Source: a bacterium (GTDB lineage: Bacteria; Ratteibacteria; UBA8468; B48-G9; JAFGKM01). From it: a stretch of DNA of 56,251 nt. A program made the translations under genes and the position numbers. Below the pieces are notes generated by a model that saw only the letters and a program-made list of their open reading frames with translations, was not told the origin of the DNA and did not search any database. Where the stretch lies: positions 12,939 to 69,189 of the forward strand of contig DAOOVW010000002.1 of the NCBI GenBank assembly GCA_035370465.1, given 5' to 3'. Numbering within the stretch: position 1 is the first letter of the stretch; every line of letters begins with the position of its first letter. This document shows positions 1 to 56,251 of the stretch, in pieces.

Positions 1-596
1 CAGAGAGAAATGCAGAGTTTTCTCTTAAAGTGATTGAAAAAAAAGACCCTGAAGAAAATGTAGGAATATTTGTAAATAAAAATGGAAAAAATGCAGTAAT
101 AGAATATATTGATTTCCCTGATGAGTTAAAAAAGAAAAAGGATAAAAACGGCAATTTAGTTTTTAATGCGGGAAGTATTGGTATTCACTATATATCTATT
201 GATTTTATTGAAAAATTAAATAAAATTGGTTTTCCTCTTCCATATCATAAAGCAATAAAAAAAATAAATTCAATTTATGGAGAAGTTGAGGGAATTAAAT
301 TTGAGACATTTATTTTTGATGCAATTCCATTTGCAGAAAGAGTTTCATGTGTATTAACAGATAGAGAAGAAGAATTTGCTCCTTTGAAAAATAAAGAAGG
401 AGTTGATTCTCCCGAAGAAGTAAAAAAAGCAATATCAAATCAGGGAAAAAAATATTTGAGATATGCAGGGATAAATGTCCCGGATGAAATATTAGTTGAA
501 ATCAGTCCGCTTTTTGCAATTGATAAAGAAGAAGTCAAAGAAAAAATACAAAAAATTAAAATAAACACAAAAGAAAAATTTATCTACCTTGAATAA
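1..596 (+). CDS. UDP-sugar / UDP-N-acetylhexosamine pyrophosphorylase family protein (UDPGP family), C-terminal part; 5' end outside the window
   Basis: The frame is open from base 3, with no stop before the listed GTG at 30, so the CDS runs off the left edge. NAGSIGIHYISIDF, FETFIFDAIPFA and EFAPLKNKEGVDSPE resemble the C-terminal half of eukaryote-type UDPGP nucleotidyltransferases. Confidence 0.55.
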   Translation, partial: ERNAEFSLKVIEKKDPEENVGIFVNKNGKNAVIEYIDFPDELKKKKDKNGNLVFNAGSIGIHYISIDFIEKLNKIGFPLPYHKAIKKINSIYGEVEGIKFETFIFDAIPFAERVSCVLTDREEEFAPLKNKEGVDSPEEVKKAISNQGKKYLRYAGINVPDEILVEISPLFAIDKEEVKEKIQKIKINTKEKFIYLE

Positions 597-621
597 TTGT
601 AAAAAGGGCAACTTTAAAAAA

Positions 622-1500
622 TTAAAGGGTCTTACCTTTTTGTCCCGTCTGTTTTTCTATTTCAAGTAATTTTTTCCCATATTCAAAACCATCAATAACA
701 GAAGGGTCATCACTCCTTATAGTCCTACTTTTAACTCTGTTTTTATTGTAAAAATCTCTCTCTTTAATAGTTTTTAAAAACCTGTTTTCAAAGTCGTCAA
801 AACTTTCTCCATAAATGTGATATGAATCAGAAATATCTGTATATTGTCCTACTTCAACTTTTTCCCCTGTTTTTTCTGATATTTTATCTGCAATATATTT
901 TTGTAGACATGTTAAACCAAAAATATTCATAAAAGCAGCCCTATATGCATCTCTTGAACGCCAATGACTGCTCATAATTAGATATTTTTTATTTTTAATA
1001 TTTAAAATTCTACACCATATTCTTTGTAAACAAGGTGGGTCATAGGTAAAAACATCATAAAAAGGAATCCATGTAATTGCCTGCGCCCTTCTTGAATAAT
1101 TACTTGTTGAAAGTTTTTCAATTATATATTCAATTTGATTTATTTTTTTATTATAATTTTCTTCTGGTAAATGGTAATTAAAAAGGCGGTCATGATATGT
1201 ATATGTCCACTTATTTTCTTTTGGGTCTATCCAATGGTCATGAATTCCATTAACAACTTCCTGTCTATATTTTTCAAGGTCTTCAAAACCACCAGGGAAA
1301 CCTAAATGAATTCTTGGTTCTGAAAATGGGTCTTTTATTACCATTATCATTGTACAATCTTTACTGGGTTGGTCATAATTCCTATCATATTCTGTTTTAA
1401 TTTCAATTCCTTTTTCCCAAACAGCAAGAACACTTTTTTCCCATACAGAAGAAATATTTGCTCCCTCAATTTTTATAACAGGTACCATATTTTCTCCCAT
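622..1500 (-). CDS. thyA: Thymidylate synthase family protein (divergent, archaeal-like ThyA)
   Basis: It aligns by eye to E. coli ThyA. SRRAQAITW matches SRRIIVSAW (Arg pair). PPCLQ matches APCHA (catalytic Cys). HWRSRDAYRAAFMNIFG matches YQRSCDVFLGLPFNIAS, with Asp and Asn at the same +8 spacing. SDSYHIY matches GDTHLY. Confidence 0.7.
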   Translation of the reverse strand: MGENMVPVIKIEGANISSVWEKSVLAVWEKGIEIKTEYDRNYDQPSKDCTMIMVIKDPFSEPRIHLGFPGGFEDLEKYRQEVVNGIHDHWIDPKENKWTYTYHDRLFNYHLPEENYNKKINQIEYIIEKLSTSNYSRRAQAITWIPFYDVFTYDPPCLQRIWCRILNIKNKKYLIMSSHWRSRDAYRAAFMNIFGLTCLQKYIADKISEKTGEKVEVGQYTDISDSYHIYGESFDDFENRFLKTIKERDFYNKNRVKSRTIRSDDPSVIDGFEYGKKLLEIEKQTGQKGKTL

Positions 1501-1542
1501 TTTATTCCTTATCTATTTAATGTCTTTTTACACAATAATTAC

Positions 1543-2235
1543 CTAATCTTGTCCAGTATATCCACACACTCCTTCTCTTGGTGAATTAACGACTGGTAGA
1601 AAATTTTCATATCCACCTTCACATTCGTGTTTTTCAGCACATTTCTTACAAAAATACCCTTTATTAAGGTCAATACAGTAGGGACATACCAATGTTGCTT
1701 TTGCTCCACAAATACAACATGTTTTTGAAGGCATCTCATTTCTTGCTATTAACTTAATTTTTTTAATTTTTTCCTTATAATTTAATGAACTTATAACTTT
1801 TAAAGAAAGATGTGTAGTAGAACCAAAATCATATAAATAGATAAATTCTAATCCTGTAGATAAAATTTTGCCTACTTGAATATCCATATACAACTCTTTA
1901 TGTTCTTCTGATGGTTCTATATCCATCCCATCTGAAAAAAATTCAAAATCCATAATTCTAAATAAACTTAAATGTCCACAACATTCAACCCAGATATTTC
2001 TTATAAAACTATCAAGGTCGGCAAGAGTGGAATTAAACGGAATTAAAATATGTAGCCAATAATCATATAAATGATGTCCTTCAATTATTAAATGAAATAG
2101 ACATGGTTTTTGAGAAACTGGCGTTTCAATAAATCCCCTTTTTATCAAGCAGGTTTTAAGATGATTTGTCATTTCTTTTTTGCTATAAATTTTACCACAT
2201 AAAAAACATTTTCCCTTTGATATTTCTCTTTTCAT
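1543..2235 (-). CDS. MM3350-like (pRiA4b ORF-3-like) domain protein with Cys-rich zinc-finger-like ends
   Basis: The central segment HLIIEG..YDYWLHILIP.NSTLADLDSFIRNIWVECCGHLSLFRI resembles the pRiA4b ORF-3-like family. The N-terminus has CFLCGK..H..C. The C-terminus has CCICG..CPYC..CKKC..HEC. Confidence 0.45.
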   Translation of the reverse strand: MKREISKGKCFLCGKIYSKKEMTNHLKTCLIKRGFIETPVSQKPCLFHLIIEGHHLYDYWLHILIPFNSTLADLDSFIRNIWVECCGHLSLFRIMDFEFFSDGMDIEPSEEHKELYMDIQVGKILSTGLEFIYLYDFGSTTHLSLKVISSLNYKEKIKKIKLIARNEMPSKTCCICGAKATLVCPYCIDLNKGYFCKKCAEKHECEGGYENFLPVVNSPREGVCGYTGQD

Positions 2236-2395
2236 ATTTTCCTCTTTTATAAAGAATTAATTTTTCTTAATAGAATATCAGGAGAATTTAATTTTAATAT
2301 TCTTGTTGTATTATAACATACTAAAATAAAAAATATCATAAAATTTTTCTTTTTGAGCTTTTCAATTAAATTATCGTATGAATATTTATTGATAA

Positions 2396-5310
<2,915 letters not shown>

Positions 5311-5395
5311 CCATATTGACAAATTTTTTTTATGATTTATTATATATAAAAAAGGTAACTATAAACATTAAAAAAATTATAAAAAGGAGGCAAAA

Positions 5396-5668
5396 GTGGC
5401 TGCATTAATTGGAGGTATTGTAGCGATTATTGTGGGAATTTTACTTGCAGGACCAGGACCTCTTGGGCAAGCAACTTTATGGTTTATTGGTGGTGGAATT
5501 GTTGTTTTTCTTGTATTGGGTGGAATAATAGCGATTGCTGCTGGAATAAGTGACATAAAAGATAAGATTGAAGAGGAAAAAGAAAAGAAAAAAGAAAAAG
5601 AGGAAAAGAAAGAGGAGGAGAAAAAAGAAGGAGAAATAGCATCTGGAAGTGAAGAGAAAAAAGAATAA
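5396..5668 (+). CDS. Small membrane protein with Lys/Glu-rich C-terminal tail
   Basis: GTG start 5 nt after AAAAGGAGG. There are two hydrophobic Gly-rich segments followed by a KEKKKEKEEKKEEEKKE tail. A strong terminator follows. Confidence 0.5.
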   Translation: MAALIGGIVAIIVGILLAGPGPLGQATLWFIGGGIVVFLVLGGIIAIAAGISDIKDKIEEEKEKKKEKEEKKEEEKKEGEIASGSEEKKE

Positions 5669-5685
5669 GTATAAAATAGAAATAT

Positions 5686-5720
5686 GCCCCGATTTGTTTT
5701 TTACAGATCGGGGCTTTTTT
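5686..5720 (+). terminator. Rho-independent terminator
   Basis: GCCCCGAT (5686-5693) pairs with ATCGGGGC (5707-5714), followed by TTTTTT (5715-5720), 18 nt after the stop of the upstream CDS. Confidence 0.75.
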
Positions 5721-5919
5721 ATAAGAATGTTCAGTTAATGTATTAGTTTAAAACAAAAGGTCAATATATAAAAAACATCACCTACACCAAAAAACTTAAT
5801 AAATTTGTTATTTTGCATAACAAGTTTTTAGAGGATAAAAAAAGGCCGGGGTGGAAGATAAATTTTAATTACAAAGAACAAAACAAATAGAATAATAAAG
5901 AAAAAGTTCTTCCACATTG

Positions 5920-5964
5920 GGTTGGTTGTACTATTGCAATACAATATTTCGCACCAACCTTTTT
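5920..5964 (+). terminator. Terminator-like hairpin in the leader of the SIS gene (possible attenuator)
   Basis: GGTTGGT (5920-5926) pairs with ACCAACC (5953-5959), then TTTTT (5960-5964). The loop contains the palindrome TATTGCAATA. It lies about 65 nt upstream of the 6032 start codon. Confidence 0.4.
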
Positions 5965-6031
5965 GAAATAAGTAAGTATTTTACTTCATAAAGAAAAACA
6001 AAAAAATTACTATTTGAAAAAAGGAGATGAA

Positions 6032-6793
6032 ATGAGTAAAAAGGAAATAAGAGAAAATTATTTAGAAAATGTTATTGGAAAATTAAAATCAGTTGAAAAA
6101 CACCAGGTAAATAATTTCCGTAAAGCAGGAGAAATGATTGCAGATGCTTATCAACAAGATAAATTAGTGCATGTTTACGGTGGTGGTGGGCATACATGTT
6201 TAATGGTATGCGAAATGTTTTTTCGTGCAGGTGGTTTAGCAAATATTAATCCAATTATGGGACATGATATATCACCATTTTGCCAAGCATTAAAATATTT
6301 AGAAGTAGAACGAACAACAGGTTATGGTAGATGTTTAATAAAGTATTATAGAGTTCAAAAAGATGATATTCTTATTATTTTTCATAACATAGGAGCAAAT
6401 CCAACAACAATAGATGCAGCAGACGAAGCAAAAATAATTGGTGCGAAAATTATTGCTGTTTCTTCAAATAACTGGCGAGAAAAATTACCAAAAAATCATC
6501 ATATCAGGCATCCTAATAAAAAGCATCTTTTTGATTATGCTGACCTTTGTATTGACGATGAAAATCCCTATGGTGATGCTGATTATTATATTGAAGGATT
6601 TAATGTGCCAATAGGTCCAACATCCACAATAATTGATGCCTATATTGCACATAGAATTGTAATAGAAACAGTAAAGTCCCTTATTTCACGAAAAATAGAG
6701 CCACCTATTTTTCGCAGTGCAAATCTTCCAGAAGGTGATGAGTATAATTCTAAATTAATTGAAAGATATCGTAATAGAGTTAAGGATTTATAA
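6032..6793 (+). CDS. SIS domain protein, UPF0309 family
   Basis: VHVYGGGGHTCLMVCEMFFRAGGLANINPI, DILIIFHNIGANPTTIDAADEAK..GAKIIAVSS, GPTSTIID and PPIFRSANLPEGDEYN follow the UPF0309/SIS pattern. I prefer the ATG at 6032 (AAAGGAG 5 nt upstream) over the listed TTG at 6014. Confidence 0.75.
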   Translation: MSKKEIRENYLENVIGKLKSVEKHQVNNFRKAGEMIADAYQQDKLVHVYGGGGHTCLMVCEMFFRAGGLANINPIMGHDISPFCQALKYLEVERTTGYGRCLIKYYRVQKDDILIIFHNIGANPTTIDAADEAKIIGAKIIAVSSNNWREKLPKNHHIRHPNKKHLFDYADLCIDDENPYGDADYYIEGFNVPIGPTSTIIDAYIAHRIVIETVKSLISRKIEPPIFRSANLPEGDEYNSKLIERYRNRVKDL

Positions 6794-6816
6794 TTACAAA
6801 AAAATAAGGATAAAAA

Positions 6817-8064
6817 ATGCAAAAAAATATAGAAAAAAATAAAAATAGTAAAACTCCTGCACAAAAATTTTTGGATTTAATTCGTAAAGATATTATAGAA
6901 ATTCAAAATGATAAAGAGAGATTGATAGAAATGGCTGAAGAGATGTCAGATTCACTTTTAAAGGGAGGGAATATTTTTGCTCCACCTGTAAATAAAGCAT
7001 GGACATCAGAATTTAGTGGAAGAGCAGGAGGATTGATGTGTCTTAAAGGAAAGGCAAATCACTCAAAGGATATAGCGTTTTTTGCATTACCTGACCCTCG
7101 CAATTGGGAGCCTCAAAAAGATAAAGTGCTAAAAACATTACTGAAAGGTAAAGCAAAACTTTTCGTAATAGGAAGAAAAGAAGATTTAGGAGATATAAAA
7201 ATAAATAGGCAGTTCGCTGGTTTTACAGGTGGTGTTAGAGCAGATATAGGAATGTATAGATACAAAAACTTTAATCCTTTTGCTTCAACAAGAGAGTTTA
7301 AAATTTTTGTTAGAGGATGGATAACAACAGGTGAGATGATATGCGCATGTATTCGTAAAGGGAAAATGCCAATTATCTATATGAGTGTCTGGTTTGAAGG
7401 AGCAATACCTCGCAATAGTAGTTTTACATATACTGATTTTTCAAATTATTATGAACCATCTTTAACCAAACCAATTGTTCCTTTAGAAGTTTTTCATAAA
7501 AATCGTTATATTCCTCCTTTACCACCAGGATATGCTACTACTGAATTTCTCCAAATAGTAAAAATGTTAATTGATAAAATTGATAATCAAGCAGATCAAA
7601 TTTCCAGAATAGGACAATGTCTTGCAGAAGCAAAACAAAAGGGAAAAAAAATTCATGTTGTTGCTGCTGGACATTGCTATCCAGGAATATTAGAATTACC
7701 AGATGATAATTCATATCCTTTAACATGGGGAGTTTCAAGAGCAGATTTAAAATATGCTGTTCCTTCTGATTTAAAAGATGGTGATGTAGCATTACATTTT
7801 GGTTATGGTCCAACAAGTATTTCTGATGCAAAAAAAATTCTGAAACGAGGAGTGAAACTAATTCATACATCTCCATATGGTCGGCGAATAGGTATACCAG
7901 AAAATGAAAATTTTTTATGGTTTGACCTCCCATGGAGACCTGGCGATGCTGTCATTGATATACCAGGATACAGTGTCCGTATGTTACCAAGTAGTAGTAC
8001 TGCACACTCAATTGCTTATAATGCAATTCTTTGTGAAATGGCAGAAGTAATGGGATGGCAGTAA
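6817..8064 (+). CDS. Hypothetical protein with two degenerate UPF0309/SIS-like halves
   Basis: The N-half EFSGRAGGLMCL echoes FFRAGGLANI of the upstream gene. The C-half KKIHVVAAGHCYPGILE echoes KLVHVYGGGGHTCLMV. AAGGA lies before the ATG. Confidence 0.45.
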   Translation: MQKNIEKNKNSKTPAQKFLDLIRKDIIEIQNDKERLIEMAEEMSDSLLKGGNIFAPPVNKAWTSEFSGRAGGLMCLKGKANHSKDIAFFALPDPRNWEPQKDKVLKTLLKGKAKLFVIGRKEDLGDIKINRQFAGFTGGVRADIGMYRYKNFNPFASTREFKIFVRGWITTGEMICACIRKGKMPIIYMSVWFEGAIPRNSSFTYTDFSNYYEPSLTKPIVPLEVFHKNRYIPPLPPGYATTEFLQIVKMLIDKIDNQADQISRIGQCLAEAKQKGKKIHVVAAGHCYPGILELPDDNSYPLTWGVSRADLKYAVPSDLKDGDVALHFGYGPTSISDAKKILKRGVKLIHTSPYGRRIGIPENENFLWFDLPWRPGDAVIDIPGYSVRMLPSSSTAHSIAYNAILCEMAEVMGWQ

Positions 8065-8114
8065 TATATAGTAATTTAATATTAAGAAATTTTTAGATAT
8101 TGTAATAAAACTAA

Positions 8115-10571
8115 CTATTTTAATACTATATTAAATATTTTCCCTTTTACATATACTTTCTTTATAATTTCTTTGTTTTCAACCCACTTAGAAAATTTTT
8201 TATCGTTAATAATTTTTTCAAAAAGTTCTTTTTCATCTATTACTGTTGGAACATTTATTGTTCCCCTTAATTTTCCATTTATTTGAACAGGGACTGTAAT
8301 TATATCTTCCTTTTCTGTTGTTTCTTTATATTCAGGCCATTTTTGATAATAAATAAATTCTTTTTCACCGTTTCTTTCCCATAATTCTTCGCTTATATGA
8401 GGGGCAAATGGCGAAATAATCTTTATAAAATTTTTCCATGTCTCTACAATTATTTTTTTAGAAGCACTTTTTTCTGATATTATTTTGCTGAAAAAATTTA
8501 AAAACTCCATTATTTTTGCAATTCCCGTATTGAAATGGAAATCATTTTCAATATCTTCTGTCACTCCTTTTATTGTTTTATTTATTGCAATTTCTACTTC
8601 ATTGTTTTTTTCATTTTTCTCACCTTCATAATTTTTAATTTCATTGTTTATCCTCCAAACTCTGTTGATAAATCTCCAGCATCCTTCGATTCCTTTTTCA
8701 CTCCATTCTAAGTCAAGTTCAGGAGGTGCAGCAAAAAGTATAAATAATCTTAAAGTATCAACTCCATATTTTTTAATAATATCTGTTGGGTCAACAACAT
8801 TTCCTTTTGATTTTGACATTTTACTTCCATCTTTAACAACCATTCCCTGGCAGAGTAAATTTTCAAATGGTTCCTCAAAATTAATATATCCAATGTCTTT
8901 TAAAACCTTCACAAAAAATCTACTATAAAGAAGATGTAAAATAGCATGTTCTATCCCACCAATATATTGGTCTACCGGCATCCAGTAATTTACTTCCTCT
9001 TTATCAAATGGTTTATCTTCTATTTTTTCGGAAGCATATCTTAAAAAATACCAGGAAGAATCAACAAAAGTGTCCATTGTATCTGTTTCCCTTTCACTTT
9101 CTTGCCCACAAATAGGACACTTACATTTTACAAATTCAGGAATATTTTTTAGTGGTGATTCTCCCTTTCCCGTAATTTCAATATTTTCTGGTAATTTAAC
9201 AGGAAGTTGTTCTTCTGGAACAGAAACAGTTCCACATTTTTTACAGTATATTATTGGAATTGGAGTTCCCCAGTATCTTTGTCTTGAAATACACCAGTCC
9301 CTTAATTTATAGTTTACTGTTTTTTTCCCTTTCCCTTTATTTTTAAGAAATTCTATTATTTTTTCTTTTGCTTTTTCACTTTCCTGTCCATCAAATGTTC
9401 CAGAATTAACCAATATCCCTTCTCCTTCATATGCATTTTCTAAATTTTCTGGTAAATTTTGCCAATCAGGGTTTTTTATAACAATTTTAATTGGGATATT
9501 ATATTTTTTTGCGAACTCAAAATCTCTCTCATCATGAGCAGGTACTGCCATAATTGCTCCTGTTCCATATTCCATTAAAACATAATTTCCCAGCCAGATA
9601 GGAATTTTCTCTCCATTAACAGGGTTAATTCCATAAATTTCTGTATCAATTCCTTCTTTTTCTGTTTTTGAGGCATCAATAACTTTTATTCTCTGTTTCT
9701 TTGTTCTTTCTACAAAATTTTGTATTTCACTACTATTTTTTGATTTTTGAATTAATTTTTTAACCACAGGGTGAAAAGGAGAAACAACAAGGTAAGTGCA
9801 ACCAAATAATGTGTCAGGTCTTGTTGTAAAAATAGTTAAATTTTCACCTAATTGAGGTATATCAAATTCAACTTCACCGCCAGTGCTTTTTCCTATCCAA
9901 TTTTTCTGCATTGTAATTACTCTCTCAGGCCAGTTTTTTATCCCAGAAAAATCAAGCAATCTTTCAGCATAATCAGTAATCTTTATAAACCATTGTTCAA
10001 AATTTTTCTGTTCAACTAAACTACCACATCTCCAACATTTATCATCCACTACCTGTTCATTTGCAAGAACTGTCTGACATGATGGACACCAATTAGCAGG
10101 TGCCTGTTTTTTATATGCTAAATTTCTCTTAAAAAATTGGATAAAAAAATATTGATTCCATTTATAATATTCAGGAGAACATGTTATTACTTCTCTTTCC
10201 CAGCAGTATGAAATACCAAGTTTTTTCAATTGTTGTCTGATAGTATTAATATTTTTATATGTCCATTCCCATGGTTGAATTTTGTGTTTTATTGCAGCAT
10301 TTTCAGCAGGTAGACCAAAAGCATCATATCCAATCGGATGCAATATATTAAATCCATTCATAACTTTATATCTTGCAACTACATCCCCAATTGTATAGTT
10401 TCTAACATGTCCCATATGAATCTGGGCAGAAGTGTATGGAAACATTTCAAGAATATAAAATTTTTTATTATCCTTTTGGAATTTTGCCTTAAATAAATTA
10501 TTTTCTTCCCATTTTCTTTGCCATTTTTCCTCAATATTTTCATAGTCATATTTTTCCATATTTTTCTCCAA
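8115..10571 (-). CDS. leuS: Leucine--tRNA ligase
   Basis: 818 aa. HIGH motif (AQIHMGHVRNY), KMSKS motif (GSKMSKSKGN), CP1 editing domain and zinc-binding Cys pairs. Confidence 0.97.
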   Translation of the reverse strand: MEKNMEKYDYENIEEKWQRKWEENNLFKAKFQKDNKKFYILEMFPYTSAQIHMGHVRNYTIGDVVARYKVMNGFNILHPIGYDAFGLPAENAAIKHKIQPWEWTYKNINTIRQQLKKLGISYCWEREVITCSPEYYKWNQYFFIQFFKRNLAYKKQAPANWCPSCQTVLANEQVVDDKCWRCGSLVEQKNFEQWFIKITDYAERLLDFSGIKNWPERVITMQKNWIGKSTGGEVEFDIPQLGENLTIFTTRPDTLFGCTYLVVSPFHPVVKKLIQKSKNSSEIQNFVERTKKQRIKVIDASKTEKEGIDTEIYGINPVNGEKIPIWLGNYVLMEYGTGAIMAVPAHDERDFEFAKKYNIPIKIVIKNPDWQNLPENLENAYEGEGILVNSGTFDGQESEKAKEKIIEFLKNKGKGKKTVNYKLRDWCISRQRYWGTPIPIIYCKKCGTVSVPEEQLPVKLPENIEITGKGESPLKNIPEFVKCKCPICGQESERETDTMDTFVDSSWYFLRYASEKIEDKPFDKEEVNYWMPVDQYIGGIEHAILHLLYSRFFVKVLKDIGYINFEEPFENLLCQGMVVKDGSKMSKSKGNVVDPTDIIKKYGVDTLRLFILFAAPPELDLEWSEKGIEGCWRFINRVWRINNEIKNYEGEKNEKNNEVEIAINKTIKGVTEDIENDFHFNTGIAKIMEFLNFFSKIISEKSASKKIIVETWKNFIKIISPFAPHISEELWERNGEKEFIYYQKWPEYKETTEKEDIITVPVQINGKLRGTINVPTVIDEKELFEKIINDKKFSKWVENKEIIKKVYVKGKIFNIVLK

Positions 10572-10729
10572 TTCTCACTCACAGCATTTTGAAGTTTTTG
10601 TTTTGAATATTATGTATTATTTATATGTTAATAGAATATAACCCAAATTACTATTTTTTTCAATTTATTTTACATTTATTACATAAAAGGTATAATAAAA
10701 AAAATTTAAAGCCAAAAAAGGAGGGTATT

Positions 10730-11533
10730 GTGAAAATTGCAATTCAAATAGGACTCTTGCCGGGGAATACTCTTGAAGAAAAATTTTATAAAGCAAAAGA
10801 GATTGGATTTGAGGGTATTGAAGTATATGGAAGGGATTTACTTAATGATGAAAAAATTGTTGAGAAATATAAAAATTTGTCAAAGGAAATGGGTATCCAA
10901 ATTTCTTCTATATGTGCCGGCTATAGAAAATTTCTTCTTGACCCAACACATGAGGAAAGACAACAATCAAGAAACGAAATAAAAAAATTGTTAGAATTTG
11001 GAAATTACCTTGGAGTTGTTGGGCTTATTCTTGTTCCAGTTTTTGGTTCACCTAAAATAACTGACCTATCTCCATACAAAAATGCATTTGAACTTGAAAA
11101 AGAACTTTTAATTTCTCAATTACCAGAATTAGTAGAAAAGGCAGAAAAAGAAAAATGTGCGCTTTTACTTGAACCACTTAATAGATATGAGACACATTTT
11201 ATGAATCGTATTGAACAGGGAATTGAATTATGCAAAAGAATTAAAAGTGAATATTTAAAAACAATGGCTGATTTTTTTCATATGAGTATTGAAGAAGTTG
11301 ATATAGCAAGGGCAATTAAAAAAGGTGGAAAACTTATTTCACATGTCCATTTAGCAGATAGTAATAGAATTTTGCCGGGGATGGGACATACTGACTTCAA
11401 AAAAGGGTTTAAGGCATTGAAGAAAATTGGATATGATAAATTCTTGGCACTTGAATGCGGAGTTCCTGAACCAAAAAAAGAAAATTTGGACAGATGTTTC
11501 CATTATTTAAAAAATATAATTGAAACTATATAA
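10730..11533 (+). CDS. Sugar phosphate isomerase/epimerase (xylose isomerase-like TIM barrel; IolE/IolI-like)
   Basis: GFEGIEV, LLEPLNRYETHF, HVHLADSNR.LPG.G and LECG are typical of the AP_endonuc_2 TIM-barrel family. I prefer the GTG at 10730 (in frame, preceded by AAAAGGAGGG) over the listed 10625 start, whose 35-aa extension looks like non-coding AT-rich sequence. Confidence 0.8.
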   Translation: MKIAIQIGLLPGNTLEEKFYKAKEIGFEGIEVYGRDLLNDEKIVEKYKNLSKEMGIQISSICAGYRKFLLDPTHEERQQSRNEIKKLLEFGNYLGVVGLILVPVFGSPKITDLSPYKNAFELEKELLISQLPELVEKAEKEKCALLLEPLNRYETHFMNRIEQGIELCKRIKSEYLKTMADFFHMSIEEVDIARAIKKGGKLISHVHLADSNRILPGMGHTDFKKGFKALKKIGYDKFLALECGVPEPKKENLDRCFHYLKNIIETI

Positions 11534-11547
11534 AAAAGGAGAAAAAA

Positions 11548-12618
11548 ATGAAAAAATTAAAGGTTGGTATAATTGGGACTGGTGGTATTGCTCAGGTTTC
11601 TCATATTCCTAACTTTCAGAAAATTGAAGATGTAGAGGTTAGTGCAATTTCAGATATAAATAAGGAAAAATTAAATTATGTAGCAGAAAAATTTAATATC
11701 CCAAAAACATTTACAGACTGGGAGAAGATGCTTGAAGAAGATATTGATGCTGTTGTTATTTGTTCACCTAATTCTTTCCATTCAATTCAGTCAATTAAAG
11801 CAATGGAAAAAGGAAAACATGTTTTATGTGAAAAGCCAATATGTTTAAGTGTGGAAGAAGCAGAGAAAATTTTTGATACTGTTGATAAAACAGGAAAAGT
11901 TTTTATGGGCGCTTTCCCAAGAAGATTTTTAGGAGAAACAATTGTCTTGAAAAAAATGATTGATAATGGGGACTTTGGTGAGATTTATTATTTAAAAGCA
12001 AGTTATTTAAGAAGGAGAGGTATTCCTGGACTTGGAACATGGTTCACAAATAAAAAACTTGCTGGTGGTGGTCCTATGATGGATGTTGGGGTTCATGTGA
12101 TTGATATGGTTCTTTATCTTGCTAATTTAACTGACCCGAAAATTATTATTGGGACAACATTTGAGAAATTTAAAGATAAAGCAGTAGATGGTGGTTGGCC
12201 TCCAATTGAAACAAGAAAAGGAGAAAAGGTAACTAATAAAATGGATGTAGAAGACCTATCTTGTGGTTTTGTTAAATTTTCAAATGGAGCAACACTTTTT
12301 GTAGAAGCAAGTTGGGCGGGAAATTCAGAAACGGGACTGAAAGCAAGTTTGTTTGGCACAAAAAATGGTGCACAATTGCCTGACCCTGAAAATAAAGAAA
12401 ATCCGGTAAGAATATATTCTGAAATTGATGGAATTATTTCTGATATTACTCCTCAAATACCAATATTAGACCCATATCTTGAAGAGGCAAAACATTTTAT
12501 TGAATGCATAAAAGAAAATAAATCCCCTATTACTAAAAAGGAAGAAATAATAAGTGTTGTTAAAATAATTGAAGGTATTTATAAGTCATCTGAAACAGGT
12601 AAGGCAATAATTTATTAA
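11548..12618 (+). CDS. Gfo/Idh/MocA family oxidoreductase
   Basis: N-terminal Rossmann segment VGIIGTGGIA, then the EKP motif (HVLCEKP) and a C-terminal alpha/beta domain. Confidence 0.9.
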   Translation: MKKLKVGIIGTGGIAQVSHIPNFQKIEDVEVSAISDINKEKLNYVAEKFNIPKTFTDWEKMLEEDIDAVVICSPNSFHSIQSIKAMEKGKHVLCEKPICLSVEEAEKIFDTVDKTGKVFMGAFPRRFLGETIVLKKMIDNGDFGEIYYLKASYLRRRGIPGLGTWFTNKKLAGGGPMMDVGVHVIDMVLYLANLTDPKIIIGTTFEKFKDKAVDGGWPPIETRKGEKVTNKMDVEDLSCGFVKFSNGATLFVEASWAGNSETGLKASLFGTKNGAQLPDPENKENPVRIYSEIDGIISDITPQIPILDPYLEEAKHFIECIKENKSPITKKEEIISVVKIIEGIYKSSETGKAIIY

Positions 12619-12688
12619 ATATCAGATGGCTTTTTAACTTTTTATTAAACACAATTCTCTTCTTTTACTGAAAATTGTTTTTTTTTAA

Positions 12689-13555
12689 ATGAAAAAAGGG
12701 ATTGAAGAAAAAGTAATTAAAAAGAGTACTGGGGTTCCAATACTTATAAGAGAGGATATTGAGTATTTAGATAAAGGACATTCTGTTTTTCTTGCATATC
12801 ACCAAGAAGTTGAAATTCATATAATAAAAGAAGGAAAAGGGTTTTATCTCATTCAAAATAAAAAATATATTTTTGATAAAAATACTGCAATAATTATTTA
12901 TCCTGACCAGCAACATCTTCATAATATTTATCCACCTTATAGTATTAAAAAAATTTCTCTTTATTTCAATCCCGGCATTTTAAAAAAAATTAATTTTGAC
13001 ATAAATTCTTTACCACATTTAATAAAAATACCTGGTAAAAACATAGCAAAAATTCAATTAGTTGTTGATTTGATGAAAAATGAAATATCTGAGAAGAAAA
13101 AATTTTGCGAAGATACAACATATTCTTTACTCAATTTTATTCTTAATTTATTGAAAAGGTGGAAATACGAAAAAGAAATTCCTTATAAGCAAGCAGATCC
13201 ACTAATTGATAAATTAATAGAATATTTAAATGAAAATTATTATAAGGATATTGACATTTTACATCTTTCAAAAATATTTTATAAGTCAGAAAGTTATCTT
13301 TCACACATATTTAAGAAATTTACAGGTATAGGAATAAAAGAATATATTATTCAAAAAAGAATTCTTGAATCAAAAAAAATTCTTGAAAATCAAAATGACA
13401 TTAAAATTACAAAAGTTGGAGAGAAAGTTGGTTTTTCTTCATTTCCACTTTTCTATCGTGCTTTTAAAAAAATAACAGGTATCTCTCCTTCTTCATATAG
13501 GGACATTTTTTTAAAAGCAGAAAATAATATAAAGACAGCAGAAAATATAATTTAA
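12689..13555 (+). CDS. AraC family transcriptional regulator (cupin sensor + HTH)
   Basis: N-terminal cupin-like region (HQEVEIHIIKEGKG). C-terminal double HTH (SESYLSHIFKKFTGIGIKEYI...KITKVGEKVGFSSFPLFYRAFKKITGISPSSYR). Confidence 0.85.
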   Translation: MKKGIEEKVIKKSTGVPILIREDIEYLDKGHSVFLAYHQEVEIHIIKEGKGFYLIQNKKYIFDKNTAIIIYPDQQHLHNIYPPYSIKKISLYFNPGILKKINFDINSLPHLIKIPGKNIAKIQLVVDLMKNEISEKKKFCEDTTYSLLNFILNLLKRWKYEKEIPYKQADPLIDKLIEYLNENYYKDIDILHLSKIFYKSESYLSHIFKKFTGIGIKEYIIQKRILESKKILENQNDIKITKVGEKVGFSSFPLFYRAFKKITGISPSSYRDIFLKAENNIKTAENII

Positions 13556-13597
13556 TTTTAATTCTTTTAATGTATAATTAACTTACTGAGGGAAAAA

Positions 13598-14632
13598 ATG
13601 GAGAAAAAATTTAGTTGGTATGTAAGTGGTTGTCATGAAGCATATGCTTATCTTTCTGGATTAAAACTTGATGAAATTTATAAAGATTATTTTTCTTGTG
13701 CAAAAGCATTTGAGGTAGGTAGAAAAAAAATTAAAGAAATATTTGGGGAGCAGGTAGTAGTTGGTTCTCCTTCCTGTGCTCCAATTTCTTATGGTCATAT
13801 AATATGTTTGGGAGTTCCTGTAAGTTTTCCAGAGGACTCGGAACCAGGTGTAAGGCCAATTTATAAAAATATTGATGAAGGTATTGACGCATTAAAAAAA
13901 GATGTTGATTTTAGCAAAAATGAATTATTTAAACATTATTTAGGTATGTGGGAATATTTAAAAAATAAGTTTCCTGATGAAAAAGTTTATTTTTCTGGAT
14001 TTGGATGGGAAGGTCCAATAACAACAGCAGTTCTTTTAAGAGGAACTGATTTTTATATGGATATTTTTGATTGTCCAGAAAAAGTCAAAAATTTTCTTTC
14101 TCTTGTAACAGAGAGTGTTATAAAATTCGTTTATTTCACAAGAAACATAAATAATGAGCCACCAATAAATTCTGAAAGTAGTGGGTTAGCCGATGACCTT
14201 TCAAGTTTAATTTCCCCTTCTTTATGGGATGAATTTGTAATTCCTTATTGGGAAAGATATTATAGTGGTTTAACCACTGGAAAAAGAACAATACATGTTG
14301 AAAACTTAAAACCAGAGCATCTTCCTTACCTTAAAAAAGTAAATATCTCTTATTATGACCCTTCTGTATCTCCTGCTTTAAGTCCAAAAATAATAAAAGA
14401 AAAAATAGATATACCATTTGAATGGCGACTCCCTTCATTTCAATTAAGAGATATGAAAAAAGGAGATGTAAGAAAATGGATTTATGAAATGATAAAGGAA
14501 GGGGCAGATACATTATTTCATATTATAGGGAAAGAATGTTGTTTAGGTAATAATCCTGATAAAGTAAAGGAATTCATTAAAACATGTAAAGAAATAGAAA
14601 AAGGAGAAGATTATGGGAAAATTAGCAATTGA
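13598..14632 (+). CDS. Uroporphyrinogen decarboxylase (URO-D)-like family protein
   Basis: EGPITTAVLLRGTDFYMDIFDCPEKV and LADDLSSLISPSLWDEFVIPYWERY resemble the URO-D / MtaA-like pattern (GPFT..., D..S.LIS...F.EF..PY). Confidence 0.5.
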   Translation: MEKKFSWYVSGCHEAYAYLSGLKLDEIYKDYFSCAKAFEVGRKKIKEIFGEQVVVGSPSCAPISYGHIICLGVPVSFPEDSEPGVRPIYKNIDEGIDALKKDVDFSKNELFKHYLGMWEYLKNKFPDEKVYFSGFGWEGPITTAVLLRGTDFYMDIFDCPEKVKNFLSLVTESVIKFVYFTRNINNEPPINSESSGLADDLSSLISPSLWDEFVIPYWERYYSGLTTGKRTIHVENLKPEHLPYLKKVNISYYDPSVSPALSPKIIKEKIDIPFEWRLPSFQLRDMKKGDVRKWIYEMIKEGADTLFHIIGKECCLGNNPDKVKEFIKTCKEIEKGEDYGKISN

Positions 14633-15851
14633 AGGTGGAAAGCCGGTAAGAGAAAAACCAATGCCAGGAAGAATTATGTTTGGTGAAGAGGAAAAAAAGG
14701 TAGTTATGGAACTTATTGAAGGTGGGATAAAAGGAACAACAGAAAAATTTCTTGATAGATATGCAGGAGAAAATGTTAATAAATATGAAGAAGAATTTGC
14801 AAAATTTTTTGGTATGAAATTTGCAACAGCAGTAAGTTCAGGAACAGCAGCAGTTCATTCTGCAATCGCGTCTCTTGATTTAGAGCCAGGAAGTGAAATT
14901 ATAACAAGTCCAATAACAGATCCTGGAACAGTCATGCCTATTTTATTTCAAGGGCTTATACCTATTTTTGCTGATGTTGATTTTGATACATTGAACATAA
15001 CATCTGAAACAATTGAAAAAGTTATTACAAAAAAAACAAAGGGTATAATTCCAGTTCATTTAGCAGGAGTTCCATGCCAGATAGACAAAATAATGAAGTT
15101 AGGTAAAAAATATAAATTGAAAGTTATTGAAGATTGTGCACAAGCACATTTTTCAATTTATAAAAATAAATATGTAGGGACTTTTGGTGATATAGGTGTT
15201 TTTTCTTTAATGAGTGGAAAACATATGACAAGTGGAGGACAGGGTGGGATGGTTATAACTAACAATGAAAAATATTATTGGAATGCAAAAAGGTTTGCTG
15301 ATAGAGGAAAACCATTTGGGATAAAAAATCCAAAAGGAAATATTTCTATTGGTTTAAATTATAGAATGACAGAATTAGAAGGTGCCATTGGGAGGGTCCA
15401 GTTAAAAAAGATAAAGGTAGTTGCAGAAAAACGATACAAAATAGTTGAGAAATTAAGAGATGGTTTTTCATCTTTCAAAACATTTTCTTTATGGAAAAAG
15501 CCCGATGAAAGCAAACCAAATTATTGGTTTTGCTTTGTTTGTGTTGATGATAAAAAATTAAAAGTTGATAAATGGAAAACAGCAGAAGCACTAAGAGCAG
15601 AGGGTATGCCAGTAGGTGCTCATTATGTTATTCCCATGTACGAAAATCCATTTATTAAAAATAGGAAAACATTTGGGAATAGCAGTTATCCGTTTAATCC
15701 ATTTAATCCAAATATTAAGTATAAATGTCCTGTTGCAGAAAAAACATTAAATTCACATATAACTTTATACATACATGAATGTTTTACAGATAAAGAAATT
15801 GAAGATATATTAAAGGCATTTGATAAAGTTGAAAGTGCCTATCTAAAATAG
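14613..15851 (+). CDS. DegT/DnrJ/EryC1/StrS family PLP-dependent aminotransferase (copy 1)
   Basis: SSGTAAVHSAI, IPVHLAGVPC, VIEDCAQAH and the FSLMSGKHMTSGGQGGMV lysine region. It overlaps the upstream CDS by 20 nt. Confidence 0.85.
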   Translation: MGKLAIEGGKPVREKPMPGRIMFGEEEKKVVMELIEGGIKGTTEKFLDRYAGENVNKYEEEFAKFFGMKFATAVSSGTAAVHSAIASLDLEPGSEIITSPITDPGTVMPILFQGLIPIFADVDFDTLNITSETIEKVITKKTKGIIPVHLAGVPCQIDKIMKLGKKYKLKVIEDCAQAHFSIYKNKYVGTFGDIGVFSLMSGKHMTSGGQGGMVITNNEKYYWNAKRFADRGKPFGIKNPKGNISIGLNYRMTELEGAIGRVQLKKIKVVAEKRYKIVEKLRDGFSSFKTFSLWKKPDESKPNYWFCFVCVDDKKLKVDKWKTAEALRAEGMPVGAHYVIPMYENPFIKNRKTFGNSSYPFNPFNPNIKYKCPVAEKTLNSHITLYIHECFTDKEIEDILKAFDKVESAYLK

Positions 15852-15860
15852 GAGGAAAAA

Positions 15861-17966
15861 ATGATATTTCACATGTTTAGAGTTGATTATCCTGATAATT
15901 GGGATAAATTAAAAGAATTAAATTTAGAAAAATTGGCAAAAATTAAGAAAGAGTTATACAAAGTAGATATTGAGTGGGTTGTTGGTTCATTTGGAACATT
16001 TCCTGGACAGGGATATATGGTAAGTTTTAATACACCATATTTTGAGAAGTATCCTGGACTTGGTGATTTTGATTATATAAGAGAATATCTCCCTTACGCA
16101 AAAAAATATGGAATAAAATTGGTATCTTATTTAAATCTTCACTGGTTTTCTTATGAATTTGCTTCAAAACATTATGATTGGCAACAAATAACTTATGATG
16201 GGAAAATTTATGGGGAAAAATATCCTTTATATGGAAATGGAACTACATTTTGTATAAACTCTCCTTTTAGGGAATGGGCGTTAAAGATGATGGAAGAAGT
16301 TATGAAAACAGGAATAGATGGTGTTTTTCTTGATGGTCCTGGAATTTTTCCTGAAAGTTGTTATTGCGAGTATTGTAGAAAAAAATTTAAAGAAGAAACC
16401 GGCCATGACTTACCTGAATGGGAAAATTGGTCTGACCCCATCTGGAAGGAATTTTTACTTTTTAGAAAAAAGTCGTTTTTAAAGTTTATGGAAGATGCAA
16501 AGAAAGTTGTAAAAAGAATAAACAAAGATGGGATTATTTTTATAAATTCTTCACATCTTCCTGAATGGGGAATTCCAAGATATATTGGGGAACTTGAACA
16601 ATATCAGGATTTTAACCTCTCTGAGGCATTTTATCATTTAGGGAGTGTTAGAGATTACTTTTTTTATTATTTTGTTGCAAAATACCTAAAAGTGAGTGAA
16701 AAACCATCTTCTGCTGCAATGCATCATGCTGCTGGTATCTGGCATTGGATACCTCTTTATCCCCAAGAAGTAAAAATGAGTATAAGTCAAAATTTATGTG
16801 TTAAAAATTGTTTATGGACTGCTGTTTTAAATGGAAATGATATTGAAAATCCAGAGTACTGGCAACCAATAAAAGAAGTAATGGAAAAAGTTGAGGATAA
16901 AAAGGAAATTTTTGATAAAGGCAAAACTTATGCACCAGTTGGATTATATGTTTCTTCTTCCACCGTTTATTTTTATATTTCAGAAATTAAAGGAATATAC
17001 ACAGAAGAAGAAAAGGTAAAAGAAGAAAATCTTGTTTTAAAAAGAGAGAAAGAAGTTAAGAAAGATAAGAAACATAAATGTGATGATATAACATATAAAG
17101 AATTGAGTGGATTTTTTGAAGTACTTGTTCGTTCCCATATACCATTTAAAATAATAAATGAGAATATCCTTGAAGAAAATCTCAAAAAATTAGATGTTTT
17201 AATTTTACCAAATACTACCTGTCTTTCAGAAAAAGAAATTTCTTTAATTAATGATTTTGTGAAGAAAGGCGGAAAATTAATAATGAGTTTTGAAAGTGGA
17301 TGGTATGATGAATATGGAAACAAAAGAGAAAAAAATCCATTTATTGATTTTGAAATAGAAGATAATTTTCCTTTAAGAAACGCAGAGCAATATTGTATAT
17401 TTGAGGTAGAAACAGGAAAATATAAAAAAGGAAGATTAGTTCCAAGACCTTCTTATTCATTAAAGATAAAAACAAAAGAGAAAGTAATTCTCTCATTTAT
17501 AAAACCATCAAAAGGGACATATTCCTATTGTATAGAGAAGTCAGATTATCCAGCAATTATTAAAAAAATCGAAGGGAAAGGAAAGATAATTTATTTTTCT
17601 AATCTTCCTGGAGAATTTTATAATTCATTTCATCCTCTTGAATGGGAAAATATAATAAGTGAAATAATAAAAGAGAAAATTGAATTTGAAATAAAAGTTG
17701 ATGCTCCTTCAACTACAATAACTGAATTTTATAAAGATAGTGATAACTGGATAATACATATTGTTAATTCAACAGGTGATATGAAAAGACCTGTTTCAGA
17801 AATTATTCCTGTTGATGTAAAAATAGAAATAAAAGGTAAATTTGAACTTTCTGAAAGAGTTTTTGAAGATGGAAATTTAAAAATTGAAAAGGAAAAAGAC
17901 AAAACAAATATAACACTTGAAGGCATTTCTCTTTATGAAATTATTTATTTAAGGAGAGCAGAATGA
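15861..17966 (+). CDS. GHL6-like putative glycoside hydrolase with beta-galactosidase-trimerisation-like domain (copy 1)
   Basis: FCINSPFREW...GIDGVFLDGPGIFPESCYCEYCRKKF is the pattern I associate with hypothetical glycosyl hydrolase family 6. The later DVLILPNTTCLSEKE...FVKKGGKLI resembles the GH42 trimerisation (GATase-like) domain. Confidence 0.55.
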   Translation: MIFHMFRVDYPDNWDKLKELNLEKLAKIKKELYKVDIEWVVGSFGTFPGQGYMVSFNTPYFEKYPGLGDFDYIREYLPYAKKYGIKLVSYLNLHWFSYEFASKHYDWQQITYDGKIYGEKYPLYGNGTTFCINSPFREWALKMMEEVMKTGIDGVFLDGPGIFPESCYCEYCRKKFKEETGHDLPEWENWSDPIWKEFLLFRKKSFLKFMEDAKKVVKRINKDGIIFINSSHLPEWGIPRYIGELEQYQDFNLSEAFYHLGSVRDYFFYYFVAKYLKVSEKPSSAAMHHAAGIWHWIPLYPQEVKMSISQNLCVKNCLWTAVLNGNDIENPEYWQPIKEVMEKVEDKKEIFDKGKTYAPVGLYVSSSTVYFYISEIKGIYTEEEKVKEENLVLKREKEVKKDKKHKCDDITYKELSGFFEVLVRSHIPFKIINENILEENLKKLDVLILPNTTCLSEKEISLINDFVKKGGKLIMSFESGWYDEYGNKREKNPFIDFEIEDNFPLRNAEQYCIFEVETGKYKKGRLVPRPSYSLKIKTKEKVILSFIKPSKGTYSYCIEKSDYPAIIKKIEGKGKIIYFSNLPGEFYNSFHPLEWENIISEIIKEKIEFEIKVDAPSTTITEFYKDSDNWIIHIVNSTGDMKRPVSEIIPVDVKIEIKGKFELSERVFEDGNLKIEKEKDKTNITLEGISLYEIIYLRRAE

Positions 17967-18751
17967 AAGTATATATAATGACTGATTTAGAAGGAGTTGC
18001 AGGAGTAGTTGATTTTGAAAGTCAAACATATAACACAGGAAAGTATTATGAAATAGCAAAAGGACTATTAACAGAAGAAGTAAATTCCTGTTGTGATGGA
18101 TTAGTAGAGGTAGGGGTTGATGAAATTTTTGTTAGTGATGGTCATGGGTCTGGGGGAATATTGCCTGAAAAAATACACCGAGAGGCAAAACTTTTACATG
18201 GAAGACCTCTTCCGAAATTTTGGGAAATTGATAAAAAATGGGATTGTATTTTTCTACTATCTCACCATAGTATGCATGGAACCAAAAATGGAAATTTAAA
18301 TCATACATATTCAAGCAGGTCAATAGTAAAAATGGAATTAAATGGAGAAAAAATAGGAGAAATAGGAATTGGAGTATATCTTGCTGGTTGGTTTAATATA
18401 CCGGTGGTTTTTATCAGTGGAGATGAAGCAGCATGTGAAGAGGCAGGAAAATATGTTCCTAATATAGAAAAAGCAATTGTAAAGTGGGGAATTACCAGAA
18501 CTTCTGCAATTTCACTTTCTCCAATAAAAGCAAGAGAAATAATAAAAGAAAAAGCAAAAAAGGCAATAGAAAAAATTGATAAAATAAAACCAGTAAAATT
18601 TGAGGGAGAATGTGAACTTCTTATTGAATTTATTTCTACTTCTGATGCTTTTGGTTTTGTGAAAAGACCTTTTTTTGAAAAAGTTAATGAAACAACAGTA
18701 AAAGTTAAAGGTAAAAACTTTCTTGAACTTTTTGAAAGGTATTTTTATTAA
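17963..18751 (+). CDS. Peptidase M55 (DppA-type D-aminopeptidase) family protein (copy 1)
   Basis: MKVYIMTDLEGVAGV, VSDGHGSG and GEIGIGVYLAGWFNIPVVFISGDEAACEEA align well with B. subtilis DppA. The start overlaps the upstream stop (ATGA). Confidence 0.8.
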   Translation: MKVYIMTDLEGVAGVVDFESQTYNTGKYYEIAKGLLTEEVNSCCDGLVEVGVDEIFVSDGHGSGGILPEKIHREAKLLHGRPLPKFWEIDKKWDCIFLLSHHSMHGTKNGNLNHTYSSRSIVKMELNGEKIGEIGIGVYLAGWFNIPVVFISGDEAACEEAGKYVPNIEKAIVKWGITRTSAISLSPIKAREIIKEKAKKAIEKIDKIKPVKFEGECELLIEFISTSDAFGFVKRPFFEKVNETTVKVKGKNFLELFERYFY

Positions 18752-18934
18752 GTGGATATAAAAATGTAATAAAGACAAATGGAAAAATGAAATTAGATTA
18801 ATTAGAAATAGAAAGCTATCTTACAACACTTATAATAATAGAGAATTGAATCAGTGATAAAAATTCCAGATGAGATGATACGATAAAAGTCAAAAAGTGG
18901 TGAATACTCTGGGATAAGTAGTAAAATAAAAAGA

Positions 18935-19095
18935 AATCCTGGAGTAGATAGGTTATAAGTGAATTTTTCCTTGGGGCGAAAAAAAGGACCTCGTAAAGGA
19001 GATTAACAGGCACCTATAACTGAATATTCACTACAGGATATTAGAGCCTGAATAGGAGGATGGTGTTCACCAAGATATATCTCTACTCCGAAGGA
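18935..19095 (+). ncRNA. Candidate IS110 bridge (seek) RNA in the 5' non-coding arm
   Basis: A long-range stem pairs GGAGTAGATA (18941-18950) with TATCTCTACTCC (19078-19089). It encloses about 150 nt with inner stems (AGTGAAT 18958-18964 / ATTCACT 19025-19031). The location matches where IS110-group elements encode their guide RNA. Confidence 0.3.
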
Positions 19096-19104
19096 TAACA
19101 AAAA

Positions 19105-20142
19105 ATGCAGGACAGAATGGGAAGATATATCGGAGTGGATTTGCATAAGAGGAGTTTTGCAGTATGTTATAGAAGTAAGGCAGGGGAGATAGAAGAGAAA
19201 GAGTATAGTATGACGGAGGCAGGGATAGAGGAATTCAAAAAGAGGATAAAGAAGACAGATGAAGTAGGTGTAGAAGCGACGAGGAATACAGGATATTTTA
19301 TAGGAGAGATAGAGAATAGTGTAGGTAGTATAAAAGTAATAAATCCGACACAATTTAAAATAATAGCCAACTCAGTAAAAAAAACAGACAAAATATCTGC
19401 CAAGACAATAGCGAAGTATTTAAGTAAGGGGTTAATTCCGGAGGTAAGGATGAGAAGCAAAGAGCAGATGGAGACACTGGGTTTAATAGGGACGAGGGAC
19501 AAATTGGTGAAATTAAGAACATCATTGAAGAACAAGATACACAATATATTAAATGCTAATGGGATAATCACCAAGAAAGAGATGTTCAGTTCAGATAAAG
19601 GGTTGGATAAGATATTAGAGATAGATTTAGATGAAGGATATTTATTTGAATTAAGATTGATAGTAGAACAGCTACATCATTTAAACGAGACAATAAAGAC
19701 CATAGACAAGGAATTAGCCAAGAGAGGGAAGAAAATGAAGGGGTTTAAGAATATAACATCAATGACAGGAATAAGTAATACATCAGGGACAATTTTATTA
19801 AGTGTGATAGGAGAGAAAAATGATTTTGAAAGAGATAAGAAGTTATCAGCATTTTTATGGTTAGTTCCGATGGTATATGCATCAGGGGATACAGTTCGCT
19901 ATGGTATGATAACTAAAATGGGTAATAAGATAGGGAGAACAACAGTGGTACAATCAACATTGGTAGCAATAAAATATAATGAGTATTTAAGGAATTTTTA
20001 TTTAAGGTTGAAAGCGAAGAAAGGGAGTGGTAAAGCAATAATAGCAACAGCAAGGAAGTATTTAACAATAATTTATAAAACACTGAGATATAATTTAGTT
20101 TTTGAGGATATTAATCATTTTAAGTTAGCAGAAAGTAGTTAA
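19105..20142 (+). CDS. IS110 family transposase/recombinase
   Basis: N-terminal DEDD RuvC-like segment (YIGVDLHKRSFAV...VGVEATRNTGYF). C-terminal Transposase_20-like segment (ITSMTGISNTSGTILLSVIG...FLWLVPMVYASGDTVRYGMITKMGNK). The ATG at 19117 (MGRYIGVD) is an alternative start. Confidence 0.85.
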   Translation: MQDRMGRYIGVDLHKRSFAVCYRSKAGEIEEKEYSMTEAGIEEFKKRIKKTDEVGVEATRNTGYFIGEIENSVGSIKVINPTQFKIIANSVKKTDKISAKTIAKYLSKGLIPEVRMRSKEQMETLGLIGTRDKLVKLRTSLKNKIHNILNANGIITKKEMFSSDKGLDKILEIDLDEGYLFELRLIVEQLHHLNETIKTIDKELAKRGKKMKGFKNITSMTGISNTSGTILLSVIGEKNDFERDKKLSAFLWLVPMVYASGDTVRYGMITKMGNKIGRTTVVQSTLVAIKYNEYLRNFYLRLKAKKGSGKAIIATARKYLTIIYKTLRYNLVFEDINHFKLAESS

Positions 20143-20193
20143 AAAATAACTTGTTGGAGTAGAGTTTTTTGACTCTTAACATAGGAAGATAAG

Positions 20194-22242
20194 ATGGAAT
20201 GGTGGAAAAAAGAACCTTTAAGAGTAATTGAAATTGCACATGGATATGAAATTAATGAAAAAATGAAGGTGTTAAAAGAATTGAATGCAAATATGGAGCA
20301 CCTTACAAGATACAATGCTTCGGAGTTGTTTCCATCAGAAGAATTTAGTCTTCATAGTGGAATTTTATTAAAACCTGATGATTTTGATAAATACTTAAAA
20401 GAAGCACATACAATTGGAGTAAAAGTAGTATTTTATTATAATGTTCATGCTGTAAATATTCAATATGCTAAAAAACGGCCTGATTGGCAACAGATTTGTG
20501 AAGATGGAAAGGCAATTGATAATGTATATGAAACATATTCTTCTTTTTGTGTGAATAGTGGTTGGAGAAATGAAGTATTTGAAATGTTAAAGAAAATTTG
20601 TAAATTTGGATTTGATGGAATTTTTTATGATGGTCCGATATTTTTTGCTAATACTTGTTATTGCGAGAGTTGTAAAAGATTATTTAAGGGAAAATATGGT
20701 TATCAATTGCCACAAAAGACATCCTTAAGTAAAGATAGAGAAAATTCTCAATGGAAAGATATAATTGAATTCCAGTCAGATGCTATTGAGAGATTTTTAG
20801 AAGATTCAAATAATGTAATAAAAAGTGTAAATCCATCAGTTCTTTTCTATATGAACTGCAATACTCTTGCTCCAACATGGCCAACAGGAAGGAATAATAG
20901 AAAAATAATAAGAAAAACAGATATTCTTGGTGCAGAAGGCGGATTTTTATATTATGGGTTAAATGAACCAATTTATAAACCAGGTGCAACTGCAAAATTT
21001 CTAAATTCTCAGGCATATGGAAAACCAGCAGTAGTATTTTGTGCAGGGAAACAATGTCCCTGGAATTTTTCTATTTTACCAAAAGGAGAAATTACACTTT
21101 TTTATACTCAAACAATAACTCATGGAGCAAATGTCTGGCTTGCTTTATGTGTAGATGAAGATGTAAGAAAATATAAACAACAGGTAAATATAATAAAAAG
21201 ATTTAATAAATTTATAAAAGAAAATCCATCCCCATTTATTGATAATACAAGTTCATGTGCAAAAACACTTTTAATTTTTCCTCAAAGGAGTTTAGATTTT
21301 TATGAGGGTTCATCAGTTCCATTAACTGATTTTACTAAAGAAATAAAAGGAGAAAAAGCAGGGAATTTAATTGAGGAATTTTATGGCTTTTATGATTCTC
21401 TTGTTAGAGTCCATATTCCATTTGATGTTAGTGATGAGGAAGGGATTTTAAATATTGAAAACGATAAATATGACCTTATAATTTTTCCTAATGCTGTATC
21501 TCTGGCTGATAAAGAAGTTGAAAAAATAGAAGGTTTTGTAAAAGATGGCGGTAATATAATATCTTCATTTGAAACATCCTCACATAATTATGGTAAGAGA
21601 TTAGAAAAATTTAAACTTGGCAAAATTTTAGGTATAGATGACATTGGTAAGATATTTGGTCCATTAAGGTGGGATTCTATTTTTATAGATGGAAAAATTA
21701 TTTTCTCTCCCGAATATGGAATTGAAATAAAAACAAAAGGGAAAATAATTTCTTATTTTGCAAAGCCCTTACCTGGCTCTTATTCAAAAAGACCAGAAAT
21801 TTCAGAAATTCCATTTATAGTTGAAAATAAATATGGGAAAGGTAAATCAATTTATTTTGCAGGAACAATTGGCTCTTCAATATATAAATATCATTTTCCT
21901 GAATATTATAAACTCCTTTCAAGTTTTTATAATTCATTAAGTAGAAAAATTTTAGAAATAGAAAATGCACCAACTTCTTTGGAAATTTCAATAAGAGAGA
22001 ATGAAAAGTTTTATTATATCTACTTTATAAATTTCACATCTGAAATGAAAAGACCAATAGAGGAAATAATGCCTATAAGAGATATAAAAGTTAAATTTTT
22101 TACAAATTCAAAAATTGGAGATGTTTATTCTTTATGGAATAAAGAAAAACTTACTTTTAAAAAAGCAAAAGGAAAGATAATTTTTAATATACCAATAATT
22201 AAAGAATATGAAATAATTAGGGTAAAAAAGGAGGAAAAATGA
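20194..22242 (+). CDS. GHL6-like putative glycoside hydrolase with trimerisation-like domain (copy 2)
   Basis: Full-length paralog of 15861..17966: FCVNSGWRNE...GFDGIFYDGPIFFANTCYCESCKRLF, and DLIIFPNAVSLADKEVEKIEGFVKDGGNII. Confidence 0.55.
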   Translation: MEWWKKEPLRVIEIAHGYEINEKMKVLKELNANMEHLTRYNASELFPSEEFSLHSGILLKPDDFDKYLKEAHTIGVKVVFYYNVHAVNIQYAKKRPDWQQICEDGKAIDNVYETYSSFCVNSGWRNEVFEMLKKICKFGFDGIFYDGPIFFANTCYCESCKRLFKGKYGYQLPQKTSLSKDRENSQWKDIIEFQSDAIERFLEDSNNVIKSVNPSVLFYMNCNTLAPTWPTGRNNRKIIRKTDILGAEGGFLYYGLNEPIYKPGATAKFLNSQAYGKPAVVFCAGKQCPWNFSILPKGEITLFYTQTITHGANVWLALCVDEDVRKYKQQVNIIKRFNKFIKENPSPFIDNTSSCAKTLLIFPQRSLDFYEGSSVPLTDFTKEIKGEKAGNLIEEFYGFYDSLVRVHIPFDVSDEEGILNIENDKYDLIIFPNAVSLADKEVEKIEGFVKDGGNIISSFETSSHNYGKRLEKFKLGKILGIDDIGKIFGPLRWDSIFIDGKIIFSPEYGIEIKTKGKIISYFAKPLPGSYSKRPEISEIPFIVENKYGKGKSIYFAGTIGSSIYKYHFPEYYKLLSSFYNSLSRKILEIENAPTSLEISIRENEKFYYIYFINFTSEMKRPIEEIMPIRDIKVKFFTNSKIGDVYSLWNKEKLTFKKAKGKIIFNIPIIKEYEIIRVKKEEK

Positions 22243-23096
22243 TTGATTTTCATACACATATTGGTAAATGTTTTTATGGAAGGAAAATACTTACTGGGAA
22301 AAAATTAGTTAAGAAAATGGATGAATTAGGAATTGAGAAGTCGGTTATATTGCCTATTGAAAATCCAGAAGAAACGCAATGGTATTCTACAACTGATTAT
22401 ATTTTAAGGGTCTCTAAAAGATATAAGGAAAGATTAATTCCTTTTTGTAATGTTGACCCAAGGAGAGGAATGAATAATGGAGAAGACCCATATATTGGAA
22501 AAATGATTGAAGAATATGTAAAAAAGGGATGTAATGGATTTGGAGAAGTTCTTGCAAATTTGGAGTTTAATGACAAAAGGATGAAGTATATTTATAGAAT
22601 TTGTGGTGAGTTAAAACTACCAGTTCTTTTTCATTTAGGTGGAGTTCCAGGGAAGTCAACAATTGGTTTAACTGATAAACTTGGACTACCATTTATGGAA
22701 GAAGTGTTAAGTGAATTTCCAGAAACACTTTTTATTGCACATGGTCCTGGCTGGTGGGCAGAAATTTCCTCAGATGTAAAAGAAAAAGATAGAGATGGAT
22801 ATCCAAAAGGAAAAATTGAGAAAGCAGGAAAGGTCTGCTATTTACTTGAAAATTATCCCAATATCTATGCTGACTTATCTGCTGGCAGTGCATATAATGC
22901 ATTAACGAGAGATAATGACTTTGGAATTGAGTTTTTAAAAAAACATTATAGAAAACTTCTATTTGCAACTGATTATCTATCTGTTGGTCAGGAACTTGAA
23001 ATTGTAGATTATATGAAAAATGTGAAAATTCCAGAAGAAATTAAAAAAATGGTCACAAAAGAAAATGCAAAAAAGATTTTGAAAATGGAGGGATGA
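22239..23096 (+). CDS. Amidohydrolase-2 type metal-dependent hydrolase (TIM barrel)
   Basis: N-terminal MIDFHTHIG, then LPVLFHLGG, FIAHGPGWW and LFATDY. The start overlaps the upstream stop (ATGA). Confidence 0.7.
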   Translation: MIDFHTHIGKCFYGRKILTGKKLVKKMDELGIEKSVILPIENPEETQWYSTTDYILRVSKRYKERLIPFCNVDPRRGMNNGEDPYIGKMIEEYVKKGCNGFGEVLANLEFNDKRMKYIYRICGELKLPVLFHLGGVPGKSTIGLTDKLGLPFMEEVLSEFPETLFIAHGPGWWAEISSDVKEKDRDGYPKGKIEKAGKVCYLLENYPNIYADLSAGSAYNALTRDNDFGIEFLKKHYRKLLFATDYLSVGQELEIVDYMKNVKIPEEIKKMVTKENAKKILKMEG

Positions 23097-23097
23097 A

Positions 23098-24417
23098 ATG
23101 GAAAAATTGGCAATTTTGGGAGGAGAGAAAGCAGTAAAAAATGAGAATGAAGAAATTTTTAAATGGCCCATAGTTAATAAAGAAATGGAAGATAAGGTAT
23201 TAGATGTTTTAAGGGCAGGAAAAATGTCAGAAACAGATATAACAATGGAATTTGAAAAAGAATATGCAAATTGGTATGGGATGAAATATGCATTAGGGAC
23301 AAATAATGGAACTGCTGCTTTACATTGTGCATTTTATGGAATTAGGATTGGTCCAGGAGATGAGGTTATATGTCCATCAGTTACCTATTGGGCTTCATGT
23401 ATACCTGTCTTATCACTTGGAGGAACAGTTGTTTTTGCAGATATTGACCCGGAAACATTAAGCGTTGACCCTGATGATATAGAAAGAAAAATTAGTGAGA
23501 AAACAAAATGTATAATTGTTGTTCATTATTGTGGGTATCCAGCAGATATGGATAGAATTATGAAAATAGCAGAGAAATATAAATTAAAAGTTGTTGAAGA
23601 TTGTTCTCACTCACATGGTTCCTTATATAAAGGGAAATTAACAGGGACATTTGGTGATGTATCTGCTTTTTCAATAATGAGTGGAAAGGCATTTGCAGTT
23701 GGAGAAGGTGGGATAATGCTAACAAATAACAGAGAAATTTATGAAAGAGGGATTGTTTTTGGACATTATGAAAGACATAATGAATTAACAATTGACTATT
23801 TAAAAGATGGAGCAGGGCTTCCGTGGGGTGGTTATAAATATAGGATGCATCAGATGTCATCAGCGGTTGGTCTTGTTCAAATAAAAAAATATAAAAAGGA
23901 GATGGAAGAAATAGATAAAGCAATGAATTATTTTTGGGATTTACTTGAAGGAGTTGCTGGTATCAGAGCATTAAGACCGCTAAAAAATTCCTCTCTTACG
24001 ATGGGTGGTTGGTATTCTGCAAAGGGAAAATATTATAGTGAAGAATTAGGTGGGTTATCTATTACAAAATTTTGTGAAGCAGCGAGAGCCGAAGGAGTAC
24101 CTTTAAGTCCTGGATGTAATAAACCATTACATACTCATCCTGTTTTTCAAAACATAGATATTTATAATGAAGGTAAACCAACAATAATATCAAAAGCAGC
24201 AAGAGATGTAAGAAAATTATATAAATCACTGCCTATATCAGAAGGTATAAATAAAAAAGTATTTTCAGTTCCATGGTTTAAAAAATTTGTACCTGAAATT
24301 ATTGAACAATATGCTTATGGAATAAAAAAAGTTGTAAGTAATTATAAGGAATTGTTGAAATATGATGAAGGGGACCCGGAAGAAATTGGTGGATGGAGTT
24401 TAACATTCCATAGGTAA
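23098..24417 (+). CDS. DegT/DnrJ/EryC1/StrS family PLP-dependent aminotransferase (copy 2)
   Basis: NNGTAALHCAF, IIVVHYCGYPADMD, VVEDCSHSHGS and FSIMSGKAFAVGEGGIM. The start lies 1 nt after the upstream stop. Confidence 0.85.
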   Translation: MEKLAILGGEKAVKNENEEIFKWPIVNKEMEDKVLDVLRAGKMSETDITMEFEKEYANWYGMKYALGTNNGTAALHCAFYGIRIGPGDEVICPSVTYWASCIPVLSLGGTVVFADIDPETLSVDPDDIERKISEKTKCIIVVHYCGYPADMDRIMKIAEKYKLKVVEDCSHSHGSLYKGKLTGTFGDVSAFSIMSGKAFAVGEGGIMLTNNREIYERGIVFGHYERHNELTIDYLKDGAGLPWGGYKYRMHQMSSAVGLVQIKKYKKEMEEIDKAMNYFWDLLEGVAGIRALRPLKNSSLTMGGWYSAKGKYYSEELGGLSITKFCEAARAEGVPLSPGCNKPLHTHPVFQNIDIYNEGKPTIISKAARDVRKLYKSLPISEGINKKVFSVPWFKKFVPEIIEQYAYGIKKVVSNYKELLKYDEGDPEEIGGWSLTFHR

Positions 24418-24537
24418 TTTATAATACAAGTTGAAAAAACACAAATAAAAAAGGAAAAAGTAGCAGGATAAGAAGATAAAAAATAAGTCATTAGGATGTT
24501 GTTATGGAGTGCTTGCTACTGAAATATAAGATGCTTA

Positions 24538-24830
24538 GGTAGTGTCAAAAATAGATGAAAAAGAGATGAAAGAGAAAAAACACTCTTCAAATCCCCCTCA
24601 ATCCCCGTTGTGCCTATTGAAATACATTACAGCACCAACTCTGTGTGCTAAACTTTGCAACTTTAGTCAGTTTACTAAAGGGGGAAGTAATGAGGGAAAT
24701 ACTCCTTCCCTTTATAAGGGAAGGAGGGCTCGCCCGTAGGGCTATGCCCGAGGGGATGGATTTCAACTTTTCACATTTCACCTGTCTTTGTGAGAAAATG
24801 TAAGGTGAATTTGGGGAGATAATTTTGGCA
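24538..24830 (+). repeat. Composite modular repeat, copy A (L arm + 1 core unit + R arm)
   Basis: L arm GGTAGTGTCAAAAATAGATGAAA starts at 24538. The core spans 24590-24763 (AAATCCCCCTCA..CCCCGTTGTGCC..GCACCAACTCTG..TTTAGTCAGTTTACTAAAGGGGGAA..CTCCTTCCC-TTTATA-AGGGAAGGAG..GGGGATGGATTT). The R arm ends in AATTTTGGCA at 24830. It is homologous to the copies at 30.3, 44.3, 51.3 and 54.8 kb. Confidence 0.9.
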
Positions 24831-24859
24831 ATACCCAAATAAAAAGCAGGAGAGAAAAA

Positions 24860-25684
24860 ATGAAAATATATATAATGACTGATTTGGAAGGAGTTGCAGG
24901 AGTACTTGATTTTGATAATTGGTGTAGTCCTGAAAGTAGATATTATGAGGTAGCAAAAGAGTTTCTAACAATGGAAGTAAATTCAGCAGTTGAAGGATTT
25001 TTTGAAGGAGGAATAAAAGAAATAGTTGTTGCTGATGGGCATGGTCCAGGTGGAATAAATCCAAAACTTCTTGATAAAAGAGTAAAACTTTTAAGAGGAT
25101 GGCAAAAGTGGCCATTATTATTGGATAAGTCGTATGATTTTGTTGCTTTTGTGGGACAACATGCTAAATCAAGAACAGAATTTGCTCATATAGCACATAC
25201 ACAAAGTTTTTCATATTTTGAAATGAGAATAAATGATATAGCAATTGGAGAATTTGGGCAATTTTCTATGTGTGCAAGTGAATTGGGAGTAAGGACAATA
25301 TTTGCATCAGGAGATAAAGCATTATGTAAAGAAGCAGAAGAACTTATTCCTGGAATTGTGACTATCACTGTAAAAGAAGGAACTACACCAGGAAAAGGTG
25401 ATGAGTGTCCAAGAGAAGCATATCGCAGAAGAAATAATGCTGCTATTCATTTACATTCAGAGAAAGCAAGAGAATTAATAAAAAAAACAGCGTATAAAGC
25501 AATAAAAAAAGCAATTGAATATCCGGACTGGGGAATTATTCCGTTAAAAGCCCCTTTTAAAAGAGTTGTTATATTTAGACCAGACCAAGATTTTGGTAAA
25601 AGAATATCAATAGAGGAACATTCAAGTAGTGTTATAGAGGTAATGAACATGCCTTATAACCCAAAAAACTATGATGAAATTTAA
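24860..25684 (+). CDS. Peptidase M55 (DppA-type D-aminopeptidase) family protein (copy 2)
   Basis: MKIYIMTDLEGVAGVLDFD, VADGHGPGG and GEFGQFSMCASELGVRTIFASGDKALCKEA. It is a paralog of 17963..18751. Confidence 0.8.
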   Translation: MKIYIMTDLEGVAGVLDFDNWCSPESRYYEVAKEFLTMEVNSAVEGFFEGGIKEIVVADGHGPGGINPKLLDKRVKLLRGWQKWPLLLDKSYDFVAFVGQHAKSRTEFAHIAHTQSFSYFEMRINDIAIGEFGQFSMCASELGVRTIFASGDKALCKEAEELIPGIVTITVKEGTTPGKGDECPREAYRRRNNAAIHLHSEKARELIKKTAYKAIKKAIEYPDWGIIPLKAPFKRVVIFRPDQDFGKRISIEEHSSSVIEVMNMPYNPKNYDEI

Positions 25685-25692
25685 TAAAATAA

Positions 25693-26280
25693 ATGGAATA
25701 TTTTGAAAAAATATTAGAAAACGCTTTATTTTTATTAATAGTAATAAATCCTGTAAGTAAAATTTTAATAATAAATTCATTAATAGACGAAGGAAAACAA
25801 TTTATAAAAAATATTTCAGTTAAGTCATCTTATACAGGACTGATAATTCTTATAATTTTTGCAGTTGGAGGTAATTTTATTTTAAGAAATATTTTTAGAA
25901 TAAACATTTATTCCCTTCAAATAGCAGGGGGAATTATACTTTTTCTCTTTGGACTAAATGCCTTATTAAAAGGGGGATTTGGAATAGATGAGACAAAAGA
26001 TACAGAAGAAATTGCAATGATTACTCTTGCTTCAATGATAGCAGGACCAGGGACAATAACTGCAACTATTTCTTTATCTGCTGTTTATGGAGTAATTTCA
26101 GTATGTATTTCAATTATTCTGGCTGTCTTTATAAATTTTATTTTGATGATATATTCAATTGAAATAGGAAAGTTATTAGGAAAAAATTTATTAGGTCCAC
26201 TTGTAAGATTAACTGGTTTTTTTATCTCAAGTATTGGAATGAATATGGCTTTTACTGGAATTAAGGAATTTTTAAAATAA
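25693..26280 (+). CDS. MarC family (UPF0056) integral membrane protein
   Basis: About 195 aa with six hydrophobic segments. It has an N-terminal NPVSKILI motif and a second GPGTITATI motif typical of the MarC family. Confidence 0.7.
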   Translation: MEYFEKILENALFLLIVINPVSKILIINSLIDEGKQFIKNISVKSSYTGLIILIIFAVGGNFILRNIFRINIYSLQIAGGIILFLFGLNALLKGGFGIDETKDTEEIAMITLASMIAGPGTITATISLSAVYGVISVCISIILAVFINFILMIYSIEIGKLLGKNLLGPLVRLTGFFISSIGMNMAFTGIKEFLK

Positions 26281-26314
26281 AAAGAAGCATCAAAACTTTT
26301 GAAAGGAGATTAAA

Positions 26315-27628
26315 ATGGAAGAATTATTATGTGGTATAAGTAAAGTAGATATAACTCCACCGGTTGGATATTATCTTCAAGGTCATTCAGGTAGAAATAA
26401 GCCATCTAAAAAAGTCCATGACCCTTTATATTTAAAATTAGTTTGTCTTTCCGATAAGAAAACGACATTATATATTTTAAGTTCAGACCTTATTGGTTTT
26501 TCTGAAGAATTCGTCCATAATACAAGGGAAGAATTAAAAAATAAGTTAAAAATATCTCCTGAAAATTTTCTTTTTACTTCATCTCATACACATACAGGGC
26601 CATTTATTGAAAGCACTTATGGGGGTAAAGATAAAGTTGACCCTGACTACTTAAAAATTTTGCAGAAAAAAATAGTCGGTGCTGCCATTGAATCAAGAGG
26701 AAATATGGAAAAAGTAAATGTAAGGGTAGGAAAAGGCAAGGTTAATATTGGCATTGTTAACAGAAGGAAAAAAACAAAAAAAGGTGTATATATGATGCCA
26801 AATTTTGAAGGTCCAATTGATGAAGATGTCTCAGTAATAAAATTTGAGAAAAAAGATGGAACTTCAAAAGTAATTTTATTTAACTATACATGTCATCCAA
26901 CAACTTTATCAACTAAAATATATGAAATTTCTGCAGATTATCCAGGTGTAGCACAAAGGGAAATTGAAAAATCTTATTCGGGCTGTCTTGCTATGTTCAC
27001 AAATGGATGTTGTGGAGATGTCAGACCTGCTCTTGTTGAAAATGGTCAATTTATAGGGGGAAATTTTGAAGATATTGAAAGAATGGGAAAAATTTTATTT
27101 GGAGAGGTTATAAAAGTTAGCGAAAAAAGTATATCACTAAAAGAGGTTAAATTGAATAGTAAAATTGTTAACTTTAAATTTCAACTTGAAGATAAATTAA
27201 TACCTAAAAATATAAAACATCTTGAAGAGATTGTTCAAAGTTATAAAAAACAATTTTCATATTTTGGACCTGATATAATAGAGGAGTGGAAAGAAGATAT
27301 GAGAGGAAGAATTGAAAAGGGAGAAAAATTAAATAATTACATTGAAGGTTATTTACAATTTATCAAAATTGGGGATATTTTTATTTTAGGATTACCAGGA
27401 GAAATTATGGTAGAAATAGGAATTAAATTGAAAGAAAAAATAGGGAAAAATCTTATTATATTTGGCTATTCAAATGGGCTAATAGGTTATGTTCCAACTG
27501 CAAATGGAATAAAAGAAGGTGGATATGAAGCAGGGTCTTTCCTTTATCATAAATATCCAGCACCTTATTCAGAAAAAATGGAGAGCGATTTAATAAATGA
27601 AGTAATAAATCAGTTTAAGAAATTTTGA
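26315..27628 (+). CDS. Neutral/alkaline ceramidase-like hydrolase family protein
   Basis: The N-terminus GISKVDITPPVGYYLQGHSGRNKPS..VHDPLYLK, then SSHTHTGP and YTCHPT, resemble the N-terminal domain of the neutral/alkaline non-lysosomal ceramidase family. Confidence 0.5.
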   Translation: MEELLCGISKVDITPPVGYYLQGHSGRNKPSKKVHDPLYLKLVCLSDKKTTLYILSSDLIGFSEEFVHNTREELKNKLKISPENFLFTSSHTHTGPFIESTYGGKDKVDPDYLKILQKKIVGAAIESRGNMEKVNVRVGKGKVNIGIVNRRKKTKKGVYMMPNFEGPIDEDVSVIKFEKKDGTSKVILFNYTCHPTTLSTKIYEISADYPGVAQREIEKSYSGCLAMFTNGCCGDVRPALVENGQFIGGNFEDIERMGKILFGEVIKVSEKSISLKEVKLNSKIVNFKFQLEDKLIPKNIKHLEEIVQSYKKQFSYFGPDIIEEWKEDMRGRIEKGEKLNNYIEGYLQFIKIGDIFILGLPGEIMVEIGIKLKEKIGKNLIIFGYSNGLIGYVPTANGIKEGGYEAGSFLYHKYPAPYSEKMESDLINEVINQFKKF

Positions 27629-27680
27629 AAATTCAGATAATATTATCCAATTACAATAGTTAAAAATATAAGTGCATAGA

Positions 27681-28877
27681 ATGGAAAGAAAGGGCATTGC
27701 TTTTCTGCAAAAAAAACATAATAAATTGTTTGGGAAAAATAAGTCATATCTTATAAAAGTGCCATTAAGAATATCCCCTCTTGGTGCTCATATTGACCAT
27801 CAATTAGGAATTGTTTCCGGGATGACTATTGATAAATATATATTTTTTTTATTTAGCAAAAACAATAGTAAGAATGTTAAAATTTATAGTGAAAATTATA
27901 ATGACTTTGTTGAATTTTCAATAAATAAAAATTTTAAAAAAGAAAATAGATGGTCCGATTATATAAAAGGTGCTGCTCATATTCTTAAAGAAAAATTTAG
28001 AATCAAAAACGGTATAAATGGAGTTGTTTATGGAGAAATATCAACAGGTGGTTTAAGTTCCTCCGCTGCAACCGGGATTTCTTATCTTCTTGCACTTGAA
28101 AAAGTTAATGAAATTGTAGTTGATAAAACAGAAAATATCTCATTGATGCAAAAAATAGAAAATGAATTTATCGGATTAAATAATGGAATTTTAGACCAAT
28201 CAGTTATACTATTAAATTCCTTACATCCGCAATCTCTAATTTTTATTGACTGCAAATCTGGAAAATATAGGAATGTAATTCCAAAGAAGAAATTTGACTT
28301 TCAAATACTTATTGTCCACTCAGGGGTTAATAGAACCCTTTTAAATACAAACTATAATGAAAGAGTTAGTGAGTGTGAAGAAGCAGGAAAAATACTTTTA
28401 AAATTTGCAGGTAAAAAAATAAAAAAAAATATAAAATTAAGGGATGTTAAAAAAGAATATTTTGAAAAATTTAAAGATAAATTACCCGAAAACTTAAAGA
28501 AAAGGGCAACACATTTTTATTCAGAAATTGAAAGAGTTAAAAAAGGAGTTAAATACTGGGAGAAAGGAGAAATAGAGAAATTTGGCAAATTAATGAAAAT
28601 GTCTGGTGAAAGTTCAATAAAAAATTATGAGTGTGGAATACCCGAAACAATCCAATTACATGACATTTTAAACTCTATTCCAGAAATTTATGGAGCAAGA
28701 TTTAGTGGTGCTGGATTTGGTGGGAGTTGTATAGCATTAACAAAAGGTAATATTGAAAGGGAACAAATAATTGTGAACATTGAAAAAAAATATATACCAA
28801 AATTTCCTGAGTTAAAAGATAAATACAAGATATTTTTTACTAATCACGGGAGAAAACCAGAAATATTTGAATTATAA
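27681..28877 (+). CDS. galK: Galactokinase-family GHMP sugar kinase
   Basis: Galactokinase signature PLRISPLGAHIDHQLG, GHMP motif GGLSSSAATG, and C-terminal SGAGFGGSCIAL. I prefer the ATG at 27681 over the listed GTG at 27672. Confidence 0.75.
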   Translation: MERKGIAFLQKKHNKLFGKNKSYLIKVPLRISPLGAHIDHQLGIVSGMTIDKYIFFLFSKNNSKNVKIYSENYNDFVEFSINKNFKKENRWSDYIKGAAHILKEKFRIKNGINGVVYGEISTGGLSSSAATGISYLLALEKVNEIVVDKTENISLMQKIENEFIGLNNGILDQSVILLNSLHPQSLIFIDCKSGKYRNVIPKKKFDFQILIVHSGVNRTLLNTNYNERVSECEEAGKILLKFAGKKIKKNIKLRDVKKEYFEKFKDKLPENLKKRATHFYSEIERVKKGVKYWEKGEIEKFGKLMKMSGESSIKNYECGIPETIQLHDILNSIPEIYGARFSGAGFGGSCIALTKGNIEREQIIVNIEKKYIPKFPELKDKYKIFFTNHGRKPEIFEL

Positions 28878-28896
28878 TATAATTACTCCATCCATA

Positions 28897-30180
28897 TTAA
28901 CTTTGTTTTACTTCTTTTTTGTATAATTGGTCAATATCAGGAACTTTACCATTTTTTAGTTTGTATAACACTTCCCCTGCTTTTTCAACTACAAGTATTC
29001 CTTCATTTTCCCTGTTTTTATAATTTTCTCTGTCCAGAGTATCAGGATTAATATATCCCAAATTTATTTTCCGGCATATTTCTTCACTTATTCCTGTTGC
29101 AAGAATTACTTCAATTCTCGGTTTTTCAATTCCATCTATAAAAGTCCCTATTCCTTTAACATGTGTTGAATGAGCAAGAATACAACCAGGATAATTTTTA
29201 AATTTCTCCCATTGTTTTAGAAAATAATCTCTTGTATGATAACCAACTTCTTCTAAATATTTTCCGTGAGTATATGACACAACATTTATATGAGGAGCAA
29301 AAATAATAAGTTTTCCTCCATCAGCAACAACTGGTTCAAGTTTATACATACATTTTCCTGCTGTCCATATATCATCATACATAGGTGGTGCAACTGAAAT
29401 TACCATATTAAATGGCATATCAACATATTTTATATTTATTTTTGAAGAAAGTTGTGCTGCTTTTTCCCAGTCATCTGTATCACCAGCAAAAACACCGTAA
29501 ATTAAGTTTTCATTTACTACATAGTTTATTAAATGAACTTTTTTATTTATAAATGAAGCTGCAATATTTATTACATCTCGGACAGGTGTTTTTATTACTC
29601 CATTTATTTTAGGATTTGTTATTAAAGCTCCTAACCAGTGGAATTTATGTAAAAATTCAGGACCGCAAATTCCTGGAAAAAAATACTTATAACCACCTGA
29701 AAAACCAACAACTTCATGGGGAAAAACAGGACCGGAAATAATTATTTCATCATATTGAAAGATTTTTCTATTTATTCTAACAGGAATATTTTCATTTAAA
29801 AGGGTGCTTATATATTCTCCCATCTGTTGTTTATTTATTATACCGATTTCTTCAAGTGCCTCTGAATTATTCCACTGGTGCTGGAAAATTTCTGTTTCTT
29901 CATTTCCTTTTATATCTAAAAATTCTCTTATTTTTTCATCAGACATTTCTGGATGTGTTCCAAGTGCAATCATAAAATCAATTTTTTTTACTTTCTTTTT
30001 TAGAATATCTAAAATTGAATGAAAAAAAAGAGCAGTTGGTCCTGACCTTGTTGTATCAGGAATTATCACAAGGACCTTTTTATTAGAAAAATCATTTTCT
30101 TTTGTTAAATAATTTTCCAAAATTTTTCTTATTTCCTCTTCACTAATTATTCTATTTACCTCTCCTTTACCTGTTCCCAT
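28897..30180 (-). CDS. LarA-like (nickel-pincer dependent lactate racemase family, DUF2088) protein
   Basis: VLVIIPDTTRSGP, ALGTHPEMS and PHEVVGFSGGYKYFFPGI match the LarA pattern (D.TR, G.H, H...GFSGG.K...PG). The 427-aa length is typical. Confidence 0.65.
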   Translation of the reverse strand: MGTGKGEVNRIISEEEIRKILENYLTKENDFSNKKVLVIIPDTTRSGPTALFFHSILDILKKKVKKIDFMIALGTHPEMSDEKIREFLDIKGNEETEIFQHQWNNSEALEEIGIINKQQMGEYISTLLNENIPVRINRKIFQYDEIIISGPVFPHEVVGFSGGYKYFFPGICGPEFLHKFHWLGALITNPKINGVIKTPVRDVINIAASFINKKVHLINYVVNENLIYGVFAGDTDDWEKAAQLSSKINIKYVDMPFNMVISVAPPMYDDIWTAGKCMYKLEPVVADGGKLIIFAPHINVVSYTHGKYLEEVGYHTRDYFLKQWEKFKNYPGCILAHSTHVKGIGTFIDGIEKPRIEVILATGISEEICRKINLGYINPDTLDRENYKNRENEGILVVEKAGEVLYKLKNGKVPDIDQLYKKEVKQS

Positions 30181-30265
30181 ATCTACCTCGTTTTTATTTA
30201 ATATGGTACTTCCAAAAATCTCGTCTTATTTGCAATGTTTTGTGGTTAATCTTTGGGCGGATATA

Positions 30266-30622
30266 AAAATCCCCCTCACTCCCGTTGTACTATCTGAAGG
30301 ACAATAACACACCAACTCTGCTTTGCTAATCATCCCCTCTTTTGTCGGGCTGTCAAAGGGGGAACATTTGTCTCCTTCCTTTATAAAAGGAAGGTGGGGA
30401 TGGATTTCCTGTAATTTCCTTAAATCCCCCTCTCTCCCCGTTGTGCTATCTGGAAAATCTCCCCTAACCCCTCTTTACGAAAGAGGGGTGTATTTTGGAA
30501 TAACGCACCAACTCTGCTTTTCTACCCTTTGCTTCTTTAGTCGGTTTGTTAAAGAGGAAATACACCTTCCCTTAAGAGAAGGAATGCTCGCCCGTAAGCT
30601 CCTCGCTTTTAGCTACGCATCC
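30266..30622 (+). repeat. Modular repeat, copy B (two tandem core units, no outer arms)
   Basis: Unit 1 spans 30266-30407 and unit 2 spans 30420-30622. Both show the box order CCCGTTGT(A/G)C..CACCAACTCTG..GTCGG..AAAG(G/A)GGAA..CCTTCC hairpin. Unit 2 carries an extra nested hairpin, CCCCTCTTT-ACGA-AAGAGGGG (30468-30488). The repeat ends 4 nt from the gnd stop codon. Confidence 0.85.
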
Positions 30623-30626
30623 TAAT

Positions 30627-32129
30627 TTATTTAGTTATTTCTTTTTCAGGTCTTCCTGGTAATAACCACTCAGTATGAAATTCCCTTATTTTTCCATTTT
30701 CTGTTTCTAATATCTCAGGACTTTCTTCTCCGCCAATTTTAAAATATCCATGTGCTCCAAAGTAATCTCTCTGTAAAGCAGTTACCTGACAGGCAAACAT
30801 AATTGGTGAAGTTAATTGTAAAATATAATCATAGGAATTTGCCAATCCTAATGCAGGAACTCCGACTTTATGAGAAATTTCAACCAACTTTCCAAGTTTC
30901 CATAAATTCTTTTTAATAAAATCAGAAAATTTACTGTGTGCAATCAAATTTAAAAGTTCAGGATTCTCTAAATATGCCTTTGTAATTTCATCAAGAAATT
31001 GTGCTCTTATAATGCATCCTGCTCTCCATATTTTTGCTATTTCTCCTAAATTTAAGTTGAATTTATAAAACTCAGATGCAGATTTAAGAAGTGCAAAACC
31101 CTGAGCATATGAAGAAATTTTACCTATATAAAGTGCATCATGAGCAATATCAATAATATCTTCCTTTTTCTCATTTAGTTCTTCTCTGATATTAAGAGGT
31201 AGAATTTTACTCATTTTCAATCTTAAATCTTTTTCCCCAGACATTTCTCTTGAAAACACAGCAGAAGATATTGTTGGAACAGGAACAAGTAATTCCAATG
31301 CACTTTGAACTGTCCATGTTCCAGTCCCTTTCATTCTTGTAATATCTGCCACAATATCAACAAGATATACTCCTTCGTTTCTTTTATCTTTTTCTTTCAA
31401 AAGGTCCGATGTAATTTCTATAAGATAAGATGATAATATATCATTTTTGTTATTCCACTTTTCCATAATTTCACCAATTTCTTCGCCTTTCATACATAAA
31501 GCATTTTTAAAAAACCAGCAAACTTCTCCAATAAGTTGCATATCTCCATATTCAATTCCATTATGTGTCATTTTTACAAAATGCCCTGCTCCACCAGGAC
31601 CAATAAAAGATACACATGGAGAACCATCATACGCTTTTGCTGAAATATCAGAAAACATTTTTTCAATAAGTTGATATGCTTCTTTTGAACCACCTGGCAT
31701 AATAGAAGGACCTTTTAAAGCCCCTTCCTCTCCACCAGAAACACCAGTTCCGATAAATAAAATTCCTTTTTCTGTTAAATATTCATATCTCCTGATAGTA
31801 TCTTTAAAATATGAATTTCCACCATCAATTATAATATCTCCCTTTTCAAGAAATGGAATAAGTTTTTCAATAAAATCATCAACTGGTTTTCCTTCTTTTA
31901 CCATCATCATTATTTTTTTAGGTTTTTTCAATAGTCCAACAAAATCCTTTATTTCATATGCTGGAATAATTTTTTTCCCTTTTGCCTGTGTTTCCACAAA
32001 ATTTTTTGTTTTCTCTCCTGTTCTATTATAAACAGCAACAGTATAACCCTTATCTTCAAAATTAAGGGCAAGATTTTTACCCATAACCTCCATTCCAATT
32101 ATTCCAATATCACATTTTTCCATTTTCAT
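30627..32129 (-). CDS. gnd: 6-phosphogluconate dehydrogenase (decarboxylating)
   Basis: IGIIGMEVMGKNLALN, GGNSYFKDT, GTGVSGGEEGALKGPSIMPGG and AGHFVKMTHNGIEYGDMQLI. Confidence 0.93.
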   Translation of the reverse strand: MKMEKCDIGIIGMEVMGKNLALNFEDKGYTVAVYNRTGEKTKNFVETQAKGKKIIPAYEIKDFVGLLKKPKKIMMMVKEGKPVDDFIEKLIPFLEKGDIIIDGGNSYFKDTIRRYEYLTEKGILFIGTGVSGGEEGALKGPSIMPGGSKEAYQLIEKMFSDISAKAYDGSPCVSFIGPGGAGHFVKMTHNGIEYGDMQLIGEVCWFFKNALCMKGEEIGEIMEKWNNKNDILSSYLIEITSDLLKEKDKRNEGVYLVDIVADITRMKGTGTWTVQSALELLVPVPTISSAVFSREMSGEKDLRLKMSKILPLNIREELNEKKEDIIDIAHDALYIGKISSYAQGFALLKSASEFYKFNLNLGEIAKIWRAGCIIRAQFLDEITKAYLENPELLNLIAHSKFSDFIKKNLWKLGKLVEISHKVGVPALGLANSYDYILQLTSPIMFACQVTALQRDYFGAHGYFKIGGEESPEILETENGKIREFHTEWLLPGRPEKEITK

Positions 32130-32140
32130 CTCCTTTTATT

Positions 32141-33208
32141 TTAATTTTTAATGGACATTTTACCTTCAAAATCAAATTTTTCAAGTTTATTAATTCCTGA
32201 TGGTCTTGGATTTATTTCAAGAAAAACAGGAATGACTTTCCCCTCTTTAAATTCAAGTAAGAAGTCAATTCCCATAAAATTCAGTAATTCCTTTAATTTA
32301 TAATTGAAAGCATAATAAACATTTAATACATCTTTTTTTATTAAATCAATATCATAACTTGTAAGAATTAATCTTTTGTATTCCTCTTTTTCCCTGTAAA
32401 AAACTTTTAAAAAAATATCTTTAAAACGAATAATTTTCCCCTCTTTTTCAACAGAAGTAATTGGTAAATTATCATTTGCTATTTCAACAAATCCATAGTC
32501 AGTCATAATTTCGTTATTAAATTTCCATAAAAGGACTCTAAAAACAATTTGTCTATATCCTTTTTCTTTTTCATTATAAAAAAAAACATTCCCTCTTTCT
32601 TCTTTTATAATTACTGACTGGCCCTGTAAAATTGTAAAAATTGTTTCAAGAACATTTTTTTTATTTTCAAAAAAATATTTACTTGTGAAAAAATATGTTT
32701 CTCTTCCTTCTGTTCCCCAATTCGGCTGTATATAAAAATTTTCAATTCTATTTTTAATAAGAAATTCTTTCAGGATTTTTTCAATTTCCCCTCTTTTTTC
32801 CCATTCCAGTAAAATACATTTAGGAACATTTATTCTATTTTTTTCTAATTTTTTTATAGTGTAATATTTATTATCTGCTTTCAGAGAAGAAGAAAAAGGA
32901 TTCAATTGAAATATATTATTTTTTTTTAAAAAAGCAGAAATTTTTTTATGAACTTTTATTTCTTCTTTAGCAATAAGACTTAAAACTAAAACTTTTTCAA
33001 ATTTAGGAGAGAATTTTAAAAGTACTTTTTCTACAATAAAATTATTGCTCATTTTTAAAATCTCTCTTTCAAAATTTTCTTTTGAATCCCATTTAATTCC
33101 ATAAAACTCAATATTTCCCTTTCCCTTAAGACATTCAATATTAAAAAATAAGATAATTTTCTTTATATATTCTTCATCAGATTGATAAATTATTCCTATC
33201 TTTTTCAC
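32141..33208 (-). CDS. ATP-grasp-like protein (function unknown)
   Basis: The C-terminal FMGIDFLLEFKEGKVIPVFLEINPRPSGI matches the E-x-N Mg/ATP-binding end motif of ATP-grasp enzymes. The central NFYIQPNWGTEGRETYFF is like the Gly-rich-loop strand. It lies 4 nt downstream of the giant ORF. Confidence 0.45.
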   Translation of the reverse strand: MKKIGIIYQSDEEYIKKIILFFNIECLKGKGNIEFYGIKWDSKENFEREILKMSNNFIVEKVLLKFSPKFEKVLVLSLIAKEEIKVHKKISAFLKKNNIFQLNPFSSSLKADNKYYTIKKLEKNRINVPKCILLEWEKRGEIEKILKEFLIKNRIENFYIQPNWGTEGRETYFFTSKYFFENKKNVLETIFTILQGQSVIIKEERGNVFFYNEKEKGYRQIVFRVLLWKFNNEIMTDYGFVEIANDNLPITSVEKEGKIIRFKDIFLKVFYREKEEYKRLILTSYDIDLIKKDVLNVYYAFNYKLKELLNFMGIDFLLEFKEGKVIPVFLEINPRPSGINKLEKFDFEGKMSIKN

Positions 33209-33212
33209 TTTC

Positions 33213-36200
33213 TTATTTTGACTCTAATCTTTCTTTATAAATTTTCGCTCTTTCTCCTAATGACTTAAATATTATAAAGACCCCCTCCCCTTTTCTTTCT
33301 GGCGGCAATTGGTCATTATGTGGTCTCCATAAACCTGCTCCTGGATTTGGTTCAATTTTATAAACAACAAGGGATGGTATTTCATTGCCTCTTTTGTCAT
33401 ATAATTTTCTTTTTTCTCCTTTTTCATTAAATAGAGGAATTGATAAAACCTTTTTATTTTTATCAACTCTTTTTATCTCTTTCATATTACTATCAAATAT
33501 TTTTATCTTAGTTGGATTACCTTTTTCATCATATAGAGGTATAAGTTTTTCTTCTTTTTCATCAAAAATATATTTTAAATTATCATCTTCATCTATAAGA
33601 AAAACAGGCATATAATCCCCCATTTCATAAGGAATATCATTTATTTTAAAACCGGTTAAATCAGAGAAAATTTCATCATACTTTACTTTTGACATAAATT
33701 CTGGATAAATTTTTAAATATTCATTTAAAACATATTTCCAATTCTTTTTTAAATATTTTCTTTGGGATTCCATACTTGAAAATGCTGCTTTTGTTATTTG
33801 TATCCTCATGTCGTTTCTATATTTTGGATTAATAATATCATCAGTATATTCAAAAAGTAGACCGCCCTGTCCAACATTGGCAATACCTTGAGTACTTATA
33901 ACAGTTATATGATGCGAAATTTTATAGTCACTTTTTTCAAAAACAAGAATCTGCCTGAAATATGAATACAATGGTGTCTGTGGTTCTCTATCAAGTAATA
34001 CAGGAACCCCAATTCTTGCAAATCTTTCAACAAGTTTTTCTAAAAATTCTTTTGAATATAATTGCCTTACTCTTGATTCAAGTACCTGCTGAATTACAAC
34101 ATTATCTGTTTTAGAAATTTCAAAAGTTAATTCTACCAATTTATCTATATTTTCTTCAATATATTTCCCATTTTCTTTTACTGGAAGTATAAGTGATTTT
34201 CTTCCTCCTGATTCTTTTTCTGGTTTTACAATCAATGCATCATATTTTCTTGCCAATTTGTATATTTTTTCTTTAATTTTATTCTTTGACTTACCTCCAT
34301 ACTTTTCAGTATCTTTTATATACCAGTTTTCCTGCTCAGGTGTTTTAACCCCAGAACCTTTTAACATTTTGGGAAGTTCACATTTAAGGTGAGTTGCTGC
34401 TTCCCATATTAATGGCTGGATTATTGGTATTCTGTAAGTATCTATTTCAGACCTTAATGGATGAGTAAAATGGAAAAAAATTCCATGAAGTGTAATTACC
34501 CCTTTAAATGTTCCAAAGACCAGTCCATTTTCATTTTCACCAAATTTTTTATATTTCTCTCTGAGTTTTTTTATGTCATTTTGGTTTGGATAGAACATAC
34601 CTTCTCTTATTGTAAGAACTTTTTTATCTTCTTTTAATTCAGGAATAGGAAATGAAGTTAAGAAAAGATTTATATTGGCATTTGTTGAAAGGATTGGTCC
34701 TTGTTGTAAAGCAACAGGAACCGTTGTATTGCCATAGGGATATATTATCCCAAGATTAACTCTTTCAGATACAGATAAGTCAGCAGGGTCAATCTGCATA
34801 ATTATTTCTGGGTATCCAAAACCCTCATATTTTAAAACAACACTATCTCTTAGACGAACATAATGAAACCAAAAATCCTCGTCTTTATTCTCCCCTCTTA
34901 TTCCAATCCCATAAATATTTTTATCAAAATTTCCAAGATATAAATCAGTATAATCAGAAGAAAATTTCTTCATAGATGTTTTTTCAGATATAAGAGACCT
35001 TAAATATGTATATAGATACCTATGATATTGACAGGCAAGTTGAAATTTCTTATCTCTTGGAATTTTTTCAAAAGTTGAGGACCTTTCTTTTGAATAATGG
35101 TAAGGGAGAGAATCAAAAATATGATTATTTACTGTTAAATCAAAAAATTTAGATATTTCAGTATTAAATTCCTCATCTGAATTGAGATTAATTGTTTTTT
35201 CAATTAAAAGTGAAATATCAATAAGTTCAAGTCCAGCACAGATTTCATTGTAAAATTCATAATTTCCTGTCTTTACATCAGCGGAACTGGCAAGATTTGT
35301 AACAAGAGATAAATAGTTTTTATCAGTTATCACATTTTCTGAAAATAAATTATTTATATCCTGTAATAAATTTTTCCCATTAAAAGATACAATCTCTTTA
35401 TTAAGAAATTCAAGATATAATTTTGAAATCCGCAGATATTTTCCGAAATCATAGGGAGAAATAGTATTTGTCCCTTTTCCTATAATTTCTTTCGCCTTTC
35501 CATATATAAGAGAAAGATTTTTAGGATAATTTTCTATTACCTTTTCTACATCAAGGAAACCTCTTTTCTTTTCTCTTATGCATTTTACTCTTTCAATTTC
35601 TTTTTTTCTTTCTTCCCACCTTGCAAGTCCCTCAACTTTTTCTTCAACTGCTTTTAGAGAACCAGCAAGTCCTGTACTTATCTCTCTATACTTATATTGT
35701 TTAGGTGGATGATAAATAGACCTTAAAAAGTTGTTAACAATAAAATCTATTTCTTTTTGTCCATAACTTTCTTTACCTGAAACACCAAATAATTTTTTTA
35801 ATTTTATTCTATATTTTTCTCTTAATTCTGAAATTTCTTCTTTTTCTAATTTCCCATTTATAATATAACTTCCTCCATAAATTATCCATTTCCCAAAATC
35901 AAATTCATTTAGTTTTATACCTTTTGAAATTTTTGCAAAAGTATCAGTTATATATCTATCTCTCAAATTCCATACGCCTAAATTTTTTGCATCTCTTTCC
36001 TCTCTTAAAACATCGTCAAATTTTCTTTCAATAAGAATATTCTTTTTTATTCTATTTAAAACCTCTCCTGCTTTTTCTTTGTTCTCATTTAATATAGCAG
36101 TTAAAAATTCCTCACTTAAACTTTTCTCATCATTTAATTGGTTTTTCCATTTTTCAATTGTTTCTTTTCCTATTCCAAGACAACCATAAACAACTTTTTC

Positions 36201-39200
36201 TTCAAGTGCAAAAAGTTCTTTTACTTTCCTTCTGCAGTTCGGATAATTAAAAGCAAATGTAGGTCTTCTTGCCCCAGAAGTTCCGTCTGCAAAAACCAAC
36301 CCACTATTTGGCCTTCCTTTTTTCATCAAATAAAGCATCTTTGGTAAATTATCAACTAATTCTAATAGTTCCGGGTCAGGTATCCCCAGGTCAATGAAAT
36401 CAATACCTTGAATTGCCTCTTCATATGAAGAAAAAGGTCCTCTTTTGTCAATAACAAGAAGATGGATTTTCCCTTCAAGGTCTTTTATTATTTTTTCTTT
36501 TTCTTTCTCTGTTCTATCCTTTATTCCTATCCACCTTTTTAAATTTCCTCCATATACAAGGCAATTTGTCCTTATAATATTTTCATCAATTCCAATATTT
36601 AATAAGTAATTCTCAACTTCATTTTTTATTTGTTCAAGTCCTGAATTAGGCACATGATTTAGAATATCTGAGCCAGTGCAACTGCCAACAATTCTAATAT
36701 CAGCAGGTGGAATAAAATCTTTGAACATCTCTTTAATTATTTCTCTTCCTTCCGGGTCAATATCAAGAAGTATATGATTATCTGCAACATTAGAATATAT
36801 TTCAAGTTTTCTGCTTCCTGCACTGAACCTCACATCAGAGACAGGTATCAATTTCCCATCTTTTTTCTCCCCTTCTTTATAATTTGCTGTCATAACGCCT
36901 ATCAATTCACTGTCATCAACTAAATATGGATTTTTCTTCCTTGCCTGATGTATAAGTTGATAAATAAGTTTAACTTTTCTAAAAGGACCTGTTCTATTTA
37001 TTTCTTCTAAACCCTGTGCTTTTTTGTTAACCCAGTAAGTAAATTTATATTCAAGTTCTTTTTCTTTATTTTCAATAAGCCCCATTTTCCCAAGTATCTT
37101 TGCAATTTGTGGTAATCTTGAAAGACAGATGGGCTTTCCAATTATTCCAAAATATTCAGGATATTTTTTGAAAAGATAAGAAGTTGCTTTTTCTTCCCAT
37201 TCTAATTCAGAAGTAATTTCTGCTCGCCAACCAAGAACTTCTCGCAAATCTTTTATTATATGTTCCTGAATTTTTTCTGGTATTCCAAATGAAGATAATA
37301 TCTGAGAAGATATTTCTCTATCAACACATGCTATAATTATTGCATAAAGAAGACTGAATTCCTTAGGAACACAAAAACCTCCATATGTTTCACCTGCTGG
37401 TAAGACCTTTCTATCACCTCTTGCATTCCATTGATTTCTGAAAAATTCAAAATCGCCCATTCCCAGTGTATCAAGATTTATACTGCCTGCTAATGAAAGA
37501 TAATAGACACCACCTCTTGAAAAGAAATTTTCCCCTACTTTTAAAAATTCAGTTACTCTTGTAGAAGGAACAACAGTTGGACCTGCAATATTATAAAGGC
37601 GATATAATTCTTTCCCAGAATTTGCAGAAATATCATCTATACCACCTACCCATTTAGGAATATCTCTTACTGAAAAAACTTCTTTTGCTCCAAGGTCCAC
37701 TCTGCTTGGAGTATAAAGTAAGTTATATCTTTTAAAAGGGCCTTCTGCTTCATATCTAAAAAGTGGATTTGAAAGTTCACTTATTAAATTTTCTTCAACA
37801 ATAACTTCTTTTTGAGCATTAATAGTTGAATATGTTGGATTGAGATAATTTTTAAGAAACTCTTTTGTTTCTTTTTCTAGATTGAAATTTCTAATCATAT
37901 CTTCTCTTGTTTTCTTTAAAATTTTCAGATTCTCTTCTTCCTTTATATCAATTAAATTTATATTTTCCAGACATTTTAAAACGCATTCTGGTTCTTTTAC
38001 TTTAAAATCTTTTCTATTTAAATTTTCACCCTCTTTTTGCAACAGAATTATTATTTTTGATACTTCTTTTCCTATTTCTGGATAAGAAAAAAGACATTTT
38101 AATATTCCCTGTTCTCCTTCTCCTAACTTGTAAATTTCCCCTTCAAGATTGTTTTCTTTAATTATTTTTTCACCTATTTTTATTATATTTTGTCTCCATA
38201 TTTCCATTTTTCCTTTTACTTTTTCTTCAAGTTTGTGTCTTCTTATAATATTGAATAAAAGCATACTTTCCTCAAGCCAGTTTTTTACATTAAGTTCGCT
38301 TTCACCCGGTCCAAGAGTAGTTAAAATATGAATAGAAGGAAGATTCCTTTTTGGATAATCTACAAGCGATAAATATTTCTCATGGAGTTCCAGAATACAA
38401 TGTTCTTCAAGGAATTTTTCAAGTTGATTTTTTAATGATTTAATGCCTTTATAATTTTTCAAAAATTCTTTTACCAGATTACCTTTTTCCACTTCATTTA
38501 TAGCAAGTGTTAATCCTTCAAATCTTAGCAGTTTCTCTCTTTCACATATTTCAGATATCTGCCTAATCATATTCTCATATGATTTTTCAATGAGTGCAGA
38601 AATATAGGCAATTTCCTTCTTTTTATTTCTTGTTCTTTCAATTAATTGTTTTTCATCCTTAAAATTTATCTTTAAAATTTTGGAGAGAATATTTCTTGCA
38701 AGAAAAACATTTTCTGTAAGCATAACCTCTTCTATATTTAATGCCCAGTTTTCAGCATTTGTTCTGTACATTTCCTCAAGAATATTTCTCTGAACCCATG
38801 CAGTGAACTTATAAGAACCATTTTCAGGTATTATTTGATATGTTGCATATGCAGGAAGTGCTTCTATCCAGTCATCACAAATTCTAAGCCAGTCCTTCAT
38901 ATCAGGTGTTACATAAATGTTTTCCCCCCCATTTGCAAGTAAATTTTCAATTTCAGGGTCCTCCCCAAAAAAAGGGTCAAGTAATTCATTTAAAAGTCCC
39001 ATATATATTGCATCTATTGGAAAAACCCTCTGGAAAAATATCATATAAATAGGTGTTCTTGATGGAAATTTGTTTAATTCATTTTCAAATTTTTTTATTT
39101 CAACTCTGATATTGTCAAAAACTTTTCTATCCTGCATCATAAATTCTGCATTCTCATCAAATTTCTGGACAAGTTGAAATTCATAATTTCTTAATGTATC

Positions 39201-39857
39201 TTTTAAGTTTTTCAATCCACATTTTATCTGTGCAATAGAGACATCATTTTCTCCTGTTAAATTATCAAGAAATTGTATATCACTTTCTATTGGTAAAAAA
39301 CTAATTTTTGACTTTGAAATTATTCTTCTTATTTTTTCTAAAAGGAGAGTTATTACATTTGAAGAGAGCAATTTTGAATTTGCTAAAAGTAAAGCATCAA
39401 TATAAAAAGCACGACTGAATCTTCCACATACAATTCTTCTTCCCGATTCTTTTCTATCTAAAGCAATTTTCTCACAACATTCTCTGTCTTGTTTTTCATC
39501 ATATGTTTCTCTTATTGCTTCATAAATCTGGCTTCTTAAATTTTCAAGGTCTTTTACTGTCTCTATAACATATTTAACTTTTTCTCTATTATAAGGCAAA
39601 CCAAAGTTTTTTCTTGACAAAAGTAGCGCACACAATTTTTTTCTCTTTATTACATCTTTTTCTTTTTCCCCTTCCTCAAGAAAATTTATATACCATTGCC
39701 CATTTTTTTCCTTACTGAATATTTTTATTATTTTATTCCTTTGAGATGGAGAAAATTTTTCATAAATTGAAATGTAAGATAAAAGAACTTCCTTTTTCCC
39801 TTCTGCCTTCAAATTTTTAATAAATTTTCCTATTTTCATTTTATATAAATTCTGCAC
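33213..39857 (-). CDS. Giant (2,214 aa) multidomain protein: unknown N-terminal region + UDP-glucose/GDP-mannose dehydrogenase-like module + unknown middle region + RimK/GshB-like ATP-grasp C-terminus
   Basis: The ORF is uninterrupted over 6.6 kb. Dehydrogenase-like motifs: GEGEQG (aa 579-584), TEFLKVGENFF, PAGETYGGFCVPKEF (Cys829) and VMTANYKEG..VSDVRFSAGSRKL. ATP-grasp motifs: ALIVKPEKESGGRKS (aa ~1874-1887), GIANVGQGG (aa ~1991-1999) and KIEPNPGAGLW (aa ~2167-2177). An alternative ATG at 39839 lies 1 nt after the upstream stop. Confidence 0.6.
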   Translation of the reverse strand: MQNLYKMKIGKFIKNLKAEGKKEVLLSYISIYEKFSPSQRNKIIKIFSKEKNGQWYINFLEEGEKEKDVIKRKKLCALLLSRKNFGLPYNREKVKYVIETVKDLENLRSQIYEAIRETYDEKQDRECCEKIALDRKESGRRIVCGRFSRAFYIDALLLANSKLLSSNVITLLLEKIRRIISKSKISFLPIESDIQFLDNLTGENDVSIAQIKCGLKNLKDTLRNYEFQLVQKFDENAEFMMQDRKVFDNIRVEIKKFENELNKFPSRTPIYMIFFQRVFPIDAIYMGLLNELLDPFFGEDPEIENLLANGGENIYVTPDMKDWLRICDDWIEALPAYATYQIIPENGSYKFTAWVQRNILEEMYRTNAENWALNIEEVMLTENVFLARNILSKILKINFKDEKQLIERTRNKKKEIAYISALIEKSYENMIRQISEICEREKLLRFEGLTLAINEVEKGNLVKEFLKNYKGIKSLKNQLEKFLEEHCILELHEKYLSLVDYPKRNLPSIHILTTLGPGESELNVKNWLEESMLLFNIIRRHKLEEKVKGKMEIWRQNIIKIGEKIIKENNLEGEIYKLGEGEQGILKCLFSYPEIGKEVSKIIILLQKEGENLNRKDFKVKEPECVLKCLENINLIDIKEEENLKILKKTREDMIRNFNLEKETKEFLKNYLNPTYSTINAQKEVIVEENLISELSNPLFRYEAEGPFKRYNLLYTPSRVDLGAKEVFSVRDIPKWVGGIDDISANSGKELYRLYNIAGPTVVPSTRVTEFLKVGENFFSRGGVYYLSLAGSINLDTLGMGDFEFFRNQWNARGDRKVLPAGETYGGFCVPKEFSLLYAIIIACVDREISSQILSSFGIPEKIQEHIIKDLREVLGWRAEITSELEWEEKATSYLFKKYPEYFGIIGKPICLSRLPQIAKILGKMGLIENKEKELEYKFTYWVNKKAQGLEEINRTGPFRKVKLIYQLIHQARKKNPYLVDDSELIGVMTANYKEGEKKDGKLIPVSDVRFSAGSRKLEIYSNVADNHILLDIDPEGREIIKEMFKDFIPPADIRIVGSCTGSDILNHVPNSGLEQIKNEVENYLLNIGIDENIIRTNCLVYGGNLKRWIGIKDRTEKEKEKIIKDLEGKIHLLVIDKRGPFSSYEEAIQGIDFIDLGIPDPELLELVDNLPKMLYLMKKGRPNSGLVFADGTSGARRPTFAFNYPNCRRKVKELFALEEKVVYGCLGIGKETIEKWKNQLNDEKSLSEEFLTAILNENKEKAGEVLNRIKKNILIERKFDDVLREERDAKNLGVWNLRDRYITDTFAKISKGIKLNEFDFGKWIIYGGSYIINGKLEKEEISELREKYRIKLKKLFGVSGKESYGQKEIDFIVNNFLRSIYHPPKQYKYREISTGLAGSLKAVEEKVEGLARWEERKKEIERVKCIREKKRGFLDVEKVIENYPKNLSLIYGKAKEIIGKGTNTISPYDFGKYLRISKLYLEFLNKEIVSFNGKNLLQDINNLFSENVITDKNYLSLVTNLASSADVKTGNYEFYNEICAGLELIDISLLIEKTINLNSDEEFNTEISKFFDLTVNNHIFDSLPYHYSKERSSTFEKIPRDKKFQLACQYHRYLYTYLRSLISEKTSMKKFSSDYTDLYLGNFDKNIYGIGIRGENKDEDFWFHYVRLRDSVVLKYEGFGYPEIIMQIDPADLSVSERVNLGIIYPYGNTTVPVALQQGPILSTNANINLFLTSFPIPELKEDKKVLTIREGMFYPNQNDIKKLREKYKKFGENENGLVFGTFKGVITLHGIFFHFTHPLRSEIDTYRIPIIQPLIWEAATHLKCELPKMLKGSGVKTPEQENWYIKDTEKYGGKSKNKIKEKIYKLARKYDALIVKPEKESGGRKSLILPVKENGKYIEENIDKLVELTFEISKTDNVVIQQVLESRVRQLYSKEFLEKLVERFARIGVPVLLDREPQTPLYSYFRQILVFEKSDYKISHHITVISTQGIANVGQGGLLFEYTDDIINPKYRNDMRIQITKAAFSSMESQRKYLKKNWKYVLNEYLKIYPEFMSKVKYDEIFSDLTGFKINDIPYEMGDYMPVFLIDEDDNLKYIFDEKEEKLIPLYDEKGNPTKIKIFDSNMKEIKRVDKNKKVLSIPLFNEKGEKRKLYDKRGNEIPSLVVYKIEPNPGAGLWRPHNDQLPPERKGEGVFIIFKSLGERAKIYKERLESK

Positions 39858-41337
39858 CGCTTGAAGAATTACAAATAAAAGATGATTCTGGTAAGTTTCT
39901 TTTATGGTAATACTTTTTATTTAGAATTTCAAGTGTTTTTTCTGCTTCTTTTTCTTCAACTAAAACTAAAACACATCCCCCAAGCCCTGCTCCTGTTAAT
40001 TTTGCTCCTTTTACTCCATTGATTTTTTTAGTAGTATCTACAATAAAATCTAATTCTGGAGTGCTACATCTATATCCACCTGGCTGGTTATAGATTTTTG
40101 CCTCTTCTTTTCCTTTTTTTAAATCAGATATTAACTTTAAAAGATACTTATCTGTTACTCTATAATCCCATTTTTCTATTTTATTATTGTCTAAATGTTT
40201 TACAACTCTATCACCGTCATGTGAAATAAACATTAACTTCCCAAATTTTTCTATTTCATTGTTTTTTAAAAAATATTCACATATCCTTGCTCTTTCACAT
40301 TCACTTATTCCATACATCAAAATATCTCTTAATCTATAACCTTTTTCAGGAGGTATATGCGTCTCAAATAGTACTCCAAGATTTTCTTCAGGCAATAATT
40401 TACAAATTTCTTCTCTTTTAGAAATTTCAGGAATTGAAAGCAAAATTTTATATACATTTTCCTCACTTTTGAGTATTTCTGGATTTACATCTCTTAAATG
40501 CACCAATTTGTTCTTTAATTCAGGAAAATTTTTCTTTATTAACTTAAAGCCTATTTCATAAGATGCTATTCTTTCATTAAATATATTTTTAGCATCTGTA
40601 GATTTTTTTGCTTCTATTAGTGAGTTACAACATATTACTTTATAATTTTCAGGAAAGGGTAGATATTTACTTGTAAAAGGGAAAAATCTTAAATGGACTA
40701 TCTGCCCCTTTTTACCAAAAATCATTGCTGCATGGTCTCCACTTCCACCTCTTGTACCTACATACCATTCTGCTTCTCCACACATTTCAACAAGTTTTTC
40801 TTTTTCAATATCTATATTATTAATTTTACAGGCACAAAGCATTGTTGCCACAACTAAAGCAGAAGATGAACTTAAACCTGCCCCGATAGGAATTTCACCA
40901 TAATAGAAAAGATTAAACCCTTTTAACGGAATTTCAGGAAATTTATTTTGAAGATATAAAATAGGTGCCTTTACATAATTTATCCAATCACCAGGAGTAA
41001 TTTTAATTTTCCTTATAAAATCAATCCAGTTAATCTTTTTGGCTGGTAATTCATTTTTTATATCAAATTCTCTTGGTGGATATTTTTCGCTTTCTAAATT
41101 ATAGGAAATTACTTTACTATCATTTCTCTTTCCTGCTACACAAAACAGTTCTTTGTCAATAGTTAAGTAATTTGTATAACCCCCTCTATGGTCAATATGC
41201 GTACCTAAAAGGTTAATTCTTGCAGGAACTTTCAGAATATCAATATCCTCATCATTAAACTTCTTGATGTATGACGCAATAAGTTTCTTTAAGCATTCAT
41301 TATTTTCAATCCCGTTTAACTTTTTTGATGCTATCAT
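39841..41337 (-). CDS. Galactokinase-family GHMP sugar kinase (long, 498 aa)
   Basis: PARINLLGTHIDHRGGY (galactokinase signature), GAGLSSSSALVVA (GHMP ATP motif) and TGAGLGGCVLVL. Its start directly abuts the SDR stop. Confidence 0.75.
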   Translation of the reverse strand: MIASKKLNGIENNECLKKLIASYIKKFNDEDIDILKVPARINLLGTHIDHRGGYTNYLTIDKELFCVAGKRNDSKVISYNLESEKYPPREFDIKNELPAKKINWIDFIRKIKITPGDWINYVKAPILYLQNKFPEIPLKGFNLFYYGEIPIGAGLSSSSALVVATMLCACKINNIDIEKEKLVEMCGEAEWYVGTRGGSGDHAAMIFGKKGQIVHLRFFPFTSKYLPFPENYKVICCNSLIEAKKSTDAKNIFNERIASYEIGFKLIKKNFPELKNKLVHLRDVNPEILKSEENVYKILLSIPEISKREEICKLLPEENLGVLFETHIPPEKGYRLRDILMYGISECERARICEYFLKNNEIEKFGKLMFISHDGDRVVKHLDNNKIEKWDYRVTDKYLLKLISDLKKGKEEAKIYNQPGGYRCSTPELDFIVDTTKKINGVKGAKLTGAGLGGCVLVLVEEKEAEKTLEILNKKYYHKRNLPESSFICNSSSGAEFI

Positions 41338-42162
41338 TTAGACACCTGAAAAAGCATTAAAACCACCATCTATTGGGACAACAATTCCTGTCACAAATTT
41401 TGATGCATTTGAAGATAGATATATACAAATACCTATCAGTTCATCAGGATTTCCCATCCTTCCCATTGGTGTATGTGAAATTATTGTTTTTCCTCTTGGT
41501 GAAAGGTTTCCATTTTCATCTAAAAGTAAATATCTATTCTGCTGAGTAAGAAAAAAACCAGGTGCAATAGCATTAACTCTTAGATTTTTGTTATATTCAA
41601 AAGCAAAATGTGCTGCAAGCCATTGTGTAAAATTACTTACTGCTGCTTTTGCAGCAGAATAACCAGGAATTTTTGTTAAAGGCCTGAAAGCATTCATTGA
41701 TGATATATTTATAATTGAACCTCCCTCTTTATTCTTTACCATTTCTTTCCCAAATACCTGTGCTGGTAAAATTGCTCCACCAAAAAGGTTAAGAATAAGA
41801 ACCTTTTCAAGAGCAGAAAGAGGTAGGTCAAAAAAGGATAAGTCATCTGATGTTGTTGCCTCTTTCATATTTCCACCTGCTGCATTAACAAGAACATCAA
41901 TCCTGCCATATTTATCAATTACTTTTTTACATGTTTTTTCAATTTCATCTTTCTTCAAAACATCAATATACATACTATCTACTTCAATCCCTTCTTTCTT
42001 GAATTCTTCTCTTTTTTCCTCAAATCCTTTAATATCACAAATAATAACCTTTGCTCCACTTTTTGAAAAACCTTTTGCAATTTCTCCACCAAGAATGCCA
42101 CATCCACCTGGTATTACAACAACTTTGTTTTCTACTGAAAATAATTTTTCTACAAATTTCAT
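41338..42162 (-). CDS. Short-chain dehydrogenase/reductase (SDR) family oxidoreductase
   Basis: VVVIPGGCGILGGEI (TGxxxGxG-like), NAAGG, and SSM...YSAAKAAV (catalytic Y-x-x-x-K). I prefer the ATG at 42162 (AAAAAGGAGAAG upstream) over the listed 42249 start. Confidence 0.85.
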   Translation of the reverse strand: MKFVEKLFSVENKVVVIPGGCGILGGEIAKGFSKSGAKVIICDIKGFEEKREEFKKEGIEVDSMYIDVLKKDEIEKTCKKVIDKYGRIDVLVNAAGGNMKEATTSDDLSFFDLPLSALEKVLILNLFGGAILPAQVFGKEMVKNKEGGSIINISSMNAFRPLTKIPGYSAAKAAVSNFTQWLAAHFAFEYNKNLRVNAIAPGFFLTQQNRYLLLDENGNLSPRGKTIISHTPMGRMGNPDELIGICIYLSSNASKFVTGIVVPIDGGFNAFSGV

Positions 42163-42176
42163 TTTCTTCTCCTTTT

Positions 42177-42206
42177 TATATAACTGCGGGGGTTGAACTT
42201 TTGTTT
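42177..42206. repeat. 30-bp perfect direct repeat, copy 1 (TATATAACTGCGGGGGTTGAACTTTTGTTT)
   Basis: Identical 30-mer to 45824..45853. It is GC-rich relative to the surroundings and lies just upstream of the SDR start. Confidence 0.9.
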
Positions 42207-42220
42207 TAATTACTAAAATT

Positions 42221-42249
42221 ATTTTAAACCCTATTTTTTTTGATATCAA
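42221..42249 (-). promoter_or_regulatory. Candidate sigma-70 promoter of the SDR-to-gnd operon
   Basis: On the minus strand: TTGATA (42249-42244), a 17-nt spacer, then TAAAAT (42226-42221). Such matches are common by chance in AT-rich DNA. Confidence 0.3.
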
Positions 42250-42378
42250 ATTTTTTTCACAAGCAAAAAAGTAACTTATTTATTTTTTCTTCTGTTGATA
42301 ATTTTCTATTATTATATCTCCAAATATTGGTGATAAATAAAGATGCCTTTTTCTTCACAACTTTATCCTTTTATAAAA

Positions 42379-43230
42379 TTATTTTTTATGTATCTCAAAG
42401 GTAGTTCCTGTTGTTAAGTCAGATACAACGGTCCCCGGTAAAAATTCAATTTTTGTTTCTTCTTCTGAAATAGCTTTCCCTACTGAAATCTCCTCTACTT
42501 TCCAAATATTTTTTATCAATCCTTCAGGAGTCTTTCCTTCTGTTATCATCTTCATCGGAAACCAACAATCCTTACATACTTCTTTGTAGTCAAAGAATTC
42601 AACAGTATCTTCAATTTTGTTGTTCACGGTTCTTTCTATTAACACTGGACAGAATCCTATATCTTGTCCTAACCAAATGTTATAGCAAATGTCTCCTTCG
42701 CTTATTTTTACTAACCAACATTTATGTCCATCTATAACTTTTTGTTCTCTTGTAACTTTCCCTTTTTCTAAAGCATCATAAAGGAAATAAGAATTCTTCA
42801 AAAAAATTGGGCAATATGTCGTCTCTAATTTTATACCACTTAAGATCGGCCCCAATCCCATATCAATCTCACCGAATTTCTTATCACTTTGGGAAATGCT
42901 AATTTCCTTCCGAGTGCCAGAATTTCTTTCATACTTTCCTTTATATGTAAATTTCAATTCTTTTCCTTCAAAATGTTTGGTTTCCATAAAAAAACAATTT
43001 GGAGTTCGAACATACTGGGATATTATTTCCGAATTTTCTTTTTCGACATCTGTCAGAATTGTAATTTGACATTTCACTTTTAAAGCAGGATAACTCAAAT
43101 TTTCTTGATTTTTCAAAGATGCCTTTATAAATTCTATAGTTGGAATTTCTTCTGCTTGTAATATACTTCCTGTTAAACCACAAATTATTAAAAACATTAA
43201 AACCAATTTTATATTTAATTTTTTTAACAT
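42379..43230 (-). CDS. Secreted LolA/RseB-like (outer-membrane lipoprotein-sorting-like) protein, paralog 1
   Basis: N-terminal signal peptide (KLVLMFLIICGLTGSILQA). The C-terminal FLPGTVVSDLTTG resembles the C-terminal F.F.PP.GV.V.D of LolA. It is a paralog of the next two genes. Confidence 0.4.
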   Translation of the reverse strand: MLKKLNIKLVLMFLIICGLTGSILQAEEIPTIEFIKASLKNQENLSYPALKVKCQITILTDVEKENSEIISQYVRTPNCFFMETKHFEGKELKFTYKGKYERNSGTRKEISISQSDKKFGEIDMGLGPILSGIKLETTYCPIFLKNSYFLYDALEKGKVTREQKVIDGHKCWLVKISEGDICYNIWLGQDIGFCPVLIERTVNNKIEDTVEFFDYKEVCKDCWFPMKMITEGKTPEGLIKNIWKVEEISVGKAISEEETKIEFLPGTVVSDLTTGTTFEIHKK

Positions 43231-43250
43231 ATTTTTTTTCTCCTCGTATA

Positions 43251-44168
43251 TCAGTTCTTTTCAGGCACAGTAAAAGAAATCCCTGTCCTTTCATCATAAA
43301 CTTGTGTGCCAGGTGGAAAAGTTAAATTAAATTCTTCATCTTTTATCCCTTGGTTAACTTTTATATTAGAATATACCATTTTACCTTCTGCACTGATTTT
43401 TTTGGAAGAAGGATCATACCATTTTATAGAAACTCCTCCTGGGAACCATATATCTTTGTCTATACTAAATTTTTCAAAATTAATAGGACCTACACTTATT
43501 ATTAAATCTTCCTGTCTGTATATTTCAATTTTTTTAGGCAAAAAACCTTCTTCCACAGAGAACCATATTTTATATCCTAAATAGGAATAATCATCCTTGC
43601 CATATCCTTTGAACTCTTTAAATCCAAAACTTGGAACTTCTACTACAAAACATTTACTCCCAGCAAAATATTCAGAATTAGATAGTATTTTTAATTTTTC
43701 ATTTTGGAGAATTTCTTCCAAAGTAATACCCACAGGCCACAGATGAAATAGAATGGATGAAGGAACCCAAGTCGGTCTAATTTTTAGTTGAATATAATAA
43801 GGTGAATATCCCATAGTAACTGATGCAATTTTACCTTTCTCAAAGTTTATTATATAAGTGTTTTCAGGAGTGTAAATATAAATAATTTCATTTATATTTT
43901 TTGATTCATCCACTGCTTTAAGAAAAACTTTTTCTTTGCCATCTTTATAAAACCATTTTCCGCTTTTTATTTCCTTGCTATTTTTATAAGTTAGTTCAAA
44001 TTCTACCGATGCATCTTGTATAAGAGACAGGTTATACCTAATTCCTTGTAAAACAAATTCTAATTCATCTTTTGGCTCACAAAATACAAAGTTAGTTTTG
44101 GTAATACAAGCATTTTGTAATACAAATACCAATATACTCAGAAAAATAATTTTTTTTATTTTGTCCAT
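43251..44168 (-). CDS. Secreted LolA/RseB-like protein, paralog 2
   Basis: Signal peptide MDKIKKIIFLSILVFVLQNAC and C-terminal FNLTFPPGTQVYDERTG. I prefer the ATG at 44168 (GGAGGG upstream) over the listed TTG at 44201, which lies inside the repeat arm. Confidence 0.4.
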   Translation of the reverse strand: MDKIKKIIFLSILVFVLQNACITKTNFVFCEPKDELEFVLQGIRYNLSLIQDASVEFELTYKNSKEIKSGKWFYKDGKEKVFLKAVDESKNINEIIYIYTPENTYIINFEKGKIASVTMGYSPYYIQLKIRPTWVPSSILFHLWPVGITLEEILQNEKLKILSNSEYFAGSKCFVVEVPSFGFKEFKGYGKDDYSYLGYKIWFSVEEGFLPKKIEIYRQEDLIISVGPINFEKFSIDKDIWFPGGVSIKWYDPSSKKISAEGKMVYSNIKVNQGIKDEEFNLTFPPGTQVYDERTGISFTVPEKN

Positions 44169-44195
44169 TTTCCCTCCTATGTTAAAAGAGGGTAC

Positions 44196-44598
44196 TGCCA
44201 AAATTGGCTAATTAAATTCACTCCTCACTTTCTCACAAAGACAAATGAAATGTGAAAAGTGAGATGTGAGAAGTAGAAATCCCGTAAGCGTAACTTATCG
44301 CTTCGGCGTAGGGATGGTCTGTAAGCAAAACTCTAAACCCTTCTGTGTAAGACAATCCACCCCTGCCCTCCTCCTCTACTAAAACATTGGCGGACATGTT
44401 TTTTAAAGGAGGGAGAGTATTTTCCCCCTTTAGTAAACCGACTAAAGTTGCAAAGTTTAGCACACAGAGTTGGTGCTGTAATGTATTTCAATAGGCACAA
44501 CGGGGATGAAGGAGGATTTTGAGAGGGATCTAACAAGCACAACGGGGTAGGGAGATTTTTATTTTTCATCTCTCTTTTATCTATTTTTTGACACTACC
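44196..44598 (-). repeat. Composite modular repeat, copy C (R arm + 40-nt hairpin module + 1 core + partial core + L arm)
   Basis: TGCCAAAATT at 44196 is the R-arm end on the minus strand. Hairpin module AAATCCCGTAAGCG..GCGTAGGGATGG at 44278-44317. Core at about 44351-44520. An extra partial GCACAACGGGG box at about 44537-44548. L arm CTATTTTTTGACACTACC at 44581-44598. Confidence 0.9.
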
Positions 44599-44793
44599 TG
44601 GGTCACAACCATAACATTTACTTTTAAAAAGATGTCCCGGACAACTAAAGTAATTATTTATATGATACCATTCTGTGAATCCTTCCAAAAATGTTTTCAC
44701 TACAGTATTATATACCCCTTCTGGATATTTTTTTAAATACTCTTCCCATATTTTCTTTGCTTGTTCTTGACTTTTGTTTTCTTTATACATCAT
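44581..44793 (-). CDS. Small hypothetical protein (70 aa); doubtful
   Basis: ORF only, with no recognisable family. Its last five codons and stop (GGT AGT GTC AAA AAA TAG) are supplied by the L arm of repeat copy C. Confidence 0.25.
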   Translation of the reverse strand: MMYKENKSQEQAKKIWEEYLKKYPEGVYNTVVKTFLEGFTEWYHINNYFSCPGHLFKSKCYGCDPGSVKK

Positions 44794-44833
44794 CCATAAA
44801 AAATAACAATTTTCTCATTTGTTCCCTTTTATA

Positions 44834-45737
44834 TTATTTCTTTTCAGGCACGGTAAATATAGTATTAGTTATCCTATCATATACATTCATTCCAGGTTGA
44901 AATTCAGGTTCAAAAATTTTGTCAGAAATTTCGTTATTTACTTTTATGTTCGTATATTCTATTTCTACAACTGCATTTTTTTCTCCTTTAATATCAGTAT
45001 ATCCAATAAATTTTTGTGGAAACCATATATCACCTATTTTTGTATATGATATTATAGAAACTATTGTTGTAGTGGAACCTATTTTTGTTTCTATTTTTGC
45101 TGATAAAAAATTCTCTTCTGAAATCCAAAATGTATAGTCGATGTTTTTATAATCAGAAGGACGGTAAACCAAAGGATAACATTTTTGGTTATTAACATAT
45201 TCAACCTTTTTCAATTCTATCTTCCCGGAAGAAAAAATTTTTTTTAACAGATACACCTGGCCAAAAATGAAAAAGTACAGAAGAAGGAGGAGTAACAGAA
45301 TATATACCTAAATTTTGTATTCCAACAGGAGTAATCAGTATTTGTTTATCTTGTATTTCTACATATTTTTCTCCATCACAATAAATTTTGCCTTGTCCTT
45401 TTTCATATGTTTTCTTAATGTACTCTACAACTTCTTTGCCTCTCTTATATTTCCAGAAACAGTTATATGTTTCTTTTTTTTCTTTTGTGTATGGAACTTT
45501 TTCATAGTCCTCCTTTTTAAAAAACCCTGATTTTGAAACAGAGGGAGGATGTTCATACCATTTCTGTTCTTGTTTTATTGTATAATTGCACTCTCCTGAT
45601 CGAATCATCTCAACAGCATATTCCCACCCTTTTAAAACAAACTCTTTTTTACTATTCTCTTGGCACCATCCTATGTTATTAGACAAAATATACCCTATCG
45701 GCACTATCCACATAACTATTTTTATTATTTTTGACAT
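44834..45737 (-). pseudogene. LolA/RseB-like paralog 3, disrupted by a frameshift in an A8 tract
   Basis: ORFs 45201..45788 and 44834..45256 overlap and together align with paralog 2 (LFHFWPGVSVKK | IFSSGKIELKKVEYVNNQKCYPL against LFHLWPVGITLEEILQNEKLKILSNSEYFAGSKCFVV). The frames switch at T8 on the plus strand (45238-45245), which is A8 in the coding sense. The likely true start is the ATG at 45737 (MSKIIKIVMW...). Confidence 0.65.
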
Positions 45738-45823
45738 TTTAAGTGTCCTTTTTATCTTAATTCTTTTTATTTTGGCATTGTGGTGCATAACCGCAAGAAG
45801 GATAGTCTTTACTTAAAATAACT

Positions 45824-45853
45824 TATATAACTGCGGGGGTTGAACTTTTGTTT
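45824..45853. repeat. 30-bp perfect direct repeat, copy 2
   Basis: Identical to 42177..42206. Here it forms the left half of the hairpin AACTGCGGGGG / CCCCCGCAGTT. Confidence 0.9.
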
Positions 45854-45866
45854 ACCCCCCGCAGTT
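45829..45866 (-). terminator. Hairpin downstream of iolB (probable terminator)
   Basis: An 11-bp GC-rich stem (45829-45839 / 45856-45866) starts 10 nt after the iolB stop. The minus-strand tail ATATAAGTTATTTTA is only moderately U-rich. Confidence 0.45.
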
Positions 45867-45875
45867 GAATTTAGG

Positions 45876-46646
45876 TTAAAAGGAAAAATCAGGGTGTGTA
45901 AAAGAAATTAGTTTTTTTGTATTTCCACATAAAACCCATAAATAATAAATTTGAAACTTTGGAGCAACTGCAACTGGATGATAGCCCTTAGGTATTGTAA
46001 TAACTTCATCATTTTTCACTACAAATATATTATCCTCTGTTTCATCAAATATCCTCATAACTCCAAAGCCACTTTTAGGCTTTATCTTAAAGAAATATAG
46101 TTCTTCAAGTTTTGTTTCAACTGGTGGATTATCTTTATCGTGTTTGTGTGGGGGATAACTTGACCAGTTTCCAGGGTCATTTATTGTTTCTCCAAGCAGT
46201 AATCTCTCAGAAGAAGATTCCTCAGTTAATATATCTGTTATATTTCTAAAATATACTTCTTCCCCTACCCTTCTGAACTTAACATTTTTTTTATCAATAA
46301 ATAAAGGAGTTCCTTTTCCCGTTGCTAAACAACTTAATACACAAATCTCTGTCTTGCCTATAAATTCAATTCTATATTCAAGAAAGGGAGGAAGATAAAC
46401 TGCAACAGGTGGTTCATCAAAAACATTTGTTCTTTTCATTTTTCCAAATAATTTATTTTCTAAAAAGAAATTGCAGTTTCCTTCAGTTATAACAAAAACT
46501 GTTTCATTTTTCTTTGTATTATCTTTAAATATTTCACCCTCTGAAAATCGAATTATCCCACAATTTAAAAACTCTAAATCACTTGTTTCAGGTGTAATTA
46601 TTTGTTGATAACCTTCAATTTTTTCAATTTTATAATGTTGTGCCAC
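45876..46646 (-). CDS. iolB: 5-deoxy-glucuronate isomerase (KduI/IolB family)
   Basis: GNWSSYPPHKHD..........LEELYFFKI.P..GFGVMRIF......D....V.NDEVITIPKGYHPVAVAP.FQIYYLWVLCG matches the IolB signature region. GTG start after AAGGAGGG. Confidence 0.75.
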   Translation of the reverse strand: MAQHYKIEKIEGYQQIITPETSDLEFLNCGIIRFSEGEIFKDNTKKNETVFVITEGNCNFFLENKLFGKMKRTNVFDEPPVAVYLPPFLEYRIEFIGKTEICVLSCLATGKGTPLFIDKKNVKFRRVGEEVYFRNITDILTEESSSERLLLGETINDPGNWSSYPPHKHDKDNPPVETKLEELYFFKIKPKSGFGVMRIFDETEDNIFVVKNDEVITIPKGYHPVAVAPKFQIYYLWVLCGNTKKLISFTHPDFSF

Positions 46647-46691
46647 CTTATCCCTCCTTGTATTTTTCTTTTATATAAAATACCATTTAAT

Positions 46692-48116
46692 CTAAACTAT
46701 TTCAATTGAATAATACCCATTTAATTGATAAGTTGCTTCTATCAATATTCTGCCTTTTTGAGTTAAAGAATTGAATAAATTATTTTTAAAAATAAATTCA
46801 TGAAATTCTGGATGAACTTTTACTTTTATTCTCTTTTCACCTTTTCTAAAAAGTAAATTATAGATATTTTCTTCTAATTCAATAAAAATCATATTAAAAT
46901 TTTTTACATAGCCAGTTGCTTTACATATTTGACACTCATCATAAAAAAACTCCTTTAAACTTATTCCTGTCCTTTTTCTACTCATTTCAATTAATCCTAA
47001 GGATGAAAGAGAAAGCAATTTAACTTTTTCATCTCCAAGAAATTTTTTAAAGTTTTCAAAAATTTTCTTTTTCTTCTCCTGTCCTTTTATATCTATAAAA
47101 TCAATTATTATAAGACCTGAAAGATTTCTTACCCTTATTTGCCTTGGAATTTCCATTGCTGCTTCAATATCTGTATTATAAATTGTCTCTGAATAACTTT
47201 TACTTTCAAAACTTCCTGTGTTAACATCAATTGCTGTTAAAGTACTTCCTTCTTCAATAAGTAAATAACCACCTGATGGTAAATAAGCTTTCTCATTGAG
47301 AAAATTCAATATTTTTTTGTTCAAATCAAATTTTTCAAATAGAGGGATATCATAATTATAAAACTTTAGTTTCCTTATAAATTCAGGACACCATTTTTTT
47401 ATATACACTTTAATATCATTATAAAATTTTTCTCCTTCAACTATTATTTCTTCTGTCTTTTCATTTACGAAATCTCTTATTATTCTTGTATGTAACGGTA
47501 ACTCTTGCCAGAGTGAATATGGAGCATGAAATTTTTTGTCTAATTTTTTTATTCTTTTCCACTCATTATATAAATATTTTGCTTCGTTAACAATGTATCT
47601 GGCATCTTTGTTTTCAGCATATGTTCTTATAATAAAACCATCATTTGATGGAATATATTTCTTTACCAGTGTCATTAATCTATTTCTTTCTTTTTTATCT
47701 TTTATTTTTTTAGAAATTGTTTTTATTTTTGAATCAGGAATAAAAACGAGATACTTACCTGGTAGTGTAATCCTTGTTGTAAGTTTCATCCCTTTTAATT
47801 CCTTTCCCGGTTTAGTAACCTGAACTATTATATTTTCTCCTTCTTTATGAGTTTTTGTTTCAGGTAATAACTGACGAAAATTTTCTTCTCCAAAATATAC
47901 TTCTTTATCTCCAAAATGCAAAAAACCATTTTCTCTTTTTCCTATGTTAATAAAACTTGCATTAAGTCCCTTATGAATTTTTTCTATTTTCCCTTTATAT
48001 ATATTTCCAACAAAAATATCAGAAGGAATTTTATCAACAAAAAAATATTCAATCTGGTTATTTTCAACCAATACAACCCTTATAAAATAAGAATCACCTG
48101 TTATAATTACTTTCAT
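46692..48116 (-). CDS. rng: Ribonuclease G/E family (Rne/Rng) endoribonuclease
   Basis: N-terminal S1 domain (VGNIYKGKIEKIHKGLNASFINIG..NGFLH) and catalytic core (GGYLLIEEGSTLTAIDVNTG, GLIIIDFID). Confidence 0.85.
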   Translation of the reverse strand: MKVIITGDSYFIRVVLVENNQIEYFFVDKIPSDIFVGNIYKGKIEKIHKGLNASFINIGKRENGFLHFGDKEVYFGEENFRQLLPETKTHKEGENIIVQVTKPGKELKGMKLTTRITLPGKYLVFIPDSKIKTISKKIKDKKERNRLMTLVKKYIPSNDGFIIRTYAENKDARYIVNEAKYLYNEWKRIKKLDKKFHAPYSLWQELPLHTRIIRDFVNEKTEEIIVEGEKFYNDIKVYIKKWCPEFIRKLKFYNYDIPLFEKFDLNKKILNFLNEKAYLPSGGYLLIEEGSTLTAIDVNTGSFESKSYSETIYNTDIEAAMEIPRQIRVRNLSGLIIIDFIDIKGQEKKKKIFENFKKFLGDEKVKLLSLSSLGLIEMSRKRTGISLKEFFYDECQICKATGYVKNFNMIFIELEENIYNLLFRKGEKRIKVKVHPEFHEFIFKNNLFNSLTQKGRILIEATYQLNGYYSIEIV

Positions 48117-48636
48117 ATATTATGTTCCTTATTATTCTTTTTTGATTTCCAACTATTTCTAACAACTTTTTATGAGAAAAACCATTTATCTTTATAATAA
48201 TTTCAAAAAAATTTTCACTTTTATTTATTTCTCCCAATTCTTTCAGTTTTTCTAAATCCAATTCATCTTTTTCAATTTTATAGACAGCCATTAAAGTTAT
48301 TACTCCTAAGGAGTGGTTTTCTAAAGGAATCCAGAAACAATCTTTAAATAAAACGCCTTCTACAAGAAATTGATTTATATTTTTTAAAAATTCATTTTCA
48401 TTTATTTTTTCATCAAAATAAATATCCATAATCTCATTCTCACCTTCAATATATACCGGTAGGGGAGGACCAAAACTTAATTTTGGATGTGGATTAAAAC
48501 CTTCTGTATATTTTAAAGGTAAATTGGTTCTTCTTAAACACCTCTCAATATGTCTTAATAAATTTTTACTTGATATATACTTTGAAATACCCATTTTTTC
48601 ATAAATAACTCTTAACCTATAAACATCCTTTGACAT
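48094..48636 (-). CDS. DUF2344 / TIGR03936-type radical-SAM-associated protein
   Basis: RLRVIYEKMG..KYISSKNLLRHIERCLRRTNLPLKYTEGFNPHPKLSFGPPLPVYIEGE.E..DI is the family pattern. It overlaps rng by 23 nt, a common gene pairing. Confidence 0.7.
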   Translation of the reverse strand: MSKDVYRLRVIYEKMGISKYISSKNLLRHIERCLRRTNLPLKYTEGFNPHPKLSFGPPLPVYIEGENEIMDIYFDEKINENEFLKNINQFLVEGVLFKDCFWIPLENHSLGVITLMAVYKIEKDELDLEKLKELGEINKSENFFEIIIKINGFSHKKLLEIVGNQKRIIRNIIYESNYNR

Positions 48637-50284
48637 AAATTTCCTCTATATTATGAAGAACACCACCATAAACACTTGGTTTTAAATTACCAAACTTATT
48701 TCTTACTGCATAAATTACAAGTGGATTTACAGTATGAATAAGGGGTAATTGCTGCTGAACGATTTCCTGCCATCTATCGTAAATGACTTTTCTTTTATTT
48801 TCATTAAGTTCTTTTGCTCCTTCATCAAATAAAACATCAATTTCTTTTTCCCACTCCTCAAGAATTTTTTTCTGTCCCATATTCCACAGATGAAGTTGTC
48901 CATAACTCATCCATACATTTTTAGAAAAATGTGGTTCTATTCCTCCTGTAAAACCAATTATTACACCTTCCCAATCATTTGTAACATTTAATTTTGTAAC
49001 AAGTGTATTAAACTCAACTGGCAGAAGATTAACATTCATACCCAATTTTTCAAGGTCATTAATTATAACATTTCCAATCTGGATTCTTTCAAAATTATCA
49101 CTATTAGTTAATATAGTAAATCTAATCTGGTTATTCTCATTATCAAAAAGTTTTGTCTGTTTGTAGTGGAAACCACCTTTTAGAAGATATTGTCTTGCCT
49201 TTGATAGGTTATATTCATAATCAGGTAAATTTTTATTATAATAAAATCCACATGTGGAAGTCATTGGTCCTACCTGTGGAACTGCAAGTCCATTGAAAAC
49301 ATTTTTTATAATGTTTTTTTTATCAATAGAATGTGCAATTGCTTTTCTGAAATATAAATTTTTAAACCATTTAATTTTGTAATTATCAATTGGTGAAAAA
49401 ACATTCTGATTAAAGGAGAGAAAATTTGAACTAAGTGAAGGTCCTATCTCATAAATTGTAAAATTTTCTTTATTTTGATATGGTTCTAAAACAGAAAAAT
49501 CCTGCCCTCTTATTGAAATTATATCAATATCTCCTGTCCTGAATTTGAGAATTGTCATATTAGGGTCAGGTATAATAAGAAAAATAATTTTGGGGATATA
49601 AGGTAATCTATTCCCTTTCTCATCTTTTTTCCAATATTTCTCATTTTTTTCAAGTATTACCCATTCTCCTGGTCTATACTCTTTCATTTTGTAAGGTCCT
49701 GTTCCAATAATATTATTTACTTTTTCATTAACTCCCCATGTACTTGTTATCGTCCCATTTAAAACATTTTTTTCAAGTATATGTTTTGGGAAAATTTCTT
49801 GTGTCATTAATTTTAAGAAAGGAGCAAACTTTTCTGGAAGTTGGAATTCAACAGTATAATCATCAACTTTCTTTACATTTATCTTTTTCCCATCAACTGT
49901 GAGAACATCTTTGCTACTTGTAGGAATACTTTCATTATAAATCAAGTCATTATATGTAAAAATAACATCATCTGCTGAAAATTTTTCTCCATCATTCCAG
50001 TAAACATCATCTCTTAAATAAAAAATCCATTTTTTCCCACTTTTATCTATTTGCCATTTATATGCTAAAGATGGTTTTACTTCCAATGTTACACCATCCA
50101 TTTCAACAAGCCCTTCAAATATAAAAGTTGTAATATTAGTTGTGCTTGTTTCTTTTGCAATAATAGGATTAAATGACTTTGGGTCAGAGGTAGTTGATAG
50201 AGTTATTTGATTTATATCTTTCTGAGTTTGATAAGTTGAACAACCTGAAAATAAAAGTAAAACAAAAATAAAAAATTTTTTCAT
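48617..50284 (-). CDS. ABC transporter substrate-binding lipoprotein, family 5 (peptide/nickel type)
   Basis: Lipoprotein signal FVLLLFSGC. About 555 aa with SBP_bac_5-like blocks (YKWQIDKSGKKWIFYLRDDVYWNDGEKFSADDVIFT; GTGPYKMKEY.PGEWVILEKNEKYW). Confidence 0.85.
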   Translation of the reverse strand: MKKFFIFVLLLFSGCSTYQTQKDINQITLSTTSDPKSFNPIIAKETSTTNITTFIFEGLVEMDGVTLEVKPSLAYKWQIDKSGKKWIFYLRDDVYWNDGEKFSADDVIFTYNDLIYNESIPTSSKDVLTVDGKKINVKKVDDYTVEFQLPEKFAPFLKLMTQEIFPKHILEKNVLNGTITSTWGVNEKVNNIIGTGPYKMKEYRPGEWVILEKNEKYWKKDEKGNRLPYIPKIIFLIIPDPNMTILKFRTGDIDIISIRGQDFSVLEPYQNKENFTIYEIGPSLSSNFLSFNQNVFSPIDNYKIKWFKNLYFRKAIAHSIDKKNIIKNVFNGLAVPQVGPMTSTCGFYYNKNLPDYEYNLSKARQYLLKGGFHYKQTKLFDNENNQIRFTILTNSDNFERIQIGNVIINDLEKLGMNVNLLPVEFNTLVTKLNVTNDWEGVIIGFTGGIEPHFSKNVWMSYGQLHLWNMGQKKILEEWEKEIDVLFDEGAKELNENKRKVIYDRWQEIVQQQLPLIHTVNPLVIYAVRNKFGNLKPSVYGGVLHNIEEIYVKGCL

Positions 50285-51147
50285 TTTATAAACTCTTCCA
50301 TATCTGCCAAAAGTTCATCCATAGATGAATACCTTAAATTCAAATCTGGATTTATTGCTTTCTCTATTATCTTTTTTAACTTATCTGGTATTGGCAAATC
50401 ATAAGAAATTATTGGTGTTTTCCCAGTGTTTTTTTTATTTGCCCTAATATTTATTCTTTTTAAATAATCTTCATCATTATATCCTTCAATTTGCAGTTTA
50501 CTTGTAATAACTTCATCAATTGTAACACCAAAACTATAAATATCTGATTGAAATGTCGCATTACCTTCTTCCTGTTCGGGAGCAACATAGGAGATAATTC
50601 CAAATTTTGTAACCGTTCCTCCTTTTGGAAAAATATCTTTTCTCCATAGTTTTCCTGGTAATTTTGCAATACCAAAATCAGTAATTTTAACAATCTCCAA
50701 ATTCTTTGACACCAGAATATTATCTGGTTTAATATCTTTATGAATAATATTATGTTGGTGAATATAACTTAATCCTTTACCTGCTTTATAACAAATTTTT
50801 ATTATTGTTTCGAATGGAAATTTTTCTCTTTCATATAATATTTCTTTTAGATTTTTCCCATCAACATATTCCATTATCATTGCATAATATCTATTAAATC
50901 TCCCGAAATTGAAAACTTTTACAATATTTGGATGGTCAAGTTGCATAGCAATTTCCGCTTCTCTTTCAAATTGACTTATTAGTTTTGATTTTTCAAAAAT
51001 TCCCGCTTTTAAGTTGAGTATTTTAATAGCAACAGGATTACCATAGGGAGGATGGGCAAGAAACGAATATGCTTTATATACCTTTGTGTATCTTCCTCCT
51101 CCAATTACTTCTCCTAAACAATATCCTCCAAAATTTTTATCTCGCAT
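50281..51147 (-). CDS. Hanks-type serine/threonine protein kinase (kinase domain only)
   Basis: VAIK, HKDIKPDNILV, DFGIAK and YVAPE. No transmembrane or sensor domain. The stop overlaps the SBP start by 4 nt. Confidence 0.9.
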   Translation of the reverse strand: MRDKNFGGYCLGEVIGGGRYTKVYKAYSFLAHPPYGNPVAIKILNLKAGIFEKSKLISQFEREAEIAMQLDHPNIVKVFNFGRFNRYYAMIMEYVDGKNLKEILYEREKFPFETIIKICYKAGKGLSYIHQHNIIHKDIKPDNILVSKNLEIVKITDFGIAKLPGKLWRKDIFPKGGTVTKFGIISYVAPEQEEGNATFQSDIYSFGVTIDEVITSKLQIEGYNDEDYLKRINIRANKKNTGKTPIISYDLPIPDKLKKIIEKAINPDLNLRYSSMDELLADMEEFIK

Positions 51148-51246
51148 TTTCTTCTTTTTCCTTTGTATTAAGTTTCCTGTTTAAATTTCAGAGCAAGTAG
51201 TGAAAAAAAACCTTCTCACTTTTCTTGTGCTTACTAATCTTTTTTA

Positions 51247-51387
51247 TAAAATCCTCCTTCATCCCCGTTGTGTCTATTGAAATACATTACGGCACCAACT
51301 CTGTGTGCTAAACTTTGCAACTTCAGTCGGTTTGCAAAGGGGGAAGTATGTCTCCTTCCTTTGAAAAAGGAAGGTTGGGATGGATTT
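51247..51387 (+). repeat. Modular repeat, copy D (single core unit)
   Basis: AAAATCCTCCTTCATCCCCGTTGTGTCTATTGAAATACATTACGGCACCAACTCTGTGTGCTAAACTTTGCAACTTCAGTCGGTTTGCAAAGGGGGAA..CTCCTTCC-TTTGAAAA-AGGAAGG..GGGATGGATTT. It lies between the kinase start and the phosphatase stop. Confidence 0.9.
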
Positions 51388-51442
51388 CTCTTTTTTACAC
51401 TTTCAATTCGCTACTTTTCGGTCAACACAGTTGACTGAGTAT

Positions 51443-52186
51443 TTATATCCCATTTAAATCAGGTAAGTCCAGAGAAACTAATTCAATATCATCAACATTT
51501 TTTATATCTTTTTCAAGGTCAACAATTGCTATTTTCCTTTCAACACCATATTCAGAAGATGTAAAAATTGTTAAACACCTTTTATCAAACATAACTTCTT
51601 TTGCCTTAGGGTCATGACTTCTTATTAAAACATTCTTTTTTAATTTGCCCATAACTTTTTCAAAATAATCCTTACCAAGTTTAGGTCTTCCTAAAAAACT
51701 ACCCAGCAATTCTCCTTTTTTTTCAACAAAATCTCCCCATAACATTATAAACCATTTTTTTCCTCCAACTTCAATATTCTCAATATCTAATAATTTTTCA
51801 ACATCTGGAATTGCTGCATGAACTCCAATTAAATTATTACCTGTAACACACCACGGTAATTTGAGAAATATCTCTTTATAATGATTAAATTCTTCTGGTG
51901 AAAGTGCCTCCCAGAAATTAGAAGGAGAGCACTCACAAATAGGATACACCTCATGATTTCCAGCAAGCAAAATTAAATTATCATATTTTTCTCTTTTTTC
52001 TAACAAATAATCAATATTTTCTTTTGACCTTTTTCCTCTATCAACATAATCACCAAGGAAAACAACATAATAGTTATTTTTATAGAGAAAATTTTTTAAA
52101 ATAACTTTTGATGCAATAATATCGCCATGAGTATCACCAACAAAAACACATTTTCCTTTGTCAGGTAAGGTAATTACTCTTTCCAT
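51443..52186 (-). CDS. PPP-family metallophosphoesterase (Ser/Thr protein phosphatase-like)
   Basis: GDTHGD, GDYVDRG and GNHE motifs in the canonical order. Confidence 0.8.
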   Translation of the reverse strand: MERVITLPDKGKCVFVGDTHGDIIASKVILKNFLYKNNYYVVFLGDYVDRGKRSKENIDYLLEKREKYDNLILLAGNHEVYPICECSPSNFWEALSPEEFNHYKEIFLKLPWCVTGNNLIGVHAAIPDVEKLLDIENIEVGGKKWFIMLWGDFVEKKGELLGSFLGRPKLGKDYFEKVMGKLKKNVLIRSHDPKAKEVMFDKRCLTIFTSSEYGVERKIAIVDLEKDIKNVDDIELVSLDLPDLNGI

Positions 52187-52193
52187 TTGAATA

Positions 52194-52490
52194 TTATTGG
52201 CTGGCAGGAGGGATTTTATTCTCTGTTTTTTCTACCTGTTGCTTTAATATACTTTTATTTGTTAATTTGCCCGGAGTAACAGCAAGAATTAAGGAAGAGA
52301 CAATAAAAATTATTGCTAAAATAGTTGTAATTCTATTTAAAATAGTAGGCGTCTCTGCCCCAAAAACAGTTTCCATTCCTCCACCACCAAAAATATTAGC
52401 CATAGAAGAACCTTTGCCACTTTGTATCAAAACAAAAAACATTAAAAGAAGACAGACAATAATATGAAAAACTAAAAGAAAAGTGTACAT
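52194..52490 (-). CDS. secG: Preprotein translocase subunit SecG
   Basis: 98 aa with two TM segments. LLMFFVLIQSGKGSSMANIFGGGG is the typical SecG motif. It sits in the classical position downstream of tpiA. Confidence 0.8.
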   Translation of the reverse strand: MYTFLLVFHIIVCLLLMFFVLIQSGKGSSMANIFGGGGMETVFGAETPTILNRITTILAIIFIVSSLILAVTPGKLTNKSILKQQVEKTENKIPPASQ

Positions 52491-52574
52491 TTTTTCTCCC
52501 TTTTAATCAACTCAAATTTTTTTATAATTATTTCTCTTTCCCCCTTCCCTTCCTCTCCCTTAAAGAAAAATTTC

Positions 52575-53324
52575 TTATACTTTATAATTAATAATTCTTA
52601 AAAATTTATCAATATCTAAACTTGCTCCACCAACCAAAACACCGTCAATATCTTTTTCCTTCATTAAATCATCTATATTATCAGGACTTACACTCCCTCC
52701 ATAAATAACTCTTATTAAATCTGCAATTTCCTGATTATAATTTTCTCCAATCCATTTTCTTATAAAAGTATGAACTTCTTCTGCTTGTTGTGGAGTTGCA
52801 TTTTTCCCAGTTCCAATTGCCCAGACAGGTTCATATGCGATTGTCAGTTGTTCAATATATTCAAAATCAGATAGACATTTTTCCAGTTGTTTTTTAATAA
52901 TATCAAATGTTTTATTGCTTTCTCTTTCTTCTAATTTTTCACCAATACACAGAATTGGTTTTAGTTTATATTGAATAACTTTTTTAACTTTTTTATTTAT
53001 AATTTCATCTATTTCACCAAAAATATTTCTCCTTTCTGAATGTCCACAAATAACATACTCAACACCTATATCTTTCAGCATCAAAGGAGAAATTTCTCCT
53101 GTAAAAGCACCTTTCTCTTCATAAAAAACATTCTGAGCCCCTAAAAGTAATGAGGAATTTCTAATAATATCAGAAATGGGATATAGAGATGTAAAAGGAG
53201 GACAAATAAGAATTTCTCTATCATTATAATTTCCAATATTCTTAATTAAATTCGTCACAAATTCAATTGATTCAGAAGGTGTTTTATTCATTTTCCAATT
53301 TCCTGCTATTAATGTTTTTCTCAT
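52575..53324 (-). CDS. tpiA: Triosephosphate isomerase
   Basis: IAGNWKMN, ICGHSERR, AYEPVWAIGTG and YGGSV. Confidence 0.96.
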   Translation of the reverse strand: MRKTLIAGNWKMNKTPSESIEFVTNLIKNIGNYNDREILICPPFTSLYPISDIIRNSSLLLGAQNVFYEEKGAFTGEISPLMLKDIGVEYVICGHSERRNIFGEIDEIINKKVKKVIQYKLKPILCIGEKLEERESNKTFDIIKKQLEKCLSDFEYIEQLTIAYEPVWAIGTGKNATPQQAEEVHTFIRKWIGENYNQEIADLIRVIYGGSVSPDNIDDLMKEKDIDGVLVGGASLDIDKFLRIINYKV

Positions 53325-53334
53325 TTAAAAACTC

Positions 53335-54516
53335 CTATTTTTTTAATACATCAATTCCAGGGAGAGTACCTTTTTCTAAAAATTCAAGAGAAGCACCACC
53401 ACCGGTAGAAATATGAGAAATCTTATCTGCAACACCTGCCTTATTAACAGCAGCAATTGAATCCCCTCCTCCTATAACAGAAAATGCATTTGAATTTGCC
53501 ACTGCTTTTGCTATTTCAATTGTCCCTTTTGCAAATTTATCAATTTCAAATATTCCCATAGGTCCATTCCAGAAAATTGTTTTTGCCCTATTGACACAAT
53601 CAGTATATTCTTCAATTGCCTGTGGTCCTATATCAACTCCAATCCATCCCTGAGGAATAGTTCCTCTTTCGGTAATTAACACTTCTGCATCAGGAGAAAT
53701 TTTATTTACAATAATATGGTCAAGTGGAGTATGAAACTCCAAGTGCCTTTTATTTACTTCTTTTATAATTTCTTTTGCAAGAGGTATTGCTTCTTCATCA
53801 ACTTTTGAACTACCTATTTCCCAGTGTTTTGCCTTTATAAATGTATAAGCCATAACTCCACCTGTAATTAGAGTGTCAACTTTATCAATCAAATTTTTTA
53901 TCATTCCTATTTTATCAACAACTTTTGCTCCCCCAATAATTAAAAGAAAGGGCTTTTCGGGATTTGATAAAAGTTTTGATAAGGCATCAACCTCCTTTTT
54001 AATTAGAAAACCAGCAGCAGTGTCTTTACAATACTTTGTTATCTGATAAATTGAAGCATGCTCTCTATGACAGGCAGCGAAAGCATCATTAACATATGCA
54101 TCAGCAAGTGAAGCAAGTTGTTTTGCAAATTCATCATTTCCTTCTTCTTCTTCTTTGTGAAATCTTAAATTTTCTAAAAGTAATACATCTCCTTTTTTTA
54201 AATTTTCAACTACTTTTTTTACTTCATCACCAACACAATCAGGAACAAATTTAACTTCTTTATTTAGTAATTCACTTAATCTTTCTGCAACAGGCCTTAA
54301 ACTCATTTCAGGAACAACTTTTCCTTTTGGTCTGCCCAAATGAGAAGATATAATTAAAATAGCACCCTGTGAAAGAAGATAATTTATTGTAGGTAATGAG
54401 GCAGTTATTCTTGTATCATCAGTTATCCTGCCATTTTCAATAGGTACATTAAAATCAACTCTCAAAAAAACTTTTTTACCGCTATAATTTTGTTCTTCTA
54501 TCGTCTTAATTTCCAT
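53335..54516 (-). CDS. pgk: Phosphoglycerate kinase
   Basis: RVDFNVP, SHLGRPKG, FWNGPMGIFE and STGGGASLEFLEG-like end. Confidence 0.97.
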   Translation of the reverse strand: MEIKTIEEQNYSGKKVFLRVDFNVPIENGRITDDTRITASLPTINYLLSQGAILIISSHLGRPKGKVVPEMSLRPVAERLSELLNKEVKFVPDCVGDEVKKVVENLKKGDVLLLENLRFHKEEEEGNDEFAKQLASLADAYVNDAFAACHREHASIYQITKYCKDTAAGFLIKKEVDALSKLLSNPEKPFLLIIGGAKVVDKIGMIKNLIDKVDTLITGGVMAYTFIKAKHWEIGSSKVDEEAIPLAKEIIKEVNKRHLEFHTPLDHIIVNKISPDAEVLITERGTIPQGWIGVDIGPQAIEEYTDCVNRAKTIFWNGPMGIFEIDKFAKGTIEIAKAVANSNAFSVIGGGDSIAAVNKAGVADKISHISTGGGASLEFLEKGTLPGIDVLKK

Positions 54517-54543
54517 TTTACCTCCTTCTTACTGTAAAGGTTC

Positions 54544-55057
54544 TGCCAAAATTGGTTAATTAAATTCACTCCCCACTTTCTCACAAAGACAAATGAAATG
54601 TGAAAAGTGAAAATCCATCCCCTCGGGCATAGCCCTACGGGCGAGCCCACCTTCCTTTATAAAAGGAAGGAGTATCTTCCCCCTTTCACAAACCGACTAA
54701 AGTTGCTTACCTTGTTTCTCAGAGTTGGTGCGTTATCGTTTCCCAGATAGCACAACGGGACTTAGGGGGATTTATAATTAAAATCCATCCCGGCCTTCCC
54801 TTAGTAAGGGAAGGAGTATTTCCCTCATTACTTCCCCCTTTAGTAAACCGACTAAAGTTGCAAAGTTTAGCACACAGAGTTGGTGCCGTAATGTATTTCA
54901 ATAGGCACAACGGGGATTGAGGGGAATTTGAAGAGGGATTGTTCTACACAGGCAGTTTAAAATATAGCATACGAACCATCCCTACGCCGAAGCGATAAGT
55001 TATGCTTACGGGATTTTTATTTTTCATCTTTCTTTCATCTAAGTTTTTGACACTACC
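54544..55057 (-). repeat. Composite modular repeat, copy E (R arm + 2 core units + 40-nt hairpin module + L arm) in the gap-pgk spacer
   Basis: The R-arm end TGCCAAAATT is at 54544. Cores span 54611-54773 and 54781-54929. The hairpin module spans 54977-55016, inverted relative to its copy at 44278-44317. The L arm ...TTTTTGACACTACC ends at 55057. Confidence 0.9.
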
Positions 55058-55166
55058 ACTGTAAACATTCATTTCTCTACCTGTATAGAAAAATTTTTAT
55101 ATCCCCTTCTTTCTTATCCTAAATCTCCGTTCCTCCCCTGTTATAAATAGGGAATCTTTGCTCTCT

Positions 55167-56198
<1,032 letters not shown>

Positions 56199-56217
56199 TT
56201 ATTTTTATATTTTGTTT

Positions 56218-56246
56218 ATTTTAACACTAAATTTTTTAATTGTAAA
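56218..56246 (-). promoter_or_regulatory. Candidate sigma-70 promoter of gap (extended -10)
   Basis: On the minus strand: TTTACA (56246-56241), a 17-nt spacer, then TGT-TAAAAT (-10 at 56223-56218). It lies about 38 nt upstream of the gap ATG, which is preceded by AAAGGAGG. Confidence 0.4.
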
Positions 56247-56251
56247 TACAA

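Follow-up and report, generated by a model that had tools for sequence, protein, structure and literature searches.

Hairpin repeats of a Candidatus Ratteibacteria population are a new variant of bacterial MITE and REP/BOX-like repeats with shells placed close to start codons

Pneumococcal BOX elements follow a boxA-boxB(n)-boxC plan in which the number of internal modules varies. REP sequences are palindromes of 20-40 nt with a conserved GTAG-type 5' tetranucleotide, and repeats of the REP kind are known targets of IS110-family elements. In ERIC, insertions at set positions within the element give longer copies; MIRUs keep a fixed orientation relative to operon genes; and yeast mitochondrial DNA has GC clusters, palindromic GC-rich modules that insert into AT-rich spacers and into one another. 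Correia elements insert at TA, have 26-bp terminal inverted repeats (TIRs) and lie at no fixed distance from start codons. These last are MITEs, cited as carrying strong promoters in a paper on 'putative mobile promoters' (PMC3575422). Insertion sequences of the IS6/IS26 family have G at positions 1, 2 and 7 of their ends and make 8-bp target-site duplications (TSDs), the GGnnnTG feature is common to IS6/IS26 and IS1, and IS26-type elements move by cointegrate formation (PMC6807381). The REPIN-RAYT systems of proteobacteria (REPINs: PMC8049555) provide a further comparison. The repeats described here are a new variant of the known bacterial MITE and REP/BOX-like repeats, and the unusual part of them is their start-codon-proximal placement. 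We think it probable that they are mobile DNA, selfish and non-coding, built in two layers, an outer shell and the core units that it carries.

The window, that is, the whole 56,251-nt stretch of DNA analysed, comes from an uncultured Candidatus Ratteibacteria population of anaerobic digesters. A sequence-only reading had placed seven repeat units in it, and MAFFT, an nhmmer profile and a covariance model all agree on these places. The seven core units align end to end, sharing their ordered boxes over the full length; a profile built from them returned exactly seven core units from the window (24584-24766, 30263-30410 and 30418-30625 on the plus strand, 51245-51388 also plus, and 44350-44524, 54607-54777 and 54777-54934 on the minus strand), and the covariance model found the same seven. 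The motif CACCAACTCTG is exact in 7/7 units (chance expectation 0.30), and CCCGTTGT-N-CACCAACTCTG occurs six times against 0.00 expected. The two proposed interior sub-families were recovered in the alignment, CTATTGAAATACATTAC in the units at 24.6, 44.4, 51.3 and 54.9 kb and TATCTG..GATAAC in those at 30.3, 30.4 and 54.7 kb, as was the extra hairpin nested in the 30.4-kb copy (~30454-30498). Each of the five loci lies between genes, as had been claimed, and they occupy five of the window's eight longest intergenic gaps; the repeats total 1,791 nt, equal to 3.2% of the window's length and to 36% of its non-coding DNA.

A search for further copies outside the window found about 130-155 of them in the ~365-390 kb of related metagenome contigs (nhmmer 155 hits, covariance model 133), and the same repeat sequences are present in independent JGI, ENA and NCBI assemblies. 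Contigs L039 and L040 terminate inside repeats. Core units were not found in L086-L090, and the family is missing from relatives at 80-83% PGK identity; these absences, with the empty sites of close strains, bear out the mobility that had been suggested. The repeat family is lineage-specific and recently mobile, and its core units are selfish, GC-rich hairpin DNA of a kind that changes fast and is peculiar to this lineage. The description of the family as modular, rich in hairpins, non-coding and present in many copies is supported.

Each core unit is a GC-rich, multi-hairpin palindromic module of 140-175 nt. It is closed by the helix AAATCCcCC/GGgGATGGATTT, followed by the helix CCCC/GGGG, the hairpin P3 (GTTGTGC/GCACCAAC, then TCTG) and a further hairpin, CTCCTTCC/GGAAGGAG. 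P3 is an imperfect hairpin with a bulged C; its stem, CACCAACTCTG and the adjoining unpaired TCTG are invariant. Integron attC sites, whose outer boxes read 5'-RYYYAAC...GTTRRRY-3', were tried as an identity for P3 and rejected, as GTTGTGC...GCACCAAC has GTT outside at its 5' end, which is the opposite arrangement. The check for conserved structure showed that pairing is kept: it is found in 90% of cells against 43-56% in slid controls for 20 sequences, and in 86.6% against 45-57% for 128 sequences, the latter with compensatory changes at 30 of 37 pairs; two core-unit helices show such changes. The outermost segments AAATCC(C)/(G)GGATTT are paired in 96% of cells (20 sequences) and 88% (128 sequences). 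They do form a terminal inverted repeat, yet the earlier view of them as MITE TIRs did not survive, as they behave like the helix that closes a palindromic module and have no flanking TSD. Neither a TSD nor a common target was seen at the flanks of core units or at the strain-variable lptF|lptG site. Core units lie in head-to-tail arrays, clustered in intergenic mosaics; at least four copies have mini-elements nested in their P3 loop, and L070 and L079 differ by a 250-nt indel whose breakpoints fall at homologous positions of adjacent units. The indels between copies, previously read as evidence against coding, have nested insertion and unequal recombination as their main source. In being modular, intergenic and hairpin-forming, with a variable number of internal modules between conserved, mutually pairing terminal ones and no transposase of their own, the repeats are like BOX elements; they differ in host phylum, show no sequence similarity to them, have modules nested in the loops of others and are carried inside a separate TIR/TSD element.

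The repeats also resemble REP/BIME and REPIN-RAYT systems: both form palindromic intergenic mosaics that are kept as hairpins, lack TSDs and reach high numbers in a single lineage. Core units might be of REP/BIME type, with a RAYT-like (Y1 HUH) transposase spreading them by recognition of GTTGTGC/GCACCAAC in single-stranded DNA, their orientation bias being a replication-strand bias. The invariant imperfect hairpin with its bulged C beside the invariant unpaired TCTG, the mosaics without TSDs, the biased orientation and a structure kept by compensatory change with no RNA strand asymmetry would all suit this explanation. However, no Y1/RAYT gene was found in the window and related contigs, which are part of the genome; the units are multi-helical and, at 140-175 nt against 20-40 nt for REP, 4-6 times longer, they have no conserved GTAG-type 5' tetranucleotide, and they form head-to-tail arrays rather than the inverted doublets of REPINs. 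We regard this explanation as unlikely.

Slightly less probable still is the view that core units are structured RNA genes or cis-acting parts (sRNA, leader or 3'-UTR stabiliser) whose spread is secondary to a function at the RNA level. The conserved multi-helix fold with its compensatory changes speaks for this view; one copy folds at z = -3.6, units lie in sense within a would-be 5' leader at three window loci, and orientation relative to genes is strongly non-random: where the flanking genes are co-directional, naked units, those outside shells, are antisense to them in 26 gaps and in sense in 5, a bias that pure selfish spread does not predict. Yet z lies between -0.5 and -1.4 in other copies, the antisense RNA folds equally well or better in 15 of 20 copies, and there is no strand asymmetry (45 G-T cells vs 24 A-C). 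Units are found in both orientations, with no recurrent promoter or terminator beside them; copies are truncated, nested and tandem, their presence varies between near-identical strains, and the family is missing from sister species with syntenic genes. Rfam gave 0 matches at the gathering score and chance-level ones only at E<=5, in agreement with the earlier reading, which had not recognised the repeats as a named class of non-coding RNA.

The outer layer in our two-layer reading, the shell, has its ends, GGTAGTGTCAAAA and GGTWCTGCCAAAA, outside the core units; the two agree at 10/13 positions and bound 11 complete elements. Reading towards the gene, a shell begins with its L-end (GGTAGTGTCAAAAAATAGATGAAA..) and finishes with its R-end (..AATTTTGGCAGWACC); the termini GGTAGTG and GGTWCTG (GGTAGTG..../....CWGAACC) follow the GGnnnTG pattern, and the ends are asymmetric, the L-end having two AGATGAAA direct repeats and the R-end none. 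Shells are flanked by 8-bp TSDs, perfect for TTTACAGT, TTTATTTA and, in L080, ATAATGAA, and imperfect in L052 (7/8) and L056 (6/8); in seven of the 11 complete shells the TSD has decayed and is not recognisable. Counts in ~365 kb gave no fewer than 17 distinct R-ends and no fewer than 14 L-ends. Shells are 107-519 nt long, with no ORF beyond spurious ones, and some, of 107-275 nt, have no core unit at all; core units are therefore passengers. The shell is a genuine MITE, with several core units riding inside it. The sequence-only reading of the whole as MITE-like was thus only partly right because the repeats have two layers: it holds for the outer shell, with its TIRs, 8-bp TSD and empty allele, and fails for the TSD-less core units.

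One shell in the window is the 519-nt composite MITE 5 (54539-55057, minus strand), which lies between gap and pgk and was inserted as a single piece 22 nt 5' of the pgk ATG (54516). It consists of an L-end (55057-55015), module X (55026-54955), core units at 54929-54781 and 54773-54611 and an R-end region (54610-54539), all on the minus strand, between a gene-proximal (54531-54538) and a distal (55058-55065) copy of the TSD TTTACAGT. Strain L085, ~97% identical, keeps the empty allele with a single copy of TTTACAGT; the gap|pgk spacer of the window measures 650 nt, that of L085 123 nt and those of L086 and L087 30 nt each. Composite MITE 3 (44191-44598, minus strand) has an L-end (44598-44553), a truncated 5' unit fragment (~44558-44537), a core unit (44520-44351), module X in inverted orientation (44338-44267) and an R-end region (44266-44191) whose boundary is 22 nt 5' of the ATG at 44168. 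Composite MITE 1 (24538-24835, plus strand) comprises an L-end (24538-24583) that begins with GGTAGTGTCAAAAATAGATGAAA, one core unit (24589-24763) and an R-end region (24764-24835) that terminates in TAATTTTGGCAATACC, with its boundary 24 nt 5' of the ATG (24860) of an M55 peptidase gene; no TSD is kept there (2/8 match).

The other two loci are of different build. A 425-nt insert (30201-30625, plus strand) lies between direct repeats of TTTATTTA at 30193-30200 and 30626-30633, the latter overlapping the 6PGD stop codon. It has no L-end; its R-end (30205-30262) points its tip towards the start of a larA-like gene (30180), 24 nt distant, and its two plus-strand core units (30266-30407 and 30420-30622) are both antisense to the flanking genes, the second bearing the nested mini-element (~30454-30498) and a replaced 3' end. 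Both strain L090 and species L086 are without the insert: the 6PGD|larA spacer is 446 nt in the window, 14 nt in L086 and 13 nt in L090, where a single TTTATTTG represents the empty allele. With one recognisable shell end, the insert has its duplication offset 3-4 nt from that end. A 'naked' single core unit (51247-51387, plus strand) separates a metallophosphoesterase gene from a Ser/Thr kinase gene and is antisense to the two of them; strain L085 has a different module mosaic in this spacer, and the orthologous L086 spacer is 1 nt long.

The placement of shells is uniform. The R-end is found 20-25 nt 5' of the ATG of a long ORF, facing the gene, in 17/17 distinct loci, against a background of 1.2% of oriented intergenic positions, and two of these start-codon-proximal insertions are young enough for empty alleles to survive. 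We know of no bacterial transposon that chooses its target relative to the start codon. Like Correia elements and other putative mobile promoters, the shell is a repeated non-coding sequence directly 5' of unrelated genes; it differs from Correia elements, with their TA targets, 26-bp TIRs and variable distance from start codons, and its R-end promoter is only putative: a sigma-70 scan stayed at background, and no test supports a promoter role.

Compared with IS6/IS26 and IS1, the shell has GGnnnTG termini and 8-bp TSDs of the same kind, together with imperfect TIRs, no ORF and many copies of 107-519 nt. It differs in its asymmetric ends and in orientation-specific insertion 20-25 nt from a start codon, which to our knowledge is not seen in these families; moreover, cointegrate formation is an awkward route for the spread of a MITE. 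IS26, IS1, IS608 and IS200 transposases, used as tblastn queries, had no match in the window and related contigs, and no transposase gene with shell-matching ends was found in these sequences, which cover a small fraction of the genome. The earlier remark that no transposase is visible stands for a cognate enzyme and fails otherwise, as an IS110-family transposase gene is present at 19105-20142; nothing ties it to the repeats. That the repeats are preferred targets of IS110-family elements, or non-autonomous derivatives with a guide (bridge) RNA, is very improbable, for beyond this gene and a different IS110-family transposase (the two only 20% identical) that directly adjoins three units in L005, a single case of adjacency in a genome whose spacer DNA consists of units to between a quarter and a third, the window copy is single-context and adjoins no unit, and the unit profile has no similarity to the non-coding ends of either copy.

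In the two-layer mechanism that we favour, the shell is a MITE that would be moved in trans by a DDE transposase encoded elsewhere, and its transposition makes the 8-bp target duplications. It comes to lie directly 5' of a gene's Shine-Dalgarno sequence with its R-end facing the gene, presumably either because the machinery chooses such targets or because an outward-firing promoter or leader within the R-end is under strong selection. Core units colonise AT-rich spacers, shell interiors and the loops of other units, as their nesting shows; they are carried passively with a transposing shell, as at gap|pgk, and change in copy number by unequal homologous recombination between neighbouring units, as in the indel described above. 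The invariant hairpin and its covarying flanking helices suggest that insertion involves a hairpin-binding enzyme, which may recognise the folded single strand by analogy with REP/RAYT. A bolder reading, which we offer tentatively and consider rather doubtful, is that the shell lineage possesses machinery that selects targets by their position relative to the translation-initiation region, inserting with a single orientation within the 8 bp immediately 5' of the Shine-Dalgarno sequence and bringing a new leader or promoter and a cargo of hairpin modules to unrelated genes, and that core units are substrates of an undescribed hairpin-recognising enzyme. GC clusters, ERIC and MIRUs are analogies only, as their hosts, sizes and sequences differ and none of them combines all the features seen here.

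Roughly one third of the window's non-coding DNA consists of such repeats, and the candidate phylum that hosts them is known from metagenomes only. Since the repeats break assemblies and differ between strains that are 93-97% identical, they are useful strain markers and call for caution in binning and annotation. If target choice is the true explanation, the placement of shells would be a mode of transposon targeting that we do not know from bacteria; if selection is, the shells would be a natural set of mobile leaders or promoters that rewire operon-internal genes such as pgk.

At three loci in the window, sequences outside the core units are held in common, an L-end, GGTAGTGTCAAAAAATAGATGAAAGAAAGATGAAA, and an R-end whose sequence toward the gene is ..AATTTTGGCAGWACC, and the tips of this outer shell are inverted repeats (GGTAGTGTCAAAA versus GGTWCTGCCAAAA). 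The gap/pgk site is empty in L085, the contig of a close strain (GCA_029551025.1, ~97% nucleotide identity), where it reads ...GAATGTTTACAGTAAGAAGGAGGTAAAATG; the filled allele in the window reads ...GAATGTTTACAGT[GGTAGTG...519 nt...GCAGAACC]TTTACAGTAAGAAGGAGGTAAAATG and consists of L-end, a palindromic module X, two core units and R-end. Comparison of the two alleles shows that this composite of shell and units entered whole, duplicating 8 bp. Of 11 complete shells, two have 8-nt flanks that agree at 8/8 positions, one at 7/8 and one at 6/8. Another close strain, L090 (GCA_964481085.1), also lacks the 30.2-30.6-kb block, which consists of an R-end and two units; its spacer there is 13 nt long and holds a single TTTATTTG, and in the window the block has TTTATTTA on either flank. 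The duplication of this block lies 3-4 nt off the recognisable end, and no L-end is present on the opposite side. Some shells, 107-275 nt long, are free of units, containing other GC-rich palindromes or nothing, and the core units are therefore passengers. The hallmarks of a true MITE (inverted tips, 8-bp duplication, empty site) belong to the outer shell; the inverted ends that the sequence-only reading noted in the units behave as the closing helix of a palindrome, and the units lack a target-site duplication. GGnnnTG ends with an 8-bp duplication have been reported as the signature of IS6/IS26 and noted to be common to IS1 (PMC6807381). As that reading had it, no cognate transposase is apparent: tblastn of the window and related contigs with IS26, IS1, IS608 and IS200 transposase queries gave no hits, and none with such ends was found. 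The shell passes the tests for a MITE apart from this missing parent IS, and a DDE transposase might move it in trans.

Further details of the shell may be recorded here. Each L-end in the window (24538-24583, 44553-44598 and 55015-55057) carries a perfect TTGACA that faces outward, five bases in from the tip, together with two AGATGAAA direct repeats spaced by 11-12 nt, to which a transposase or a regulator could bind. Two composites contain module X (CCCGTAAGC..GCTTCGGCGTAGGGATGGTTCGTATGC..; 44267-44338 and 54955-55026) in opposite orientations, one having it upstream of its units and the other downstream, with 85% complementarity; a third variant is found at L085:8690-8775. An insertion of ~70 nt relative to L085 (45742-45823), just upstream of the Shine-Dalgarno (SD) sequence of the gene at 45201-45788(-), contains TGCCAAAAT, similar to the ends of shells, and might represent a solo end that has degraded.

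At all 17 distinct loci with a genuine R-end (the window has four), an ATG opening a long ORF follows the outer boundary of the R-end at a distance of 20-25 nt; the R-end faces the gene, and an SD sequence is 11-13 nt from the boundary. The start codons match independent gene calls wherever such calls exist, and such placement holds for only 1.2% of oriented intergenic positions; nothing comparable was seen in the flanks of the L-ends. It is not imposed by scarce space, since upstream of the window's L-ends there are 110-235 nt of ordinary spacer. Both young insertions with empty alleles share it, and where duplications are present 14-17 nt separate the end of the duplicated 8-mer from the ATG. 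The cause is probably either target choice or selection: the placement could reflect positional targeting, or the R-end could have been selected as an outward promoter or leader. Scans for sigma-70 promoters and terminators were uninformative, since at the 29% GC of this genome their counts equalled the shuffled background. A Bacteroidetes-type -7 box (TAnnTTTG) in the R-end was dropped, the motif not being enriched upstream of other genes; a sigma-54 reading of TGGCAG was rejected for want of the conserved TTGC at -12 in the R-end sequences, as was a hybrid promoter from the outward TTGGCA/TTGACA of the ends, because its -10 would land on the SD sequence. Repeats found immediately ahead of genes unrelated to one another have been described as 'putative mobile promoters', Correia elements being the MITE example (PMC3575422). 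The shell resembles them in this position, but they are not known to keep a constant distance from the start codon and a constant orientation towards it.

The seven core units themselves (24590-24763(+), 30266-30407(+), 30420-30622(+), ~44351-44520(-), 51247-51387(+), 54611-54773(-) and 54781-54929(-)) align over their full length, and exactly these copies are recovered in the window by an nhmmer profile and likewise by a covariance model. The boxes they were said to share far exceed chance, with CACCAACTCTG exact in 7/7 units against 0.3 expected, and CCCGTTGT..CACCAACTCTG occurs six times in the window against none expected; the two interior sub-families and the additional hairpin of the 30.4-kb copy are as originally described. 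All five loci are indeed intergenic, lying between genes for a DegT-type aminotransferase and an M55 peptidase, a LarA-like protein and 6PGD, an unknown and a LolA-like protein, a Ser/Thr kinase and a metallophosphoesterase, and PGK and GAPDH. The units have a GC content of 43-49% in a genome of ~29%, and the repeats occupy 3.2% of the window, corresponding to 36% of the non-coding DNA in it. Each unit is closed by P1, AAATCC(c)CC / GG(g)GATGGATTT, and includes P2, (A/C)(T/C)CCC / GGG(G/A)(A/G), the hairpin P3, GTTGTGC / GCACCAAC, with a bulged C and then an unpaired TCTG, a conserved motif, CTTTAGTCGGTTT, in which reliable pairing is limited to the CTTT/AAAG base, the hairpin P5, CTCCTTCC(C) / (G)GGAAGGAG, and an optional small hairpin, CTCGCCCGTAGGGCTATGCCCGAG, ahead of the 3' end.

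Pairing potential is kept between copies, as had been proposed: 90% of cells are paired in 20 full-length copies, versus 43-56% with slid partners. In 128 distinct copies aligned by the covariance model the value is 86.6% versus 45-57%, with changes on both sides in 30/37 pairs versus 14-18 in controls, figures that lean towards structure because the alignment was fitted to it. Covariation from C-G to U-A is seen in P2 and P5, and P3 and CACCAACTCTG do not vary, as though they formed a sequence-specific recognition site. An attC-like reading of P3 was rejected, since the box order is wrong. The conserved pairing lends some support to a family of structured RNAs. Rfam gave no match to the units, neither at the gathering score nor at E<=5. 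However, RNA-type strand asymmetry was not found (45 G-T cells versus 24 A-C), so the constraint is on the palindrome and not visibly on a single transcript; the antisense strand folds equally well or better in 15/20 copies, and an RNA family leaves the empty sites and duplications unaccounted for.

Core units are rearranged as well as carried. Mini-elements of the form AAATCyCCC..CCCCyCTTT-loop-AAAGrGGGG..TATTTTGG are nested in the P3 loop of the 30.4-kb copy and at least three others, and their closing-helix design, CCCCCTCAC...GTGAGGGGG, recurs in palindromes within shells. A 250-nt block differs between strains, and its breakpoints fall at the identical motif, ACTTCAGTCGGTTTATTAAAGGGGA, of adjacent units, a sign of unequal recombination; differing mosaics occupy the same site between strains in the lptF/lptG and metallophosphoesterase/kinase spacers. 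Neither duplications nor a common target were found at unit flanks, and an IS200/IS605-type target tetranucleotide 5' of the units was rejected, the flanks having no common sequence. Of the unique gaps between co-directional genes, de-duplicated by hand, 26 hold naked units (those outside shells) in antisense orientation and 5 hold them in sense; shell-embedded cases are sense in 5/5. Elements of the REP/RAYT type have some support as an alternative, yet they too leave empty sites and duplications unexplained; units might be seeded by a hairpin-binding enzyme or some other process. Another palindromic repeat, module H (TTATCTTATTTTTTCAAGAACCCGGTTCTC-loop-GAGAACCAGGTTCTTTTATCTTAAC), has a GC-rich hairpin sometimes nested in its loop and itself nests within mini-elements; it occurs at L037:6465-6535, L085:1792-1860 and ~13 more sites in the related contigs L054, L062, L063, L066 and L077, with no copies in the window.

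A link of the repeats to IS110 has some support, but it accounts for neither empty sites nor duplications, the units have no similarity to IS110 ends, and the IS110 of the window has a single genomic context. That gene (19105-20142(+), Pfam PF01548 and PF02371; 353-nt 5' non-coding region; region 18752-20193) lies between paralogous GHL6 glycosidase/M55 peptidase gene pairs (15861-18751; 20194-22242 and 24860-25684), in the same context across 7 contigs, with a local GC of 0.35 and strong GC skew. A second IS110-family transposase, 20% identical to it, is found with three core units and one module-H palindrome on L005:1-2576 (JAQVET010000083.1), a 2.6-kb contig binned as Candidatus Paceibacterota and probably mis-binned Ratteibacteria DNA; L064:4579-4723 on another related contig is a fragment of its 5' non-coding region. 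Elsewhere in the window, a XerC/XerD-type tyrosine recombinase gene immediately downstream of ligA (4420-5310(+)) is probably a housekeeping chromosome-dimer resolvase. Gene orientation flips from + to - at ~28880-28900, at the peak of cumulative GC skew, which could be a replication terminus or merely convergent operons with purine-rich coding strands. A 2,214-aa ORF (33213-39857(-)), next to two GHMP-kinase-like genes and one ATP-grasp-like gene, has no Pfam matches at E<=1e-5.

The window sequence sits within a JGI contig of 187 kb that derives from an anaerobic digester, and its PGK is 99% identical to an NCBI protein labelled Candidatus Ratteibacteria. When metagenome contigs were scanned with a specific pattern, 38 loci emerged, nearly all from digester or activated-sludge samples. 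Further copies do exist: ~365-390 kb of related metagenome DNA yielded 155 nhmmer and 133 covariance-model matches, frequently tandem or partial, with genes outside the window called from ORFs. Matches span a quarter of non-coding bases there, a figure biased upward because the loci, and the ~0.4 Mb sampled from the source population, were picked for having units. The scan of genome contigs gave 36 singletons, chance-like in appearance apart from L005, and the source genome was not among them; among viral contigs, only four had the core pattern, with a single match each, and none had the L-end. In relatives at 83% and 80% PGK identity no unit copies were found despite conserved gene order, the spacers being 30 nt (gap/pgk), 1 nt (metallophosphoesterase/kinase) and 14 nt (6PGD/larA). 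The repeats thus represent a lineage-restricted burst with conserved pairing, in which composites insert with an 8-bp duplication, units are carried passively, and elements nest and recombine unequally. Because no target-site duplication accompanies them, core units should not be classed as MITEs themselves; they work like the modules of REP/BIME, BOX and mitochondrial GC clusters and belong to none of these families.

Follow-up and report, generated by a model that had tools for sequence, protein, structure and literature searches.

The five adjacent genes described here are likely to be transcribed together, and they probably do not encode one indivisible pathway; a GHMP-family sugar kinase, a giant protein and an ATP-grasp partner form a core three-component system to which an SDR gene and gnd are accessory. 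We give this reading a probability of about 0.55. The core itself is a deeply conserved unit, and its members are sometimes fused. It represents an undescribed enzyme system made of known folds; no description of such a kinase-giant-ligase trio was found. The locus lies within a 56,251-nt stretch of bacterial DNA, referred to here as the window.

ORF calling gives, in order along the minus strand, SDR, GHMP kinase, giant, 355-aa ATP-grasp and gnd. Read from the sequence, the gaps between neighbours are 0, 1 (or a 17-nt overlap), 4 and 11 nt. The SDR stop codon (TAA, 41340-41338) lies directly against the kinase ATG at 41337. The giant gene has two candidate starts: GTG 39857 gives the 17-nt overlap with the kinase stop (TAA, 39843-39841), while ATG 39839 follows that stop by 1 nt. 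The closest homologues of the giant begin at the position of M7, counted from GTG 39857; ATG 39839 is therefore the likely start. Four nucleotides separate the giant TAA from the ATP-grasp GTG at 33208. The ATP-grasp TAA is followed after 11 nt by ATG 32129 and after 17 nt by ATG 32123; the latter is better spaced from an AAGGAG and is the likely start of gnd. The original prediction described five minus-strand genes with almost no spacers, and all junctions proved correct when re-read. Short spacers are common in the window, where 18 of the 36 junctions between same-strand genes span no more than 20 nt (median 21.5 nt), so the tight packing fits an operon and is unremarkable by itself.

The five genes most likely share one transcript. 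The minus strand shows its first sizeable spacer, of 216 nt, 5' of the SDR ATG, and a weak promoter-like site (TTGATA-17-TAAAAT; 42221..42249, minus strand) is found upstream of the SDR start. A terminator-like hairpin, CCTTCTCTTAAGGGAAGG plus a T-rich tail, lies 45 nt past the gnd stop (30565..30582, minus strand) and probably marks the unit's 3' end. Neither type of site is enriched across the window: the scans returned 72 consensus promoters against 76 expected from shuffles, and 9 terminators against 6.5 expected. The 6.6-kb giant gene might itself harbour internal promoters.

Conservation of the trio is extensive. In 53 of the 61 loci with enough flank, the partner follows the giant directly on the same strand; this strongly upholds the earlier proposal that these two proteins belong together. 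Of 44 loci with sufficient flanking sequence, 27 have a GHMP kinase from one of three subfamilies within 8 kb of the giant; no GHMP kinase was found within that distance in the other 17. The giant-partner loci occur in Omnitrophota, Aminicenantes, Latescibacterota, Armatimonadota, Planctomycetota, Gemmatimonadota, Methylococcaceae, Bathyarchaeota and Thermoprotei. Several members of the small partner family are on contigs of the same size as giant-bearing contigs.

At least five representatives (P0058, P0060, P0083, P0091 and P0108), each 3,700-4,700 aa long, are fusions of giant and kinase; P0058, P0060 and P0108 also have an ATP-grasp match between the two. Dictyostelid amoebae are represented by P0060, from Synstelium polycarpum, and by another homologue, P0105 (3,985 aa; Polysphondylium violaceum), which was left out of the domain scan. 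The scanned fusions contain giant, ATP-grasp and kinase domains, with no SDR or gnd domain. No pyrophosphorylase or nucleotidyltransferase domain was detected in these fusions or in the window trio, and no nucleotidyltransferase is consistently linked to the trio across loci; an NDP-sugar intermediate is consequently unsupported.

The SDR (274 aa; 41338..42162, minus strand) is of the D-mannonate-oxidoreductase type; it matches NCBIfam PRK08277 (343.6 bits; cut-off 281), Pfam adh_short_C2 (1.8e-40) and PDB entry 4wuv (3.6e-62). Its ATG has AAGGAG in front, and the longest ORF extends to TTG 42249. It is a lineage-specific accessory gene: homologues of 69-73% identity lie directly 5' of the kinase only in L004, L006, L007 and L013, all from close Omnitrophota relatives. 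In these relatives a radical-SAM/SPASM gene precedes the SDR gene as the start of the operon, which lacks gnd; this radical-SAM gene is absent from the window. The gnd product (30627..32129, minus strand) is a decarboxylating 6-phosphogluconate dehydrogenase (TIGR00873, 590.8 bits; cut-off 426.7). The gene is a sub-lineage-specific add-on: no loci but L008 and L014 have it next to the partner, and in L007 it is 8 kb away.

Other sugar-acid genes are found nearby. A LarA-like gene of the nickel-pincer hexonate-epimerase type (28897..30180, minus strand; Pfam Lar_N, 4e-24) lies 446 nt downstream of gnd and is also downstream of gnd in L014. Its best match is the NCBIfam NF052594 'hexonate epimerase' model, at 181 bits and under the cut-off of 500. 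It is probably a separate unit from the five-gene set, and may be functionally tied to SDR and gnd. KduI is at 45876-46646 and a second galactokinase-like gene at 27672-28877; the order in L014 is KduI, trio, gnd, PFK, HAD, LarA. By themselves gnd, SDR, KduI and the LarA-like gene look like a hexuronate/hexonate catabolic set, with no uronate isomerase, mannonate dehydratase or gluconokinase seen in the window. Across loci, the genes recurring near the trio are SDR, KduI/IolB, LarA-like, gnd, 6-phosphogluconolactonase-like, PGM/PMM, Gfo/Idh/MocA and xylose-isomerase-like TIM-barrel genes. Some trio contexts in Methylococcaceae and Gemmatimonadota hold signalling genes and not sugar-acid genes.

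The kinase (498 aa; 39841..41337, minus strand) carries Pfam GHMP_kinases_N, GHMP_kinases_C and the galactose-binding signature GalKase_gal_bdg. It is a galactokinase/GalNAc-kinase-like, non-canonical enzyme; it scores 172 bits against TIGR00131, under the cut-off of 226.65, and among PDB entries comes closest to human GalNAc kinase (2a2c, 4e-32). Of 19 giant-linked kinases, 18 have T, V, R or G where the GEHxDY motif has its Glu (the alignment of the nineteenth, from L011, is ambiguous at this position). The window kinase reads GTHIDH, and kinases of the archaeal loci have Arg at the acidic position. Loss of this Glu, like the sugar and sugar-acid genes recurring around the trio, hints at sugar-acid chemistry. 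The window subfamily is found in 19 loci. Nearest solved relatives of the three trio-linked subfamilies are all anomeric sugar kinases: galactokinase/GalNAc kinase, L-fucokinase and heptose 1-kinase. It is the distant clade that has the fucokinase-like kinase.

The giant is the core megaenzyme, with 2,208 aa (33213..39839) or 2,214 aa (33213..39857) depending on the start; it and its modules are on the minus strand, and residues are numbered from GTG 39857. No Pfam family could be assigned to it. There are 61 full-length homologues (42-67% identity), all unnamed or 'hypothetical', and 116 representatives among 1.84 billion proteins. AlphaFold2 models have a pLDDT of 89 for each half. Residues 1-500 (38358..39857) form an alpha/beta plus helical domain with a confident fold in the model and Arg-rich invariant positions, including R146, R149, Q276, R277 and N290; for this region, Foldseek against PDB and BFVD gave nothing significant, and there was neither a PDB profile hit nor a Pfam match, even at E=10. 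A connector at residues ~1241-1680 (34818..36137) is helical in the secondary structure of model m1996883adebc and matches no family or fold.

Residues ~505-1240 (36138..38345) form a divergent NDP-sugar-6-dehydrogenase-like module. Its profile matches PDB entries 3g79 (3e-08) and 4r16 (1.7e-06). Foldseek returns only UGDH, UDP-ManNAc dehydrogenase and GDP-mannose dehydrogenase for it (probability 0.98-1.0); the UGDH type is the sole fold family matching the N-terminal half of the giant. All 54 giant sequences compared keep K773, N777, C829 (codon at 37371-37373, minus strand) and K832. The same 54 have S718 in place of the PEF/PER Glu, which hydrolyses the thioester in UGDH (E161 of hUGDH). 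The first loop of the module reads GPGE(S/T)E, not GxGxxG, and the model has an all-helical stretch (519-700) in place of Rossmann strands 2-5. The module thus has no recognisable NAD-binding Rossmann fold. A classical four-electron oxidation is doubtful, as the module has neither the canonical NAD-binding fold nor the hydrolytic Glu.

The C-terminus of the giant (residues ~1681-2214; 33216..34817) is an ATP-grasp module. Its Foldseek matches, all with probability 1.0, are D-Ala-D-Ala ligase (6dgi, 2.2e-05), DcsG, GshB, MdnC, synapsin and LysX; there is also a weak match to Asp1 inositol-pyrophosphate kinase. K1878, R1886, Q1923, N1994, E2169 and N2171 do not vary across the 54 sequences; the fold is thus supported, with ATP and Mg residues invariant. 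Five or six (F/Y)DxxGxxI hairpin repeats are inserted at ~2095-2165 (33363-33575, minus strand). The conserved and dedicated 355-aa partner (32141..33208, minus strand; GTG start) is a short form, most homologues having 470-540 aa. It matches Pfam ATP-grasp_3 (27 bits; cut-off 23.2) and, by profile, D-Ala-D-Ala ligase, RimK and LysX in PDB (best 9e-05). Gln occupies the position of the usual 'KP' Lys of ATP-grasp enzymes. The partner aligns with the ATP-grasp of the giant itself at an hhalign probability of 89.7%. Family, profile and fold searches thus bear out the gene list and domain assignments made initially. ATP-grasp enzymes are established catalysts of uronate carboxylate amidation; the Campylobacter capsule glucuronamide ligase would be a chemical analogue of these modules.

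The likeliest function of the trio is 1-phosphorylation of a sugar or uronate, followed by Cys- and ATP-grasp-dependent carboxylate chemistry; its substrate, its product and every chemical step are inferred. The kinase would act on a hexose or hexuronate other than plain galactose and phosphorylate its anomeric hydroxyl to give a sugar 1-phosphate. The giant would bind this product, or a nucleotide derivative of it, in the NDP-sugar-dehydrogenase-like pocket and work on the C6 end via the invariant Cys829, Lys773 and Asn777. Its ATP-grasp and the partner would spend ATP to convert a carboxylate to an acyl phosphate, which would then be coupled to a nucleophile, either an amine or a Cys of the enzyme itself. 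SDR, gnd, the LarA-like epimerase and KduI would be lineage-specific hexuronate/hexonate enzymes of an Omnitrophota-like lineage, linking the core system to central sugar-acid and pentose-phosphate metabolism. The activation, oxidation and ligation of a sugar acid first suggested for this locus is a reasonable reading of the domains, with the oxidation step doubtful. Points that weigh against the preferred reading are the degenerate dehydrogenase-like module, the missing nucleotidyltransferase link, the Gln of the partner, the 17 loci lacking a nearby GHMP kinase, the contexts with signalling genes and the N-terminal domain of the giant, for which the scheme has no role.

Two other explanations concern how the accessory genes relate to the trio. 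One is that originally predicted: a single dedicated pathway in which the kinase, SDR, an oxidation, two ligations and gnd are all integral, the product being a uronamide, a sugar-acid conjugate or a compatible solute. The tight one-strand packing, the SDR gene kept beside the kinase in four relatives and gnd after the partner in L008 and L014 are in its favour; however, SDR and gnd do not co-occur with the trio in most relatives, neither is found in the scanned fusions, and the SDR-keeping relatives have an operon that opens with a radical-SAM/SPASM gene and has no gnd. Co-occurrence in related genomes, the check proposed with the original prediction, thus keeps kinase, giant and partner together and goes against the five-gene pathway, which is improbable. 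Less improbable, though still unlikely, is a mosaic operon in which the trio is metabolically unlinked to an independent catabolic route, made up of SDR, gnd, the LarA-like epimerase and KduI, from hexuronate via gluconate to pentose phosphates: fructuronate to mannonate (SDR), mannonate to gluconate (LarA-like) and 6-phosphogluconate to ribulose 5-phosphate (gnd). This would suit the above-cut-off SDR assignment, the best match of the LarA-like protein, the nearby KduI and second galactokinase-like genes, the L014 gene order and the many genomes that have the trio without any of these genes. The 0-11 nt junctions nevertheless imply translational coupling of SDR with kinase and of partner with gnd, and the LarA-like score is far under its cut-off. 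Sugar enzymes of other families (PGM/PMM, 6PGL-like, Gfo/Idh/MocA, TIM-barrel isomerase) also lie beside the trio in unrelated phyla, which argues for some metabolic link.

The chemistry of the trio can also be read differently. A redox or energy-coupling role is very doubtful: the giant ATP-grasp would form an acyl phosphate on a uronate 1-phosphate, to be taken up as a Cys829 thioester, which no hydrolytic Glu would release, and reduced to hexose 1-phosphate, in parallel with the acyl-phosphate/Cys-reductase pairs ProB/ProA, Ask/Asd and GAPDH/PGK. In reverse, the scheme would couple sugar oxidation to ATP formation. The product would pass through PGM, 6PGL and gnd. The invariant Cys, the universal Glu-to-Ser change, the ATP-grasp fused in cis, the kinase motif without its acidic residue (Arg in archaeal loci) and the PGM/PMM, 6-phosphogluconolactonase-like and gnd neighbours in three different lineages are all consistent with it. 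However, the scheme is entirely inferential; the module has no credible NAD(P)-binding fold, the second ATP-grasp is left without a role, and uronate catabolic genes are absent from the methanotroph and Gemmatimonadota contexts. There is a very slim chance that the ATP-grasps act on a macromolecule (RimK/LysX/MdnC-type ligation or polymer synthesis) or as inositol-phosphate-type kinases, with the dehydrogenase-like module as a sugar-phosphate or nucleotide sensor. The MdnC, LysX, synapsin and weak Asp1 matches, the degenerate Rossmann part, radical-SAM/SPASM genes (typical of peptide maturation) flanking the trio at six loci, and IolB/KduI, Gfo/Idh/MocA and TIM-barrel neighbours, also typical of inositol metabolism, could be explained in this way. 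Yet the loci showed no conserved gene for a small precursor peptide or a carrier protein, the invariant Cys, Lys and Asn favour catalysis over mere binding, and the conserved third partner is an anomeric sugar kinase.

Returning to the preferred core system, its parts resemble several known enzymes. The giant module has in common with the UGDH family (e.g. 3g79, 4r16, 2q3e) the central helical domain, the motif GGxC(V/L)xK(D/E) and the AE..K..EN helix, with the Cys, Lys and Asn equivalents invariant. Unlike UGDH, it is embedded in a 2,200-aa protein, scores 24 bits against TIGR03026 (cut-off 190) with no Pfam hit, has ~190 helical residues replacing Rossmann strands 2-5 in the model, and reaches Foldseek TM-scores of just 0.2-0.46 relative to the targets. 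The giant C-terminus and the partner share fold and Mg/ATP residues with D-Ala-D-Ala ligase, glutathione synthetase, RimK/LysX and DcsG; they differ in their marginal sequence similarity (with Pfam, the giant reaches E = 0.09 and the partner 5e-06), the ~70-residue hairpin-repeat insertion of the giant and the Gln of the partner.

The SDR, KduI, LarA-like gene and gnd of the window match hexuronate/hexonate catabolism (UxuB-type, KduI/KduD, LarA-family epimerases, 6-phosphogluconate dehydrogenase), apart from the low LarA-like score; in contrast, GHMP kinases, UGDH-like megaenzymes and ATP-grasp ligases are not known to belong to any pathway of this kind. Fusion of an anomeric sugar kinase is known from the zebrafish glucuronokinase/UDP-GlcA pyrophosphorylase (PMC3938481). 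In this enzyme and in L-fucokinase/GDP-fucose pyrophosphorylase (PDB 5yys), a GHMP kinase is fused or operon-linked to a consumer of the sugar 1-phosphate, as in the trio. In contrast to these salvage-type fusions, the trio kinase has as its fusion partner the giant plus an ATP-grasp, with no recognisable nucleotidyltransferase.

The window carries a series of five consecutive minus-strand ORFs (30627-42249): an SDR, a GHMP kinase (498 aa), a giant protein (2,208 or 2,214 aa, according to its start), an ATP-grasp partner (355 aa) and gnd. The original prediction described them as a coupled operon; direct reading of the sequence confirms the shared strand, the near-absence of spacers and each junction. 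The kinase ATG (41337) directly follows the SDR stop codon (TAA 41340-41338), with 0 nt between them. The kinase TAA (39843-39841) overlaps the giant gene by 17 nt if the latter begins at GTG 39857, and is 1 nt from the in-frame ATG 39839; the latter is the likely start, since the closest homologues begin at the seventh residue of the giant. Four nucleotides separate the giant TAA (33215-33213) from the partner GTG (33208), and 11 nt, including an AAGGAG, lie between the partner TAA and gnd ATG 32129. Relative to this AAGGAG, an alternative gnd ATG (32123) has the better spacing. For the SDR, the probable start is ATG 42162, the coordinate given in the original prediction, with an AAGGAG 7 nt upstream.

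A shared strand and short spacers (0, 1, 4 and 11 nt) are what is expected of an operon; tight spacing is ordinary in this window, where 18 of 36 same-strand junctions are 20 nt or shorter. Internal terminators would have split the predicted unit; a consensus scan found no terminator-like site in any of the junctions. The best minus-strand promoter-like site is just upstream of the SDR (42249-42221) and a terminator-like hairpin is found 3' of gnd (30582-30565, minus strand). Such scans gave no enrichment over shuffled sequence and are uninformative at the G+C content of the window (approximately 29%).

Several other features surround the operon. Directly upstream (42379-45788, minus strand) are three or four ORFs, one of them LolA-like; two have hydrophobic, signal-peptide-like N-termini (judged by eye) and match no Pfam family. 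A KduI/IolB-family isomerase (45876-46646, minus strand) is located 3.7 kb upstream of the operon. Downstream, the 446-nt spacer between gnd and a LarA-like gene (30181-30626) is G+C-rich for this genome and contains several hairpins and two tandem repeat units of approximately 155-196 nt (30267-30364 and 30422-30560). It matches no Rfam family, its sole match being wcaG at E=0.88, and is not repeated elsewhere in the window. It may represent a miniature mobile element, a leader or a small RNA. No structured RNA or tRNA was found in the window. The window encodes another galactokinase-like GHMP kinase, which has the canonical length (401 aa; 27672-28877, plus strand) and is convergent with the LarA-like gene; its sugar-binding motif is GAHIDH, so the canonical glutamate is missing there too. 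At 15861-24417 (plus strand), an IS110-family transposase (19105-20142) interrupts a set made up of a pair of paralogous GHL6/GH42M glycosidase-like genes and a pair of M55 D-aminopeptidase genes; genes for an amidohydrolase and for a DegT-type aminotransferase come next. The whole resembles a duplicated block for the use of sugars or amino sugars.

Proteins of the giant's family are rare. There are 116 representatives among 1.84 billion clusters, and 61 full-length homologues in a set of 5.8 billion proteins, every one of them unnamed or 'hypothetical'; no description of the family was found in a limited body of papers. The full 2,200 residues are conserved between phyla at 42-67% identity, and the nearest relatives (approximately 60% identity) are in Omnitrophota and Ratteibacteria, which makes an origin of the window in this group probable. 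A scan with one genome per species gave 80 loci. Bacterial loci are found in these two groups and in Aminicenantes, Aerophobetes, Latescibacterota, Armatimonadota, Sumerlaeota, Planctomycetota, Elusimicrobia, Spirochaetales and Gemmatimonadota, as well as in methanotrophs of the Methylococcaceae, among them the cultured Methylovulum miyakonense HT12, Methyloglobulus morosus KoM1 and Methylotetracoccus oryzae C50C1; archaeal loci are found in Bathyarchaeota and Thermoprotei. The giant and partner genes of M. miyakonense HT12 are on NZ_KB913025.1, at approximately 3,655,600-3,663,100.

Flanking ORFs of these loci were clustered, and the number of loci with each neighbour was counted. Of the 61 loci for which 1.8 kb or more of downstream DNA is available, 53 have the ATP-grasp partner directly downstream of the giant and on its strand, and a GHMP kinase is within 8 kb in 27 of the 44 loci with adequate flanks. 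The partner family is itself small, and several of its members are on contigs equal in size to those that carry the giant. The linked kinases fall into three subfamilies, galactokinase-like (19 loci), L-fucokinase-like and heptose-1-kinase-like; for each, the nearest relatives are anomeric sugar kinases. The SDR (69-73% identity) adjoins the kinase only in loci L004, L006, L007 and L013; gnd comes directly after the partner in just two loci (L008 and L014) and is 8 kb away in L007. The LarA-like gene is shared only with L014, where the order is KduI-kinase-giant-partner-gnd-PFK-HAD-LarA; a KduI/IolB family member is directly upstream of the kinase in this locus. None of the loci compared has all five genes in the order of the window. 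The linkage of kinase, giant and partner (hereafter, the trio) is therefore conserved as the original prediction required, but its reading of the five genes as one pathway is poorly supported, the SDR and gnd being add-ons in few loci (adjacent in four and two, respectively). The five-gene arrangement is lineage-specific, and the conserved trio is the main finding.

Other neighbours also vary with lineage. Radical-SAM genes are found beside the trio in six loci, at approximately 6643-7668 in L004, L006, L007 and L013, at 14292-16124 in L015 and at 18804-20603 in L030. In the first four, which are from Omnitrophota, the radical-SAM protein carries a SPASM domain and its gene heads the operon; no radical-SAM gene is next to the five-gene operon of the window. 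A distant clade from Gemmatimonadota and Latescibacterota (L047-L082) has a conserved PAS histidine kinase, a sigma-54-type response regulator and an HDOD protein upstream of the giant, and in Methylovulum (L043) a MASE1 membrane-sensor gene (8468-9487) directly precedes it. These upstream sensor and regulator genes suggest that expression of the giant is under signal control in the distant clade and in Methylovulum.

In some proteins the members of the trio are fused. Five independent representatives (P0058, P0060, P0083, P0091 and P0108; 3,738-4,734 aa) combine the giant with a GHMP kinase domain at the C-terminus of the same polypeptide, and in P0058, P0060 and P0108 there is an ATP-grasp match between the two; the order giant-ATP-grasp-kinase is also frequent among separate genes. 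The source of P0060 is Synstelium polycarpum, an amoeba of the dictyostelids; another dictyostelid homologue, P0105 (3,985 aa; KAF2076817.1), is from Polysphondylium violaceum. No SDR or gnd domain was found in the fusions scanned. The fusions are strong evidence, at the level of sequence, that kinase, giant and partner would act together. A fused giant-ATP-grasp-kinase gene (3,848 aa) is found in L084, a 165-kb JGI metagenome contig, within a run of very long same-strand ORFs (1,148, 1,752, 2,117 and 3,083 aa). SIS and PGM/PMM domains are found in the 3,083-aa ORF, and the locus also has a gene for a papain-like peptidase.

The domain list of the original prediction (SDR, GHMP kinase, UDP-sugar-dehydrogenase-like module, two ATP-grasps and gnd) is borne out by profile, Foldseek and family-score results. 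The gnd product is a full-length equivalog (TIGR00873, 590.8 bits against a cut-off of 426.7; NF006765, 594 against 413), and the SDR belongs to the D-mannonate-oxidoreductase-type subfamily PRK08277 (344 bits against 281). Both GHMP domains and the galactokinase signature are present in the 498-aa kinase, which among solved structures is closest to human GalNAc kinase; it scores 172 bits against the 226.65 of the galactokinase equivalog TIGR00131. By these scores it is a GHMP kinase and not a galactokinase equivalog. Its sugar-binding motif is GTHIDH instead of GEHxDY, so that the canonical galactokinase glutamate is missing. The same position holds T, V, R or G in the window's own kinase and in 18 of the 19 linked kinases, the alignment of the 19th (L011) being ambiguous there; archaeal linked kinases have arginine. 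A parallel Glu-to-Ala change is reported to occur in plant galacturonokinase. Loss of the canonical glutamate and the archaeal arginine argue that the kinase substrate is not plain galactose and may be anionic.

The partner belongs to the ATP-grasp superfamily (ATP-grasp_3, 27 bits against 23.2). A PDB profile search matches it to D-Ala-D-Ala ligase (9e-05), as well as RimK and LysX. Its Mg-binding residues D315 and N333 are invariant, and the residue before Pro162 is glutamine in place of the usual lysine. It is detectably related to the ATP-grasp module of the giant (hhalign probability 89.7%).

No Pfam family matches the giant as a whole, and searches with five separate segments, at E values up to 10, gave only noise. 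AlphaFold2 models of its two halves were built from alignments of 54 sequences that reach down to 20% identity (pLDDT 89 and 88.8). In Foldseek searches of the PDB, the N-terminal half matches only UDP-glucose, UDP-ManNAc and GDP-mannose dehydrogenases (probability 0.98-1.0); profile matches to 3g79 and 4r16 over residues ~700-840 (numbered here from GTG 39857) agree. Residues 1-500 match nothing, and a comparison of this half with viral structures found nothing. Anti-phage defence was considered as a role and rejected; PADLOC has no match for giant, partner or kinase.

The dehydrogenase-like module (~505-1240) has the UGDH-type catalytic cysteine motif (GGxCxxKD) and helix Lys/Asn: C829 and K832 ('GGFCVPKE') and K773 and N777 ('EFLKVGEN') are present in all 54 sequences. 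Other hallmarks of UGDH are missing. In human UGDH, the glutamate of the NPEF/PER motif (E161) activates water for hydrolysis of the thioester intermediate; in the giant this position is Ser718 in 54 of 54 sequences. A six-stranded Rossmann fold with GxGxxG is reduced, in sequence and model, to a first strand and the loop 'TTLGPGE(S/T)E'. Strand 508-511 is followed in the model by helices only (519-700, approximately 190 residues) until strand 712-715, which precedes 'PSRVDLG'. PF03721 (NAD-binding) has no match in the giant; in the predicted structure, the NAD-binding Rossmann domain is unrecognisable. The score against TIGR03026 is 24.3 bits (cut-off 189.8); some distant homologues reach PF00984 (e.g. 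P0059, 45 bits).

The C-terminal module (~1681-2214) is an ATP-grasp (Foldseek probability 1.0; 6dgi, D-Ala-D-Ala ligase, E=2e-05), with further matches to DcsG, glutathione synthetase, MdnC, synapsin and LysX. Its Pfam sequence score is below threshold; the ATP-binding lysine K1878 ('IVKPEKESGGR') and the Mg-binding E2169-x-N2171 are invariant. Five or six (F/Y)DxxGxxI beta-hairpin repeats (residues ~2095-2165; 33363-33575) are inserted in the C-terminal part of this domain; they resemble YD repeats and are conserved across the family consensus.

The trio consists of an anomeric sugar kinase, a cysteine-containing dehydrogenase-derived module, two ATP-grasps and a 500-residue domain of no known fold family. 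In various lineages its neighbours include a mannonate-type SDR, KduI/IolB, a LarA-like epimerase, gnd, a 6-phosphogluconolactonase-like gene, PGM/PMM, Gfo/Idh/MocA oxidoreductases and xylose-isomerase-like TIM barrels, which by their families point to sugar-acid or sugar-phosphate metabolism. The kinase would produce a sugar 1-phosphate. ATP-grasp enzymes activate carboxylates as acyl phosphates. In the simplest scheme, a uronate-type carboxylate would be held in the dehydrogenase-like pocket, activated and joined to an amine; this corresponds to the 'uronamide' idea of the original prediction. Classical UGDH oxidation is unlikely, because the NAD domain and the hydrolytic glutamate are both missing. 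We consider it somewhat better than an even chance (approximately 0.55) that the trio performs sugar 1-phosphorylation followed by cysteine- and ATP-grasp-dependent carboxylate chemistry; any single chemical step of the scheme is much less certain.

The missing NAD domain and glutamate also leave room for a less usual scheme, in which the acyl phosphate made by an ATP-grasp is captured by Cys829. The trio would then be an unrecognised class of megaenzyme that performs thiol-templated chemistry on a sugar acid, with ligation, reduction or energy conservation as the outcome, and the system would be old and mobile enough to have reached many bacterial phyla, archaea and dictyostelid amoebae. That the chemistry is categorically new in this way is a tentative proposal, with the odds against it. 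A scheme specifically of thioester reduction or energy conservation by ATP-grasp and cysteine draws on the same residues and is improbable. It is doubtful that the locus is a mosaic, with the trio merely placed among the genes of a separate hexuronate or hexonate route (SDR, gnd, LarA and KduI); the SDR and gnd families and their patchy linkage fit such a route, and similar genes accompany the trio in other lineages. One obligate pathway of all five genes is unlikely: the tight junctions are consistent with it, and the five-gene order is found in none of the other loci. The most remote of these readings is that the substrate is a peptide, a protein, a polymer or an inositol phosphate; the ATP-grasp modules match ligases such as RimK and LysX, and the conserved third partner is an anomeric sugar kinase.

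The partner, the recurring anomeric kinase and the fusions (with an ATP-grasp between giant and kinase in three of five) mark the trio as a self-contained enzyme system, whose product could be a new sugar-acid conjugate or result from new uronate processing. Since the trio occurs in cultured methanotrophs and in dictyostelids, direct genetic and biochemical testing is feasible. For annotation, caution is needed against treating the whole five-gene cluster as a single pathway.

Among known systems, a similar linkage of a kinase to a downstream enzyme is found in L-fucokinase/GDP-fucose pyrophosphorylase and in the zebrafish glucuronokinase/pyrophosphorylase (PMC3938481). Unlike both of these salvage enzymes, the trio has no detectable nucleotidyltransferase. 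The giant may work partly like UGDH; judged by its Rossmann region, hydrolytic glutamate position and family score, it is not a member of that family. At fold level, both the C-terminus of the giant and the partner belong to the ATP-grasp superfamily. In the trio, catalytic folds that are already known are put together in an architecture and a system of which no description was found.

Follow-up and report, generated by a model that had tools for sequence, protein, structure and literature searches.

The 6.6-kb open reading frame described here is a real gene, and its product represents a conserved, previously undescribed multi-enzyme family. A module resembling UDP-sugar and GDP-mannose dehydrogenases is joined in it to an ATP-grasp ligase. 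It is highly probable that this giant protein is a catalytically active enzyme acting on a sugar derivative. We tentatively regard it as the core of a conserved, undescribed three-protein sugar-processing module, together with a GHMP kinase and a second ATP-grasp protein, which may oxidise a sugar and then amidate it. The features in the window, by which we mean the whole stretch of 56,251 nucleotides that was analysed, are collected in Table 1.

Table 1. Features of the giant gene and its neighbourhood (window positions; aa, residues of the giant protein)
Feature	Position	Strand	Description and basis
Giant ORF	33213..39857	minus	2,214 codons plus stop; full-length homologues exist
aa 7-138	39444..39839	minus	N-terminal all-helical domain, family-specific; AF2 secondary structure, pLDDT ~90
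aa 139-1230	36168..39443	minus	UDP-sugar/GDP-mannose-dehydrogenase-like module; profiles, AF2, Foldseek, hhalign
aa 716-723	37689..37712	minus	TPSRVDLG, equivalent of the (N/A)PE(F/R) motif; alignment to APERVMVG of 3g79
aa 820-834	37356..37400	minus	PAGETYGGFCVPKEF, catalytic-loop equivalent with putative nucleophile Cys829; aligns to GGHC(L)(T/P)KD of 3g79 and 4r16
aa 1231-1684	34806..36167	minus	Family-specific helical region; AF2 model
aa 1685-2214	33216..34805	minus	ATP-grasp module; Foldseek, motif conservation, hhalign to partner ATP-grasp
Partner ATP-grasp	32141..33208	minus	Stand-alone, 355 aa; Pfam ATP-grasp_3, 27.0 bits (cutoff 23.2)
GHMP sugar kinase	39841..41337	minus	498 aa, GalK/GalNAc-kinase type; Pfam GalKase_gal_bdg, GHMP_kinases_N, GHMP_kinases_C
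SDR oxidoreductase	41338..42249	minus	D-mannonate-oxidoreductase type; NF006132, 343.6 bits (cutoff 281); abuts kinase gene
6-phosphogluconate dehydrogenase (gnd)	30627..32129	minus	11 nt past partner gene; last in apparent operon
Terminator-like hairpin	30565..30582	minus	Just after gnd, probable operon end; consensus scan, with a regional match count no higher than in shuffled sequence

Given the base composition of the window, a stop-free run of this length would arise by chance with a probability of about 1e-82. About 57 full-length homologues, 40-67% identical, come from independent assemblies, and the family is present in 41 GTDB species-representative genomes, mostly of uncultured bacteria and archaea. 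Since the same full-length architecture recurs in separate assemblies and species genomes, the gene is not an assembly chimera, and the uninterrupted frame on which the first-pass annotation had relied is genuine. The mean column identity is 50% across the whole protein in the family alignment. The listed start codon is a GTG that overlaps the upstream gene. The true start is probably the ATG at 39839, located 1 nt past the stop codon of the GHMP kinase, which would give a protein of 2,208 aa; its 90% cluster also contains a protein of 2,208 aa, which agrees with this start, as do the homologue alignments, which begin at residue 6-7 of the listed protein. A Pfam scan of the giant protein gave no match, all named homologues are annotated as "hypothetical protein" and literature searches on it came back empty, consistent with the earlier remark that no such fused architecture had been described.

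The presence of a UDP-sugar-dehydrogenase-like core, proposed in the first-pass annotation, is supported by several comparisons. TIGR03026 matches residues 706-874 with an E-value of 1.2e-5 (24 bits, where the cutoff is 190), the family profile matches the PDB entries 3g79 at 1.5e-8 and 4r16 at 1e-6, and hhalign relates it to E. coli Ugd/WecC with a probability of 90%. The AF2 model of residues 1-1200 is confident (pLDDT 86, pTM 0.83), and nearly all of its Foldseek matches are NDP-sugar dehydrogenases, with probabilities of up to 1.00. The motifs quoted earlier are all found at their places in the protein, namely TEFLKVGENFF (residues 769-779), VMTANYKEG (988-996) and VSDVRFSAGSRKL (1006-1018) in this half and, besides those of the ATP-grasp half given below, the catalytic loop listed in Table 1. 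The central domain begins near residue 764 and the C-terminal domain near residue 986. Putative Rossmann strands lie at residues 141-146, 163-165, 205-207, 270-275, 508-511 and 712-715, and large insertions at about residues 208-263, 280-505 and 544-700. Most of the N-terminal stretch of about 570 residues, previously left without a family, thus seems to belong to the Rossmann domain of the dehydrogenase-like module itself, interrupted by insertions. Both this assignment and the inferred boundaries in the N-terminal part of the module rest on strand order and on Foldseek alignments over 942-949 query columns.

Residue conservation was counted over 61 proteins, some of them as little as 22-28% identical. 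All 61 keep C829, K773, N777, K832, K994, D1008 and R1010, while position 833 is Glu in 59 and Asp in the other 2. The catalytic loop itself (residues 822-833) is modelled by AF2 with low confidence (pLDDT <50). The glutamate that serves thioester hydrolysis in this enzyme family (E161 in human UGDH) is replaced by Ser718, which is invariant (61/61). Because canonical enzymes need this glutamate to hydrolyse the thioester, a free uronate may never leave the giant enzyme, and its absence leaves room for couplings other than oxidation to a uronate followed by amide formation. GEGEQG (residues 579-584), previously taken as the NAD motif, did not hold up in this role: G579 is Gly in only 7/61 proteins and the segment lies in an insertion that is helical in the AF2 model. 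No canonical GxGxxG is conserved across the 61 proteins, so that NAD(P) binding by this half is only putative; the probable first Rossmann loop has the sequence GRFSRA, in which R146 and R149 are invariant.

The C-terminal ATP-grasp suggested earlier is likewise supported by structure. The AF2 model of the ligase half (pLDDT 87) matches Ddl, DcsG, GshB and RimK in Foldseek with a probability of 1.00, E-values down to 2.4e-5 and target TM-scores of 0.45-0.53, and the top structural relatives are all carboxylate-amine ligases. None of the Pfam and NCBIfam ATP-grasp models detects it. Residues 1685-1870, part of the roughly 800 middle residues formerly lacking a family, form the substrate N-domain of this ATP-grasp and carry the motifs GNTTVPVAL and HFTHP, both family-specific and invariant. 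ALIVKPEKESGGRKS occupies residues 1874-1888, and ATP binding is assigned to K1878 together with the ESGGR loop. GIANVGQGG (1991-1999) contains the NxGQGG motif (1994-1999) and KIEPNPGAGLW (2167-2177) contains the Mg-binding E2169-x-N2171. Residues 2085-2162 form an inserted beta-hairpin repeat. K1878, ESGGR, NxGQGG and ExN are kept in all non-truncated members. Among these homologues none lacks Cys829 or the E-x-N motif, a loss that the first-pass annotation had named as evidence against its reading.

Two regions of the formerly unassigned sequence are still without a match. The N-terminal helical domain (residues 7-138) has no match in Pfam or the PDB. For residues 1231-1684, which hold the invariant motif FDxTxNxHIFDxxPYHY (1572-1588), Foldseek gave no confident structural match and an exhaustive profile search matched only members of the giant's own family.

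The partner ATP-grasp gene starts 4 nt after the stop codon of the giant, and hhalign shows the two ATP-grasps to be distantly related. It lies directly downstream of the giant in 28 loci and is fused to it in 22 of the 24 large relatives. The GHMP kinase, which in the PDB comes closest to human GalNAc kinase (2a2c, 4e-32) and is also close to galactokinases, is encoded within 6 kb on the same strand in 22 loci; in some lineages, among them the Aminicenantes (loci L001 and L011), it was not seen next to the giant. In many relatives the giant, the partner and the kinase form one polypeptide of 3,000-5,600 aa, in this order in P0058, P0060, P0209, P0214, P0228 and others, and the fusion ORF of P0058 is unbroken at the DNA level. 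The first-pass annotation had missed the partner, the kinase and these fusions in other lineages. Since a sugar kinase and a further ligase nearly always accompany the giant, it probably marks an undescribed sugar-processing pathway.

Further neighbours or extra fused domains also concern sugars or sugar phosphates (PGM_PMM, AP_endonuc_2, GFO_IDH_MocA, SDR, gnd, KduI, hexokinase, PFK and GlgC-like LbH), and a phosphohexomutase is a neighbour in L002 and L047. In the window the module is surrounded by genes of uronate and hexonate catabolism, encoding KduI, the mannonate-oxidoreductase-like SDR, a LarA-like hexonate epimerase and gnd, and a separate canonical GalK is encoded at 27672-28877. The SDR accompanies the module only in the closest relatives, with matches in 5 loci; the corresponding neighbour cluster consists of the Omnitrophota-type L005, L007, L008 and L014 together with L043. 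The association with gnd is specific to the window, with matches in only 3 loci. Neighbour clusters across the loci revealed no conserved nucleotidyltransferase, glycosyltransferase or amine-supplying enzyme in the module.

In the oxidise-then-amidate route that we tentatively propose, the GHMP kinase would supply a hexose- or N-acetylhexosamine-1-phosphate. Cys829, with Lys773, Asn777 and Glu833, would oxidise the C6 alcohol of the sugar via an enzyme-bound thiohemiacetal and then a thioester. The C6 carboxyl would become an acyl phosphate on the giant's ATP-grasp and then on that of the partner, and each of the two may join this carboxyl, or the next carboxylate of the product, to an amine acceptor, so that the route would end in an amide-decorated uronate. 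We infer the substrates, cofactor, redox direction and acceptor or acceptors of the module from the features described above. The earlier idea of a uronate converted to an amide is plausible; as a precedent, glucuronate in the Campylobacter capsule is amidated at its C6 carboxylate by an ATP-grasp that is a separate enzyme, Cj1438C (PMC11800379).

The two halves could also be coupled in the opposite direction, following the carboxylate-reductase logic of ProB/ProA or AspK/ASADH, which we consider unlikely. The ATP-grasp would make the C6 acyl phosphate of a uronate or uronate-1-phosphate, Cys829 would take it over as a thioester and NAD(P)H would reduce this to the aldehyde or alcohol; the labile acyl phosphate would be channelled between the fused modules, and the GHMP kinase would be a uronate-1-kinase. 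ATP-grasp enzymes generate acyl phosphates, and P5CS, in which an acyl-phosphate-forming enzyme is fused to a thiol reductase, offers a precedent for the fusion. The invariant Ser718 is expected if thioester hydrolysis must be avoided, the Cys829 and Lys/Asn pair are kept, and the catabolic genes of the window and the phosphohexomutase neighbours fit this direction. However, these sugar-acid neighbours are lineage-specific, in structure the ATP-grasp comes closest to amine ligases, this direction offers no explanation for two ATP-grasp modules and, to our knowledge, the UGDH family has no reverse-acting member.

It is improbable that the giant performs no redox chemistry, its dehydrogenase-like half binding a sugar or nucleotide ligand or using Cys829 only as an acyl carrier. 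The protein would then be a large ATP-grasp ligase, for example for a peptide, polymer or modified metabolite, on a degenerate UGDH scaffold, in line with GRFSRA in place of GxGxxG, the very low TIGR03026 score and a fold broken up by huge insertions. However, C829, K773, N777, E833, K994 and R1010 are kept down to the lowest identities in the family, which is hard to account for without catalysis at the Cys829 site. Slightly more doubtful still is an energy-conserving oxidation of the GAPDH/PGK kind, in which phosphate would cleave the C6 thioester on Cys829 and the ATP-grasp, working in reverse, would make ATP from ADP. The missing hydrolytic glutamate and the fusion of thioester-forming and acyl-phosphate-handling modules in one protein are compatible with it. 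The members occur mainly in uncultured lineages, mostly fermentative or anaerobic, and in ADP-forming acyl-CoA synthetases the physiological direction of the ATP-grasp domains is toward ATP. Against this purely inferential scheme, the giant's ATP-grasp resembles Ddl, GshB and RimK and not the succinyl-CoA-synthetase type, the associated kinase spends ATP and two ATP-grasps would be superfluous. An anti-phage defence or toxin-like system, suggested by the patchy phyletic spread, large size and ATP-binding domains, is very improbable, as PADLOC models match none of the three proteins, the neighbours are metabolic and not defence or mobile-element genes, and the fusion partners are sugar kinases. 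A chimeric assembly, read-through between neighbouring genes or a pseudogene in decay, prompted solely by the extreme ORF length and metagenome origin, found no support and can practically be dismissed, since the architecture is uninterrupted across many studies and phyla, every domain is conserved, both AF2 halves are confident and a chance ORF is excluded by its length.

The dehydrogenase-like half of the giant has the overall fold of the NDP-sugar 6-dehydrogenases of the UDPG_MGDP_dh family (M. mazei NDP-GalNAcA dehydrogenase 3g79, P. horikoshii UDP-ManNAc dehydrogenase 4r16, CalS8, and human and bacterial UGDH), with a Rossmann domain, a helical central domain and a C-terminal domain that is Rossmann-like. 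It also shares with them the helix E-x-x-K-x-x-x-N (E770, K773, N777), the loop GG-x-C-x-P-K-(D/E) that bears the nucleophile (C829) and the C-terminal K...D-x-R-x-S (K994, D1008, R1010). This half measures about 1,090 aa against about 400-480 because of the three large insertions. Unlike these enzymes, it falls below every curated family threshold, has Ser718 for the hydrolytic glutamate, lacks GxGxxG and covalently carries about 1,000 more residues; as there is no nucleotidyltransferase partner, its substrate may not be an NDP-sugar. With D-Ala-D-Ala ligase (Ddl), glutathione synthetase (GshB), RimK and cycloserine synthetase (DcsG) the giant has in common the three-domain ATP-grasp fold, the ATP-binding Lys, the flexible Gly loop, N-x-x-x-GG and the Mg-binding E-x-N, but its ATP-grasp is about 530 aa long, contains the beta-hairpin repeat insert and sits in a 2,200-aa protein nearly always paired with a second ATP-grasp.

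In P5CS (Delta-1-pyrroline-5-carboxylate synthetase, a ProB-ProA fusion) and in Asp kinase/ASADH, one module makes a labile acyl phosphate and an active-site Cys of the neighbouring NAD(P)H-dependent module captures it, and in P5CS the fusion serves channelling. Their folds (amino-acid kinase and aldehyde-dehydrogenase type) are unrelated to those of the giant and their substrates are amino acids, so they are mechanistic analogues only if the giant works in the reductive direction. The C-terminal TupA-like ATP-grasp amidoligase of Cj1438, from the capsule system of Campylobacter jejuni, carries out the chemistry proposed for the giant, in that a uronic acid is activated at its C6 carboxylate so that an amide can form; no sequence match between the two was detected. 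This amidoligase forms one protein with a glycosyltransferase and works on the growing polysaccharide, and its UDP-glucuronate comes from a separate canonical dehydrogenase (PMC11800379), whereas the giant's module has no glycosyltransferase. The neighbouring kinase has the GHMP fold and the galactokinase sugar-binding signature of human GALK2 (2a2c) and galactokinases, but its score stays under the cutoff of the galactokinase equivalog (172 versus 226.65 bits), and bacterial GalK is shorter by about 100 aa.

The first-pass annotation had described the giant gene as an uninterrupted 6.6-kb ORF, and the ORF listing and its translation agree on a single ORF of 2,214 codons plus stop. All eight motifs that the annotation had quoted were found at the residues given for them. 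At the base composition of the window (G+C ~29%) a stop is expected approximately every 12 codons, and an ORF of this length would arise by chance with a probability of ~1e-82. With the listed GTG as its start, the ORF overlaps the gene upstream, which encodes a GHMP kinase; an alternative ATG at 39839, one base past the TAA of that gene, agrees with the start of the homologue alignment and with a 2,208-aa protein of the same 90% cluster. The downstream gene, which encodes a second ATP-grasp protein (the partner), begins 4 nt past the stop of the giant. Positions of these and of the other features are presented in the table.

Coordinates of the genes and other features discussed, counted along the window
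Feature	Position	Strand	Size	Remarks
Ceramidase-domain gene	26315-27628	+		Neutral/alkaline ceramidase N-terminal domain
Second galactokinase-like gene	27672-28877	+	401 aa	Canonical size; beside the ceramidase-domain gene
Convergence of gene strands	28877/28897			Genes + at 10.6-28.9 kb, - at 28.9-56 kb
Sign flip of GC and AT skew	26000-32000			Around 28.9 kb
Sugar-acid genes (listed jointly)	45876-46646, 41338-42249, 28897-30180, 30627-32129			KduI; D-mannonate-oxidoreductase/KduD-like SDR; LarA-family Ni-dependent hexonate-epimerase-like protein; gnd
Partner (second ATP-grasp)	32141-33208	-	355 aa
Repeat insert in the giant	33372-33605		aa 2085-2162	Short (L/F)(Y/F)D-x-x-G-x-x repeats
Giant	33213-39857	-	2,214 codons + stop	Dehydrogenase-like half and ATP-grasp part
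Kinase (GHMP)	39841-41337	-	498 aa
Upstream ORF 1	42379-43230	-	283 aa
Upstream ORF 2	43251-44201	-	316 aa

Sixty-one relatives of the giant were found among the 5.8 billion proteins searched. Full-length homologues do exist, about 57 of them at 2,195-2,570 aa and 40-67% identity; those that have a name are all annotated "hypothetical protein". An alignment of 21 sequences has a mean column identity of 50% and is conserved from end to end. When GTDB was scanned with each species represented by one genome, 41 loci emerged, nearly all in MAGs with one in a single-cell genome. The nearest lineages are Omnitrophota and Ratteibacteria (~60% identity); other carriers are found in Aminicenantes, Aerophobetes, Latescibacterota, Sumerlaeota, Armatimonadota, Planctomycetota, Spirochaetales, Elusimicrobia, Desantisbacteria and Zipacnadia, and the spread covers at least a dozen bacterial phyla, mostly uncultured, together with the archaeal lineage Bathyarchaeota. 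Since full-length conserved homologues recur in these 41 loci and the giant's own 90% cluster includes a Candidatus Ratteibacteria protein, an assembly chimera or a pseudogene is ruled out for practical purposes, and an artefact as the explanation is essentially excluded in the same way. A membrane or secreted protein was also rejected, the only hydrophobic segment being a buried helix after Cys829.

A Pfam scan of the giant gave no match at E <= 0.1, and so none to PF03721, PF00984 or PF03720. The NCBIfam model TIGR03026 aligned to residues 706-874 (E 1.2e-5) with 24.3 bits, below its cutoff of 189.8, PF00984 was reached by the distant relative P0059 only (45.4 bits), and 3g79 was marginal in a single-sequence search of the PDB (E 0.021). 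The profile of 21 family sequences matched 3g79 at 1.5e-8 and 4r16 at 1e-6, covering the central domain and the Cys loop, and hhalign against E. coli Ugd and WecC and a MAG UGDH placed family residues 512-1085 on Ugd 3-380 with a probability of 90%. AlphaFold2, run on residues 1-1200 with 30 homologues, gave a confident model (pLDDT 86.4, pTM 0.83). Nearly all of its top 50 PDB matches in Foldseek are NDP-sugar dehydrogenases, with probabilities up to 1.00, which upholds the UDP-sugar-dehydrogenase-like core proposed in the first-pass annotation; the modelled half has the three-domain fold of the solved NDP-sugar dehydrogenases, much enlarged. The Foldseek alignments to 3g79 and 1mfz cover 942-949 query columns, therefore the match has to start upstream of about residue 260. 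From this extent and from the positions of the model's beta strands (141-146, 163-165, 205-207, 270-275, 508-511 and 712-715) we infer a Rossmann domain split by three insertions (approximately residues 208-263, 280-505 and 544-700) within a dehydrogenase-like module of about residues 140-1230.

Cys829, previously set at the position of the Cys in the GGSCFPKD of canonical enzymes, is invariant in all 61 proteins of the conservation set, including relatives at only 22-28% identity. The Lys/Asn pair of the central helix (K773 and N777), E776, K832, K994, D1008 and R1010 are each present in 61/61 as well, while the position of the canonical Asp after K832 is occupied by Glu (E833) in 59 and by Asp in two. 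The Glu of the (N/A)PE motif is replaced. Our alignment puts Ser718 at this position, with Ser in 61/61, whereas hhalign against a single UGDH gives a different register of the PE motif and a variable residue at the Glu position. In human UGDH this Glu is E161, which promotes hydrolysis of the thioester; this fits the title of PDB 3khu, in which the residue is mutated to trap the intermediate.

No conserved GxGxxG dinucleotide-binding loop was found across the 61 proteins. The segment GEGEQG (residues 579-584), earlier suggested as the NAD motif, had to be abandoned in this role, as its first Gly is kept in just 7/61 and the segment is helical in the model. Two other conserved segments are non-canonical candidates. 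GRFSRA (145-150) follows the first putative strand and contains the invariant R146 and R149. The second is GPGESE (516-521); hhalign with three UGDHs set TTLGPGESE on the Gly loop of Ugd at low confidence, and because of its place in the strand order this segment is probably an STVPxGT-like motif rather than the Gly loop. The activity expected of this family, in which an NDP-hexose is oxidised to the uronate in two NAD+-dependent steps, is putative for the giant.

For the C-terminal quarter, the AlphaFold2 model of residues 1100-2214 (pLDDT 86.6, pTM 0.72) bears out the ATP-grasp fold suggested earlier. Foldseek matched it to 6dgi, 2i87, 6jil, 1gsa and 5i47 with probabilities of 0.99-1.00 (E 2.4e-5 to 2.7e-2), the relatives being D-Ala-D-Ala ligases, DcsG, glutathione synthetase, RimK-domain proteins and other ATP-grasp peptide ligases. 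None of the curated ATP-grasp HMMs of Pfam and NCBIfam matches the giant at E <= 0.1, and ATP-grasp chains are absent from the matches of the family profile to PDB sequences; the fold search alone detects the module. K1878, E1882-S-G-G-R1886, Q1923, N1994-x-G-Q-G-G1999 and E2169-x-N2171 are kept in all non-truncated members and, judged by motif position, would occupy the sites where ATP-grasps bind ATP, Mg and the acyl phosphate. As to RimK and GshB in particular, N1994-VGQ-GG1999 is invariant and both proteins are among the structural matches, whereas no HMM of that type is matched; ligation of a carboxylate to an amine is putative. The module starts at about residue 1685, and its substrate N-domain contains the family-invariant GNTTVPVAL and HFTHP. 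The repeat insert, which lies within this module and is predicted to form beta hairpins, is also kept in homologues.

More than 550 residues of the giant are without a detectable relative. Residues 7-138 are helical, and so are residues 1231-1684, which contain the invariant FDxTxNxHIFDxxPYHY. Foldseek gave no confident match for residues 1-138 or 1231-1684; the hits to karyopherin, OGT-TPR, 14-3-3 and designed-repeat proteins were of low probability and were taken as generic helical-repeat noise. An exhaustive HMMER search with a profile of residues 1230-1850 over 1.84 billion cluster representatives returned 113 proteins at E <= 1e-3, all of them members or fragments of the giant's own family (2,000-7,944 aa). 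By this search the region is family-specific and the family rare.

The partner is an ATP-grasp by a curated model, with 27.0 bits to PF02655 (ATP-grasp_3) against a cutoff of 23.2. Among 23 orthologues scanned, ten matched ATP-grasp_3, seven ATPgrasp_ST and three YheCD, and its relation to the giant's own ATP-grasp is distant (hhalign probability 83%). The kinase exceeds the cutoffs of PF00288 (63.4 vs 22.3 bits), PF08544 (45.8 vs 21) and PF10509 (32.0 vs 23.1) and falls below that of the galactokinase equivalog TIGR00131 (172 vs 226.65). By its sequence it is therefore a member of the GHMP/galactokinase family with a galactokinase signature, yet no confirmed galactokinase. Its closest solved structure is human GalNAc kinase (4e-32).

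In 28 non-redundant loci the giant is followed directly by the partner; where the sequence extends far enough, a copy could be detected in all but about three loci. In 22 loci the kinase is encoded no more than 6 kb from the giant and in the same orientation; all other neighbours recur in five loci at most. Moreover, giant, partner and kinase are joined in a single polypeptide in P0058 (3,848 aa), P0060 (3,864 aa), P0209, P0214, P0228 and others. The partner is present in 22 of the 24 representatives of at least 2,900 aa, with the kinase as well in at least 13 and the order constant; the P0058 ORF is unbroken in its contig under the standard code. The collapse of a three-gene module into one polypeptide in many relatives is a Rosetta-stone case, which makes the unit well defined: the giant, the partner and a GHMP kinase of the sugar-1-kinase type form one functional unit.

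Two Aminicenantes loci (L001 and L011) carry the giant/partner pair without an adjoining GHMP kinase. Divergently upstream in L001 are ATP sulfurylase, APS kinase, a canonical UGDH and an epimerase-UGDH fusion, and canonical UGDH genes are upstream in L011. The contig of the fused 3,848-aa homologue (L047; JGI 3300029268, 165 kb, 41% GC) has very large same-strand ORFs, with products of 849 (cut), 1,148, 1,752, 3,848, 859, 2,117 and 3,083 aa (cut), including a SIS+PGM_PMM protein; the 2,117-aa product is a metallo-beta-lactamase/beta-CASP protein. P0060 comes from the dictyostelid Synstelium polycarpum (EukProt EP01133). A search with an 800-aa fragment of it matched unnamed metagenomic fragments only; P0060 may be truly eukaryotic or a contamination. 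One of these fragments, its nearest relatives, sits in a bacterial MAG beside a multihaem cytochrome (L051). In proteins longer than 5,000 aa the extra regions were scanned with Pfam as fragments. Extra domains in members of 4,400-6,200 aa, known from predicted gene models, are phosphofructokinase, HD, HEAT and CsrA-like domains in P0199, a CsrA-like domain in P0207, a hexokinase domain in P0220 and a GlgC/eIF2B-epsilon-like left-handed beta-helix (LbH) in P0210.

In the window, the SDR (of the D-mannonate-oxidoreductase type), the kinase, the giant, the partner and gnd form an apparent operon followed by a terminator-like hairpin. The SDR alone of the sugar-acid genes around the module recurs, and only in the closest relatives; neighbours in other loci include AP_endonuc_2, GFO_IDH_MocA, PGM_PMM and 6-phosphogluconolactonase-like genes. 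Such neighbours, a looser kind of context, suggest a role in the metabolism of sugars and sugar phosphates. As a separate galactokinase-like gene of canonical size is present, the module kinase is an extra paralogue and not the housekeeping GalK. The two ORFs directly upstream are part of this string of genes; Pfam and NCBIfam give no match for either, and none of the 45 related loci has a counterpart. The flip in skew near 28-29 kb, where the coding strand also switches, could be explained by purine bias of the coding strand alone, or it could mark a switch like that at a replication terminus.

As to the reaction, we tentatively favour a route in which a sugar is oxidised and then amidated. 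The kinase would provide a hexose(amine)-1-phosphate, C6 would be oxidised through the chemistry of Cys829, and both ATP-grasps would join amine acceptors through acyl-phosphate chemistry. The nearest precedent is Cj1438C, a Campylobacter amidoligase acting on glucuronate (PMC11800379). The main difficulty for this route is that the hydrolytic Glu is invariably lost, which lends appeal to a hand-over in which thioester and acyl phosphate are exchanged directly from one half to the other. Considered with the obligatory fusion to an ATP-grasp that forms acyl phosphates, this loss suggests, at a lower level of confidence, that the halves may pass the acyl group straight between them, the Cys829 thioester exchanging with a C6 acyl phosphate and the latter with ATP, which would be a new reaction logic. 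The invariable absence of the thioester-hydrolysing Glu would also suit a hand-over in the reductive direction, with the giant as an ATP-driven reductase of sugar carboxylates, a reading we regard as rather doubtful. That the degenerate Rossmann domain has a role outside redox chemistry is unlikely. Less likely again is an ATP-yielding hand-over, a GAPDH/PGK-like oxidation of a sugar primary alcohol, for which the same missing Glu may be cited. A function in anti-phage defence is essentially excluded, as no PADLOC model was matched by the giant, the partner or the kinase.

If the favoured sequence of oxidation and amidation is correct, the module would be a self-contained, nucleotide-sugar-independent source of amide-decorated uronates, and if the halves hand over a thioester or acyl phosphate, a new energy-coupling mechanism would be at work. 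Such a hand-over, whether reductive or ATP-yielding, would have no precedent in the UGDH fold and would give many uncultured phyla a type of reaction new to carbohydrate metabolism. Whatever the product, the functional unit is firm given the module fusions. The searchable literature holds no description of the domain combination or of the gene module, and this large undescribed enzyme family has neither a Pfam or NCBIfam model nor a named member. It is a good starting point for building a protein-family model, and also a tractable target, being predicted soluble, with clear catalytic residues and with orthologues in thermophilic and mesophilic MAGs. The parts of the giant belong to known superfamilies, and the whole reaches no curated family threshold. 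In comparison to the NDP-sugar dehydrogenases, the giant departs from two of their defining features, namely the hydrolytic Glu and the GxGxxG loop, neither of which it carries.
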